Made by a program: the position numbers and the translations under genes | Part shown: piece by piece, positions 1 through 64,000 of the stretch | How positions within the stretch are numbered: the first letter of the stretch is position 1 | How the letters are laid out: the number at the start of each line of letters is the position of its first letter | Source: Ostrea edulis | Lineage: Eukaryota | Reading direction: 5' to 3' | DNA length: 64,000 nucleotides | Assembly: GCF_947568905.1 (NCBI RefSeq) | Contig: NC_079168.1 | Location: 71,858,001-71,922,000, forward strand | The notes under the pieces: generated by a model | Told to the model about the DNA's origin: nothing | Seen by the model: only the letters and a program-made list of their open reading frames with translations | The model's database searches: none

Positions 1-625
1 CGTTTGCACTTCCTTTGTTTCTGAGCAGAATTTAAAGAATCTCGTTCCCGTGTTGAATTAGAATTGGTGTTATTTATGTTGATACTTTTTGGAATACCTA
101 GTCCGATAACTCGCATGGTAGAAAACCATCTCAGAATTCGCAGATAAGGATACACGTCCGTTCTAAAATAACAATAATATTAAACTCAAACAACGCCACC
201 CTCATTTTGTGACACCTGGTGAATTTTTGTTGTATATGAATGGATATGTGTGAGTAAAAGTAAGTGAAAGGTAACAATGATAGAAAGGAGTTCTTCTATT
301 ATGATGTAACCTATATCTAGTATGTAAATCCGTCCACTTCAACATTGTGCACACCAATTTCAGAGCCAGGTGTACTGTGTATACAAGTAAAGGAATAAAA
401 TACGCATTTTGCAAAGGATAGTTGGATATTTACAGGAAAGACAATTGATGTCTTACTTTAATTGATTTAGCAAGTATGCAAGATATACTTTTACCAAGAA
501 ATGCAGCAACCGGAAGTTTTCAAACCGGAAGGAGAAGAACTAGCTTAATCCTACTGAAGCAAATAATAATTTACTACACATGTAGTAGTTTGATATACAA
601 CACGAATACGAATTACAATCGATGA

Positions 626-877
626 ATCCCGTGGGGATCCGGGTTAGAATAGGTCCTCAGCAGCCCTTGTTTGTCGTAAGAGGCGACTAAATGGGGTGGT
701 CCTTCGGATGAGATCGCAAAAACCGAGGCCCTGTGTCACAGCAAGTGTGGCACGATAAAGATCCCTCCCTGCTCAATGGCCACAAGCGCCGAGCATAGGC
801 CTAAATTTTGCAGCCCTACACCGGCAATGGTGACGTCTGAAAAATTATCGAGCGGGACGTTAAACAATGTACAACCA
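626..877 (+). mobile_element. Nin/Deu-domain SINE, head type A, full length
   Basis: CCCGTGGGGATCC head; TTCGGATGAG...CCGAGG...GGCACGATAAAGATCC core; CAAC-type tail; 11-bp TSD ACAATCGATGA at 615-625 and 878-888. Confidence 0.85.
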
Positions 878-2571
878 ACAATCGATGATAAAAACGCAAA
901 TCATTGGTTTGATCATGGCACTTCATTGAATGTCAGTATGAATACGAACATTTCCAGCTTTAGTTCAGAATGGAAAAAAAATCAGGACAGATCTTCGTCT
1001 TAGCAATAAAAAAAAAAGTTTGAACAAACGATTTCACAGTCTTCCATACCATTTTTTAAAAGTATTCATAGTCTTGAAATTACTACTGTAAGTTTTGCAT
1101 TGTTTCCGTGTTAACATGCAGTTTTAGCTATTTTTATTTTCTTGTAAATCATGTAGTTAAATGTTTCTGTCGTCAAGGTTATGAAAATATTCAGAACGTT
1201 TTCTTACAACCATATATGTACAATCTGCCGCTTGAACGACTTTTTAGCCTACCATCCATTCACATTCCCGTGATTCACATTTCTTACTGAATGTGGAAGT
1301 CTTCACCCAAAAGATAACAAACCGACTCTTATTTATAGAGAAAACAACAACAAATATGAGAGTATCTGATTTCTTTTTAATTTCATGATGATATGCAAAT
1401 TTTGTACATTCCAAGACAAGATTCCTTATCTAATAAATAATCGAGAAACTATTTCAAATTGCTAGAAATCATATTGCATACCATGACCACTGCCGATTCC
1501 CAGAAAAATGAGGTTCACCATAATAATTGTTAGATTAAACAGATCGGATAAGAGAAGAATGAGATCTCTCTAGGAAATAATGGGAAAGTTCATTGTTTTA
1601 TCACTTATACGCGTGTCCTTTTGTCATTGATAATAAACACGTTACACTTAGGATGCTCTGTACTTTCAGAGATCTTATCAATATCAAATCGCATTGCAGG
1701 ATTCCTGGATCTGATAAACCGAGTATAATGGGAAGTGTCATTCACAGATAATTGTGTGTATGATGGGAACAATATGTAGATATATCTCTCCGTTTCCTTT
1801 TGCAAGAAAAACGTAAATACCGGATCAATATTAGTATTTTTTTTTAAAAAGTTGATTCGTGGGTTACAGAGATACAATAGTGACTTTCCTTCCTACGCAG
1901 AAGTCCTTGTTGTTGTGACCTTACGCAAAATGGAGGGCCACAATTTGATCATATAAACCTACTCGCTACTAGCATATTTATATATATCATAAATTATAAC
2001 CTCAATTTGACCATCTCGATTTACGGTTACAAAGTTCAGTTTAGCAATGTCTAGTTGTGGCCAAATACTTATATTTACACGTTGCTGCTTGAAGGACTTT
2101 TTTCTGTCTGCTATTCACTCTTCAGTTCTCCCTCAGGGAAAACGCACTCTCTTCTTACTAATCGTGGAAGTCTTTACAAACATAGCATAGGGTCCTCCTA
2201 ATACTGTTTATAGAAATAACAACAAATATCAAGATAATTTTTCATGATGATAAGCAATTCTTATAAATTCTTAAACAGAATGTTTTCATCATATAAACAT
2301 TCGAAATATTTATTTCAAATACTGGTTATAGGTAACTTAGCATGACGATGGACAATTTCCGAAATAAGATACTTCCAAAATAATAACAACGTATGCTTGT
2401 AATACAAGGGAATGACATCTAATAATTTGTCAAAAGAAAAGAATATTTGTCCATTTTGGTAAATGGCCTTGAACAGTCATATTCTAATTGTAGATTTATA
2501 GTATAAAATATTGTAAATTGGTGACAATTTCAAGAAATCAATACAATGCATACTTCTATGATATCAATATT

Positions 2572-2836
2572 GATTGATTGAATAATGTTTGACGTCCCTC
2601 TCGAGAATATTTCACTCATATGGAGACGTCACCACTGCTGGTGAAGGGCTACAAAATTTAGGCCTATGCTCAGCGCTTATGGTCATTGATCAGGGAGAGA
2701 TCTTTATCGTACCACACCTGCTGGGACACGGGGCTTCGGTTTTTTGCGGTCTCATCCGAAGGACCGCCCCATTTAGTCGCCTCTAACGACAAGCAACGGG
2801 GTACTGAGGACCTATTCTAACCCGGATCCCCACGGG
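2572..2836 (-). mobile_element. Nin/Deu-domain SINE, type A, full length
   Basis: Same family; 14-bp TSD ATGATATCAATATT at 2558-2571 and 2837-2850. Confidence 0.88.
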
Positions 2837-2916
2837 ATGATATCAATATTTAAGTAATCAATACAATTCATACTTCTATGATACCAATATTAAAGTAGTA
2901 CAGGTGTATGTTATGC

Positions 2917-3350
2917 ATCTAATCGGTATCCTCATACTTCCCTTATCTAACCGGTATCTTCATTCTTCCTTTATCTAACCGGTATCCTCATACTTCCTTT
3001 ATCTAATCGGTATCCTCATACTTCCTTTATCTAATCGGTATCCCCATACTTCCTTTATCTTCATACTTCCTTTATCTAATCGGTATCTTCATACTTCCTT
3101 TATTTAATCGGTATCTTCATACTTCCTTTATCTTCATACTTCCTTTATCTAATCGGTATCCTCATACTTCCTTTATCTAATCGGTATCCTCATACTTCCT
3201 TTATCTAATCGGTATCCTCATACTTCCTTTATCTAATCGGTATCCTCATACTTCCTTTATCTAATCGGTATCCTCATACTTCCTTTATCTAATCGGTATC
3301 CTCATACTTCCTTTATCTAATCGGTATCTTCATACTTCCTTTATCCAAAT
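2917..3350. repeat. 28-bp minisatellite, about 15 copies
   Basis: Unit ATCTAATCGGTATCCTCATACTTCCTTT, with two shortened units. Confidence 0.95.
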
Positions 3351-3625
3351 CAGACACTGCTAGCTTGTACAGTTATCTGTTTTTAACAGCGATGATTTCC
3401 AATGTAAATTGAATTTTCTAAGTTGAAATTTGGGAGGATATATATCAACCGGTGCACTTAGAATATTAAAAAAAGAAGAATTTTGACTCTGGGTGATTTG
3501 GCAGTTAATTCTTGGACATTTATTTTTCTTCCCAGAAAGTTCTCTCTTTAAAGAGTGATTTGGCCTATACAATCGTGGAATGATGATTAATATTTTGATC
3601 CACTACGAAGTCCATAGATCATACG

Positions 3626-3876
3626 TTGGTTGATTGTATCTTGTTTAACGTCCCTCTCGAGAATAGTTCACTCATATGGAGACGTCATCACTGCCGGTGA
3701 AAGGCTGCAAAATTTAGGCCTATGCTCGGCGCTTAAGACCTTTGAGCAGATGGGGAACACCTGCTGTGACACAAGGTCTTGGTTTTTGTGGTCTCATCCG
3801 AAGGACCGCCCCACTTAGTAGCCTCTTACGAAAGGCAAGTGGTACTGAGGACCTATTCTAACCCGGATCCCCACGG
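3626..3876 (-). mobile_element. Nin/Deu-domain SINE, type A
   Basis: Aligns to the 2572-2836 copy with a short internal deletion. Confidence 0.85.
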
Positions 3877-6800
3877 CACCGTAAATCGTAGGAGAGAGCG
3901 ATATATATATTTTCAGAAGTCTATAACTGAATATGAATCTGCTTTTGCTACAGTTGTACAAATGAGCAGAAAAATTACCACGTGTAGAACCTGATCATCA
4001 GAACAAATTCACTCAAATGTAAAGACATTGTCTGAGGAGGATAGATTAAAATCAGCCTGAAAATCCGCATGTGCAACAGGTGTCCTTCTGTGATCACTGC
4101 TTAGTCGACACCTGACGAGGTACGCTGCACTCTTAGGGGTAACTGATCCATCTCATTCTAACTCTTTATCTGTTGCCTTTAGAAAAGAGTTTTATATTTT
4201 TTCGTCAGCTGTAACTTTTCATGTTACACTTGTGTCTCTTCATATTGCAGTGCAAGAAAATTTTGAAAGACATTCCACTTTGTCATGGAAATTTATTTGT
4301 ACCCAAAAAATTAACTGTAAATTCTTACATTACTGGAGAGAAGTACATTGAAAATAAAAACTAGTGCGTGTACCTGATTTTCAAGATTTACGTCGATACA
4401 ACGAGAACGGAGTATATGTGTTCAACGTGCAAGCTAATTAACCAAACCATGTCCAAGAATTGTAGCCAAAGGAGCTGAGCTAGCAGAAAACTGATAAATT
4501 AAGACACAGAAAATGGTGAACCTATGTTCCAGGCCGACAAATAGCTAAAAGCATTTTTCATGGAGTTATATTGGAAGTTTTGCTATTTCAGAGGATGGGA
4601 TAATACCTACATGATATCTTGTAAAAATCTTCCAGAAATGCGGGTTTTGAAATGGTAAAATCCACACTTATCAAACACATTTAGAAATGATAAAGTACCG
4701 TCTGTTGCTTTTAATGATTTGACAATGATTTTTTTTTCTGCGCGTGTCTGAAAGTCTCCACATATTAAACAAACAAAAACTATACAAATGCAATGTCATC
4801 CCAGATTTCCTATTTTTATTCAATCATGATAAAACACTTTTTTGACATTTCATAAATAATTTTTTTTTCATAAAAAGATCTAAAGATGTAAAAACGATTC
4901 GTCTGTTATCACTGTGGTCAAGTGTGGGCGAAAATGTGAAAGTTCAAGTACAAGTATGTTAACCATGTAACAAGTTTCCAACAAGATGAAATAAACCTCA
5001 CTTGATGTAAATTTACTTGTCTTTGCATCAATTTCATGGCAGATTGGCCAGTGTCCTATTATATTGTATTTCGTAACAGCATACAACGATTTACTAGGCT
5101 AAGCAATTGAGCAATATACCAAACTATTAATTATTTTAATTGACTCACGCGTGTAACCTTATACGGGTGTTTCTGTGTGAAACGCACCGACCAGGTAAAC
5201 CAATTGTAAAGAAAGCACAGTTCAATCGCCATCATTTATCAAGTGGTTTACTTTCAATAGGCAGCAGAAGAGAGGACGTGTAAACAGCTTGACACCTTTA
5301 AGATTTTAATTTACGGCTGGCTTTGAACACAGCCGTATGTGTTTTAGCACCTGCAGTGATTGTAACAAGGACCAAGGTAGTTGACTCTTCATAAACAAAC
5401 ATTAAGAACAAAGTGATCGATTCTGTTAAGGTGACTGTCCCACATTTTGACGAATTTTACCTTAATCTCGCCATCATTAAGGGTCGGGATCATCAACGTA
5501 TCGGCTTACCACGGTCCCATAGTAACACCATTGTATTCTATGCTGCTGTAGGTACTGGAAAAGACAGGGTGTTTCTCGTCATAACTTTTTATTGTGCCAG
5601 GAGGGTCCCAGGGTCACATAACGTTAATGTCACTTTCGTATAGAAAGATGAACGACCATGACTATGCGAATCCGTAAACATGACAATGCTAGACATTTAT
5701 TCCTCAAAAGCAATTTTAAAAGATTCTATAAAGAAAAGGGAAATAAAAGCTTTGCGAATAAAAGATAATGAACCCAGACCACATGTCATGGCTCATCCGG
5801 ACTATGTTTTTGACAAATGTCGTTATATTTAACTAAATTGTATTCACTTAAGTGTATATGTGTTTACGCATGCGCTGCCACAAATTCGAATTTTAACTGA
5901 AATCAACTAATGCGATAAATAAACCACGAAATGATTTCCTTCTATTGAGGGATTGCAGACCCTTTTCTGCATTTTTCAGATTCCAGAAGGATGTGTTTGT
6001 AGTGTGGTGTTCACGTATTTGTCTTTGAAATCTTCTAAAGCTCTTTGTTTTTAAACGTTCTACAACCTTGAAAGAATTAATAGGGAGATAACGCAATGCC
6101 TTGCTTCCTGGTGAACAAAACAAATACAATAGGCAACACTTCCAGATTTTCAATAAAGTTTTATGTTATTTCACCTTGAATTGTCTTTGATAATGTCCAC
6201 GACAACTCAAAGTGACCATAGAAGTGGCCGGTCCAAAGTCTGCAAGATCTCTAGTACCCTGTTGTGCTGTTTATATGACTTTGAAGTTTTCGTGACCTTC
6301 TGAAACTGTTTTGAAAGCCGACTCGATAATGACCACGATCACACACTTACCATTGCAGTGGTCAGTGCAGAGTCCGTGGTGGTTATCAGTATTTGCAGTA
6401 AACTTTCAACAGTTTCTCTCAAGGTCTTCAGATAAGTGGCAATATTTTTCTCTCGTTTCGGTTGAATCACTGTTATCTGTGTTTTTCAGAAGTCTTGATG
6501 TTTATTACAAGAGACCTTGACAATGTCATATCTGTAGTTTGCCACTTTGGAAATCACAAAAACTGGTAATGATCGGTATTTATATATCCATATATTACTC
6601 TTCACCTGCAATCTTCACGGTGTAAATTGTGAAGGGTTGTACTTTTAACGTTTGCTTAAACTTACAGTTACCCCTAAAAAGAGCATCTTCAAAAAGACAT
6701 ATCCTTAAATGTACTGCTGAACAAGAGTAATTTCTGTCGATATATCATAAATGATTCCTATTGACGGCCTTTTATGATTCTTTTATATTACAGTTACACT

Positions 6801-8199
6801 ATCTGCGCTTTATCTTTTATCACAAATTTGGTTATTTCTAACAAAACACACACCAGGAGGTCTGTTGATGTATGGTGTCAAATTCATAAACATATATGCT
6901 AAATATAAATTCTATATATTTACCATGAATTCTGTAAATAAAAGTCACTCAGGAGTCATGCACATAAACTCAACAATGTGTGAAATACGATTTATCAAAT
7001 CATTATGCAAATTACTCAAAACATGAGAGACTTAACAACCTTGTAATTTGTAGAAAAGGTCGATGTTCTGGTCAAACCAATAACAAAAACAACTGCAGGT
7101 CAGCTGGAAAAGACTTTGATGGATCTCTCTTTCTCTCAATTTTAAAAAATAATACGAGATTTTCGCAGATAAGCGCAAGTGGTTGTAAAAATGAACATCA
7201 TTAAATTAGCTTGCTTACAAGTATAGATGTTCAGTTTGTAGTCCTTTGAGTGTTCCTGTAATTTGCATCAATCCTTTCAATGAATACGATTAGGTTTTAA
7301 AAAACAAAACATACATGAATTGAATGGCATGTTTTATTTTATGCGTTTGATTCCATGACATCTGTAGTAGAATTTGAAATCTACATTGTATTCCGATATA
7401 CAGGTGTCATTTTATCAAACAAACTACAAGTGTGTATGTATTCATCTAATTCATTAGAAAATTTTAGAAATTAGTCAACGACACAGCAAGTTGTTCATAG
7501 AATTAACGACAGTTACGACCCCCGCAAATTACGATATTTATCAATCGACAAATGATTTAATGTTTAAAAATATATTTCATTGTTTTCAATAATTCATAAA
7601 ACGTCCCAATTTCATTACCACACTTCTTGTCATTGTTAATTCTCTTTGTAATTGATCAAATGAAGAAAGAAAAAACCCAGAGATCAATGATTAGCCTTGT
7701 TAAGCCCTATAGACCGTGTATAAATGCCTACAATGGAAATGTCGCTTCGACATCTACAATCCATCACCCATCCTCCTACACCAAATGTTGACAAAACAGA
7801 GGACTAACCAGAATCTACACAGGAGACGCAGACGGAAAAAAAAAACCAAGAGACAAAATCTGTTACTAACAACCATAAATACGCCCGCAATAAAACTTCT
7901 TACTCAATCATTTTTATTTATGGTTTACCTTCATTTGTTATTGGCTCCTACAGAAAAGAGTTCCGCTATAGGCAGCGAAACAGTATGACAAGCTGTACTT
8001 TAACTTTATGATTGTGCTTTTTGTATACAAAACTGCAAATAGCATCTTGGATGAATGAAACTCCAAAAATATAACACAAAGAATTTAAATGTTCCCCATG
8101 CTTTTCCTGACTGTTTCATTTAAAATATGTTTGTGTATAACGGGATTCTTTTTCTATTTCGCAGGAGGAATCTATAAGTAAACTGTAGATAATTAGAAG

Positions 8200-8520
8200 A
8201 TGTTTTGGCACTGGATAAAAGATGGCACTCTGCATCGAATCCCAGAGATACGTTTTCATCTCTCATCGCCCACCTACGCCGGGTGTTTAACTGTTTGGTG
8301 TTCCATGCCGTCTGCTTACAATCCCGTTACACTCTATGTTCGTCTCATTCTCACCTAAACTCTTGGCAGCTATATATTGAAACTCGTGCACATCGCATTA
8401 AGAAAAACTCTTAAGCACAATCATTCAACAATTAGATAATTTTCTCAGGAAAACCTTACAATACCCCTGTTGATAAATGGGTCCGGATGTGCGAGAAATG
8501 TGACGAATTGAAACGTCAAC
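8200..8520 (+). mobile_element. Gypsy-like integrase zinc-binding region relic
   Basis: KDGTLHR, then HSH...TRAHRIKK, then VDKWVRMCEKC (8469-8501), across frameshifts. Confidence 0.45.
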
Positions 8521-10003
8521 AATGTGTTCGTACCTATCTTTAATGATAAAAAAAAATCAACAGCAAAAAAGTCAAAAGCTGAAATATTGTTTAGGGCGGA
8601 GGTAAATTTCAACAAAGGAAGGCGATATTATTTGGGAGGGGGTGTATGAAGAGACACTCAAACTGTTCATCGCCGAAAGCATTGCAGTATTGTTAAAACT
8701 CTATCAAACAGCTCAATTTCCTCATCCATTTTAAAATAATTATTTGATGTTTATCTTTATCAGTATGGATTCTGTATCATTTATAAGCTGGATGGAATTA
8801 GCGAAATCTTTAATACATTATGTAAACAAGACCATTTGATAAATAAATCTAAAACGGATTGTATTGACCGTCTCTTTGAAATGTTAGATAAAAGAATCAT
8901 ACAACGAATTAACCTAAATTGGATTGTATGACCCGACTCTTTGATATGATAATAACCGCAACGAAAACACGAATCGGTGAGCTTTGAAAATCATTTTTCC
9001 CAATACATCACAGCAGGGCATCAAGCGTAAAAATTGATACTTCGATCTAAAAATAAGGGTAACGACTTGTACTAGATTTAATTAAATTAAACATTATGAG
9101 CAATATTCTAGGTTATTCATAGCCTATTGAAATATGTCAAAGGACATCTATTCCTGCCTGAACCGGAACCTCCATCATCAAAATCGATGCCTTCAATTAG
9201 GTCGTTGATCTATTTGTAATTTACAAATGACACTACTTTGTATCACCGGTATGTATATAATTAGTAACCCCAAATGTGATTACCCTTGGACTACTTTATA
9301 CCAGTTAATAAATGGCTTATAGTGGTTTATAAATGTGTTGTGAGTGCATTGGAAGGGATGATTCACATCAAAGCTTCACACACTGTTGAAAGCGAAGACG
9401 AGGACGATGAAAGACATTTAAATGAAATAAATACATTTACTTCGTAACACAGACTCGGAGATGTGTTCAGGTTTGTATGAAAAACCCACGGTTTTTTATA
9501 CAAGTCAGTGAGGCATAGCAATCAACCCGCGATAATCGTGTTAACTTTTTTCTCACTTTTCCGCCCCCATCATATTACCATATCTTAACAGTACACAAAA
9601 AATAAAACAGCATATCATATTCGCTCAGATGCATCATTTATTTAAATCAGGATATGAAATGCAAGAGTACAATCAATTAATGGATTTAAATGTCTTCGTG
9701 ACATTACACTTCTTCTGGTTCTACCAGGAACTGGTACACTACTGTGGAAAATCCAATACCACACCTTTTTTTTCAGTACAAACCGAGGTATGCAATCAAA
9801 GTCCGGCACGTAACACGTGGTCATTTCAGGTCATTTGCTTGGGTCAAGTCCAAGTCAGTTCATCATGCGCGCTATCTTTGTCCGATCACCGGTTTTTTTT
9901 TAATTGGTTTAGACCTGTGCTTCATTCGTTCACTAAGGGTTGTGAAACAGACGCATGGGGTATACGTCTTCAATGTGAAACCAAAGTAATAGTGCTATTA
10001 AGT

Positions 10004-10758
10004 TCAGCGTCCTAACACTCGGCGGAAAATGTTCCCCATTCTTTTTCTTTGTTTCAAAGCAGTAAGTACAACGTTCTCAAACACACTCTGTACGCTCTGC
10101 AAGTCCGCCGAGGAACACTCTAGGTACCGATCCGCCCCGATTTCTTTGGCCATTTTTTGTCCCTCTTCAGTAGTGACACTGTCCCCTCCCGGAGTGACCT
10201 CCTCCATGCTGACACTGTCCACTCCATGGGAGGATCGGGTATCCGTTTGGGTAGCCACTACGATAATTGGAACGCGTTTTCCTAGAAAGTCTTTGACTTC
10301 AGGGGCCCAGAATTCCCGGACACTCTCAAAGGAGTCCCTGTCGGACACCGAGAAACAGAGCAGGAGGACTTCGCTGTCCTTGTAGCTGAAGGACCGCAGT
10401 TCAGTGTACTCATGCTGAAAAACACACACACAAAACCCATTAATCTAAGCAATAAGAACAAGTTTGATGTACTTCATAGTTATAAACTTGAAGCAAAACT
10501 AAATCTTTATTGTTTTCTTTGGATATAGAAAATAAGTACTTAATCGACGCTTACCTCTCCGGCGGAATCAAAGATGCTGACCACATATTTGTCCCCTCCC
10601 ACTGTGGATTTACCGGCATAGTTATTAAAGACGGTAGACACATACTCCTGGGGCATAGTTTGTTGGGAGAACACCTCCGACAGACATGTTTTCCCCACCA
10701 TCCCGTCGCCGATCACCGTGCAGCTAATAGGCTTTTTCATGTCGCTTAGATGGACCAT
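10004..10758 (-). CDS. Atypical Rho-family GTPase paralogue 1 (Cdc42/RhoL-like), 204 aa; exons 10758-10555 and 10414-10004
   Basis: Spliced ORF has G1 GDGMVGKT, switch I YVSTVFNNY, G3 DSAGE, G4 ATQTD, G5 ECSS. The 140-nt intron runs GTAAGC...TTTCAG, phase 0. Ends RKRMGNIFRRVLGR-stop with no CAAX. Confidence 0.93.
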
Positions 10759-12170
10759 CGTATTCCCCTTAACAAAATGAACGCAGAGTCGATTGAATAA
10801 TGATAAAAATAGACAAGATCGCGCAGTTTTTAAACGTAGTCTAAGTCATGGGATTCGCTGGCAGCCAATCATGTGCGGGCTCACGCGGCTCTCTGATTAC
10901 CTGTATAGATTTTTACCTTTGTAACGAGGTGTGACAGTGTTTGTATTTCCTATCGTATTCACGATAATCCTGATTCTGGAACTTCCGTTTACGTTCGGAT
11001 TAATGACGAAAGACACAAACAATTACCGAATGTCACTAAAAATTACACGTTATTTCGCGAGAGTTTCTGATTTAGAACTCTGAGTTATCAGAAAGAAATG
11101 CAATACCTTTATCATTAATATTCTATCAATACATCGGTAAAAGTATTATCTACAATCATGTGTTTTGTTGCACGTTTAAAATTCATATTTATTTGTTTCG
11201 TCCCAGATTTTTGCACTAATTACGCAACGTCACATTTTCTTTATATTTTATTTAATATATATATATATATATATAAATCTGTGTGTGTGTTTCGTCCTAT
11301 ATTTTGCATTAATTACGCAATTCTTTAACAAATTACAAATCAGAAATAAGCTATGATTGGCACTATTAGATTTTACATGCTTCCTTGCACTTTTGTTTAT
11401 ATAATACGGTAAATGTACATGTTTTGCAGTTGGTGCTATTAATATATTCAATTATTTAAGCATTGGGGATTAACTGCTTATAAAGTATAAAAATCCTTGA
11501 AAACAATCAAGATTTCCTTTCAGTTTTAATTTGCCTTTATTTACACTCTTTAAAATCACCACCAAATGCATCTAATACTGCTTGGTCCCAGCCTGAGGTC
11601 ATTGACCGGAAGGCAAGACTTCGGACGGTTCCTATATACCAAAGTTTGACAATGGCATTGACCTCCGATTTGGTCAGTCTTTTTTTTTAATGACATTCAA
11701 ATATTTTTCTCCTCCAAGTTGTTTGATTACCGAGAAATTAGAAATCAGGTCAAGTTTTTTTTTTTCGTGGAATCAACAGCCTTCGTGCATGCATTATCAC
11801 CTAGGTAAACACAGATGGCGCTTGTTCGTACCTGTATTAGCGTTCTCTAAAAGTTGTATACATAATGTGTATCCTTGATGTAATAAAGTAGGACGGAAGA
11901 TAGATACGCATTCTGAGTATTATTATAAATCATCAAATAAGATAATTACATTAATAGTAAGAATTACCTCCTGTTGAAGTAGAAAGAAGTGGATATTTTA
12001 CATCAACCAATTATCCTATAGCACCGTCTCTTGCTAACCCCCCACCCCCAGATTATAATCTACAGACACAGTCTTATTAAGTTTTACATTAATTTGTGGA
12101 TAGGGGTACAGGTGTTTTGCATGGACTTAAATAGTTAATTTAGATATGTGAGGTATATTAGGTTTTTTTT

Positions 12171-12239
12171 GTTGCTGTTGATATTGTATATGTTGCTGTT
12201 GATATTGTATATGTTGCTGTTGATATTGTATATGTTGCT
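12171..12239. repeat. 21-bp tandem repeat, 3.3 copies
   Basis: Unit GTTGCTGTTGATATTGTATAT. Confidence 0.9.
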
Positions 12240-12789
12240 TTTGGAGGAAGTGAATATTTCACAAATGAATTAATTTTGTTTCATAGCACTGTTTCTCGTT
12301 ACCCTTTGTATCAAGTTAATTAACAAAACAAGATGTGTTACATACGCGTCTTCATTTCAGCTGAGTCAGCAATCAGCATATGACACCACCTTATTCATTA
12401 TGAGTATTGAGTATGTCCATTGCATATATGAACAATATAACTGTGTGCTGGAACTCAGTCCTGTATTATATTTGTGATTTGAAACATATGTTCAGTGTTA
12501 TGCCCGTTCCAATTGGGAATAAATAAATCATATCATATAGGCCTACATGAGATTATAATGAGAATATATTATTGTTTGCAAAGTGTATCAAAAGAAAATT
12601 CAAGTTTCAATTAAAGTAGGATGGAAATACATATTTCATACTAGAACGTTCAACCTGCATTATACGTGGTAACGGAGAGCACCAGTATTAACAGATCTCC
12701 CGGACCATGTGACTAATGACTAACTAATATAGTGAAGATGTTTGTCTACAACCGGATCCTGCCCAGTTTACAATTAAACACTCTAGTTT

Positions 12790-13120
12790 ATTTCAAAAGT
12801 AGTCTATAAAGATACAATTTTTATTTGTCAGAGCAATAAAAACAACAAATATTACACACAAAGTCAATATTATGAAAGGGGCGTTGTGATAAATATCGTT
12901 GATACGTAGTCACTCACGGATATGTGAAAAATAATACGATAAATTGAACATGCTTTAGTTTATTTCAGAAATAGTCTATAAAAAGCCAGAGCAATGAAAA
13001 CACAAAGTCGAGATAAACGATTTATATACAACGTCAATATTATGAAAGGGGCGTTAAAAAAAAGATCATTGATACCTAGTCACGGATATGTAGAAATATA
13101 CAGCATATAACGATCAATTG
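12790..13120. repeat. Degenerate tandem duplication, unit about 170 bp
   Basis: TAGTCTATAAA, GTCAATATTATGAAAGGGGCGTT and TCACGGATATGT each occur twice in the same order. Confidence 0.75.
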
Positions 13121-13789
13121 TCTGGTGAGTTTTTGAATAGTAACTTTAATTGTTCTTTCTTTATTAAGACTCGGAAAACAAATATGATTTATCTTTTTAA
13201 ATTTACAGAAAACATGTTTACAGTACATGCAATATGCAAACATTTCTGTGAAAAAGTCAAAAGTCACAAGGCTATCGCGGTGTTATCTGTCAGTGACTCT
13301 CAAAATAAATATAGACATTTTCTCACTTCCGAGACACTGCTGCATATTACACGTATATTTGTATTATATCAAGTTTGATTAAGATAAACTAATCTGAACT
13401 AATCTGACCTTCTTCTATCTCTATATCAACAAGAGAATTTTGGAAATTGCCCGACGAGTTATGAATGAAAAATCGCTGCACTCAGCACGTATTTGTACTG
13501 TAGCTCAAACTTTATCAAGTAGATGACATCGTTTGGTGCAAAATTCAAAAAAATGATATGGGCCCTTAGACACACTCCAACCTATTCTGCACCTTGCTAT
13601 TTAGTTCAAACACGACTTCTATTAAGTTCACACATCTAACGAAAGTGAAACAATTACTTATCTCTCTGAACTGCACTGTTCTAGTAATACATGTATTTCT
13701 TTTCGTTTCAAGTGCAGAAAGTCATTATTTTTTATCTAATAATTGGCAGTGGGAAATGGCATTACACACAGATAAGCTTTAAGGGGTAC

Positions 13790-14010
13790 AAGATGCATAG
13801 ACCCCATTATTTACATACATTCTACCGTCTCGGAGGCCTTAAAGCAACTCTACAGTCTATAAATGAAATTTATGTTCTTAGACGCCCTAATTTTATGGCA
13901 AAAATAGATCTGTGTAAGCCATTTCTGCTTAATTCTACTTTGAGGTGTGACCATGATTTAACCAGACAAAAAATGATAACTGCAACGTTTAGTTTTGATC
14001 TCTCCGGCAA
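13790..14010 (+). mobile_element. Possible DIRS/Ngaro-type reverse transcriptase relic
   Basis: TLQSINE...NFMAKIDL resembles the conserved segment before the KxDL motif; flanks are degenerate. Confidence 0.33.
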
Positions 14011-16242
14011 AAGCAATCATCTTAGTGGTTCCGGACATTTCCCAGCGCTTGTTAATGTCGCAGGTAATTAGACATTGGTTGGAGGAAATTGGGCTTTTCT
14101 TAATGACCATTAATTTCATAATGGTAACCTGTGATAGAGCGGTTCAACTTCAAACATATGTTATAAACGCATTTTTATCAAATAATCTATCTTAAACAAA
14201 TATAACCTGACAAACGAATTCAAAGCATACCTACTATTGCTTAGCTGATACAGTTGAAAAGAATTATAATACATGTAATAATCTATATTTTGTTGCTTAT
14301 AAAGCATGGCAGACACACGGAAAGCACCTTGTCTGTCTAGGTGGAGTCAGTTTAGAAAGAAGCACTTGCATGCAGTTTAACATTTCGAAGCCTTTGACAT
14401 TGTCTATTTCAAAGCATCATTGACCTTACAGCAATTCCACGTGCAGGTTTCCTAACAACAACTCACAATCTAAAAAGTGGAAGCAGTAAACGAGGCCATT
14501 GATTGCATGAATTTATGTGTAGGAACAAGTACTATGGCCTAGACGTCCAATTCCTTTTAGCGGAGTTCCGATACACGATTAGATTCCTGGACCAATCGGG
14601 AACGCGACGAGTAAATGATGCTATAACTTCCTTGTTACTGGGGTCCAAAGTAAGTGACATAGCGGGTTCTGCTAATTAACAGATATGACCCTCTGCAGGA
14701 GAGCTTTTCTAGAGGGGGCCCAGGTGGACTGTTCCGTGACATGTATTGTGAATTCATTGTAATTTAAGAAGGGTGGTTGTCAAACTTTCCATACCTCCCT
14801 GCAAAGGGGAAGAGTGAGACATTCCAAAATATCTTTATTGCCCTTTACAACCTATTCAGAAATATGTAGTTCACTTTATATGGGGACTTAAAAATGGATA
14901 TAAATTATCATGAGGCATCATGTGTGCATTAATGAAACTATTGTGTTGAAAATACAAAATTTTCGGGTTCTACTTCTTCAATCGATTTCCTCTCAATGCT
15001 TTACATTGGTACGAGTGTATGGAAGACGTATCGATTCTCACGATTTTTTTTTACCAAAAAAAATCTCTCCTTTTATTTAATTTTTTTTAAATTTAATTTT
15101 GGCTCAATTTTATCTGAAGGGAATGAATAATACAGACAGATGTTTAAAAATTGCAGAAAATTTTGAAATGTCCTTCAAACCAATACTCTTTATTCACTTA
15201 GAAATAATCATGCAGAACAGCAATGCCTTCTATTAATTTGTTGGAATATGCATAATCAGTAGTTCCGAGAAGGGAGTTTTAACTGAAGTGACATTTTTTC
15301 CTATAACTTTTTGGTTTCATAGTGAAAATATAGTCATGATCATTATAAAAATGTAACATAGTGTGGTATTTAAAAAAATCTTTTAAAAAGAGAAGATGAC
15401 CGCATCGTGTTTTGTAATTATCATTAACATGCGTATACAGGTATCTGCACATTAAAGAAAGAAATTTTACTTTTTTAAAAATACATGAGGGTATGCCTGT
15501 AACTGTGACACTTTATGCCAGCATACTTCGTGAAGCACGTTAGCGCGTCAGGAAAAGTATTCTAGCGTAAAGCGTTGCTGTTGTTTTCAAAGATGAAATT
15601 AATTAATTTTATTTTTTTTTACATTTTACTTCCATTTCTGTTGGGATATTCACATCCGTTAAAATATTTATCAAAATTAATACGAACATTGTTCACATTC
15701 TTGAGGAAATGGCTATCATTTCAATTGGTAAAGATTTCGAAGGTTAAAAAAATTGAAATGTAAATATTAGATTATGAAAAATAATCATTCTTGGCTTGTG
15801 ATGAAGCAGGAAAATGAATTTAATAAAAAACGACCTAAGAGGACAATATTCAGTGTCCGAATTAAATACTAAATATGGTTAACACACTTCTGAAGACAAT
15901 ACATTCTCAACAAAGCCTTATTGTGTTCATATTTTAATTCATTCAACCACACTTTGGACATTAAATTCAACAATAACGGAATTTATGAATTTTTTTATTC
16001 ACTGACTTTAGTACATTGATGTAATCATTTGACAATCGCTTTGTAATAGTTCTGCAAGTCCATACGTTTGTTGCACCGTCTGCCGTATCAACCTCTGCGA
16101 AACGTTCCCAGCAATAGTGGCACACGTCTCCGTCCGAAAAGGTGTAGACCCTGGTTTTGAAGATGCAGATATCAGCACGAAAAGGCTCTTATATCTGTAA
16201 GTTTCTTGGCCGAAACCTCTTTCTTTTTCTCTCAAAGTTTTC

Positions 16243-16916
16243 TCAACGTCCGACAATTCTTTTTATAACACGGAATCGTCCTTTCTTTTGCACTAAAACA
16301 GCGGACACGACACTTTCAAATATCTGCTGGATTCGAACTTTGTCGGTCGAAGAACACTCAATAAAAGAGTGTCCACCAACCTCTCTGCAAAACTCAAAGC
16401 CTTCCTCAAATGTCACGTGACCGGAGTCATCTTCTCGTCTGAGGTCCACATGTGTGGCCACAAGAATAATGTTCTGCCTTTTGTTCATATTTCGTATGGT
16501 GGGTATCCAGAAGTCTTTTACATTTCTGAACGACTCCCGATCTACTGCACTGTAGCAGACGACAAACACTTCTCTGCTGCTATTTGTTGTCTTCGTGAAG
16601 TCTGTTTGGTACTACAACATGAACAAGACTGTTATATAAATTTTAGTAATTCTTGTGAAAGGTTGCAATGATAAAACTCAAATTAACGCATTCACGTTAA
16701 CTCTTTGCAAATAGTAGTATTTACCTCTCCACCAAAATCCGTAATGTTGACCAAGTACTTGTCTCCATAGACCGATACCACGGCAGTGTACTTCTCCATC
16801 ACCGTCGCCATGTATCCGTCAGGGGGCACCTGGCCAACGAACGACTGGATCAGGCTCGATTTACCGACCATCCCATCTCCGACTACAGAACAACTAACAG
16901 GCTTTGACACAACCAT
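16243..16916 (-). CDS. Atypical Rho-family GTPase paralogue 2, 186 aa; exons 16916-16725 and 16611-16243
   Basis: G1 GDGMVGKS, switch I YMATVMEKY, G3 DFGGE, G4 ATHVD, G5 ECSS. The 113-nt intron runs GTAAAT...TTGTAG and this acceptor keeps the frame (YQTDFTK...EVFVVCYS). First true ATG is at 16916 (the ORF-track start is TTG). Ends KKGRFRVIKRIVGR-stop. Confidence 0.9.
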
Positions 16917-18409
16917 ATTGCTTCTGTCTTGCTGAAGGCACAATTATGATTTAAAGAGGAACGAAAACATGCTATATAGGCATTCAAGATCTCCTGGAGG
17001 GGTAGACCATTGTTTTTCTCTTTCTTTGTTTCAACTTCACAGGGAGTATCGAGTTTCCCTCTATAGCTTTTTTTCTGAAATTTATACCTTCACGAGAGGT
17101 TATGCTGTCATTGTCGCGAAAAAATGCGACATTTTTTTTGTCAAGACACACTTATGCAACAGACACATCATATATACCTTATATATAATGAAATAAATCA
17201 TAGGGACGACCCGTTCCCTCTGAACAAATGAAAAAAGTTTTACTAATAAAAATGCAAATGTAGGGCCGGGCGAACACGGACCCCATATACGGGACCAGGT
17301 GCCCAGGAAGAGTCAGCATCCCCTGTTGACCAGTCACACCCGCCGTGAGCCCTATACAATAAGTCGTACGTTAGATTAAGATGAATTACTGTTTTGAAAT
17401 ACCAAAATATATATACATAAAGTGTATTTGCTCAGATAGATTGCATAGAATACTGTTATTCGAACTGAATAACCTTATCAGAATGTGTTTATCATTTTGC
17501 TATGGCTATGCATACAATTAAATGGTCAATTGAATCCTAACAAGCCATGTTGAGTGACATTGGAGGAATTTCATTAAATGTAGGTTTACACTATATATAA
17601 TACAAATTTGTCAGGAAACGGGGGAAAGTCCTTTTAACATAATTTTTTACTTCAATGAAAAAAAGAACGTTTTTCAGGAGTTTTTGTCCATTGATTTGCG
17701 GAAGAAAGATCTGGTTGTCAAAATTGTGCATGACTGCCTTGAATGAATAATGAATTGCTTTCATTTTAAAGGTTTTTTTCTGTTAAAATAGTTTCGCTGA
17801 CATGCTTTTATCTGTACACGGAAATGATTGCTGGAATGAAATGGTTTGCCTACCTTCACAGGCTTACAATGAACATACTCCCAATAAAAATGTAAGAAGT
17901 AAGGTGCATATACCATAAGTTACTCAATGTGTCTGATTTCGGACGTGACTATAAGGAAAACCTCACTGTAATTCAATTACAAACTGAAGAGCAATGCCCA
18001 ATTACAATGTATGCTTTGGTTATCTTCATTATAATAGTAGATATTTTAAAATCAATGGAAGTTCTTATGAAATAAAATTACTTTAATCATCAATCTTTTG
18101 CATCTTTCTTTTTTAAAAGAATGGTCGGCATAACTAATGCTTAAATTACATATCATAATCATATTCACCGTTTTAAATATATTACACGACATTTTCATTT
18201 AGTTTTAAAAAGGGGGGAAATCGTGTACAGTGATGTATTCTCATATAAACATACTGCATTTATTTTTGTGGTGGCATTAATATATTTTAAACTGGCAAAT
18301 CAGAGAAAATTATTACATATGATAAGGGTTCCATTTGCTTCCCAAGATTTGTTTTAAAATAAAGTATTCAAGAATCCTGATGCAATTCAGTTCTTCCTAT
18401 CAATTTAAC

Positions 18410-18690
18410 CAGTATGACCTAGACTTACAATCATGACAGCATAAAAGATGACATTTTCCCGCCATTTTCTGACACAAAATGACAATTTTGATTGAACAAA
18501 CTTCATATTCATGCCAGATTCATCTTCCACCATACTTTGGTGAAGGAATTATTTGTCTAAATCTGCGTCCTACATATATATTTTTTTATGAAAGACAAAT
18601 GTTCGCGAACTTGCGTAAAATTGAGCGCAATGTCTTAGATACATGTCTTAGAGACAGCCTGTATGTAAAACTGGGTTGGACGTGATTTAC
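18410..18690 (+). pseudogene. Possible TIR-domain remnant
   Basis: QYDLDL...KDDIFPPF...SCQIHLPPYFGEGIICLNLRPTYIFF loosely follows YD-x-P-LC-H-RDF-G-I-NI spacing across frameshifts. Weak match made by eye. Confidence 0.28.
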
Positions 18691-18861
18691 TATATGAGAT
18701 GTATAAAATGAGATTTGATTTTTCTTCAAAGCTGAGCTTTTATGCGTCAAAAAGGACTGTTATATATAGATAATTATAAAGTCCTTGTATATTATGCAAA
18801 ACAACTTACTCGAGAGTGTTAGAAAAGCAAATGAATATCCCATTCAAGATATTCATATGTG

Positions 18862-18931
<70 letters not shown>
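18862..18931. repeat. (TA)n microsatellite
   Basis: About 34 TA units with one interruption. Confidence 0.95.
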
Positions 18932-18932
<1 letters not shown>

Positions 18933-20005
18933 TCTACTTAATAAAAAAAATGCATACTGATTAGAAATATCATCCCACAAAATGCATCCTCTATACACCT
19001 ATAACTCGGTTACAAAAACTAATCTCACAGCAAGGTCAAGTGTAAGTGTAGCAGCACTTAATGAATAAAACATATTTTACAATGTAAACGGCAATAAAAC
19101 TTATGCTTTTTAAAACTTGCCACAACATACAAATAAATGTGTAATGTAGTGACTTCTAAATTTGCTTCATCATAGGTTGTTAAGTGCCAATTAAAGATCA
19201 ACAGAAAGGTAGTCAGAGCCCTAGACAAACTGAACCGCAACTCTTTTATTATTACAACAACCACACATCTTAACCATAATACACAAAACACGAAGATGCA
19301 AGTCCTGAACGCAGGGCACTGGGTTCTAAAATCTTCATTGTTCGTCTGTCTCTAGAAAGCAAAAGACCTGCGGTTTTGAAGGCTCCTGGTTATTATCATT
19401 GGTGGCAAACCTCTAATTAGCATTTATTATTGGGAATTTCCATTTTCTAACCTCTTTAAATGACCGTGTTTACCCAGGGTTAAACGTGTATTCAACACAT
19501 GCAGCTCAAGTGTCGGTTAAATACCCAAGTATGAATACATCAAAGTATATTATCGTATTTGAACTGCGCTTTTTAGTATAACGTCAGAATACAGAGAAGA
19601 AGATAGTACGATAGGTGTCTGTTGGCATCAAAAAGAAGCAGACGTGCTCCGAACAGACGTGACAGCCAAAAGTATCGCTAACATTCAGAAACATCAGGAA
19701 GTTAGGTTAAGCTCTCGGCCACACGTTTAATATATTTTCAAATGGCTTTTATTATGATAAACTTCGCAGTTAGTACGGTGTATCAGGAATCTTTCAAGTT
19801 GATGACTTCGTTTTTTTCCCCCTTCTGAATAGACCCTTGAATACCAGTAACACAAGGACAGCAAATATAATATGTTAATCCCACGGGTTATCACAATAAT
19901 TAAACAAGCTTATAGAAACATATTATTATACATCAGTATGAGAATTCTATGCAACGCGTAATCTGCTTGGTCTAGACAGTCACGTTTCAGGGATGATAAA
20001 ACTTC

Positions 20006-20576
20006 TTATTATATACTTTCAATTTCATCTCTTCTCTTTTCTTTAAAAACATTCTGGCCCGCAAATATTACGTCACAATCAATACACAAGCAAATTACTA
20101 CGTCGTTAATTTTCAAATTTTTCATCTTTTACTCAGTTAAACCGATAAAGTTATTGTTAAAAATAAAATTATTGTTAGTTTCTAAATGAAATTGAAAGTA
20201 TATAATAAAAAGGTTATAGACTTTGCATGGGAAAACATGACGACCTCGTTTTTTGTCGCGTAGACGGACCGAGCTTGCGAGGTCCGTTCGCGACAAAAAA
20301 CGAGGTCGTCATATTTCCCATGCAAAGTCTATAACCTTTTTATTATATACTTTCAATTTCATTTAGAAACTAACAATAATTTTATTTTTAACAATAACTT
20401 TATCGGTTTAACTGAGTAAAAGATGAAAAACACGAAAAATTTGAAAATTAACGGCGTAGAAATTTGATTGTGACGTAATGTTTGCGGGCCGGAATGTTTC
20501 CGGGCATATATCGTGTGATATATGCCCGCAAACTTTTAAAGAAAAAAGAAGAGATGAAATTGAAAGTATATAATAA
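20006..20576. repeat. Foldback element of about 570 bp with nested 23-bp inverted repeats
   Basis: Long inverted arms around the loop GAGCTTGCGA (20271-20280). TTATTATATACTTTCAATTTCAT occurs at 20006 and 20340 and inverted at 20186 and 20554. Confidence 0.9.
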
Positions 20577-21000
20577 CCTATAAATATCTCCCTCTCAAAC
20601 ATCATATCTCCCTATCATATTTACCTCTTGGGAAACCTCGTGCATTTCTCGTAAATTTAACGTCAAGGTAGACGAAGTGTATTGTGACGTCACAATAAGA
20701 CATTCTACTTTCATAGTTCGTAAGGCATAAAATATTCGGGTCTCTGATACACAGTTAAATCGGCTGGTTTTGGTTGATACAAAAACAAGCAAGTAAATCA
20801 GCATTCAAGGAGAATGGAAATACCAAAACTGGTTATCATATCACTGTATTTCGTTGTTTGTACCTTCTATCATAATACGTTGACGGAGTGGACATACCGT
20901 TAGGGCGATCTCAGCTAGGCCTACAAACAATGTATAGATGAGCGGACTCCAATTTCAAATGCACTTTTGTAGTTTTGCTTTGTTTCGATATAATAAACAA

Positions 21001-21139
21001 TTTATTGCATGAATGTTTGGGAGATATGAAGATTTATTCACCCAAGAAAAATCATATTCCCCGAGGGCAACGCCCGAGGGGAATATGATTTTTCTTGGGT
21101 GAATAAATCTTCATATCTCCCTCACTATCATGCAATAAA
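21001..21139. repeat. Palindromic hairpin element
   Basis: Perfect 44-bp arms (21019-21062 and 21078-21121) around GAGGGCAACGCCCGA, extended by TTTATTGCATGA / TCATGCAATAAA. Confidence 0.9.
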
Positions 21140-24100
21140 TGTATAATATTCCTTACACACGGACCACCAACCATTAGCAAAACAGCATAAAACGAGACGA
21201 GATACTGGTACATAATTAGTATTCTAATGTTTATCAAGTGATGAATACCTAAGATATTGAATGAAACAAAAACATATTTAAATCCAGAAAGAGTTTTTAT
21301 AAAAAAAGGAAATGCAAGGGGATTGTTCTTTATTTTGTTGAAATGGATGATTTATACCCATTACCTATCTCTCTTACATTGTGACATCTACAAATCCAAA
21401 GCAAATAGAACAGAGACGGACAACGCAGAAACCAAACACGAGCTACCATTCACCGGGTCTCCGGAACGGGAAACTTACACAATGGACAGGTTTTATGTAC
21501 ATCTTGTGGCAGACCGTAAATCAGAAAGATACACAGGTTCAAAAAGACGGTTCCATTGTGGGCTAAGATAAGTCCACAATATGGGGCGCCACAAGAAGCA
21601 ATCGGGAATACACATTAAATACAATGTCAATATCTTAAACAATTTGTTAACATGTGGTTTGTACACTGTAAGTCTGCGCCACTATTGAATAATTAAGTGA
21701 AAATCAAACATTTGGATTACTACGTACGGAAATTTCATTCATACTCTCCAATCCCCCATTCATGAAATTCATTAATAAAAAAAGCTAGCAGCTATTATTA
21801 CACAAGATGGAAGACATAGTAACGGTGAAATTCATGTTGTATCAAATTGATTGGGTTGTTCGAGCACATCGTCAGTTATCTGTCTCGTGCAATGTTTTCT
21901 TCTTCTTTTTTTTTAAAAACCTAACAATTCCATGAAAACCATTGGCAAACCCCTAACGTTCCTTAAAGCTAGAAAGAAGTAATCATTGAAAGCGAGGGAT
22001 AATGAGTAGATTTCAAGTACAAACTGATTCAGCTGACGAGCGCCCACTACAATGGAATCAAGATTACAATGGCGTCACAATTCCAAAGAATAACAAATAA
22101 ATATGGTTGTTTCTAATTACTTGGTTTCAATGTGACAACTACTAAAATAAGGAAAAGGCTCCAATGGCCAACGTACAAAACTCTATGTTAACATTTTAAG
22201 ACAAAGTTCATCACATATGACATTTCATTTCATTTCTGAATTTAAGTCTAAAGGATATCCATCTGTCCATCTAAAATACCAAGTACACTGTATATTAGAT
22301 AATTTTCAAAAGAGCAAAATTATGTGTGTTCAAATCAAAGAACACGCCCTCTGAGTTCAGTCGGTGAAATGCACTCTAGCTGGTCTAAACATGCCTTTGT
22401 TTTATGATTTAATTATTCTAATTGACATACTGACACACTGTAATGGAGAAATGAATATGGAGAGATATGGAAAGCACCGTAAGATGACATTTACTGCATA
22501 CCTGCATGTCCTTCGATTGGTTGAATGAAATAATTCATACGTTCATTTTGCAATCGTGCATGTATGACATTTTTGACAGTTGTGCAAACTATATCCAATA
22601 TCTTTAAATGAAATAGATGTAATTACAAATTATATATATGTCATATCATTTGAGTATTTTCAGTTGTCGGCTATCATTGAGAACATTTGAATTTTGTTCT
22701 GGCACGAGAGATGAACACGGAGATTCAGGTCTTAGTTCTGCCGTGTTTTGCCAGATTTTTACCACAATGGAGAGTAGATCGATGCGATGCCGATATCGGT
22801 ATTGTGTTATACAGAAAATAAAACTGCATTATCTAATAATGGTATTGTAGCACATCCCCATGAGATACGTGCTACAATGCATTGTCGTATCACTTCTGTA
22901 TCCACTGAGCGCTGCAACCCGATGAAGATTTTGGAATCTTTTGCCAAAATAGTGGCATTCCGGTACCTGCTGGGCGTTTCTCTTGTTTTTGGTCGCCGTT
23001 AAGGTGACAAACCAATTATTTTTCTCACTATCGTCCTTGATAGTAAAACTTTAAGCTAACGCTTGCTGGGAGCTGGAATGATTCAAAAGACCTTGTACTT
23101 TACCTCTATCTACAGAAAAAACACGTTGTATCAGACACGTGGACATGGTCATTAGGTAGGGGTTATGTTGGACAGTGGTCAAAGTCTAGTGCGGAAAAGT
23201 TAGGATGGGTTTTGTTTCAGTTTTAGCTTTTATGAGCAGAATATCGTGTCGTGCACATATACGCATGCATTTCATAAATCGACTGAAGAAGATTTCAATG
23301 AGCTTTAGTGGTGTTCCTCTGTAGTATTGATTTCAATGCATTTTTATGGTGGCTCTATTTCGAATTCTTTTCAATACGTCTAGAAACCCTCACTACGCTT
23401 TCTGCATTGTGAGACGTTCGCATTGTTCGTCAGTATCCGCATATCTATATTGTCTTTTCTCAGATAGCCAACTGCAGATTAATATAAATGAAAACAAATA
23501 TTGTATAGAATTTATTCTGGAGACATTTATGAGCTTAAAGGTTAAACCATTGCACCCTGTTACCCGTAATCACCTCGTGGTCCTTTTGGGCTAAACAGAG
23601 GCATGTCTAGAGATAAAAAGGAGTATATTTATGACCTAAATACTTCATCAAAATATATTTGGGCACTGTCATTCATAAAATGCATTCAGTAAATAACACA
23701 GGTTTGCCCTATAAGAGCACAATAAATAAGGAGTCGACGAACTTCAGCTGTCGCTGGGAGCTCCATACCCAACAAGTCAGTCTTTTCACACTTTCATTTG
23801 ATGACAGATATTCAAAATTTAAAAGGATCAAATTCAATTTCATAATTTATTAGTTTGTAAATTGATATATTCGATGGATCATTTTTACAACGATAATTAG
23901 TAACAGAATTTAACAACGATATCTTAAGAATGACAATATTGCACATCTTCCAACACATGACTGAAGTCAAGAAGCGAGTATTCACCAGGATTACAGTATG
24001 TCTCATGATAACCAGTTCCTCTTTTACAAAGTACCATACAAATGACTATATGTTCCTTGATGAATGCGATCTACACAAGCACACGGGATATACAGGATAC

Positions 24101-24198
24101 CCATACTGAAAGAACCGCTCCAGTGTGGTGAGACATTGGTCCTGTGGGGGGAGCCTTGGCAGCTTTGAATAGGAGAAGAGACCCTACGTCTCCATGCT

Positions 24199-24973
24199 TC
24201 ACCGGTTGTTCTTTCCCTGATTGGTTAAGATTTTCTTATTTCCCAAAGTGAGCTGAAGAGAAAGACCAGCCACGATCTGGAAGACCTTAGTAATTCCTAC
24301 TTTCTGGACAGCAGAACATTCCACAAAGGCAGATATATTGAATTCATTGCACAAATTCCTTCCCTCTTCTTCTGTGACGTGGTTTGGGTTATTCTCACAT
24401 CGCAAGTCTGTGTGTGTTGCTGCAAGCACAATAGGAATCTTTGGGTTGATGTTTCGGACCATTGGTAACCAGAAAGATTTCGCGTTGTGGAAAGAATCTT
24501 TATCCACCACATTGTAGCAGACGACTGTTACTAGATTACTGGACTGACAGTTTGGTCTCACGTGCAGATCCTCCTGTACAATGAAAAATACATTCTATAA
24601 GATATCCACTTTCATTTTGGAAGAAGGTACAAGGACAAATATAAATAAACACCATCTGACATTAAGGAAGCCAAGCTTTGAATAATTCACATTTTGATGT
24701 TCTCTCCCGATATATAAAAACACTGCTATGTAGTAATTCTGTAAGAAAATGTGCTCTTACCTCAATAGAGAGATCCGTTATATGCAGTGTATGCTTGGCC
24801 CCCGCCAGACTGAGGTGAGTGCTATAGTTATCCATGAATACTGTGGCTGTATAGTTGGGGGACAGCGTATATCCCAGAAATGAGCGAATAATGGATGTTT
24901 TACCAACCATCCCATCCCCAAGCATTACACAGCGGAGGCTGCTTCCCTTTCCGGTGTTTACCATGGTTTTCAT
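24199..24973 (-). CDS. Atypical Rho-family GTPase paralogue 3 with degenerate G3 motif, 195 aa; exons 24973-24761 and 24573-24199
   Basis: G1 GDGMVGKT, switch I YTATVFMDNY, G3 DLSIE, G4 ATHTD, G5 ECSA. The 187-nt intron runs GTAAGA...GTACAG. The ORF is open but the C-terminus (GNKKILTNQGKNNR) diverges from the other four. Confidence 0.87.
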
Positions 24974-25044
24974 TACAAGAGAGGAGATCTGCTAACTCAA
25001 GTCTCAAAGAACACGTTTTAATTTCGTAACTTTCACATAAGTAA

Positions 25045-25079
25045 TTTATATAGTGAAGAGGCACGATCTCCTGACCAAT
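25045..25079 (-). promoter_or_regulatory. Putative core promoter of paralogue 3: TATA box and CCAAT box
   Basis: CTATATAAA on the minus strand (25053-25045) about 70 nt upstream of the ATG, with CCAAT at 25075-25079. Confidence 0.45.
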
Positions 25080-25749
25080 AGGAAATGTGGTTAGAAAAGA
25101 CGTAGGTAGGGTATGTCGGGTTCAGTGATTAGACACCCGTGACCTTGTTCAGGGTGGTTGTTTACTCCGCCGTGTGTACGTAAAGCATTAAAATGACAAT
25201 GCTGAGTTTATCTTTAGGATGTTTAAAAGTGTATTTAGTGCCGCAGATGATAGCTGTACAAAAGAAAAAAATCGGGAGGTGTATTTACGATTATCATCAG
25301 TCTGTTGGAGAAATTCAATCCTTTTTGGATATGTAGTTCGTCAGCCCATGAACTATATACATCCCACTTCTTTTTAAAATATCTCTGTCCTCTTTATCTA
25401 TTAACAAAGTGCGATGACAAGTCGAATAATAACATTAAGCTTTTGATCCTTTCATTTATTCTGATATAAGATATTGACACCTTAGACATAATTTTAGTAA
25501 TAAGTACTAATGTGACCTGTACTAGGTAAATATTACGCATTTAAAACAACGATAATTTGTATGCATTCAAGAAGGTTCCTATGGGTGTTATTGAAACCAG
25601 AGTGATATTTGATGGCTTTGCCCTCAAGTTTGGCTAAACTGGACACTTGAAATCTGGGATGTTATGGAAATTTTTATCTTTGTATCAGAATTTACCCTAT
25701 GCCACTCAATATCACTGCCTCCTTCTCTAGGATGTGCCAATCCTCACCC

Positions 25750-39170: not shown

Positions 39171-41645
39171 TCCCGATGATACTCAGGAACTTTCTGCTTG
39201 TTGATTTTACATTTTACAATTTTGTAATGTCATACTTAGTACTTTACAAGCCAAACAGTGTTAATTTGGAACACATATTTTACTTTTTCTGTTTTCTTAA
39301 AACAAGCCACGACAAGGAATGAACCTATGTGAAGATATCAACAATTCTATTCAATTTCTACATGTGTAATAATGTATGTATATCATGTGTATAACATTCC
39401 ATTTATATACATAGCGTTATAAACAACTTGCATTTGATATTAAAGAAATCTTTTTGCCCGTGAACAAACCTGAGCGTCAGGAAGTTTGTTATGTGTCAGA
39501 ATTAAAAAAAAAAAATATGCCAAGCACTAAAAAAACACACAGGGAAGTTCTATAAACTATAGAATATTGAAAGCATGCAAATTTCGTACTAGGACACCTC
39601 AGATTGTCATACTGCAAGGGGGAAACAATGACAGATGGACACGTGATACTTCCTCCGCGAACAACATATTTTGTGGCGGTATATCCCACTGACGTTTTCT
39701 GAATATTTTTAGAAAAATTATTGAATTACATGAGTACGATTATCATGAATTAGTAAGATATTACCTGTACTGTAAAGCTGATGCTGTGATTTAAATATTT
39801 TGTTTGCCATCAGAGTATCATTTTTGTTAATGGTTAATGTTGTTGTCACAGGGTTCGCAACCTTCATGAATAATTAATATAGAAATGAAAAATTAAAGTA
39901 TCAGAAGATGAAATATGAGTCAAGTTTTAGTCTTTGTTGTTTTACGTTTAGAAGAATAAAAAAAATCAGATAATCAGAAAATTCGGGCAGGAAAAATATA
40001 CGTTTTGGCTAAAAAAAAACAGTCATCCTTGAAGATGAGTATTTTTAGCCCATTATTTATTTAATTATCATATAAAGCCTCAACACAGATTGACGAGACA
40101 ACAAAACTTCTTAAATATTCATCAGGAATCATATTTGCTTTCGGAACCAAACATTAAATATATGGTATGGAAACAGAAAGTTTCTTTTCATATGACCTTT
40201 AAAAAGTTGTTTGTATCATTTCAAAACGAAACCTAGTGCAATGCGTCTCAGTCAATGTTTTGGTACAAATGAAATAAAGAGGCCTTTCTCCTATAAATAG
40301 CCTTTGAAGTATTTTGTGTCAAGATCGATGAAACGATAGAGTTCATAAATGTTTAAAAAGTACAAATACGAACACACAGTGACCCCAAACTGTGTACCCG
40401 GCTCAAAGAAAAATCGTGTCAAGAATACCCTCAGAGACCTCCAGCGAAAGATCAAAATACAAACGGGAACAAAATCTAAGAATACACGATGATGTGCAAT
40501 ACTGAGACTCGCCCACCCAGGGGTTAAACGAACTGGTGGCGAGGCTGTAACGTACACGTGAAATTATTTATGTTCCATTTTAGCACACAAACACGCGCGC
40601 GCGAATACTGACCCCCTATATAATTTTCATCATTAACAGAAAATTCCTTCTTGTACACGTGTACATTGTACCTTTAATCGCAAAATGATTGGTAGACGTC
40701 AGATCGCGTGAATATGAATTCGCGAGAGGACTGTTAATAAAGAGTGTTTACATGCATTTCAACTTATAAAAATAAATGCGAATAATTTTATTTCACAGGC
40801 GGTGCTTCTCTCTAAATTACGTGATAATAAATTCGTATAGTTAGGAATCTACCAGTACTTAATAAATGACAACTTCCATCATTCGTGGCGGTTGTTGTTG
40901 TTGTTTTTTTTTTTTTTTTTGCATTCACCCGCTGTATCCAAAAAAAGAAAAAAGAAAAGAAAAGAAAGTAAGACAGCTTTGGCTCCTTGATGTGTAAACT
41001 AGAGAATATCAAATATATCATATGATTTAAACTAATGTTTGGTCAAAATGAGAATTATATATTAGCATGTGATTGATATTTAGTGATATTTCTAGTTGTG
41101 TAATGTGCAGCAAGATACCTTGTCCCTAGATTTAATTAATACAACATTTATTTGTACCGGGAAAATAGAAAATAGTGGGGAAATTCATGGCCAAATTTGC
41201 ATAATCATTTAAACAGTTTTCACACGATTAGGAGATGTCACAATTCGCTTTACTTAGGTTAAGTTCTGTTAAGTTTCATACAAAAATGTAGAAGCCACCG
41301 CCTGAATATGTTAACACAAATAGCGAGAGACAATATAGCATTTTCTGAGCGTATTTATATCATCCTTAAGAAGATATACTGCACGTTGTGGATTTGAATG
41401 TCCGTCTCTCTGTCTTGGCACGGAATATTGTTGTATTCAGCTCAGGGATACTATGTTTAGCGTTATTTTATCTTGTACAGTATTATTGTAGTATTATCAT
41501 GTTAGAAATAATTATGTTTGTAGCATTTGTGATAAATTTTGCATTTTGAAAGAGAAGAGGACAATAATTTGGAAGTCCTAAAAACTAAGAACCAATTGTT
41601 TTGCATATGTATCATGCAATAAAATATGTTCAAAAGAAACAGACA

Positions 41646-41972
41646 AGTCGCGATAGCTCAGTGGTAGAACGTTTCGCTTCGTAACCGGAAGGTCATGAGT
41701 TCGAGTCCCGCTTATGTCTCAAAAGTAAGACGTTCACAAACATAAGTAGTGATTACTCCTTTGCCTTTAGAGAGAATCACGGGTCTTTCGGATATGATCA
41801 TAAAAACGAGAGTCCCGTGTCAAAGCAGGCATTGGCACGTTAAAGAACCCTCACTGCTACGGCCCTGAGCCATAAGCATATATATGTCTAAATCTGTGAT
41901 ACTTCACTTACAGCTGGTAACATCTCAATATTAGTGTGGAAAATCCTCGAAGGGGTGTAAACCGAACAAACT
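41646..41972 (+). mobile_element. SINE type B, about 620 nt upstream of paralogue 4
   Basis: TAGCTCAGTGG A box, GAGTTCGAGTCCC B box, Nin-like core and 3' body. Confidence 0.85.
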
Positions 41973-42495
41973 AAAATGTAAATGTATTGCAAATTGCAGA
42001 AATACACTTTAACCCGATACAAAATTCAAATGCATGTTTTTTTTTATTTCCTCTACGAGGTAAAAATGTGGTTAGATTATTTGTAAAGGAAATTCCTCAC
42101 ATTTTCTCGGCATCACACGCAGTGCACAGCCTCCACCGATAGAGTACGTGGGGTATGTATCGAGGTAGTAAATATTATTGATGTATGTGGTCGGTAAAAA
42201 TTTGAACGTACTTGACACATTTTTTATCCTTTGTAGATTGTAAAGGAATAATAAAGACCTTTTAATAATTTCACCACGTATTATTCCACTGATTCAATGA
42301 TATCAAAACTTGATACAATAATATTGCGTTTTGTTTTATAAAAGCTTAGTATGCGGTTTGCAAAAGAACCTGATTGCTCTTTTAATCCATCGATGGCCTT
42401 TTGTAGAGGTATCAAATGACTGAAATTGAGTTAAAACGTTTTACATGTCAGTTAAATACACTTCATGGTCCATAGACCAGGAAATGTTAAGAGCT

Positions 42496-42524
42496 CTACG
42501 TCACAGTAGAAGTTAATATAAATA
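42496..42524 (+). promoter_or_regulatory. Putative core promoter of paralogue 4: CRE/ATF-like CTACGTCACAG plus TATA box
   Basis: CTACGTCACAG at 42496-42506 and TATAAATA at 42517-42524, 66 nt before the ATG. The same 11-mer precedes the TATA of paralogue 5. Confidence 0.6.
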
Positions 42525-42590
42525 AGACTGCCGTCTCATACCTTTATCATTCCTTCCGACACAAGCAAATTTGTTCCATTTCCATTCAAT

Positions 42591-43256
42591 ATGGTTGTTG
42601 CAATGCTGAAATCTGTGCAGTGTACAGTAATCGGGGACGGTTTTGTTGGAAAGTCCTGCCTGGTGCAGAAAATCGCGGATGGTCAGTTTCATGAGGAATA
42701 TATCGCCACTCTTAAGGACGACTACAATACCAATATATTGATCAATGGTGACCACTATGACCTCAGTATAACTGATATCGCTGGAGAGGTAAGGAACGAA
42801 CAGACCATACTTGTAGTTTGTAGTCATAGTTAAATTAAACTTCGTAAAACTTTGAAAAGCAGACTTTGCATTACAATATACATTTCCTCTTTGCAGCACG
42901 AAGATTTATCTTCTGTAGAAATCCCGGACGTCTACATCGTCTGCTTCAGCTTAGCGGACAAAAATTCCATGGACAGTGTAGAAGACTTCTGGGTCCCAAA
43001 AGTTAGAGCTCTTAGAAGGGACGTTCCAATTGTTCTTGTTGGGACCCAGACGGATGTGAGAAAATCTTTACATAATGGACATATCACAACCGAAAAAGGG
43101 CAAAGGTTAGCAAAAAGACTTGGAGTGGATTACTACGTAGAGTGTTCAGCGAAAGAGAACTCTGGGATTCAAGAAACGTTTCTAAAAGCTGTACAGGCTA
43201 AAGTAAGAAATGACAAGAGGAAATTAAACATTATCAAGAGAATTCTTGACAGATGA
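42591..43256 (+). CDS. Atypical Rho-family GTPase paralogue 4, 185 aa; exons 42591-42788 and 42897-43256
   Basis: G1 GDGFVGKS, switch [11 protein letters not shown]3 DIAGE, G4 GTQTD, G5 ECSAK. The 108-nt intron runs GTAAGG...TTGCAG. Ends [13 protein letters not shown]-stop. Confidence 0.93.
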
Positions 43257-43675
43257 TCATTAGATCCTCTTCATATTCTGACAAAGTGATCCTTGCGTCA
43301 CTTCTGAGAATAACTGTTTGAGTTCAAATGCCGATGTCTCCTGCAATACGAGAAAGACATTAACGGCCAATTCCTTGTATTCAATTACTGTTACAAAGGA
43401 GCAATTCTGTTAAAAGAAATGCACGTTTTGGTGGCTTTCGAAAAAACATTGCTAACTCGACAAGTGCCAGTGAACGCCTTTCATTTATCAGCATCAGATT
43501 GGATGTTGCAGAGACTCCAACGAAAGCACAAAATCAGACTGATTGCTTGATATGAATTTACAGAAATTCGAATGTTGAAATATAAACTTTTTCTCATAAA
43601 TAAATGGGAAGAATATATTTTCTTGTCTTGATTTGTCTTAGCTTTTTTAGCACGGATATATATGGACACTAGTAA

Positions 43676-43984
43676 ATGTTTACATTTCCAATGTTTTTGC
43701 CTTTGATGTCTTTATGAATTGTAATGATAGTAATTTCCTCATGAATGCGTTGCAGTTGTGAACAATGCGCGTTTGAATCTAGAAAAATATAGTATCTTTA
43801 TTTGAACGGCAATGATTCCGACAGAAATGAAAGTAAAATACAAATATAAAACATAAGTTTCAGTTTTGAAAATACATATGGAATGCAACGATTCATACCG
43901 GCATATTGTTTATGAAGCGCTAACATGCTGCATCATGAGTTCATGAAGTATGTCGGCGTGAAGTGTCGCAGTTCATAACTTCAT
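43676..43984 (+). repeat. Dispersed repeat of about 320 bp, copy 2
   Basis: Collinear with copy 1; cut at its 3' end by a type A SINE. Confidence 0.75.
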
Positions 43985-44245
43985 GGATCCGGGTTAGAAT
44001 AGGTCCTCAGAACCCTTTGCTTGTCTTAAGAGGCGACTAAATGGGGCAGTTCTTCGGATGAGACCGTAAAAACCGAGGCCCCTTGTCACAGCAGATGTGA
44101 CACGTTAAAGATCCCTCCCTGCTCAAATGCCGTGAGCGCCGAGCATAGGCCTAAATTTTTGCAGCCCTTCATCGGCAATGGTGACGTTTCTATATGAGTG
44201 AAAAATTCTCGATCGGGACGTTAAACAATATTCAACCAACCAACC
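43985..44245 (+). mobile_element. Nin/Deu-domain SINE, type A
   Basis: GGATCCGGGTTAGAATAGG head through an (AACC)n tail. Confidence 0.85.
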
Positions 44246-45660
44246 ACAACATCATATTTTTCCAAAAACAAAATTTATTTCTTAAGTATACTTATAATTA
44301 TGTACTTATTCTTCAGAGTAGCATAAAGCACGGGAGCTAACGAATGTCAATAATGTTCAATCCTTCGTATCAGAAATTTTCACGTCACAATTCTTAAAGA
44401 TGCCTACAATGAAATATATACGAGTATTATGATTAGTTGAATGAATTATGTGCATTTCTGGATTAAAACTCAACTATTAGATGCAAAAGCATCATTGTAA
44501 ATAAATCATTTTAGTTCAAAAACCCACTAGTGTATACATGTACCTAATACTAATAAATATGGTAACATTATTCGAATCTATTAAGATTTCAATATCATTA
44601 ATCTTGCACAAAAGACAATGCATTGGTGAAATCATACCTTCATATAGGTTATATGTTATTTTCTAGTGGGATATGAAAATATAAAGGCAATTATCATTTG
44701 ATAGCTAATGTTACACCTTTCCTGATATATTGTTCATTGCACCATGACATGAAAATCTTTTTCGGAAGAAATTGCATAATTTCTTGATAACACGATTCTT
44801 ACTTGGGCTCTGAGTACAATATAGTACACACCAATTGAAATTATCAGGCTTGGCGTGACATAATTGAAATGTTGATTTTAATAGCGTACGTAAATTTAGA
44901 TATGCTATCACTTCATGAGCACCTATACAGCTAATATGCACACATGAAAACAAAAATTCTGCAATAATACAATCTTTAATTATTTCATCTAAGATGATCA
45001 TAATTGATATCCACAATTTTGCCCAATGAATGCAAGAAAAACAATTCTGGTAATTCTCAGCTTGTTTTTACTGTACATTACAAATGAAAAGATAAGAAAG
45101 AGCACCATTGTGTGAAATTGTCATTTATCAAAGGTAACAAATGACTAGAAACTAAAATTGCATATTACATAATCTTGCATAACAATTAATTGGCTGGGCT
45201 TAAATTAGAAAATTGATTAATAACTACAAATTGACTATTTACATGTAGAGTTTAAAACGGGTTGACAATAGTCACATGACAAAGTTGTCCTACTAATAAA
45301 GCATGTGCAAATAATGCCAACAAAACCCACTAAATATAGCAAAAAAGGAGATAGGCACACAAAAGGAGACATGTTTATTTTCAAAATTAGGCGTCAGATG
45401 TGGATTTTTCTAAAATTCTAATTGAAATTAGGATAGTATCTGTATATTTTCCATCTCAATATAAAAAGAGTCCATATGAACGTTTGAATTCTCTTTATGG
45501 TGTATTCTATCACTAAAAAATATTACACTTCAGTCGTTAAGAACATGTGAAAGGGTCAGGGACGAATGTGGCTTTCGTTGTTCATACTTGTTTTAAGACA
45601 TTTAGAAAACAACGGTGAAACGACAATTTATAAAATAATAAGAAGTGGACAATTCTTTCT

Positions 45661-46080
45661 AAGTAGCTCAGTGATAGAGCGTTGTAACCGGAAGATTGTG
45701 AGTTCAACTTCCACTCATGCCATGACCGCATCAAACCCCAGACGTTAACATAGGTAGCGATTGCTCCTTTGCCAAACGCTCGGCATTCAGAAGTGAGAAT
45801 CACAGGTCTTTCGGATATGACCTTAAAAACGGAGGCCCAGTGTTGCGGCAGGTAATGAGTAGTAGTTACCCCATACAATATTGTTGGTTATGTACATATA
45901 ACCCACACTTTTAACAAAAGAAAACATGCCAAACTATGGTACAACACGTGAAAGAGCACTCACTGTTTCGGCCTTGAGCGCTAAGCATAGGTCTAAATGT
46001 GTGGCATTTCACATAAAGCTGGTGAAGTTTCAATATGAGTGAACAATTCTCGATAGGAATTAAATCAAACAACCAACCCA
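45661..46080 (+). mobile_element. SINE type B with an internal insertion of about 95 nt
   Basis: Matches the 50024 copy; unrelated sequence at about 45853-45948 splits the core. Confidence 0.8.
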
Positions 46081-46411
46081 AGTGAAAAAACTTAGAAAAG
46101 TTTCATTTGAATTGTCACAAATTCGTCAGTTTGGTGATATCTTAGTTTCCAGGCTGAGCAATGGTGAAAACTTACCTTCTTCTTAAAAAAGTTAATTGTT
46201 TTTATTCCACAAGTTACAACACTTTACTGTGACATCGCGAAAATAAATTTCTTGTATGATGTCAATTATCTCAAATATTGAAGAAGTACAGGAGTTTAGT
46301 AGTTAGTAATGTTGCTCTATTTAAGAGATTACAACTGAGTTCAATGATCCCATCAATTAGAAACAGAATCTTATGTGATTCATGAACTTTTTCATTATTT
46401 AGTTCAATGGA

Positions 46412-47151
46412 TGAAAGGTGAAGATAACGAACAGTGACCAATCTCATAACTCCTATAAGCAATACAAAATAGAGAGTTGGGCAAACACGGACCTCTGGAT
46501 ACACATGAGGTCCCTAAGAGGAGTAAGCATCCCCTGTCGACCAGTCACACCCGTCGTGAGCCCTATATCTTGATCAGGTAAACGGAGTTATTCGTAGTCA
46601 AAATCAGTGTGCCACGAACAGTCTAACAATCGGTATGAAACATGTCAGACAGCATTTGACCCAATCATGGTTGTATTGGCAAACTAGATCGTTATAACAA
46701 CCATAGAATTTGTGAAATGCTGATTTTAACCGAGGTTGTCTGAACCCCTGCACCATCAACTTGTTTGTCAGTAGCCTGTTTTGATTTTAAAACTGGCCAT
46801 ACTCAGAACAAGCTCTTGCGTATCGAATCAGTTGAGAGATGTAAACTCCATATGCAGGTGATAATGGAATATTGCTACATAAATATGGGAAGTTGACGAT
46901 GGAGAAGTTGAAATCATCCCGTTTGTCATAAAGCTGAATTGTTAGTTTGCTGTTAATATCTACTCTCAATAAAATATCTAAGTATGAAGCAGAAGTGGAT
47001 GACTCCGTGGTGTCTTTTATTTCGATTTCTCTGGGATATATTGAATCGACATATGGATGAAAATTATTATTGTTAATAGATATTACATCGTCTATATATC
47101 TAAATGTCGAATTGAAGGCCATAGTAAGAATTTTTTCTTCTCACGTAGAAG
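46412..47151 (-). mobile_element. Penelope-like retroelement 3' fragment (RT at C-terminus, Naiad-type layout) with terminal repeat
   Basis: ORF 47122-46787 has FRYIDD and LYDKRDDFNFSIVNFP...YGVYISQLIRYARAC. The frame continues past a stop (LLTNKLMVQGF...) and then goes into the terminal repeat with no GIY-YIG after the RT. Confidence 0.85.
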
Positions 47152-48430
47152 TTATGTAAGAAACTTGATGGCATGAATGAATGAACATTATCTTGCTATA
47201 TTTAATATCAGTCCCATATTTCATAACCCAAAGCGCAGCATTCAGATTTTAATGGAACGAGGCACATCCAAACAGAAAGCAATGTCCTCCTAATGCTTTT
47301 TCTGCATAAGTACAACATTTTTCAATTTTTACTGTTACTTGAATTTCAGAAACAACATCCTCTCTTGGGTTGTGTCACATGTATCATTTCACACAATAAG
47401 GTTGCACGTTCGGTGGTCTTGACCTTGTGTCGGAGTACCCTTTTGTTTGTAGTAAAGAGGCACCTGCTAGGAGTCCTTGTTGTTGTGCGACGGAGACCCT
47501 TTGTTCTGCGTCTGTCCTCGGCTGGGCTTTCATGTATGATCTGTACTTTTAACTGTACAGATTACAATCTCAACAGAATCTTTTAACTCCTGTTTACTGT
47601 TTCAAATTACAACATGAGGGATTTTAAAAATTTCATTGAGAATAAACAATGCAACAGAGGCGACATTGTTTCTGTAACCGTGTCATACATTCCGCTGAGA
47701 TGTAACAGTGCAAACTCTGATAGTATTGGCGGGGACGTTTCCAGTCCTACAATGCTGGTACGGCAAAATTCATCGATAGGAAGATAAGTTCAAACTTGCT
47801 GTTGAGATGCCAGATTCTACGTGTTATTGTTGTTTATTCGTGTATCTTATACTAGTAAATATGTTTGTTTATCTCACAATTGATATCAGTAAATATATAT
47901 AAAGATGTCAAGGAAATAAAATAAAATCCTGATTCGGTAAATACATAGTTTGGTATCATGTAATAAGTCACGTAGGATAAATCTGACAGATTAAAAAGCT
48001 ATAAACATGCGCTATGCTTTTTCGCCATTCGACACCCTGTTTTAAAACGCTTTCTTAAAGTTATTTATAAAGTTATTTATTGCAAGTCAAATTTGGATTA
48101 GATAGTAAAATACCGTCATAAAAATTGTTATCGGTTTAGAAGGAAGAAAACAATCTGAGCGATTGTATATGTTAGATTTTTATTTATTTATTAATCTAAA
48201 GAAGAAATCAACATGCATTCGTCACACTTTTAATGAGACGCAGTCAAGAAATGGTTATGTTCTAATTACAAATTTCTCTCTTACATTTTTTTCTCATGTT
48301 CCTATAGAATTAAAAAAAACTAATTTACATTGGCAGTATAGTCATTTATTGGATTCTGTCTAAAACATTGTGCATAAATTGATTTTCAAGATCGTAAATG
48401 TAATTAGAGAAATTGCAGATATCAGAAGCA

Positions 48431-48660
48431 AGGTGAAGATAACGAACAGTGATCAATCTCATAACTCCTATAAGCAATACAAAATAGATAGTTGGGCAAA
48501 CACGGACCCCTGGATACACCAGAGGTGGGATCAGGTGCCTAGGAGGAGTAAGCACCCCCTGTTGACCGGTCACACCCGCCGTGAGCCCTATATCCTGATC
48601 AGGTAAACGAAGTTATCCGCAGTCATAATCAATGTGCAAAGAACGGCTTATGACCCAATG
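48431..48660 (-). mobile_element. Solo Penelope-like terminal fragment
   Basis: AAGGTGAAGATAACGAACAGTGATC...CACACCCGCCGTGAGCCC. Shorter relics of the same family lie at about 17250-17356, 32513-32540, 34672-34759, 54454-54609, 55204-55242, 57633-57722 and 60380-60495. Confidence 0.8.
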
Positions 48661-48855
48661 ATGAAATTCTTTGAAAAGATCATTTGGTAACACCTTTTCT
48701 CTGTCAGGTTACGATGTATTAGAAAAACTAAGGAATGATATGAAATTTTTCAAAGAACTGGGATATTATATATACATAGATTTTACTACAAAAATCTCAC
48801 AACCCAACAACTGCTTCTTGTAGTTGGTATTATCATACAAATTGTACGTTGGTTA

Positions 48856-48968
48856 CATTGATATGTATTATATATTTGGTTATATAAGGTATATAGTTTT
48901 AATCTGTATCATTGATATGTATTATATATTTGGTTATATGAGGTATGTAGTTCTATTCTGTATCATTG
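48856..48968. repeat. Tandem duplication, unit about 56 bp
   Basis: CATTGATATGTATTATATATTTGGTTATAT occurs twice. Confidence 0.8.
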
Positions 48969-49219
48969 GTTAAACTTTGTAATAAGCCGTGTCATGTTTA
49001 GTTAGTTATTTCTGTAATTCTGGCATTTTACCCCTGACTGGTCATGGTGACGGTGTAGCTGGAGATTTTAGATAGAGTTCATGTGTGATTTATACGTTTT
49101 TTAAATTTATATGTACCGGTATTGGAATGTACACAATGAAGAATTTGACATATTTTACGTAACGGTTTTTTGTCACATTTTTATTCAGCCTGTTCATCCC
49201 TTGAATTTACTAAGGGTCA

Positions 49220-50484
49220 ATGAAAAAATGAAGATAACAAACAGTGATCATCTCAAAGTGTATGATGAATGCAAAATTGGGAGTAGGGAAAACACGGAAC
49301 CATGAAAACACTAGAGGTGGAATTGGGTGTCAAGGAGGAGTAAGCATCCCCTGTTAATCGGTCACACCCACCGTGAACCCTCTATTTTGATCAGGTAAAC
49401 GAATTAATTCCTAGCCAAGAACGGCCATATAATTGGTATGAAGTACATCAGATAGCATTCGAGCTAATTGCAATTAGATTATTATAACGAACATAGAATT
49501 TGATAAATGCTGACTTTAAACGAGACTGTTGAAACCGCTGCACCATCAACTTGTTTGTCAGAAGCCTGCTTCGATTTATAATCTGATCACAGGAAGAACA
49601 TGCTCTAGCGTATCGAATCAGTTAAGAGAAATAAACACCATATGCAGGAATGTAATATTGCTACATGTACATAAATATGAGAAGTTGTAGATGAAGCCAC
49701 CCGTTTATTATTAAGTTGAGTTGTTAGTTTGCCGTTATCATCTATGTTCAATAATGTATCAAATTTGGAATATGAAGCAGATGTGGAAGAATATGTGTGT
49801 CTTTTATTTCAAGTTCACTGGGGTCTATCGACATATGAATGAAAGTTTATACGTGTATTGTTAATAGATAAAACGTCATCGGTATATCTTAATGTCGAGA
49901 TGAAGACCACATCATTTTCCCCCGTCTCACATGTATATATGTATGTAGACGCTTTTGAATAAATTCTTTATCATAAGAATACACAACAGGTAAGCTATCA
50001 AAGGAGCATACTTCCAACAGACTTACCAGTCGCGGCAGCTCAGTGGTAAAGCGTTCGCTTCGCGAATATGAGGTCGTGAGTTCGAGCCCCGCTCGTGGGA
50101 TAGCTGCGTCAAACCTCAGACGTTAACATAGGTACAATGTAGTAATTAGTTCTTCACCAAACGTTCGGCATTTAGAAGTGAGAATCACGAGTCTTTCGGA
50201 TCTAACCTTAAAAACGGAGGTCCCGTGTCGCGGCAGACGTTGGCACGGTAAAAAAAACCCTCAATGCTACGGCCGTAAGCGCTAAGCATATGTCTTAATC
50301 TACAGCTGGTGATGTCGTAATATGAGTGAAAAATTCTCGACGAGACGTAAAAACAACAACTAAACAGACAACAGACTGTTGGGAGACCGTATCTCCTTAG
50401 ATATTGTCAATGAGGAACCCCGGCATTTTTTTTAGATATCAACTTCGGAGAACTCTCGTAGAATCAGAGTGTTGTTTCACAAAG
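49220..50484 (-). mobile_element. Penelope-like RT fragment with terminal repeat, interrupted by a SINE
   Basis: DNA similarity to 46412-47151 and 28346-28836 along its length. Confidence 0.8.
50024..50368 (+). mobile_element. SINE type B nested in a Penelope-like RT fragment
   Basis: Intact A/B boxes; 9-bp TSD CAACAGACT at 50015-50023 and 50369-50377. Confidence 0.88.
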
Positions 50485-50504
50485 TAATTGTTCTGGATGA
50501 CTAG

Positions 50505-50862
50505 TCACAATATAACGGAACAGTGATCAATCTCATAACTCTTACAAGGTGAAGATAACGAACAGTGATCAATCTTATAACTCCTACAAGCAATACAAAA
50601 TAGATAGTTGGGCAAACACGGACCCCTGGACACACCAGAGGTGGGATCAGGTGCCTAGGAGGAGTAAGCATCCCCTGTTGACCGGTCACACTTGCCGTGA
50701 GTCCCATATCCTGATCAGGTAAACGGAGTTATCCGCAGTCAAAATCAGTGTGCCAAGAACGGCTTAACAATCGGTATGAAACACGTCAGACAGCAATTCA
50801 AATTAGAGAGTTGGGCAAACATGGAACCCTGAATACACCAGAGACGGGATCAGGTGCCTAAG
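50505..50862 (-). mobile_element. Partial tandem copies of the Penelope-like terminal repeat
   Basis: GAACAGTGATCAATCT and GAGTTGGGCAAACA...GATCAGGTGCCTA segments are each repeated in tandem. Confidence 0.75.
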
Positions 50863-51828
50863 ATATATTTTCAAAGTTTCCTTTTTATTGAAGAAGCAGA
50901 TGTCTACGATGTCAAAAGCCCAGTTTTTAATTGATCGTGGTGTAAAATGTTGAAAAGTAGTACGATTTGATGTTTTTGATTTTGGGAAATCTTTTTGATG
51001 TCAGATTTACTAGAAGGTCTTTGAATTTTTGAGAATCCACATTTCGGTTACATCACTTGTAACATATACGTCAGAGGTTTCACCTTCACAGCAGTTAATA
51101 ATTTTTGTGAGGAATAAAGATAGGGGCTCGGTAGAACATGTACGGCATCCTGCAATACATCTCTGTAGGATTATAGATACTAAAACTTTAAATGTTTTTA
51201 GGCATGTAATGTTTTAAACACAGTACTGGTATACCGACAAATTGAATAAAGCATGTTATGGAACTTTGTCTGCGCACTCATTTCGAGTATAGCGAAATAC
51301 GTGTACATATCAATCATTTAACCTCTCTTTTTCAAAGATATCCTTATAAATAAAGATTCAACAAGTTTCAACAACCACGATATAATCAAACCTGCTTGTT
51401 TTTGTAGTGACATTCTGTAGATTTTCTATAAAAAAAAAAGCACGTTGGAAAGTAAATCTAATACAATAATATGCCGTATTGTTTAGGTCAATAAGTTTCG
51501 TCCGGAGAAACGCTGCGTTTAAATTAGTCAAGGTGTACCAGTCCAATCAAGAGTGGTTGTCTATGTCTAACAGTGATCAGTCGATACAGTTATAAAGATG
51601 GGAGTCATTGGAGCTATTGTAAGTAGGTAGATTGTTTCCTAATAAAGGTAGTGTGAAGAGATATTGATAGAGCTAATGCTAACTGTTAAATAATCAGTTA
51701 ATACAACTAAACTAGTATGCAAGGAGGCTGCTGAGGTTGGGGTTTATTTGTGCAATATGTAGATCCTAACGGTACACATATTTTACCCTAGTTTTGAATA
51801 TGTAAATATATTTAGGTTCCATTTGATA

Positions 51829-52123
51829 AGTTTTCACTCATATAGAGCGCCTCACCAGCTGCATGCGGTGAGCCCAAAATTTTGATTCATGCATGGTGCT
51901 CAAAGCCGTAGCAGTGAGAGTTCCTGTTACAACAAGGTGCCTCAGTTTTCAAGGTCATATCCGAAAGACCCGAGACTTTTGCTTTTAATGTCGGGAGCTT
52001 GACAGAAGAACAGTCACTGGCTATATTGAATGTATTAGGCTTAATGGCGTCATGATATAGAATCGAACCAATGGACCTCTCGGTTGCTAAGCGGATACCT
52101 TAACCACTAGGCTACCGCGGCAG
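51829..52123 (-). mobile_element. SINE type B, diverged copy
   Basis: TAGCCTAGTGG and GGTTCGATT boxes; GGTCTTTCGGATATGACC core. Confidence 0.75.
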
Positions 52124-52143
52124 TAGTTTTAAATATAAAGCTG

Positions 52144-52438
52144 TGTAACAGGAAGGGAGAAAATGTAACGGACCAGACCGGGATCCGAACCCCCCTCTCC
52201 CCGAATCTCTAGTCAGGTGCTCTACCAACTGAGCTATCTGGCCAACGGCTGACCGCTACATTCCTCCTCCCTTAAGTGTCTTCACTCTTGAAGATATCAA
52301 CCCAGGATCTTTACCCCGCGGCAGGCATTTTCTCCTGTCAGTTCCAGGGGTTGGTCACAGCACCAAATGTAGCAGGAAGGGAGAAAATACAACGGAGCAG
52401 ACCGGGATTCGAACCCGGGCCCCCTGAATCTCCAGTGG
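52144..52438 (-). mobile_element. TRIM with tRNA-like sequence inside its LTRs (Helenus-type)
   Basis: Minus strand order: 5' LTR remnant 52438-52368 ending ACA, PBS-like TGGTGCTGTGAC, 107-nt internal region, PPT AAGGGAGGAGGAA, then the 3' LTR 52260-52144 (TGT...ACA) with TAGCTCAGTTGG and GGTTCGGATCCC boxes. Confidence 0.75.
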
Positions 52439-54938
52439 ATTTTTACGAAGGATGAAAAACTTATTTTACACGGACTATACATCGCCCTTCATAGCTATAC
52501 ATTTGCGATCCTTCTTAATGTTTACCTACCTTTGTAAACTTAGAATAAAATATTACAAGATCTGTTGAGCAGTATTCATCGAATGGCGTACTCAGTAAGA
52601 CTGACTTCGTACACAGATAACCGCTAAATTGTATTTCAATGCCATAAAACATGGTACGGAAACAAACAGACGGAGGATTGACAGCCACACAGTGAAGAAC
52701 GCGATTGTTCTCTACGAATATTACCCATAATTAATGGTTTTAAAGTTTAAACATTTACTTTTAGAATTGCAAATTCGAAATATCGTGCAATGAATTCAGT
52801 CAAGGTCAATGTACTGATTTAGCTTACAGGTCAAGAAGCAAAATAAGTCTTCAAGTTTTTATCCAAGGGAAAAGTGGTTAGAGGGTTTTTTTTATGGTAT
52901 AAAGATATTGGAAGCATATCGGCAAAGTAAGTGAATTTTCAGGGATGGTATTGCTCAGGGGTTATCTGATTGCCTTCGGTTTTCTTGTAAGTATTGGAAA
53001 TACCAGCGTATTTACTGCAAACAATTGTCATCACTGCGATAATTAAAATATCATAGTGATGGTGTCACCATACTCCGGCCACATAAAACAAGAGCCACCA
53101 CTTAATGTCATCTCCACAGACATGTAAACGATCATCATCTGTCATCATCATCGCCATTTTCATCATTCTCAACTTCATCATCGTCATACCACGGTATCAC
53201 TTTTCCTAAGTGAAGAACTTCTTTCAAATTATTTCTTAAAAGAGAAGGAATTTTACGACTTTAGATTTACTACAATTATGATTTCGGGAAGAATTTAAAT
53301 GAATTTTTAAAATAGTTAATTTCCATTGACGTAAATTGCCAATCGTTCTAGTTTTCTACATTTTAATTTCATGCCATTCTCCTATTTGCCCTTGGAAATC
53401 TTCCATATGTTATCATCAAAACTAATATATTCCCGAAGTTCTGATGAATAACAGTTTATAGATGTCAAGTTTATAATAAGACATTTGTAAGTTAAGAAAC
53501 AATGTCGTAGAGACTATGCTGTCCACATCAAGATAACAAAAAAACAAACAAAAAACAACAATAGCTGCTGGTCACAAACACTGTAGGTTTCAAATCACAA
53601 CTCTTGTCCGTTTTCTTTCCTGTATTTAGACCCCCAGACAAAACCGATCTATGTTTTACACACTGTACAATTTCGTCATATAATTTAGAAAATAATCATC
53701 CTGATATAGTTGGTGCAGGATTTTAAGTGCATCGTACATCAGTACAAAATAACAAGTACACAAAATGAAACGACGCCCTCCGATATTGTAACATATAACA
53801 TATCTGATTTTATTGTGTGAACAAAAACATTGTGTTTGTATTAAAATTTGCGATTTTCGATTTATATAACTTTATAGTCCTGAATATGTAAAACAAAGAA
53901 AAGTATGCTTAGAGAGACGGGTGTGACCATCACTATTCTGTATAATAAATTAATTAAGGAATAAATGTCTAGGTATATTTTTTGTTGTATTATAGAGAAA
54001 TGAAAACAATGGAAGCCTGTAGATAATTGGTATAATTACACTATGCTTTCATTGTTTGGTTTTCTTTTTAATCTCCAAGACATTCATATTTTGAACTTTA
54101 CTTTGTTTCTTTTATGAATAGGTGGTTTTGTCATTTTCATAGCTCGGTGCTTTGTTCGAGAAATAGATATATTAGAATTATAGCGTAGCTTTATTACTGA
54201 CCAAACAATGGTAAATATAAATACTATAAGATAATATTATTCCTCTCCGGTGTATACACTTGGCCACAAGTGAAGGATCACAGCTATTTCAAACAAACAC
54301 GTTCTAATTTTACTATTTAAAAGTTGATTTACTATATATGAGATTTTGTATATTAATATTTAGACAATTGAATTCTGATACAATTTTGAAATAAAGTTAT
54401 GGAAGTGCCATTCAGTACATTGTAAGAGGGTAGCAAAAATCAAACAAATGTATTACCTGATCAAGATGTAGGGCTCACGGCGGGGGTACGAAGTAACAGG
54501 GGATGCTTACTCCTAGGGTCTGATGTGCCCAGGGGTCCGTGTTTGCCCTTCTCTTAATTTTGCATTCTTTATATGATTTATGAGACTGTTCGTTATTTTC
54601 ACGTTTTCATTTATGAATCCACAGGACCAGTAAACGAGATACGACAACTTGGCATTAGTTATAAAGATGTACCATTTCGTCACAATTATTGATTTAAAAA
54701 AAATTCGTATGGAGTGCATGCCCATGGATTCTGTAAAAGTTCTGAAAATCTAGATGTAAAGTGGAAAAAATCAAACCCAGTGTACAACAATAATCCCTAA
54801 AATCAAACTGTGTCCCTGTATACTAATGAAGTGATTTTATATGACTTACAGCAATAGAGTGATCTTAATCTTTGACAGTTAGATCATTTGTTTTATCTCT
54901 CTGTCACTAAATCTATCCTTGGTGGTGACTTTTATCCA

Positions 54939-55199
54939 CCCGGGATCCGGGTTAGAATAGGTCCTCTGTGTTCCTTGCGTGTCAAAAGAGGCTACTAAAT
55001 GTTTACGGAGACGTCACCATTGCCAGTGAAGGACTGCAAAATTTTGGCCTATGTTCGGCGCTTACCTTTGAGCAGGGAGGGATCCTTGTCGTGCCACACC
55101 TGGTGTGACACGGGGCTTCGGGTTTTGCAATCTCATCCGAAGGACCTCTTACGGCAAGCAAGGGGTTCTGAGGACCTATTCTAACCCAGATCCCCACGG
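54939..55199. mobile_element. Rearranged SINE type A: plus-strand head fused to a minus-strand copy
   Basis: 54939-55000 is a head on the plus strand; 55001-55199 is body plus head on the minus strand. Confidence 0.75.
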
Positions 55200-56849
55200 A
55201 ATGCTATGAGACTGATCACTGTTCGTTATCTTCACCTTTCATCAATATATACTCCTTGAAATGAATCAAACGAGCCCCCCACCCCCCACCCAAAAAAAAT
55301 TGAGGGGAAACTGAAATTAATGTGTTAGCTAGGGGGTGAAGATTAAAAAGATGATAGTGTCTTACAATCGTCATCATCCTTACTTCTAAAGAAACATTCT
55401 TACATTTATAACACACTTTGAAGTAAACGAACTTACTTAGCTAAATTATCTATAACGATACGTCCTAATTTGACATGGATTCATTTAAGCCACGGCGTCT
55501 AGATTGATGTAAGAAATAAAGCTGTTGTATTCTCTACTGAGCTGTATCGTACTGATTTACACCGGTAATCGTCTTTAAGAAGATCGATACACCAATCATC
55601 TATTTCACCTACATCACCCACACTAGCATCACAGGACATTAAAGACGATTAGGTGGGCCGAGTTTCGTCATTTGCGTCTTTTCTGTTACTTGACTTTTCA
55701 ACTAGTTCTCCAGACGCTCCGATATGTTGATATCTAGATATACGTACATGCAAAGTAATCCCCCATGAATTTTATCATGACTCTCAATACAGGCCTTAAG
55801 TACTAAATGTAGTTAAAGGAAAGCATATGTTGGATCCCGGATGACGGGCGAACGTTCTTAGTCTGATGAATCTCGCAAATCCTGTGTTCGGAGTTCAGGC
55901 GTCTGTACTTAACTTGACCCGCGACATTCAATGTTCTTGAAGTTATGCAACAGCAGCGATTTTATAACATTACCAGCTGGTTTGTCTTTACGTCCACTAT
56001 CATTAACATTAATTATGCATTGTTTTAATGTCAAATCAAGGACAGACAACGCCTATTTTTGGAGGATGTTCCGTAGGAGACGTGCACTATACGGATCGTG
56101 GTGACAAAGCACTATCTCACTATATGTATCGTATATGTTAAATTATTTCTAATTTCTGCTGTATGCACACCCTTGGTGAGCTTATTTCACTCAGAATGAA
56201 TATACATGTATATATGTATAAGTACCTCATTAATACTATTGCTTAGAAATTAGTTTAGTCAAGCGAAAATACAAAATTTGAAATATTTCTGAAAATGTGT
56301 TTGAATCCGTAAATTTAATACTTAGAAGACTTAAGACATTGAATAAGGTGACTTGCATAATATCTTTGACGTTACTTTCCATGTGTTTATTACTTCTACT
56401 ACGAAATCATCAAATGGGGATGTTTCTAGAGTTCAAGACGTCCATGATTGGCTAAATTTGAATTTCAATTACATTGCTGGCTTTGAATTATCTCTAAAAA
56501 GATACGTGATTGTGAAATTTTTCTAATCAGAATTTCCCAATATAGGGAAACCGATTTAAATGTGTGGAATTCGTCAGATCTTATGAAATCCCTTTATCAG
56601 GTATCACTCCGTGGTTTTGATAATTTAAAATTCTCTTTCTGTCCGAGACGAGAACGATGTCAGCAAGTGCTCGTAGGCCTTAGTACTTACTTTAGGGACT
56701 GGACAACGCACAGCAGAGTTAGATTTATTCAGAGCAGTAGTTTCATCTTTATTTCAAACTGATTCAAGTATTTCCTTATTCTAGTATCCGTGTCGTCTTC
56801 ACAGGTTTTGTAAGAATTGTATTCATATACTCAATATAGATATGCATCT

Positions 56850-57245
56850 AGAACTGATGTATCGATATTATTTATTGAAAATTCTTATAGTTGTAATGCT
56901 TTTGATGTTAGCGTCCTGTCTGAGAACAAGAGGAATAAATAAGAGATGTTGGCAACCACTCAGATTCACTACAATCTGCAGCATTGGGCCACAAAAGAAA
57001 GGTTTGTGAAAATGGCACCTTCATTGTCTGCTGGGTAACATCTACCTTGCTTTGTGCACTCCGATGCAGTCGTAATGTCGGAGTAGGTCTCCGTATTTGA
57101 TACATCTTTTATTGTTTCAGTTCAATGTCGCAGAACCACAAAGCGATGTCTGTACTTTAAAGGAGTCTCCAACAACAGCGATGCTTGTGTACTGTAAGGA
57201 TTAATGGATGTTCATGAATGCATCCCATGTATAAAGCAATGTATT
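56850..57245 (-). pseudogene. Possible TIR-domain remnant upstream of paralogue 5
   Basis: YTWDAFM at 57233-57213, then about 30 codons later LRH*...ETYSDITTASECTK...FVAQCCRL, and LFLLFSD...YLY further on. Frameshifted; match made by eye. Confidence 0.3.
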
Positions 57246-58814
57246 GAATGAAACTAGAGTGCAGTTGTAACAGTTTACACAAAAGAGTTCAATGTTTCAT
57301 AAGCACCTGCATAAAATGCCCGTTTGCAAGCACACAGGTAACAATGTCAGTTTCCTAATACCAGTGATCGGATGTAATGAATTATTCATGATTTATTTAT
57401 CATTTGTTTATTAATTCGTTTATCTATTTGCTAGCAACATGGTATTGGTATACGAAGGTTTAAAGTCAGCGCAGAACACGGAGGGGTAATATCGGGTCCA
57501 CTAAAAGTAATATAAGAAATCGTTTAGCAAGGTGGACACAAATAACGTACGAATAATTTATTCTTCGTTTCTCGCCCCCTGATTCTGAGGATTGTTTGTG
57601 TTTTCACCATTTTCGTGAAAAATATAACTATAAATGAAGATAACGAACAGTGATCAATCTCATAATTTCTATAAAGAATCCAAAATTAAGGGTAGGGCAT
57701 ACATGGACCCCTGGATACAACAGAGTTTATCATTTATGTTACATTGTATATTTAAAACAGGCAATAAGCAATTATTAAGTATATGCACATTTCATGAGGC
57801 ACAGCAGTTGAAGTCGGATCGTTGTTTACACGACACTCGTAAATTATAAGATATTGGCAAATGACGAAAAACAAATCCCAAGGTGTATCAGTGCATTGTC
57901 TACGACATCGTTCTATGTTATTGAACCCTTATTACAACTTACCTGTCAATCAGCTGATGTGAACTTTAATAGATTTTTTCAGAAGGTCAAACTGCAACAA
58001 AGTACAGGTTAAAAAAATAGATCGAATTCATTATTGTACCATTGTACATGCTGAGATGTCGATCGTGCAATATGACCTGTACTAGGTCACAAAGAAACTA
58101 AGTACGAAAGAAAACAAACACGTTTTGAAGATACGAAGTCTATAATTTAGTTTAGGACTTAATACTTCTTTAACAATGATGATGATAATGTACATATAAT
58201 TGATTAGGTTTGGTTGGACATATCTAATCTTCTGACCGGATATATTAAAAGGTACCAGTGTAAGTTATTTAAGAATAAGGACATTAATCTGAAAGAGACG
58301 GACAACAAATTCAAAATCATTGGGCACGGATATTACTAAGGGAGTGTAAATTACCATGAAAAATTCAGATGATTGTGATCTGTAAAATACGGTACATAAT
58401 TCAGCATTTGTATAGACTTCATTAATTCCCCTTCACTGTATGGTGTGTGCTTTTACTTTGCCTTCAATAGATGCTTTTCAATCTCAACATTGTAACGTTA
58501 TACACCATTAGGGACAACCCTTCTCTATAATAGGATAACGTATGTGATATATCGTACTATACAATATCCTTGGTAACTTACGTCAGCTGTCTCAGACTTG
58601 ATGAGAGTATGGAGGAGGTTTCATTATCATGTTAATGTTGTATATTATATCCGTGATTTGACAGATCCTATGAACATGTTAACTCCTGTATCATGATGAC
58701 TGTATAATAGCAGCTCGGACGTCAGGTTATCCTTATTATTGAAATTAGGCGGTTTTAATGCTTCGTACACCCATTTTAACGTCTTATAAGTGCTTGAAAT
58801 TTTGCTTTTTTTTT

Positions 58815-58818
<4 letters not shown>

Positions 58819-58860
<42 letters not shown>
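58819..58860. repeat. (TC)n microsatellite
   Basis: About 21 TC units. Confidence 0.95.
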
Positions 58861-58864
<4 letters not shown>

Positions 58865-58870
58865 CTCTGT

Positions 58871-59509
58871 TAGTCCGAAATATCTTGCGTTTTCCTGGGT
58901 TTTTTTTATGATTTTGATATTTATCGTGCCGTCCCGGTAAATATTAAAATCATTTAAAGGGACTGATTCACGATTTTCCCCAAAATTTTCTTCTTCACTT
59001 TCAATGATCAAAATCTACTGCCTGATGTGTTTAAAAGATTTCACATAAAAATTAAAGTGATACGTTATCACAGAAGCTCATTGTAGAGAGTTTATTATTT
59101 GTTTTGTAAACATAGATTGCGGTGTGTTATTGTTTACGAAATTTTCAAAAGAAATATATATCGATCTAAGTTTATTATATCTTTCACATTTCAAACATTT
59201 TTGGGGTAAAATGTGTCATCTAAAAGTTAAAATTTGGGACTACGCAAAATTAAGATGCTTTATTTTACAAAATCAATATTTTACTTGCTTGTTTGTATAC
59301 ATAAAATGACTCGAGTCTTTGTTTACATAACAAAGATTCAAGGCTAAAATATTGCTTTTATTCTTGTATTTAGAAGGTCCAAATTTTGGATGTCAACATT
59401 AAATGAGTTATATTTTTAATGTTTAACATCAAAAATGAAAAATATTTTTATCAAAAATCGTGAACCAGTCCCTTTAAAAAGCCAGGAAAACGTCAGATAT
59501 TTCGGACTA
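58871..59509. repeat. Outer 28-bp inverted repeat enclosing the MITE
   Basis: TAGTCCGAAATATC..CGTTTTCCTGG at 58871-58898 is the reverse complement of 59482-59509 with two mismatches. Confidence 0.75.
58958..59473. mobile_element. Non-autonomous DNA transposon (Kolobok-like MITE), 516 bp
   Basis: 20-bp TIRs AGGGACTG(A/G)TTCACGATTTT with one mismatch; TTAA on both sides (58954-58957 and 59474-59477); AG...CT termini. Confidence 0.8.
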
Positions 59510-60930
59510 TCTCTTTGTGTGCGCGCGTGTGTGTGGATACCGACATGTTGTCTGATCTTGGCTTTTAACTTCTCCTTTCCATCCACTACTGCTCGTGGGA
59601 AACCCATATTCAATACCCTACACTGATGAACTGTAAATAACGTATTGTTTTGAAGTGTTATTACGAAACAATGTATAATAACAAACAAAACGTTTATATC
59701 TATCAAAATGAAAAGGACATCAATACTTTATTATTAACACGAGAAAATTTGTCAGACTTGAAAATGACTTTGACAGGAATGTATTGTGTTTTCTGTGCGT
59801 TTAGAATATATTCACGAAGAATCTCCCCAAATTTTCTGAGCAAGAGGGTTACACCTTATGTCATGAACTCAAGAACCCTTTTATCATTTTTTTTTTCTAT
59901 AGGTCACATCGACTAAACAAGTACCGATATTAATTTAAAGAAGAGTGCATTGTATTTATTACATTGTATTGAGTACGTTGTATTGACTCAGTGGTACAGA
60001 ATAACATTTGTACCGTGATGTTACCAAGGCCATACTCCTGTTCCACGATAATGATCCAATAGACGTCTCCATTGTCCTTAAAATGTCGTCTCGACATATT
60101 CTTAATAATCAAATTAACCGTTAAGTTATAAACAGAGTGACACGTGAAGATAAAACTTGACAATGTAAGAGATTAACAAAACAAGGTATTGGGAAACAAT
60201 ACGGGGAACTGGTGAGATGATATCTACCTATAGTCTAATGTCAGCTACAGCTTGTCCAGAACGGGACTTTTTTTTGACGTCTTCAAAAACAACTTTGCTT
60301 CCCAATTATTTGTAAGAATATGTTTGTGACAATTTCAAATTATCTCTTGCAAATTATTTGTGACATTTTCAAAACATGTCGGGTGTGACCTGGTCGACAG
60401 TTGGTGTTTCCAGGGCCCATGTTTGCTCTACTCTCAATTTTGTAGTATTTATAAGATCTATAAAATTGTTGATCATGTTCGGTATCTTCACCTTTTTTTC
60501 GTTCTCAGATAATGCAATTAATGATTTTTAACGTTTCATAAAGAATGTCAGATGACAAAGAATTTGATAAGAAAAAAGTATGAATAATCATATAATTCAG
60601 ACTAAACACAATAAATGAACGATCATAAGGAATCGATAGAACTCATACAGAAATGAATGTCCCCCAAAACTTTCACCTTTGTGACACATTTAGAGTCTTT
60701 TATGTAGAGAATGGTCATTACGACAACAGTGTGTGACAATGTTTTCATTACTGTTAAAATATTTTGAAAAGCTATATCTATATCTATGTAGACACAAATT
60801 AAATATTGTATTAATATCGATATGAAATGGTGAGTGTATGTACTTAGTGCTCTGATAATCCGGCAATGTCCTTTTGTACGTGTATCAAATGACTAAAGAT
60901 CGGATCTTTTGAACTATAATCTGACGGTTC

Positions 60931-60953
60931 CTACGTCACAGCTGGATATATAA
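60931..60953 (+). promoter_or_regulatory. Putative core promoter of paralogue 5: CRE/ATF-like CTACGTCACAG plus TATA box
   Basis: CTACGTCACAG at 60931-60941 and TATATAA at 60947-60953, about 120 nt before the ATG. Confidence 0.6.
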
Positions 60954-61075
60954 GGAGCTGAAGACTTCAACCACTACCATTTAACTGGAATCTCCCAAAC
61001 GACTACGTGGTAGTTGCATTATAGTATATTCACAGTTTGTTACATCCTTCTTTACGACCACTGTTGGAATTCAAA

Positions 61076-61743
61076 ATGGTTGCTGCTGCAGAGAAAGCTG
61101 TTCATTGCACTGTTGTTGGTGATGGATTTGTGGGAAAGTCGAGTCTTGTTCAGAAGTTTGTGCGTGGACAATTCAACCCGGAATATGTCGCCACGCTAAA
61201 GGATGAATACACCGCTAGAGTGTCTACAAATGGAGATGTGTATCGCCTGCATGTCACCGACATTGCTGGAGAGGTAAGAACATTGCACATCTTCATTTCT
61301 TTTCGTCATGATTAAGATGATGAGTTTTCGCATGCTCTACACAGTTTACTAGTACTAATGTATATGATTTATATCTTGAATAGCACGAAGACATGTCCTC
61401 TCTACCAACACCCGAAATCTTCATCGTCTGCTTCAGCTTAGTGGACAGAGATTCGCTGGATAGCGTCGAAAACTTCTGGATGCCTAAAATTCGCTCCGTG
61501 GGAAAATATATCCCTATCGTACTTGTTGGTACCCAGTCAGACATGCGAAATGCAACTGAAAATGGACATATATCGGCTGAACAAGGACGTAAAATAGCTA
61601 AAAGTTTGGGAACTGAATACTACCTAGAGTGCTCCGCTAAAACGGATATGAAAATTCGGGAAGTATTTGAAAAGACTGTACATGCCAGAATTCGCCATTG
61701 CAAGAAAAAAGTGAACATTATAAAACGCATGTTTAGTCGTTGA
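61076..61743 (+). CDS. Atypical Rho-family GTPase paralogue 5, 185 aa; exons 61076-61273 and 61384-61743
   Basis: G1 GDGFVGKS, switch [11 protein letters not shown]3 DIAGE, G4 GTQSD, G5 ECSAK. The 110-nt intron runs GTAAGA...GAATAG with a CTAAT branch-like motif; start context is CAAAATG. Ends [13 protein letters not shown]-stop. Closest to paralogue 4 (identical exon lengths, 198 and 360 nt). Confidence 0.93.
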
Positions 61744-62044
61744 AACATTTTATCCACTGCTCCGACAAAGTGGCCCTTGAGTCACTACTGAGTTATATAA
61801 TAAAATGATAAGAGTACTTCTCGGAGGAATGAACGGTCTTCCGAAATCGACGCTCCTACTGCCGCCAAAACCAAATAAGCTTTCCTTGTGGATTATGAGC
61901 TTCCCAATGGCTATAGAAGGAAATGGAATAGAAGTCTAAAACGCCAGCGGTCCAGAAACGTATTTCCCCACTAAATTGTTAAAAGTGGAAGTGGCATCAT
62001 TGACTGGTTTAACAGAATCAATGAAGAAGATGAAAACCGCTGAA

Positions 62045-62177
62045 GCACAAGCGACAATGTACGAAAACGCACGAGTGTTTAGCACAAGAACACACGAGTG
62101 TTTAGTACAAGCGACAACGTACGAAAACGCACGAGTGTTTAGCACAAGCGACAAAGCATGCCAACACGCGAGTGTTT
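62045..62177. repeat. Irregular tandem repeat downstream of paralogue 5
   Basis: G(C/T)ACAAGCGACAA.GTACGAAAACGCACGAGTGTTTA twice, plus shorter units ending CGAGTGTTT. Confidence 0.8.
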
Positions 62178-63611
62178 GATTAACAATGAACTTTGTAAAT
62201 AAAAACTGTAAATATGTGGATATTTTGGATGTAAACTCCATTGAAATCATTCTATATATCTTTCAAATAAAGTAGTGATTTGATAGTTCATGTTTTGCTT
62301 ATTAATTGACACCAGTAGCAAATGACATATGTTGAAGTATAACATTGTTTAGTATGCATGTGTTGAAGTATTTAGAAAATGTGTACTTGAAAGCTTGAAT
62401 TATGGAATAATCTTTAGATATATTTAACGTTATGCATATTTTCCTAACCAATCAATACGAGTGTTAAGGTTATCAAAAAGTACCAGTTATAAAATCTGCC
62501 TATTCAATTTCTCGTCGTTAATTAGAATTCCGGAGATCAAATCGTTTTTATACATACGAAACTCATTCAGATTGTAGACATAATGATTCGAATGCATTCA
62601 ACTGTTAAAGTGATTTACTTAAAATAGTCAATCAAGCTTGTTAACAGATTGTTCAAATGTCAGAAGATTCTACCACGATCTACTTGACGTTGAGAGATGT
62701 TGATTGATTTCACAGGATTAAATTCTTCTGTAATTAAATAAATCTTAAAAGTCAATGCTATCACTCTGTAGACGAACAATTATTATTGCATTATTGAAAG
62801 ATGCAATCTTCGTACATGTTGGAATGTTTATATAACTATAAACAATTGGCTGACACTACAAATTATCATCAAAATTGGACACTGCAAATATATTTATTTT
62901 TCATACATGTATATTGACTGCAAAGCTGTAAATTCAGCACTGCATGCACTGTATACAAATTAATAAAATGACAAAAATAAGCATACTAAAATGACCTGCC
63001 ACTGGGCGTCTTGGGATCGGGTGGATGAGTTGAAGTGCTATTCTTTAAAGAATAGGTTTTTGTTACTAAATAATTCCTCCTAACAATTTCTACATCGATC
63101 CTTAAATCAGCTTACACTTATCTATCTGAAATATATTTCAATGAGGATAATTTGGGTGATACGAAGGTCAAGTAGCTTACCACGGGCAAACGGTAAATTT
63201 TAAATCATGTTTGACTTATCCTACGGTTTGGAGAGTTTTTCGTTTTTGTTTCTTTAGTTACAATTCTTTGAAGTCACACATCATCAGACGTAACTTTCGG
63301 TTGATATCCCTTCTCAGCTAATCTTATTTCGTTTGAATAAGAAACCAGTGCGTTTATACTTGACAGTTCCTGTTTGAAGACATTTTAAGAGAGATTTGTT
63401 TTCACTGAAAGATACCATTGTTACATAATTTTAGGAGAATATAATTTTTCAAGCTGTGCAGTTTTTATATTTTAGTTGAGGGGAAAACAAAGCAAACAGG
63501 AATTGGAATATTTGTGGTCAAGGGAAATAATAAGCAGTAATGTCAAAGTGGTTTATATACACCTTAAACCGGTTGATATGTACCAGTTACTTTTGACACC
63601 GATTCATATAT

Positions 63612-63950
63612 ATTTACATTTTCAATATTTTTGCCGTTGATATCGCAACAAATTGCAATGATAGCCATTTCCTTGTGAGTGCGTTGCAGGTGCAAACAAT
63701 GCGCGTATGGATACAGATAAACATAGTACGTCTATTATAATGGCTAGGAATTCCGACAGAACTGAAAGCAGAATGTAAATATAACAAATAAACTCCCATT
63801 TTGAAAAAAATATATGAGAGTGTGAAATGTAACGCTTCACACACCCATACTTTTCATGAAGCGCGCGCTTCTTCACACAGGCATATTTTTCATGAAGCGC
63901 GCGCATCTTGAAGTTTGCAAGTGTGAAGCGTCGAAATTCATTTCTTTAAA
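63612..63950 (+). repeat. Dispersed repeat of about 320 bp, copy 3
   Basis: Collinear with copies 1 and 2; carries an internal duplication of about 38 bp (CTTCACAC...TTTTCATGAAGCGCGCGC twice). Confidence 0.7.
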
Positions 63951-64000
63951 TGTATACTGAGGAAAGTATGATGACATCATGAAACTTTAAAACATTTTTT

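What the first reader, a model, noticed from the sequence alone, without database searches (positions are those of the whole stretch)
10004..61743. Five-gene cluster defining a candidate atypical Rho-GTPase subfamily
Seen: five intact paralogues over about 52 kb with one shared intron position, all combining Glu61, Met/Phe13, a TQxD or THxD G4 motif and no CAAX. Known: classical Rho proteins need Gln61 for hydrolysis and a prenylated CAAX for membrane binding; Rnd, RhoH, RhoU/V, RhoBTB and Miro each deviate, but I know of none with this combination. Inference: a lineage-specific expansion kept intact while neighbouring sequence decayed, so probably functional and possibly undescribed.
Basis: partly seen in the sequence, partly recalled or inferred. 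Interest (0 to 1): 0.85.

Follow-up and report, generated by a model that had tools for sequence, protein, structure and literature searches.

The report
Mollusc-only tail-anchored Rho-like GTPase cluster
A flat-oyster chromosome carries five working copies of a small Rho-type switch protein that lacks the usual lipid anchor and Rho insert; the family occurs across molluscs, is mislabelled in databases, and was left out of the one published bivalve Rho census I found.

Summary
The window carries five intact two-exon small-GTPase genes (184-204 aa). Each has one phase-0 GT..AG intron directly after a Glu at Ras/Rho position 61, Met or Phe at position 13, a TQxD or THxD G4 motif, and no CAAX box.

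They are functional genes:
- dN/dS against Crassostrea or Saccostrea orthologues is 0.02-0.2, with dS saturated.
- Crassostrea orthologues of g1-g4 occur as spliced cDNA contigs.
- One RNA-seq contig of the window's own species covers g1 exon 2 and its 3'UTR.

The interpretation needs correcting. The cluster does not define the family. It belongs to a mollusc-wide clade (chiton, gastropods, bivalves; support 97/90) with these shared traits: a bulky residue 13, a Rho insert cut to about 5 residues, and a polybasic amphipathic C-terminal helix in place of CAAX. Gln61 is probably ancestral, and Glu61 needs at least four changes of state on the tree.

The clade sits apart from my Cdc42/RhoJ/RhoU-V, Rac, RhoG and RhoA references, but its sister group is unresolved. 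RhoH, Rnd, Mtl and mollusc Tc10 could not be included. Databases name the members inconsistently, and the 2015 bivalve Rho census omits them. Function is inferred only.

The scan's earlier notes on this locus come from this same window.

The parts
10004..10758 (-). g1: exon 1 10555-10758, intron 10415-10554 (140 nt), exon 2 10004-10414 including the stop; 204 aa. It is the most conserved copy.
   Evidence: Searches give the gene model. One search gives Pfam Ras matches on both exons. One search gives 93% aa identity and dN/dS 0.02-0.03 against C. angulata. Searches show Crassostrea cDNA contigs spliced at this junction. One search shows a 588-nt RNA-seq contig, 100% identical, on 9735-10322.
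10178..10216 (-). 13-aa in-frame insertion (SVSMEEVTPGGDS) in the vestigial insert loop of g1. It looks like a 39-nt tandem duplication (GVDSVSMEE / GGDSVTTEE) and is absent from the Crassostrea orthologues.
   Evidence: One search gives the alignment. One search shows the insertion in an independent Logan ORF (P0099). One search shows it inside the RNA contig.
16243..16916 (-). g2: exon 1 16725-16916, intron 16612-16724 (113 nt), exon 2 16243-16611; 186 aa; DFGGE, THVD, and a degenerate switch II.
   Evidence: The orthologue P0139 lies in the same order in C. angulata. Spliced cDNA contigs are L015 and L016. dN/dS is 0.08-0.15.
24199..24973 (-). g3: exon 1 24761-24973, intron 24574-24760 (187 nt), exon 2 24199-24573; 195 aa; DLSIE (no Gly60), THTD, and a polar basic tail without the hydrophobic motif.
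   Evidence: The orthologue P0311/P0176 keeps DLSIEEDLHVRPNCQSSNLVTVVCY exactly. Spliced cDNA contigs are L008 and L009. dN/dS is about 0.05-0.06.
42591..43256 (+). g4: exon 1 42591-42788, intron 42789-42896 (108 nt), exon 2 42897-43256; 185 aa; [17 protein letters not shown], and a 4-residue switch II deletion.
   Evidence: Its relatives are Sech_g4like and C. gigas K1RHD5 (P0296), with spliced cDNA contigs L011 and L012. dN is 0.26-0.29 with dS saturated.
61076..61743 (+). g5: exon 1 61076-61273, intron 61274-61383 (110 nt), exon 2 61384-61743; 185 aa; [17 protein letters not shown], and a 4-residue switch II deletion.
   Evidence: Orthologues P0002 and P0003 in Saccostrea are 69-72% identical. 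dN/dS is 0.14-0.20.
10555..10557 (-). GAG codon for Glu at position 61, the last codon before the intron. The equivalent codons are 16725-16727 (-), 24761-24763 (-), 42786-42788 (+) and 61271-61273 (+).
   Evidence: Potamilus has the same intron position but a Gln there.
10007..10054 (-). C-terminal basic amphipathic tail of g1 (KQRKRMGNIFRRVLGR). The equivalents are g2 16246-16293 (-), g4 43206-43253 (+) and g5 61693-61740 (+). The g3 tail, 24202-24249 (-), is basic but not hydrophobic.
   Evidence: One search lists the tails. One search gives net charge +6 to +8 over the last 18 aa for g1, g2, g4 and g5 (g3 +4) and hydrophobic moment 0.55-0.60 for g1, g4 and g5. predict the tail as a continuation of helix alpha5.

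Best explanation
The window holds a conserved oyster gene cluster of five old paralogues. They belong to a mollusc-restricted branch of the Rho (Rac/Cdc42-type) GTPases.

Shown:
- They are real, spliced genes under purifying selection.
- The residues that hold guanine nucleotide and Mg (P-loop Gly/Lys, switch I Thr35, Asp57, G4 Asp118) are invariant or nearly so across the family.
- The Rho insert helix is reduced to a short loop.
- There is no prenylation box. Helix alpha5 is predicted to run on into a strongly basic, partly amphipathic tail.

Inferred:
- The proteins bind GTP/GDP but run an atypical cycle. A bulky Met/Phe13, Glu instead of Gln61, a remodelled or shortened switch II and no prenyl group should uncouple them from classical RhoGAPs, DH-type GEFs and RhoGDI.
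- They would reach acidic membranes, or a partner, through the polybasic amphipathic helix rather than a lipid.
- The paralogues, which differ most in switch I and II, would address different partners.
- Their activity is probably set by expression level, as in Rnd and RhoH, rather than by a GEF/GAP switch.
For: Gene models, one shared phase-0 intron and motifs.

Pfam Ras on all exons.

Rho-type identity:
- The best solved relatives by sequence are all Rho family. TC10 is best for g1 and g5 orthologues, RhoU for the g3 orthologue, and Cdc42 for the family profile.
- Foldseek top hits are RhoA/C, Rac1, Cdc42 and EhRho1, with TM 0.8-0.95.

Monophyletic mollusc clade of 32 rows, support 97/90, outside the Cdc42/RhoJ/RhoU-V clade (95/83) and the Rac clade. 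The family profile beats a generic Rho profile by 70-112 bits for 18 representatives; the 16 looked up are molluscs and the other two were identified as oyster orthologues by sequence.

Invariant G17, D18, G22, K23, T42, W104 and D126 across 25 members.

Insert loss:
- The distance from the G4 Asp to the G5 Ser is 28-34 residues, against 40 in Rac, Cdc42, RhoJ, RhoU/V and RhoG.
- The AF2 models (pLDDT 90.7 and 85.3) show no insert helix and an alpha5 of 27-28 residues running through the tail. The g5-type model lacks a switch II helix.

Tail charge +6 to +8 for g1, g2, g4 and g5 (+4 for g3).

Selection: dN/dS 0.02-0.2.

Expression:
- Intron-less contigs of Crassostrea orthologues of g1 (146 blocks), g2, g3 and g4-like.
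- An RNA contig on g1 with nothing over 5 kb of intergenic DNA.

Synteny with C. angulata and C. gigas.
Against: - No biochemical, localisation or phenotype data exist for any member. Nucleotide binding, the GAP/GEF/GDI uncoupling and membrane binding are all inferences.
- Reports on Ras Q61E disagree: lower hydrolysis in one account, higher intrinsic hydrolysis in another. Glu61 does not predict the cycle.
- The tail's amphipathicity is only moderate. The hydrophobic moment is in the top 4-10% of shuffles for g1, g4 and g5, not for g2, and g3 lacks the motif. The tail could equally be a calmodulin-, importin- or partner-binding site.
- dS is saturated (above 1), so the dN/dS values are rough.
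- Spliced expression in the window's own species is shown for no gene. Only g1 exon 2 and its 3'UTR are covered, and g5-type transcripts were not checked anywhere.
- The tree lacks RhoH, Rnd, RhoD/F, RhoBTB, Drosophila Mtl/RhoL and mollusc Tc10/Mig/RhoU references.
Confidence: 0.6

Rival explanations
1. The genes are not a separate subfamily. They would be fast-evolving members of an already described one: TC10/RhoJ-Q or Cdc42 (as NCBI names them), Mtl/Mig-2, or an invertebrate counterpart of vertebrate RhoH.
For: - TC10 is the best solved match for g1- and g5-type proteins, and Cdc42 is best for the family profile.
- The AU test does not reject the family as sister to RhoJ (p 0.51) or to a tick Mig-2-like protein that also has GDGMVGKT and a short insert.
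- The ESM Atlas embedding search puts RhoH clusters first, at 0.97.
- RhoH shares VVATQTD, a shortened insert (33 residues by my count from the sequence; described as shorter), a substituted residue 61 and a polybasic C-terminus.
Against: - Bivalves already have bona fide Cdc42, Tc10, Mig and RhoU genes with CAAX or CCFL ends and full inserts, so this family is additional to them.
- The family is monophyletic at 97/90 and falls outside the starred Cdc42/RhoJ/RhoU-V clade in the free tree.
- Score margins among TC10, Cdc42, Rac and RhoA are small.
- RhoH keeps CAAX, Trp56, Pro34 and Ala13 and is known, to my knowledge, only from vertebrates. The family's own mollusc cluster scored lower than RhoH in the same embedding search, so that measure does not discriminate.
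Confidence: 0.2
2. Some or all copies are pseudo-GTPases: folded G domains that no longer cycle, or no longer bind nucleotide, and act as constitutive scaffolds. g3 (DLSIE) is the clearest candidate.
For: - g3 lacks Gly60 as well as Gln61, and its odd switch II is conserved exactly in Crassostrea.
- A Mytilus member has lost the G3 motif altogether. Haliotis, Argopecten and chiton members have DNSAE, DCSSK and DNASQ.
- Position 61 is free to vary in the family.
Against: The P-loop Lys, Thr35 and Asp118 are invariant and Asp57 is conserved in at least 90% of 25 members, g3's orthologue included. This is hard to explain without nucleotide and Mg binding. g1, g2, g4 and g5 keep DxxG.
Confidence: 0.15
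3. The five ORFs are decaying or non-functional duplicates that merely look intact.
For: Non-canonical catalytic residue; no annotated full-length protein of the window's own species turned up in the protein searches.
Against: - dN/dS is 0.02-0.2 with dS above 1.
- Orthologues and synteny are conserved across three oyster genera.
- Spliced transcripts of the orthologues exist.
- An RNA contig covers g1.
Confidence: 0.02

Closest known systems
TC10 (RhoQ) / TCL (RhoJ) / Cdc42
   Same: These are the highest-scoring solved relatives. They share the TQxD G4 motif, Phe/Tyr rather than Trp at position 56, Thr35, the ECSA G5 motif and the overall fold. NCBI names several family members after them.
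   Different: Canonical members have Ala13, Gln61, Pro34, a full 13-residue insert helix (G4-to-G5 distance 40 against 28-34) and a CAAX box. The mollusc clade falls outside the Cdc42/RhoJ/RhoU-V clade in the free tree. A sister relation to RhoJ is not rejected.
RhoH (vertebrate, haematopoietic, GTPase-deficient)
   Same: A shortened Rho insert, VVATQTD, a CYSV beta4 strand, a substituted residue 61 (Asn), a polybasic C-terminus followed by a hydrophobic patch, and regulation thought to be by expression rather than cycling. It is the nearest cluster in the ESM Atlas embedding search.
   Different: RhoH has Ser12, Ala13, Trp56 and Pro34 and keeps a prenylated CKIF box. To my knowledge it is known only from vertebrates. 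It could not be put in my tree.
RhoU / RhoV (Wrch-1 / Chp)
   Same: Atypical members of the Cdc42 branch with TQSD, no Trp56 and no classical CAAX. RhoU is the best solved match for the g3 orthologue.
   Different: RhoU/V keep Gln61, Ala13 and a full insert (distance 40), and end in a palmitoylated CFV/CCFL-type motif. RhoU has an N-terminal extension (my own knowledge). Oysters have a separate bona fide RhoU.
Entamoeba histolytica Rho1
   Same: It gives high structural matches to the model, TM 0.90-0.92 by target.
   Different: An unrelated protist lineage. To my knowledge it keeps a conventional catalytic Gln and C-terminal lipidation.
Rit/Rin and RGK (Rad/Gem/Rem) Ras-family GTPases
   Same: A working analogy only, from my own knowledge: CAAX-less small GTPases that bind membranes or calmodulin through a polybasic amphipathic C-terminal tail. 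RGK proteins also have a non-canonical G3 motif (DxWE).
   Different: They are Ras-branch, not Rho-branch, proteins. No sequence relationship beyond the shared G domain was seen; the best 60 solved matches shown in each search are Rho family.

Membership tests
Ras superfamily small GTPase | G domain with G1-G5 motifs, recognised by Pfam Ras (PF00071) | tested here: met
   All ten exon translations exceed the Pfam gathering score. The AF2 models have the 6-strand, 5-helix G fold.
Rho family | Closer to Rho proteins than to Ras, Rab, Arf or Ran | tested here: met
   The top 60 solved sequences are all Rho family for three members and for the family profile. Foldseek's top 50 are all Rho family.
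Rho family | Rho-specific insert helix between beta5 and alpha4 (about 13 residues) | tested here: not met
   The distance from the G4 Asp to the G5 Ser is 31 in g2-g5 and 30 in g1 orthologues, against 40 in Rac, Cdc42, RhoJ, RhoU/V and RhoG. The window's g1 reads 43 only because of its 13-aa insertion. No helix is predicted there.
Rho family (classical members) | C-terminal CAAX prenylation box | tested here: not met
   No Cys at position -4 in any of the 32 family rows. The tails end in ...[KR][VIL][FL][GSD]R.
Rho family (classical members) | Catalytic Gln61 with Gly12 and Ala59 | tested here: not met
   Gly12 is kept. Position 59 is Ala in g1, g4 and g5, Gly in g2 and Ser in g3. Position 61 is Glu in all five.
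Cdc42 / TC10 (RhoJ-Q) subfamily | Nests within the subfamily in a phylogeny | tested here: inconclusive
   The free tree puts the family outside the starred Cdc42/RhoJ/RhoU-V clade. The AU test does not reject a sister relation to RhoJ, p 0.51. Mollusc Tc10 was not available for the tree.
RhoU/V subfamily | C-terminal CFV/CCFL palmitoylation motif, full insert, Gln61 | tested here: not met
   Tails, insert length and residue 61 are.
RhoH | Ser12/Asn61, short insert, polybasic region plus LFSINE plus CKIF box; nests with vertebrate RhoH | tested here: inconclusive
   The short insert, TQTD and polybasic end are shared. Ser12, Asn61 and CKIF are not. The phylogenetic test was not possible because no RhoH sequence was available under a tool id.
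Rnd subfamily | Substitutions at positions 12, 59 and 61, with a farnesylated CAAX | tested here: not met
   Gly12 is kept and there is no CAAX. Rnd was not in the tree.
RhoBTB / Miro | Extra BTB domains, or EF hands plus a second GTPase domain | tested here: not met
   The proteins are 184-204 aa with one G domain only.

The most novel reading that the evidence does not exclude
Molluscs have their own Rho subfamily, not yet described. In it the prenyl anchor has been replaced by a polybasic amphipathic extension of helix alpha5. The Rho insert is lost, and in the g4/g5 lineage so is the switch II helix. The catalytic Gln61 has been exchanged for Glu, or lost, on several branches, which makes a natural series for asking what residue 61 and the insert are for. 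A less likely extension (about 0.1) is that this clade is the invertebrate counterpart of vertebrate RhoH, which would push the origin of RhoH back to early bilaterians.
Probability: 0.45. Interest if true: 0.6.

Novelty: new variant of a known kind. Interest (0 to 1): 0.45.

Why it matters
Rho GTPases are usually defined by the insert helix and anchored by prenylation. Here a whole animal phylum keeps a Rho-derived branch without either, under selection and expressed. That bears on three points:
1. What the insert and the lipid anchor are needed for.
2. How atypical, probably GAP- and GDI-independent Rho proteins arise. Glu61 has arisen or been lost several times, in contrast to the Ser/Asn of Rnd and RhoH.
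3. Annotation. These proteins are labelled Cdc42, RhoJ, RhoQ, RhoU, RhoL, racD or Rac in different mollusc genomes, and the published bivalve Rho census omits them. Expression studies that report Cdc42 or RhoJ changes in oysters may therefore be reading these genes.

The practical value is moderate. Lineage-specific atypical Rho proteins are not rare, and nothing yet links this family to a phenotype.

Tried and rejected
- **Named reference set.** I used the last word-indexed protein search on an alignment of diverse Rho proteins to obtain named references. It returned almost only Rac1, so the tree rests on a thinner reference set.
- **CgRac-2.** This 110-aa, 2-exon gene in the 2015 census looked like a possible partial model of this family. 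Its sequence in the supplement is a truncated Rac1, so I rejected the idea.
- **ZNFX1-like ORF.** Upstream parts of two Crassostrea cDNA contigs (L003, L004) carry a ZNFX1-like ORF, which suggested a fusion or bicistronic transcript. Those parts are absent from the 10 kb upstream genomic DNA and differ between the two contigs, so I treat them as assembly chimeras.
- **'...VLGRWT' ends.** These occur in metagenome-called ORFs (P0099, P0108, P0109). The window has TGA there, so they are probably TGA read as Trp by the gene caller, not a longer protein.
- **Extra or decayed copies in the window.** None found.
- **Other genes in the window.** Ten further ORFs had no Pfam match.
- **Literature by accession and by automatic name.** Nothing found. 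Boureux et al. 2007 is not held.
- **RNA evidence in the window's species.** One small RNA run with one contig was all that was available. The one read-laying run could cover only g1.
- **RhoH comparison.** It could only be done by eye from a paper's supplement.

Full report
**Observation**

The ORF list and the sequence show five small-GTPase genes at the stated places. I joined the exons at the only GT..AG pairs that keep the frame. This gives proteins of 204, 186, 195, 185 and 185 aa (g1-g5). In all five, exon 1 ends with GAG (Glu) followed by GTAAxx. Exon 2 starts after a YAG at the residue that aligns with Rho position 62. There is therefore one phase-0 intron, 108-187 nt long, at the same codon boundary in every copy.

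All ten exon translations match Pfam Ras above the gathering score. Aligned to Rac1, the P-loops read GDGMVGK(T/S) in g1-g3 and GDGFVGKS in g4-g5. Position 61 is Glu throughout. G4 is TQTD or TQSD in g1, g4 and g5, and THVD or THTD in g2 and g3. None has a Cys four residues from the end.

I add the following:
- g3 has also lost Gly60 (DLSIE).
- g4 and g5 lack four residues of switch II.
- g1 of this species has a 13-aa in-frame insertion, apparently a 39-nt tandem duplication.
- There are no further copies or relics of copies in the window.
- Ten other ORFs have no Pfam match.

**Are the genes alive?**

Orthologues exist in other oysters:
- g5 is 69-72% identical to the Saccostrea cucullata and S. 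echinata proteins named 'cdc42 homolog'.
- g1 is 93% identical, outside the insertion, to the Crassostrea angulata and C. virginica proteins named 'RhoJ-like'.
- g2, g3 and g4 also have Crassostrea counterparts.

In C. angulata the order g3, g2, g1 on one strand is kept, with similar spacing. In C. gigas three g4/g5-type genes lie about 30 kb away on the same chromosome. S. echinata and S. cucullata each have a g5-type and a g4-type gene 7 kb apart.

Pairwise dN/dS against these orthologues:

| gene | dN/dS |
|---|---|
| g1 | 0.02-0.03 |
| g2 | 0.08-0.15 |
| g3 | 0.05-0.06 |
| g4 | about 0.06-0.18 |
| g5 | 0.14-0.20 |

dS is between 1.1 and above 2, so it is saturated and the ratios are rough. 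All are far below 1.

For the Crassostrea orthologues of g1, g2, g3 and the g4 type, public assemblies hold contigs of about 1 kb on which the full protein is one uninterrupted ORF. For g1 I checked that such contigs align to the genome with a gap exactly at the predicted splice sites. The g1 orthologue is seen in 146 such blocks.

For the window's own species, only one small RNA-seq run was on offer. It has one 588-nt contig, identical to the window, over g1 exon 2 and 269 nt of 3'UTR, and nothing over the 5 kb of intergenic DNA laid with it. That contig does not reach the intron. Spliced expression in this species is therefore not shown, and g5-type transcripts were not checked anywhere.

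An earlier scan note calls the genome a flat oyster. This fits the divergence I see from Crassostrea and Saccostrea.

**How wide is the family?**

I ran a profile of six members against 1.84 billion representative proteins. About twenty single-domain hits cover the profile to its last residue. The ones I looked up come from:
- Magallana gigas, Pinctada, Mytilus, the scallops Ylistrum, Argopecten and Pecten, Mercenaria and the freshwater mussel Potamilus;
- the gastropods Aplysia, Haliotis, Biomphalaria, Lottia and Candidula;
- the chiton Liolophura.

Their automatic names contradict each other: cdc42 homolog, RhoJ-like, RhoQ, RhoU, RhoL, racD-like, Rac-like GTP-binding protein 2, RAC1, or uncharacterized.

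Scored with a family profile and with a generic Rho profile, 18 representatives favour the family profile by 70-112 bits; the 16 looked up are molluscs and the other two were identified as oyster orthologues by sequence. The next group falls to about 54 bits and below.

The shared characters are:
- Met, sometimes Phe, at position 13;
- Ala or Ser in place of Pro34;
- no Trp56;
- a G4-Asp to G5-Ser distance of 28-34 residues, against 40 in Rac, Cdc42, RhoJ, RhoU/V and RhoG;
- no CAAX box;
- a tail of the form basic cluster, then N, then two hydrophobic residues, then two basic residues, then two hydrophobic residues, then x-R.

Glu61 is not one of the shared characters. Chiton, most gastropod members, Potamilus, one scallop paralogue, a Mytilus paralogue and a sixth C. 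gigas lineage keep Gln. Others have His, Lys or Leu, or have lost the motif. On the tree, Glu needs at least four changes of state. The Potamilus gene has the same intron after the residue-61 codon, with Gln there, plus one more intron.

**Placement**

I built a maximum-likelihood tree of 68 G domains under LG+C20+F+G4. It includes Rac1, RhoG, RhoJ, Cdc42, RhoU-like, RhoV, a tick Mig-2-like protein and RhoA-type outgroups.
- All 32 mollusc members form one clade (97/90).
- Inside it is a bivalve clade (100/95).
- g1 groups with a scallop protein. g2, g3 and g4/g5 lie in a pteriomorph group, each with its own Crassostrea or Saccostrea orthologue.
- The Cdc42/RhoJ/RhoU-V references form a separate starred clade, which also attracts a CAAX-less hemichordate protein. 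The Rac references form another.
- The branching among these groups is open.

AU tests do not reject the family as sister to RhoJ or to the tick Mig-2-like protein (p about 0.51 each).

By similarity the nearest solved proteins are TC10 and Cdc42, or RhoU for the g3 type. Rac and RhoA are only a few bits behind.

I could not add RhoH, Rnd, RhoD/F, Drosophila Mtl/RhoL or mollusc Tc10, Mig and RhoU, because no tool gave me those sequences under an id. That is the main gap.

RhoH deserves attention. An embedding search put RhoH clusters first. The human sequence printed in a paper's supplement shows VVATQTD, a 33-residue G4-G5 distance by my count, Asn61 and a polybasic end. A review states that its insert is shorter and that it is GTPase-deficient. 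RhoH nevertheless keeps Ser12, Ala13, Trp56, Pro34 and a prenylated CKIF box. In the same embedding search the family's own mollusc cluster scored lower than RhoH, so that measure does not discriminate.

**Structure**

AlphaFold2 with a 25-member family alignment gives confident models for the g1 orthologue (pLDDT 90.7, pTM 0.87) and the g5 orthologue (85.3, 0.84).
- Both have the standard G fold.
- Both have a loop where the insert helix should be.
- Both have a 27-28-residue alpha5 that runs on through the basic tail.
- The g5 type has almost no switch II helix.

Foldseek finds only Rho-family structures (TM 0.8-0.95). Among them is Entamoeba Rho1, which to my knowledge is a Rho protein without an insert helix.

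The last 18 residues carry a net charge of +6 to +8 in g1, g2, g4 and g5. The hydrophobic moment is 0.55-0.60 for g1, g4 and g5, which is in the top 4-10% of shuffles. It is unremarkable for g2. The g3 tail is basic and polar, with a net charge of +4.

**How it most likely works**

Shown: across 25 members the P-loop Gly/Lys, Thr35, Trp97 and the G4 Asp are invariant, and Asp57 is kept in at least 90%. That pattern is what selection for Mg-nucleotide binding would give.

Inferred:
- With no prenyl group, RhoGDI extraction is not expected.
- With Met/Phe13, Glu61 and an altered switch II, classical RhoGAP catalysis and DH-GEF docking are doubtful.
- The tail is the obvious candidate for binding acidic membranes. 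This resembles what I know of Rit/Rin and RGK proteins, a resemblance recalled from memory and not tested here. Calmodulin or another partner is equally possible.
- Whether Glu61 slows or speeds hydrolysis cannot be predicted. One review reports Ras Q61E among mutants with about one-eighth the wild-type rate. A structural paper cites increased intrinsic GTPase activity for the same mutant.

**Is it known?**

The one census of bivalve Rho genes I found (Li et al. 2015, PMC4669188) lists twelve C. gigas genes in nine subfamilies. The sequences I checked in its supplement (Cdc42-1/-2, Rac-1/-2, RhoU, Rnd, Tc10) are none of these genes, and none of the nine listed subfamilies corresponds to this family. 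Its 'CgRac-2' is a truncated Rac1. Searches by accession, by automatic name and by topic found nothing on this family. The library lacks most subscription journals, so this is absence of evidence only.

**Verdict**

The finding is real, and the genes are functional.
- This is one oyster cluster of an old, mollusc-wide, apparently undescribed Rho branch. It is not a family defined by this cluster.
- The more diagnostic characters are the lost insert and the basic helical tail, not Glu61 or TQxD.
- I rate it a new variant of a known kind, of moderate interest. The main uncertainties are the sister group, especially RhoH and Tc10, and everything about biochemical function.

Noticed in passing
L003:1-3490 and L004:1-2246 (Crassostrea Logan contigs): Two cDNA contigs join a long ORF to the g1-orthologue mRNA; in L004 the ORF carries ZNFX1/AAA_11 helicase domains, the L003 ORF was not annotated. 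The upstream parts are absent from the 10 kb of genomic DNA upstream, and only the 719-nt g1 part aligns between the two contigs. They are probably assembly chimeras.
   Followed up: partly
window 2589-2786, 3630-3818, 29849-30043 (+); 776-1003 (+) and 55003-55197 (-): Dispersed repeat whose ORF fragments read ...SLSRIFHSYGDVT(T/I)AGEGLQN(L/V)G(L/I)C... and ...TSAEHRPKFCSP.PAMVTS.... There are several copies in the window, on both strands.
   Followed up: no
window 46271-46504, 48346-48573, 50501-50707 (-); L001 814-1002 and 16682-16849: Another repeat, with ORF ...TGQQG(V/M)LTPPRHLIPPLV.PGVRVCPTIYFVLL.GV.RL(V/I)TVRYLHL.... It recurs in the window and also beside the Saccostrea echinata orthologues, so it is an element shared across oyster genera.
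   Followed up: no
window 46787-47122 (-) and 28477-28716 (-): Two related ORFs (...AFNSTFR..D.V.SI....FH.Y.DSIYP.E.EIK...) with no Pfam match. They are likely relics of a mobile element.
   Followed up: partly
window 10004-10006 (g1 stop codon TGA): Metagenome and Logan gene calls for g1-type exon 2 (P0099, P0108, P0109) run on as ...VLGRWT.... The gene caller probably read TGA as Trp. This is an annotation artefact in public protein sets.
   Followed up: partly
C. gigas OY970750.1 about 5.48-5.53 Mb (L010, L014); proteins P0261 and P0262: Crassostrea has three g4/g5-type genes. It also has a further lineage (XP_011427671, XP_011427788; GDAMIGKS, DLSGQ with Gln61) that has no counterpart in this window.
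   Followed up: partly
P0179 (Ptychodera flava 'cdc42 homolog', 202 aa): A hemichordate Rho protein with a normal P-loop and DTAGQ, a slightly short insert (distance 37) and a CAAX-less basic tail (KKKTEMIRRWFSCLSPKR). It groups with the Cdc42/RhoJ/RhoU-V clade, not with the mollusc family. This may be an independent loss of CAAX.
   Followed up: partly
P0442 / P0217 (tick 'Mig-2-like' or Rac1-like, 188 aa): A tick Rho protein with GDGMVGKT and a short insert (distance 32) that keeps DTAGQ, Trp56 and CAAX. Two of the mollusc family's characters therefore occur elsewhere.
   Followed up: partly
window 58758-59011: A (CT/GA)n microsatellite gives poly-(Ser-Leu) and poly-(Glu-Arg) ORFs on the two strands.
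   Followed up: no

What the first reader, a model, noticed from the sequence alone, without database searches (positions are those of the whole stretch)
10004..10050. CAAX replaced by a conserved basic amphipathic C-terminal tail ending in Arg
Seen: tails [41 protein letters not shown] and [13 protein letters not shown] share polybasic + two hydrophobic + two basic + two hydrophobic + x + R-stop, although the core domains diverge widely. All five proteins end in Arg and none has a Cys in its last 13 residues. Known: Rit/Rin and RGK GTPases reach membranes through lipid-independent polybasic/hydrophobic tails. Inference: a prenylation-independent membrane anchor that would also escape RhoGDI.
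Basis: partly seen in the sequence, partly recalled or inferred. Interest (0 to 1): 0.75.

Follow-up and report, generated by a model that had tools for sequence, protein, structure and literature searches.

The report
Mollusc Rho GTPases with lipid-free basic tail
Five neighbouring oyster genes encode Cdc42-like switch proteins that truly lack the usual lipid-attachment signal. Instead they end in a short basic, half-greasy helix that is conserved across bivalves and snails and probably holds them on membranes, though this is untested.

Summary
The window carries five two-exon Ras-superfamily genes. Four end in [KR]3-x(1-3)-hh-[KR][KR]-hh-x-Arg-stop (h = hydrophobic). The fifth (g3) ends in Arg but has lost the motif. 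None has a Cys in its last 13 residues; g5 has one at -14.

RNA contigs confirm the g1 intron. They run unbroken through the stop codon into a ~390-nt 3'UTR with AATAAA and a poly(A) tail, so g1 has no hidden CAAX exon.

The tail is not oyster-specific. It is the signature of a Cdc42/TC10-derived subfamily found in all major bivalve orders and in many gastropods, with consensus LK[YF]RKKK[ST]NIhKRh[LF]GR-stop. The subfamily also lacks the Rho insert. Of the 88 best profile hits, none has CAAX, 78 have the motif, and in 58 it ends exactly two residues before the C-terminus. A tree built with the tails removed is compatible with a single origin.

AlphaFold2 draws the tail as a helical continuation of alpha5. 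Its amphipathicity is moderate and similar to the MinD membrane-targeting helix.

Membrane anchoring and escape from RhoGDI are plausible but remain inference. An NLS or a protein-docking motif are live rivals.

I found no paper describing the family, only one incidental remark. I rate it a new variant of a known kind, of moderate interest.

The parts
10004..10050 (-). g1 C-terminal tail RKRMGNIFRRVLGR (10007-10048) plus TGA stop (10004-10006): the reported feature
   Evidence: RNA contigs cross it without a joint; the last 26 aa are identical in Crassostrea orthologues P0213/P0236
10004..10414 (-). g1 exon 2 (switch II to stop)
   Evidence: Pfam PF00071, 6.4e-19; acceptor TTTTTCAG; exon junction seen in RNA
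10415..10554 (-). g1 intron, 140 nt, phase 0, GT..AG
   Evidence: joint 10414->10555, 'skips 140, CT..AC', in runs X1 and X2
10555..10758 (-). g1 exon 1 coding part (Met to DSAGE; P-loop GDGMVGKT)
   Evidence: RNA contigs reach 10787
9615..10003 (-). g1 3'UTR, contiguous with the stop; AATAAA at 9642-9637; poly(A) added at ~9615
   Evidence: contig X12 covers 9615-10185 with a 22-T loose end before 9615; X1, X11 and X2 contigs also cross the stop; signal located
16243..16916 (-). g2: exon 1 16725-16916, exon 2 16243-16611; 186 aa; tail KKGRFRVIKRIVGR at 16246-16287
   Evidence: orthologues P0262 and P0035
24199..24973 (-). g3: exon 1 24761-24973, exon 2 24199-24573; 195 aa; divergent copy (DLSIE, no Gly60); the tail has lost the motif but still ends in Arg
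   Evidence: end branch 1.13 in the tree
42591..43256 (+). g4: exon 1 42591-42788, exon 2 42897-43256; 185 aa; tail [13 protein letters not shown] at 43215-43253
   Evidence: orthologues P0002 and P0007, 70% identity, same length and tail
61076..61743 (+). g5: exon 1 61076-61273, exon 2 61384-61743; 185 aa; tail [13 protein letters not shown] at 61702-61740; Cys at -14
   Evidence: orthologues P0008 and P0010

Best explanation
The five genes belong to a mollusc-wide subfamily of atypical Rho GTPases that descends from the Cdc42/TC10 branch. No paper in the library searched describes this subfamily.

Shown: the subfamily has lost both the CAAX box and the Rho insert. Its proteins end in a fixed-length module: a polybasic collar (RKKK), a polar capping residue (Asn/Ser), a two-turn segment h-h-[KR]-[KR]-h-h, then Gly/x and a terminal Arg/Lys.

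Shown: the stop after the Arg is the true end of the g1 mRNA.

Predicted: the module is a helical continuation of alpha5, with four hydrophobic side chains on one face and the basic residues around them.

Inferred as the most likely function: reversible, lipid-independent binding to anionic membranes. The polybasic collar would give electrostatic attraction and the hydrophobic face shallow insertion, as in RIT/RGK polybasic tails and the MinD C-terminal membrane-targeting helix. Lacking a geranylgeranyl group, the proteins would not be extracted by RhoGDI.

In the window's copies Gln61 is replaced by Glu, and in g4/g5 switch II is four residues shorter. Control of these proteins may therefore rest more on localisation or expression than on a classical GAP/GDI cycle.

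The confidence of 0.5 refers to the functional mechanism. The descriptive part (real genes, true C-terminus of g1, conserved family signature) I hold at about 0.95.
For: - Gene models and true C-terminus. The intron joint is confirmed, contigs cross the stop, and there is a poly(A) tail and AATAAA.
- g1 is under purifying selection: 10 synonymous against 3 non-synonymous differences from another organism's transcripts, none in the tail.
- Closest solved relatives are TC10 (2e-39) and Cdc42 (~1e-37). The alignments show a 4-residue switch II deletion and a ~9-residue deletion of the insert. The fold is Rho-like, TM ~0.8. The TQxD G4 motif matches Cdc42/TC10.
- Tail conservation. Of 88 top hits, 0 have CAAX and 78 have the motif; in 58 it ends two residues before the C-terminus.
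- On a G-domain tree built with the last 22 residues removed, the tail-bearing proteins lie on one side of a branch (1 change; 0 of 500 shuffles as low).
- AlphaFold2 models alpha5 and the tail as one helix. In P0002 it spans 157-183 with tail pLDDT 70-81. In the g1 orthologue P0213 it spans 160-189 with tail pLDDT ~71.
- The last 10 residues have muH 0.58-0.74, H 0.29-0.44 and charge +2 to +4, against 0.55/0.40/+3 for the MinD MTS.
- The same genome's canonical Rho genes keep CAAX, and it has a RhoGDI gene.
- RhoGDI-1/2 bind only geranylgeranylated proteins (PMC8253491). RIT binds lipids through a basic C-terminal extension (PMC13565119).
Against: - No experiment or localisation data exist for any member.
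- For 11-residue windows the hydrophobic moment is not significantly higher than composition-matched shuffles (p 0.04-0.31).
- The hydrophobic face has only four residues. One MinD-type helix alone is reported as too weak for membrane binding without dimerisation (PMC8155659).
- The RKKK collar also fits a classical monopartite NLS.
- The AlphaFold2 tail confidence is only moderate, and a helix drawn in isolation says nothing about membranes.
- RNA evidence was laid only for g1. For g2-g5 the C-terminus rests on the genomic stop and on orthologous gene models.
- The MinD sequence used for comparison came from memory.
Confidence: 0.5

Rival explanations
1. The tail is mainly a nuclear-localisation or importin-binding signal. 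RKKK / KRK followed by KR forms a classical basic NLS on a small unlipidated protein, as the Rac1 polybasic region can do.
For: An invariant basic cluster occupies tail positions 176-181 (class conservation 0.84-1.0). There is no lipid signal. The match to K-[KR]-x-[KR] is my own reading of the sequence.
Against: An NLS does not explain the strictly conserved h-h-x-x-h-h pattern (hydrophobic class ~1.0 at four positions). It also does not explain the fixed distance of two residues to the C-terminus (58 of 78).
Confidence: 0.17
2. The tail is a protein-docking helix. It could be a basic amphipathic calmodulin-type site, an effector or adaptor site, a dimerisation element, or an autoinhibitory element that packs on the G domain, rather than a lipid binder.
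For: The predicted amphipathic helix is contiguous with alpha5. RGK tails combine calmodulin-binding and polybasic sites (PMC4081519). Some paralogues carry RRxS in the tail, which would suit regulated binding.
Against: The segment is only about 8-10 residues, shorter than typical calmodulin targets. No partner is known. AlphaFold2 extends the helix away from the core rather than folding it back, but I had only the secondary-structure summary and no coordinates.
Confidence: 0.2
3. Annotation or assembly artefact, or decaying pseudogenes: the real proteins carry CAAX on an unseen exon, or the genes are not functional.
For: Only g1 was checked against RNA. g3 is highly divergent: it lacks Gly60, has lost the motif and sits on a long branch.
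Against: g1 transcripts are spliced, polyadenylated and cross the stop unspliced. Synonymous differences outnumber non-synonymous 10 to 3. Gene models of the same length with the same ending occur in dozens of mollusc genomes. All five ORFs are intact and have canonical splice sites.
Confidence: 0.03

Closest known systems
Cdc42 / TC10 (RhoQ) / TCL (RhoJ) branch of the Rho family
   Same: These are the best sequence matches among solved structures (TC10 2e-39, Cdc42 ~1e-37). The predicted fold is Rho-like. They share the TQxD G4 motif, and g1 keeps a Cdc42-like effector loop (YVSTVFNNY). Automatic annotation names the family 'cdc42 homolog / RhoJ-like / RhoQ-like'.
   Different: The family has no CAAX box and no Rho insert (~9-residue deletion). 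The window's copies have Glu for Gln61, and g4/g5 have a switch II that is four residues shorter. The C-terminus is a conserved helix rather than a hypervariable region ending in a lipidated Cys.
RIT1/RIT2 and RGK (Rad, Rem, Gem/Kir) GTPases
   Same: They are Ras-superfamily GTPases without a functional CAAX that reach membranes through basic C-terminal extensions binding anionic lipids (PMC13565119; PMC4081519).
   Different: They belong to a different branch (Ras family, not Rho). Their tails are ~35-40 residues and are described as unstructured polybasic regions, in RGK with calmodulin and 14-3-3 sites and a conserved Cys-7 motif. Here the module is ~16 residues, predicted helical, and has a fixed hydrophobic pattern that ends two residues before the C-terminus.
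MinD C-terminal membrane-targeting sequence (bacterial ParA/MinD ATPases)
   Same: It is an extreme C-terminal short amphipathic helix on a P-loop NTPase, with an h-h-K-R-h-h-G pattern and near-identical muH, H and charge. It binds membranes without lipid modification (PMC8155659).
   Different: It is an unrelated protein class, so this is analogy only. A single MinD MTS is too weak and needs ATP-driven dimerisation. The mollusc tail adds a 4-5-residue polybasic collar, and no dimerisation is known. The MinD sequence used was recalled from memory.
Other CAAX-less or atypical Rho proteins (RhoBTB, Miro, RhoU/RhoV)
   Same: These are Rho relatives that depart from the prenylation/GDI cycle (PMC8253491).
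   Different: RhoBTB and Miro are large multidomain proteins, and RhoU/V are palmitoylated on C-terminal Cys. The mollusc proteins are ~185-205-residue single-domain proteins with no C-terminal Cys.

Membership tests
Ras superfamily small GTPase | G domain with G1-G5 motifs (Pfam PF00071) | tested here: met
   Both exons of g1, g4, g5 and g3 hit PF00071 (E 1e-10 to 6e-19). P-loop GDGxVGK[ST], Thr35, DxxG and [TQ/TH]xD are present. g3 lacks Gly60.
Rho family (Cdc42/TC10 branch) | Closest sequence and structure relatives are Rho GTPases | tested here: met
   The PDB profile search is topped by TC10, Cdc42 and Rac1. Foldseek top hits are RhoA/Rac/Cdc42, TM 0.79-0.84.
Rho family (Cdc42/TC10 branch) | Rho insert helix between G4 and G5 | tested here: not met
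   HMMER alignments to TC10/Cdc42 show a ~9-residue gap exactly at the insert. The AlphaFold2 models have no helix of four or more residues between beta5 and alpha4. The insert is short in all family members aligned.
Rho family (Cdc42/TC10 branch) | C-terminal CAAX box (prenylation) | tested here: not met
   There is no Cys in the last 13 residues of any of the five. Of the 88 best family hits, none has CAAX. No CAAX exon appears in g1 RNA. Canonical Rho genes of the same genome do end in CAAX.
Rho family (Cdc42/TC10 branch) | Catalytic Gln61 | tested here: not met
   All five window copies have Glu (DSAGE, DFGGE, DLSIE, DIAGE x2). Many more conserved family members keep Gln (DSAGQ/DTAGQ), so the loss is secondary.
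RIT/RGK-type lipid-independent tail | Polybasic C-terminal extension without CAAX | tested here: met
   Net charge is +6 to +8 over the last 18 residues.
RIT/RGK-type lipid-independent tail | Homology to the RIT/RGK G domains and tails | tested here: not met
   The G domain is Rho-like. The tail is ~16 residues and predicted helical, against ~35 unstructured residues in RIT (PMC13565119).
RIT/RGK-type lipid-independent tail | Demonstrated binding to anionic lipids or the plasma membrane | not testable with these tools
   This needs liposome or localisation experiments.
MinD-type C-terminal amphipathic membrane-targeting helix (analogy) | Short amphipathic helix at the extreme C-terminus with a hydrophobic face flanked by basic residues | tested here: met
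   The hydrophobic residues sit at 200-340 degrees and the basic ones at 40-180 degrees. muH is 0.58-0.74 over the last 10 residues, and the helix is predicted. muH is not significantly above shuffles.
Classical monopartite NLS | K-[KR]-x-[KR] basic cluster | tested here: inconclusive
   The sequence pattern is present (RKKK/KRK). Function cannot be judged from sequence.

The most novel reading that the evidence does not exclude
Molluscs possess a large, previously unrecognised Rho subfamily that works wholly outside the prenylation/RhoGDI cycle. A MinD-like terminal amphipathic helix plus a polybasic collar would give fast, reversible membrane binding. In some paralogues this binding would be switched by phosphorylation at RRxS sites inside the tail. 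The tandem expansion in bivalves, with rapidly diverging switch surfaces, would reflect diversification of effector or pathogen-facing specificity.
Probability: 0.25. Interest if true: 0.7.

Novelty: new variant of a known kind. Interest (0 to 1): 0.55.

Why it matters
Rho GTPases are textbook examples of lipid-anchored switches cycled by RhoGDI. This is a whole subfamily, conserved across bivalves and gastropods and expanded to at least 11 tandem copies in this oyster, that has replaced CAAX with a fixed basic amphipathic helix.

If the tail proves to be an anchor, it would add a new membrane-targeting solution to the Rho family. It would also offer a compact, lipid-free targeting peptide to test.

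The published bivalve Rho survey lists 12 C. gigas genes and none of this type (PMC4669188), so it is incomplete. Automatic names such as 'cdc42 homolog' hide a distinct family.

Tried and rejected
1. Hidden CAAX exon: rejected for g1. RNA contigs cross the stop and end in poly(A), and there is no coverage or joint in the 4.4 kb downstream.
2. 'Oyster-specific novelty': rejected. The family is found in all major bivalve orders and many gastropods.
3. Hemichordate (Ptychodera, Saccoglossus, Glandiceps) and Lingula CAAX-less proteins as members: rejected. They nest among canonical Cdc42 on the far side of a 99* branch, so they look like an independent CAAX loss.
4. Hydrophobic moment as a statistical proof: the values are high for these proteins (rank 4-16 of ~175 windows) but not significant against shuffles (p 0.04-0.31). 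I treat it as descriptive only.
5. Logan contig L014, carrying a 99% identical g4 fragment: it still contains the intron, so it says nothing about the transcript.
6. Logan ORFs P0003/P0006/P0014 that run past the Arg (…NRW…): these read the TGA stop as Trp. I take this for a gene-caller genetic-code artefact, not a longer isoform.
7. The read laying cap is one call, so g2-g5 could not be checked against RNA.
8. No complex-prediction job was sent, because I make no binding claim that a pass would change.
9. Tail conservation figures from alignment A3 are partly circular, because its rows were picked by a tail pattern. The less biased count is, taken over the ranked profile hits.

Full report
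**What is in the window.** The window has about 35% G+C. Its only large coding features are five small GTPase genes.
- Each gene has two coding exons separated by a 108-187-nt phase-0 intron. The intron starts with GTAAG/GTAAA directly after the codon for the residue that is Gln61 in Ras/Rho, and it ends in a canonical AG.
- Gene models: g1 (-) 10758-10555 / 10414-10004; g2 (-) 16916-16725 / 16611-16243; g3 (-) 24973-24761 / 24573-24199; g4 (+) 42591-42788 / 42897-43256; g5 (+) 61076-61273 / 61384-61743.
- Both exons hit Pfam Ras, PF00071.
- Pairwise identity among the five is 31-58%.

**The observation.**
Each is followed directly by a stop.
- g3 ends in ...LGNKKILTNQGKNNR. It keeps the terminal Arg but not the motif. 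It also lacks Gly60 (DLSIE) and sits on a long branch.
- No protein has a Cys in its last 13 residues. g5 has one at -14.

**Is the Arg the real C-terminus?** I laid contigs from four runs (two studies) on window 5200-11100.
- Two runs contain the joint 10414->10555 (skips 140, GT..AG on the minus strand). This confirms the predicted intron and shows that these contigs derive from spliced RNA.
- Contigs 9615-10185, 9696-10111, 9735-10322 and 9779-10302 run without a break through the stop at 10004-10006.
- One contig carries a 22-T loose end before 9615, which is a poly(A) tail on the minus strand. An AATAAA lies at 9642-9637.
- There is no coverage and no joint anywhere from 5200 to 9600.
- For g1, therefore, a downstream CAAX exon is excluded as the main form. 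Contigs can miss rare isoforms.
- The transcripts from the second organism differ from the window at 13 CDS positions, 10 synonymous and 3 non-synonymous, none in the tail. This indicates purifying selection.
Their endings rest on the genomic stops and on same-length gene models in other oysters.

**What the proteins are.**
- A profile of seven oyster orthologues finds TC10/RhoQ (2e-39) and Cdc42 (~1e-37) as the best solved relatives.
- Those alignments show a 4-residue deletion in switch II (g4/g5 type) and a ~9-residue deletion where the Rho insert should be.
- AlphaFold2 models match RhoA/Rac/Cdc42 structures with TM ~0.8.
- The G4 motif is TQxD, as in Cdc42 and TC10 (seen in the aligned chains).
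- All five window copies have Glu in place of Gln61.
- Canonical Rho genes elsewhere in the same genome keep CAAX endings: CAIL, CVTL, CLLL, CKIF, CKIL, CAIS, CTIL, CCFL.
- A RhoGDI gene is present on contig C4.

**The family is much wider than the window.**
- In this genome the cluster continues on both sides, to at least 11 copies over about 112 kb. Flanking tails include KKRKANILKRVLGR, SRRKSSLFKRVLGR, RKRRSSLIKRVFSR and KKTKRRRSPVNLVRRLLG.
- The exhaustive representative search and a word search with a 16-member profile recover the same ending in bivalves of all major orders: Solemya, Tegillarca, Pinctada, Mytilus, scallops, unionids, Mya, Mactra, Mercenaria, Dreissena and oysters.
- They recover it also in gastropods: Lottia, Patella, Haliotis, Batillaria, Biomphalaria, Bradybaena, Elysia, Aplysia and Candidula.
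- Of the 88 best hits (E <= 1e-61), none has CAAX and 78 carry the motif. In 58 of those it ends exactly two residues before the C-terminus.
- The ten exceptions are two fused gene models, one truncated model, four gastropod proteins in which the motif is followed by a ~25-residue extension, two one-substitution variants, and one hemichordate protein.
- The consensus is L-K-[YF]-R-K-K-K-[ST]-N-I-h-K-R-h-[LF]-G-R-stop.
- The g1 orthologues in Crassostrea ('RhoJ-like', 191 aa) are 92% identical overall and identical over the last 26 residues.
- Many of the more conserved members keep DxAGQ and a full-length switch II. The tail is therefore older than the Gln61-to-Glu change.

**Single origin?** I built a tree from G domains after cutting off the last 22 residues of every row (quick IQ-TREE, 67 rows).
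- The mollusc tail-bearing proteins fall on one side of a branch (1 change; 0 of 500 label shuffles as low).
- A 99* branch separates them from the canonical CAAX proteins. One long-branched Pecten row is the exception and lowers the support for strict monophyly to 55.
- g1 groups with conserved heterodont sequences.
- g2-g5 and the flanking copies belong to a fast-evolving pteriomorph clade (95*).
- CAAX-less proteins from hemichordates and Lingula nest inside canonical Cdc42 and look like an independent loss.
- The root is not inferred, and no AU test was run.

**Anatomy of the tail.**
- AlphaFold2 predicts alpha5 and the tail as one continuous helix. In the g4-type orthologue P0002 it spans 157-183, with tail blocks at pLDDT 81 and 70.
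- In the g1 orthologue P0213, with an 87-sequence alignment, it spans 160-189, with residues 171-180 at pLDDT 94 and 181-190 at 71.
- On a helical wheel the four hydrophobic residues occupy a 140-degree arc. The basic residues occupy the opposite side.
- Over the last 10 residues muH is 0.58-0.74, mean hydrophobicity 0.29-0.44 and charge +2 to +4. Over the last 18 residues the charge is +6 to +8.
- These values match those I computed for the E. coli MinD membrane-targeting sequence (0.55 / 0.40 / +3).
- The moment is among the highest in each protein, but it is not significantly above composition-matched shuffles. 'Amphipathic' is a fair description, not a statistical proof.
- The conserved Asn/Ser before the hydrophobic pair and the Gly after it are plausible helix caps. 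This is my inference.

**Mechanism.** I commit to lipid-independent, electrostatic-plus-hydrophobic binding to anionic membranes as the most likely role, at about 0.5.
- For: the CAAX loss occurred in a family whose relatives all need membranes. A polybasic collar sits next to a conserved hydrophobic face at the very C-terminus. There are precedents in RIT (PMC13565119), RGK (PMC4081519) and MinD (PMC8155659).
- Against: there are no experimental data. The hydrophobic face is short. A single MinD helix is reported as insufficient without dimerisation (PMC8155659). The collar also fits an NLS.
- 'Escapes RhoGDI' follows from the reported finding that RhoGDI-1/2 bind only geranylgeranylated proteins (PMC8253491). 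The altered switch II supports it too: g1 has Glu where Cdc42 has Arg66, by my alignment of the motif. It remains an inference, and the same paper reports RhoGDI-3 binding to non-prenylated RhoV.

**Prior knowledge.**
- The bivalve Rho survey lists 12 C. gigas genes. None has the 185-191 aa, two-exon architecture (PMC4669188).
[quoted passage not shown] This fits the ...RRVLGR ending of the g1 orthologue and is an incidental sighting, not a description.
- Other full-text searches returned nothing on such a family. The library is incomplete, so absence of a description is not proof.

**Verdict.**
- The feature is a new variant of a known kind: an atypical, CAAX-less Rho subfamily with a conserved terminal basic amphipathic helix.
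- Interest is moderate (0.55).

Noticed in passing
G000:C5:71849747-71961472 (loci L001-L004), both sides of the window: The gene cluster extends beyond the window to at least 11 copies over ~112 kb. It includes a near-identical inverted pair in L001 (3393-4092 + and 9373-8644 -) with a GDKKVGKS P-loop and DCSSE in place of DxxGQ. L004 holds a copy that appears truncated before the tail.
   Followed up: partly
window 24199-24973 (g3): This is a divergent copy. Gly60 is lost (DLSIE), the tail motif is lost (…KKILTNQGKNNR) and it has the longest branch in the tree, yet the ORF and splice sites are intact. It may be decaying or neofunctionalised.
   Followed up: partly
window ~10110-10190 (g1 exon 2, loop at the place of the Rho insert): g1 has 13 extra residues relative to its 191-aa Crassostrea orthologue (…RSSHGVDSVSMEEVTPGGDSVTTEEG… against …RSDLGGDVSTEEG…). 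It looks like a short internal tandem duplication (DSVSMEE / DSVTTEE). RNA contigs cover it without indels.
   Followed up: partly
L003 6095-6346 and downstream exon (C5:~71.95 Mb); also P0026/P0188: One flanking paralogue keeps Gln61 (DLSGQ) and a full-length switch II while carrying the same tail (RKRRSSLIKRVFSR). The tail therefore predates the Gln-to-Glu change seen in all five window copies.
   Followed up: partly
tails of L002 (SRRKSSLF), L003 (RKRRSSLI), Mytilus P0043 (KKRRRSSLL), Biomphalaria P0057 (KRKKRSSSF): Several paralogues have an RRxS/RKxS basophilic-kinase consensus between the polybasic collar and the hydrophobic pair, where the others have Asn. This could be a phospho-electrostatic switch.
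   Followed up: no
g5 (window ~61699-61701), L002_1, L003_1: A Cys sits just upstream of the polybasic collar (…HCKKK…, …TCSRRK…, …KCRKRR…) at -14 to -15. About 8 of 105 family tails have a Cys at -14 to -17. Palmitoylation there cannot be excluded.
   Followed up: no
L005 (C5:73.96 Mb), L008 (C5:20.1 Mb), L011 (C6:18.38 Mb): Three further CAAX-less Rho-like genes lie elsewhere in the genome with different basic/hydrophobic endings: …KKKRQTWKSFKNAFKRHTMKI, …LLTIFKKIFCTTCINKNE and …GRKGYLRTLKGIFIK.
   Followed up: no
proteins P0003, P0006, P0014 (Logan contigs of Crassostrea-like samples): These predicted ORFs continue past the terminal Arg as …NRWTRY…, which reads the TGA stop as Trp. I take this for a gene-caller genetic-code artefact that inflates protein lengths in the database.
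   Followed up: partly
P0070, P0272, P0279, P0288 (hemichordates) and P0269 (Lingula): This is a separate group of Cdc42-like proteins without CAAX. They end in …RRW[FL]SCLSPK… and nest within canonical Cdc42 in the tree, apparently an independent CAAX loss.
   Followed up: partly
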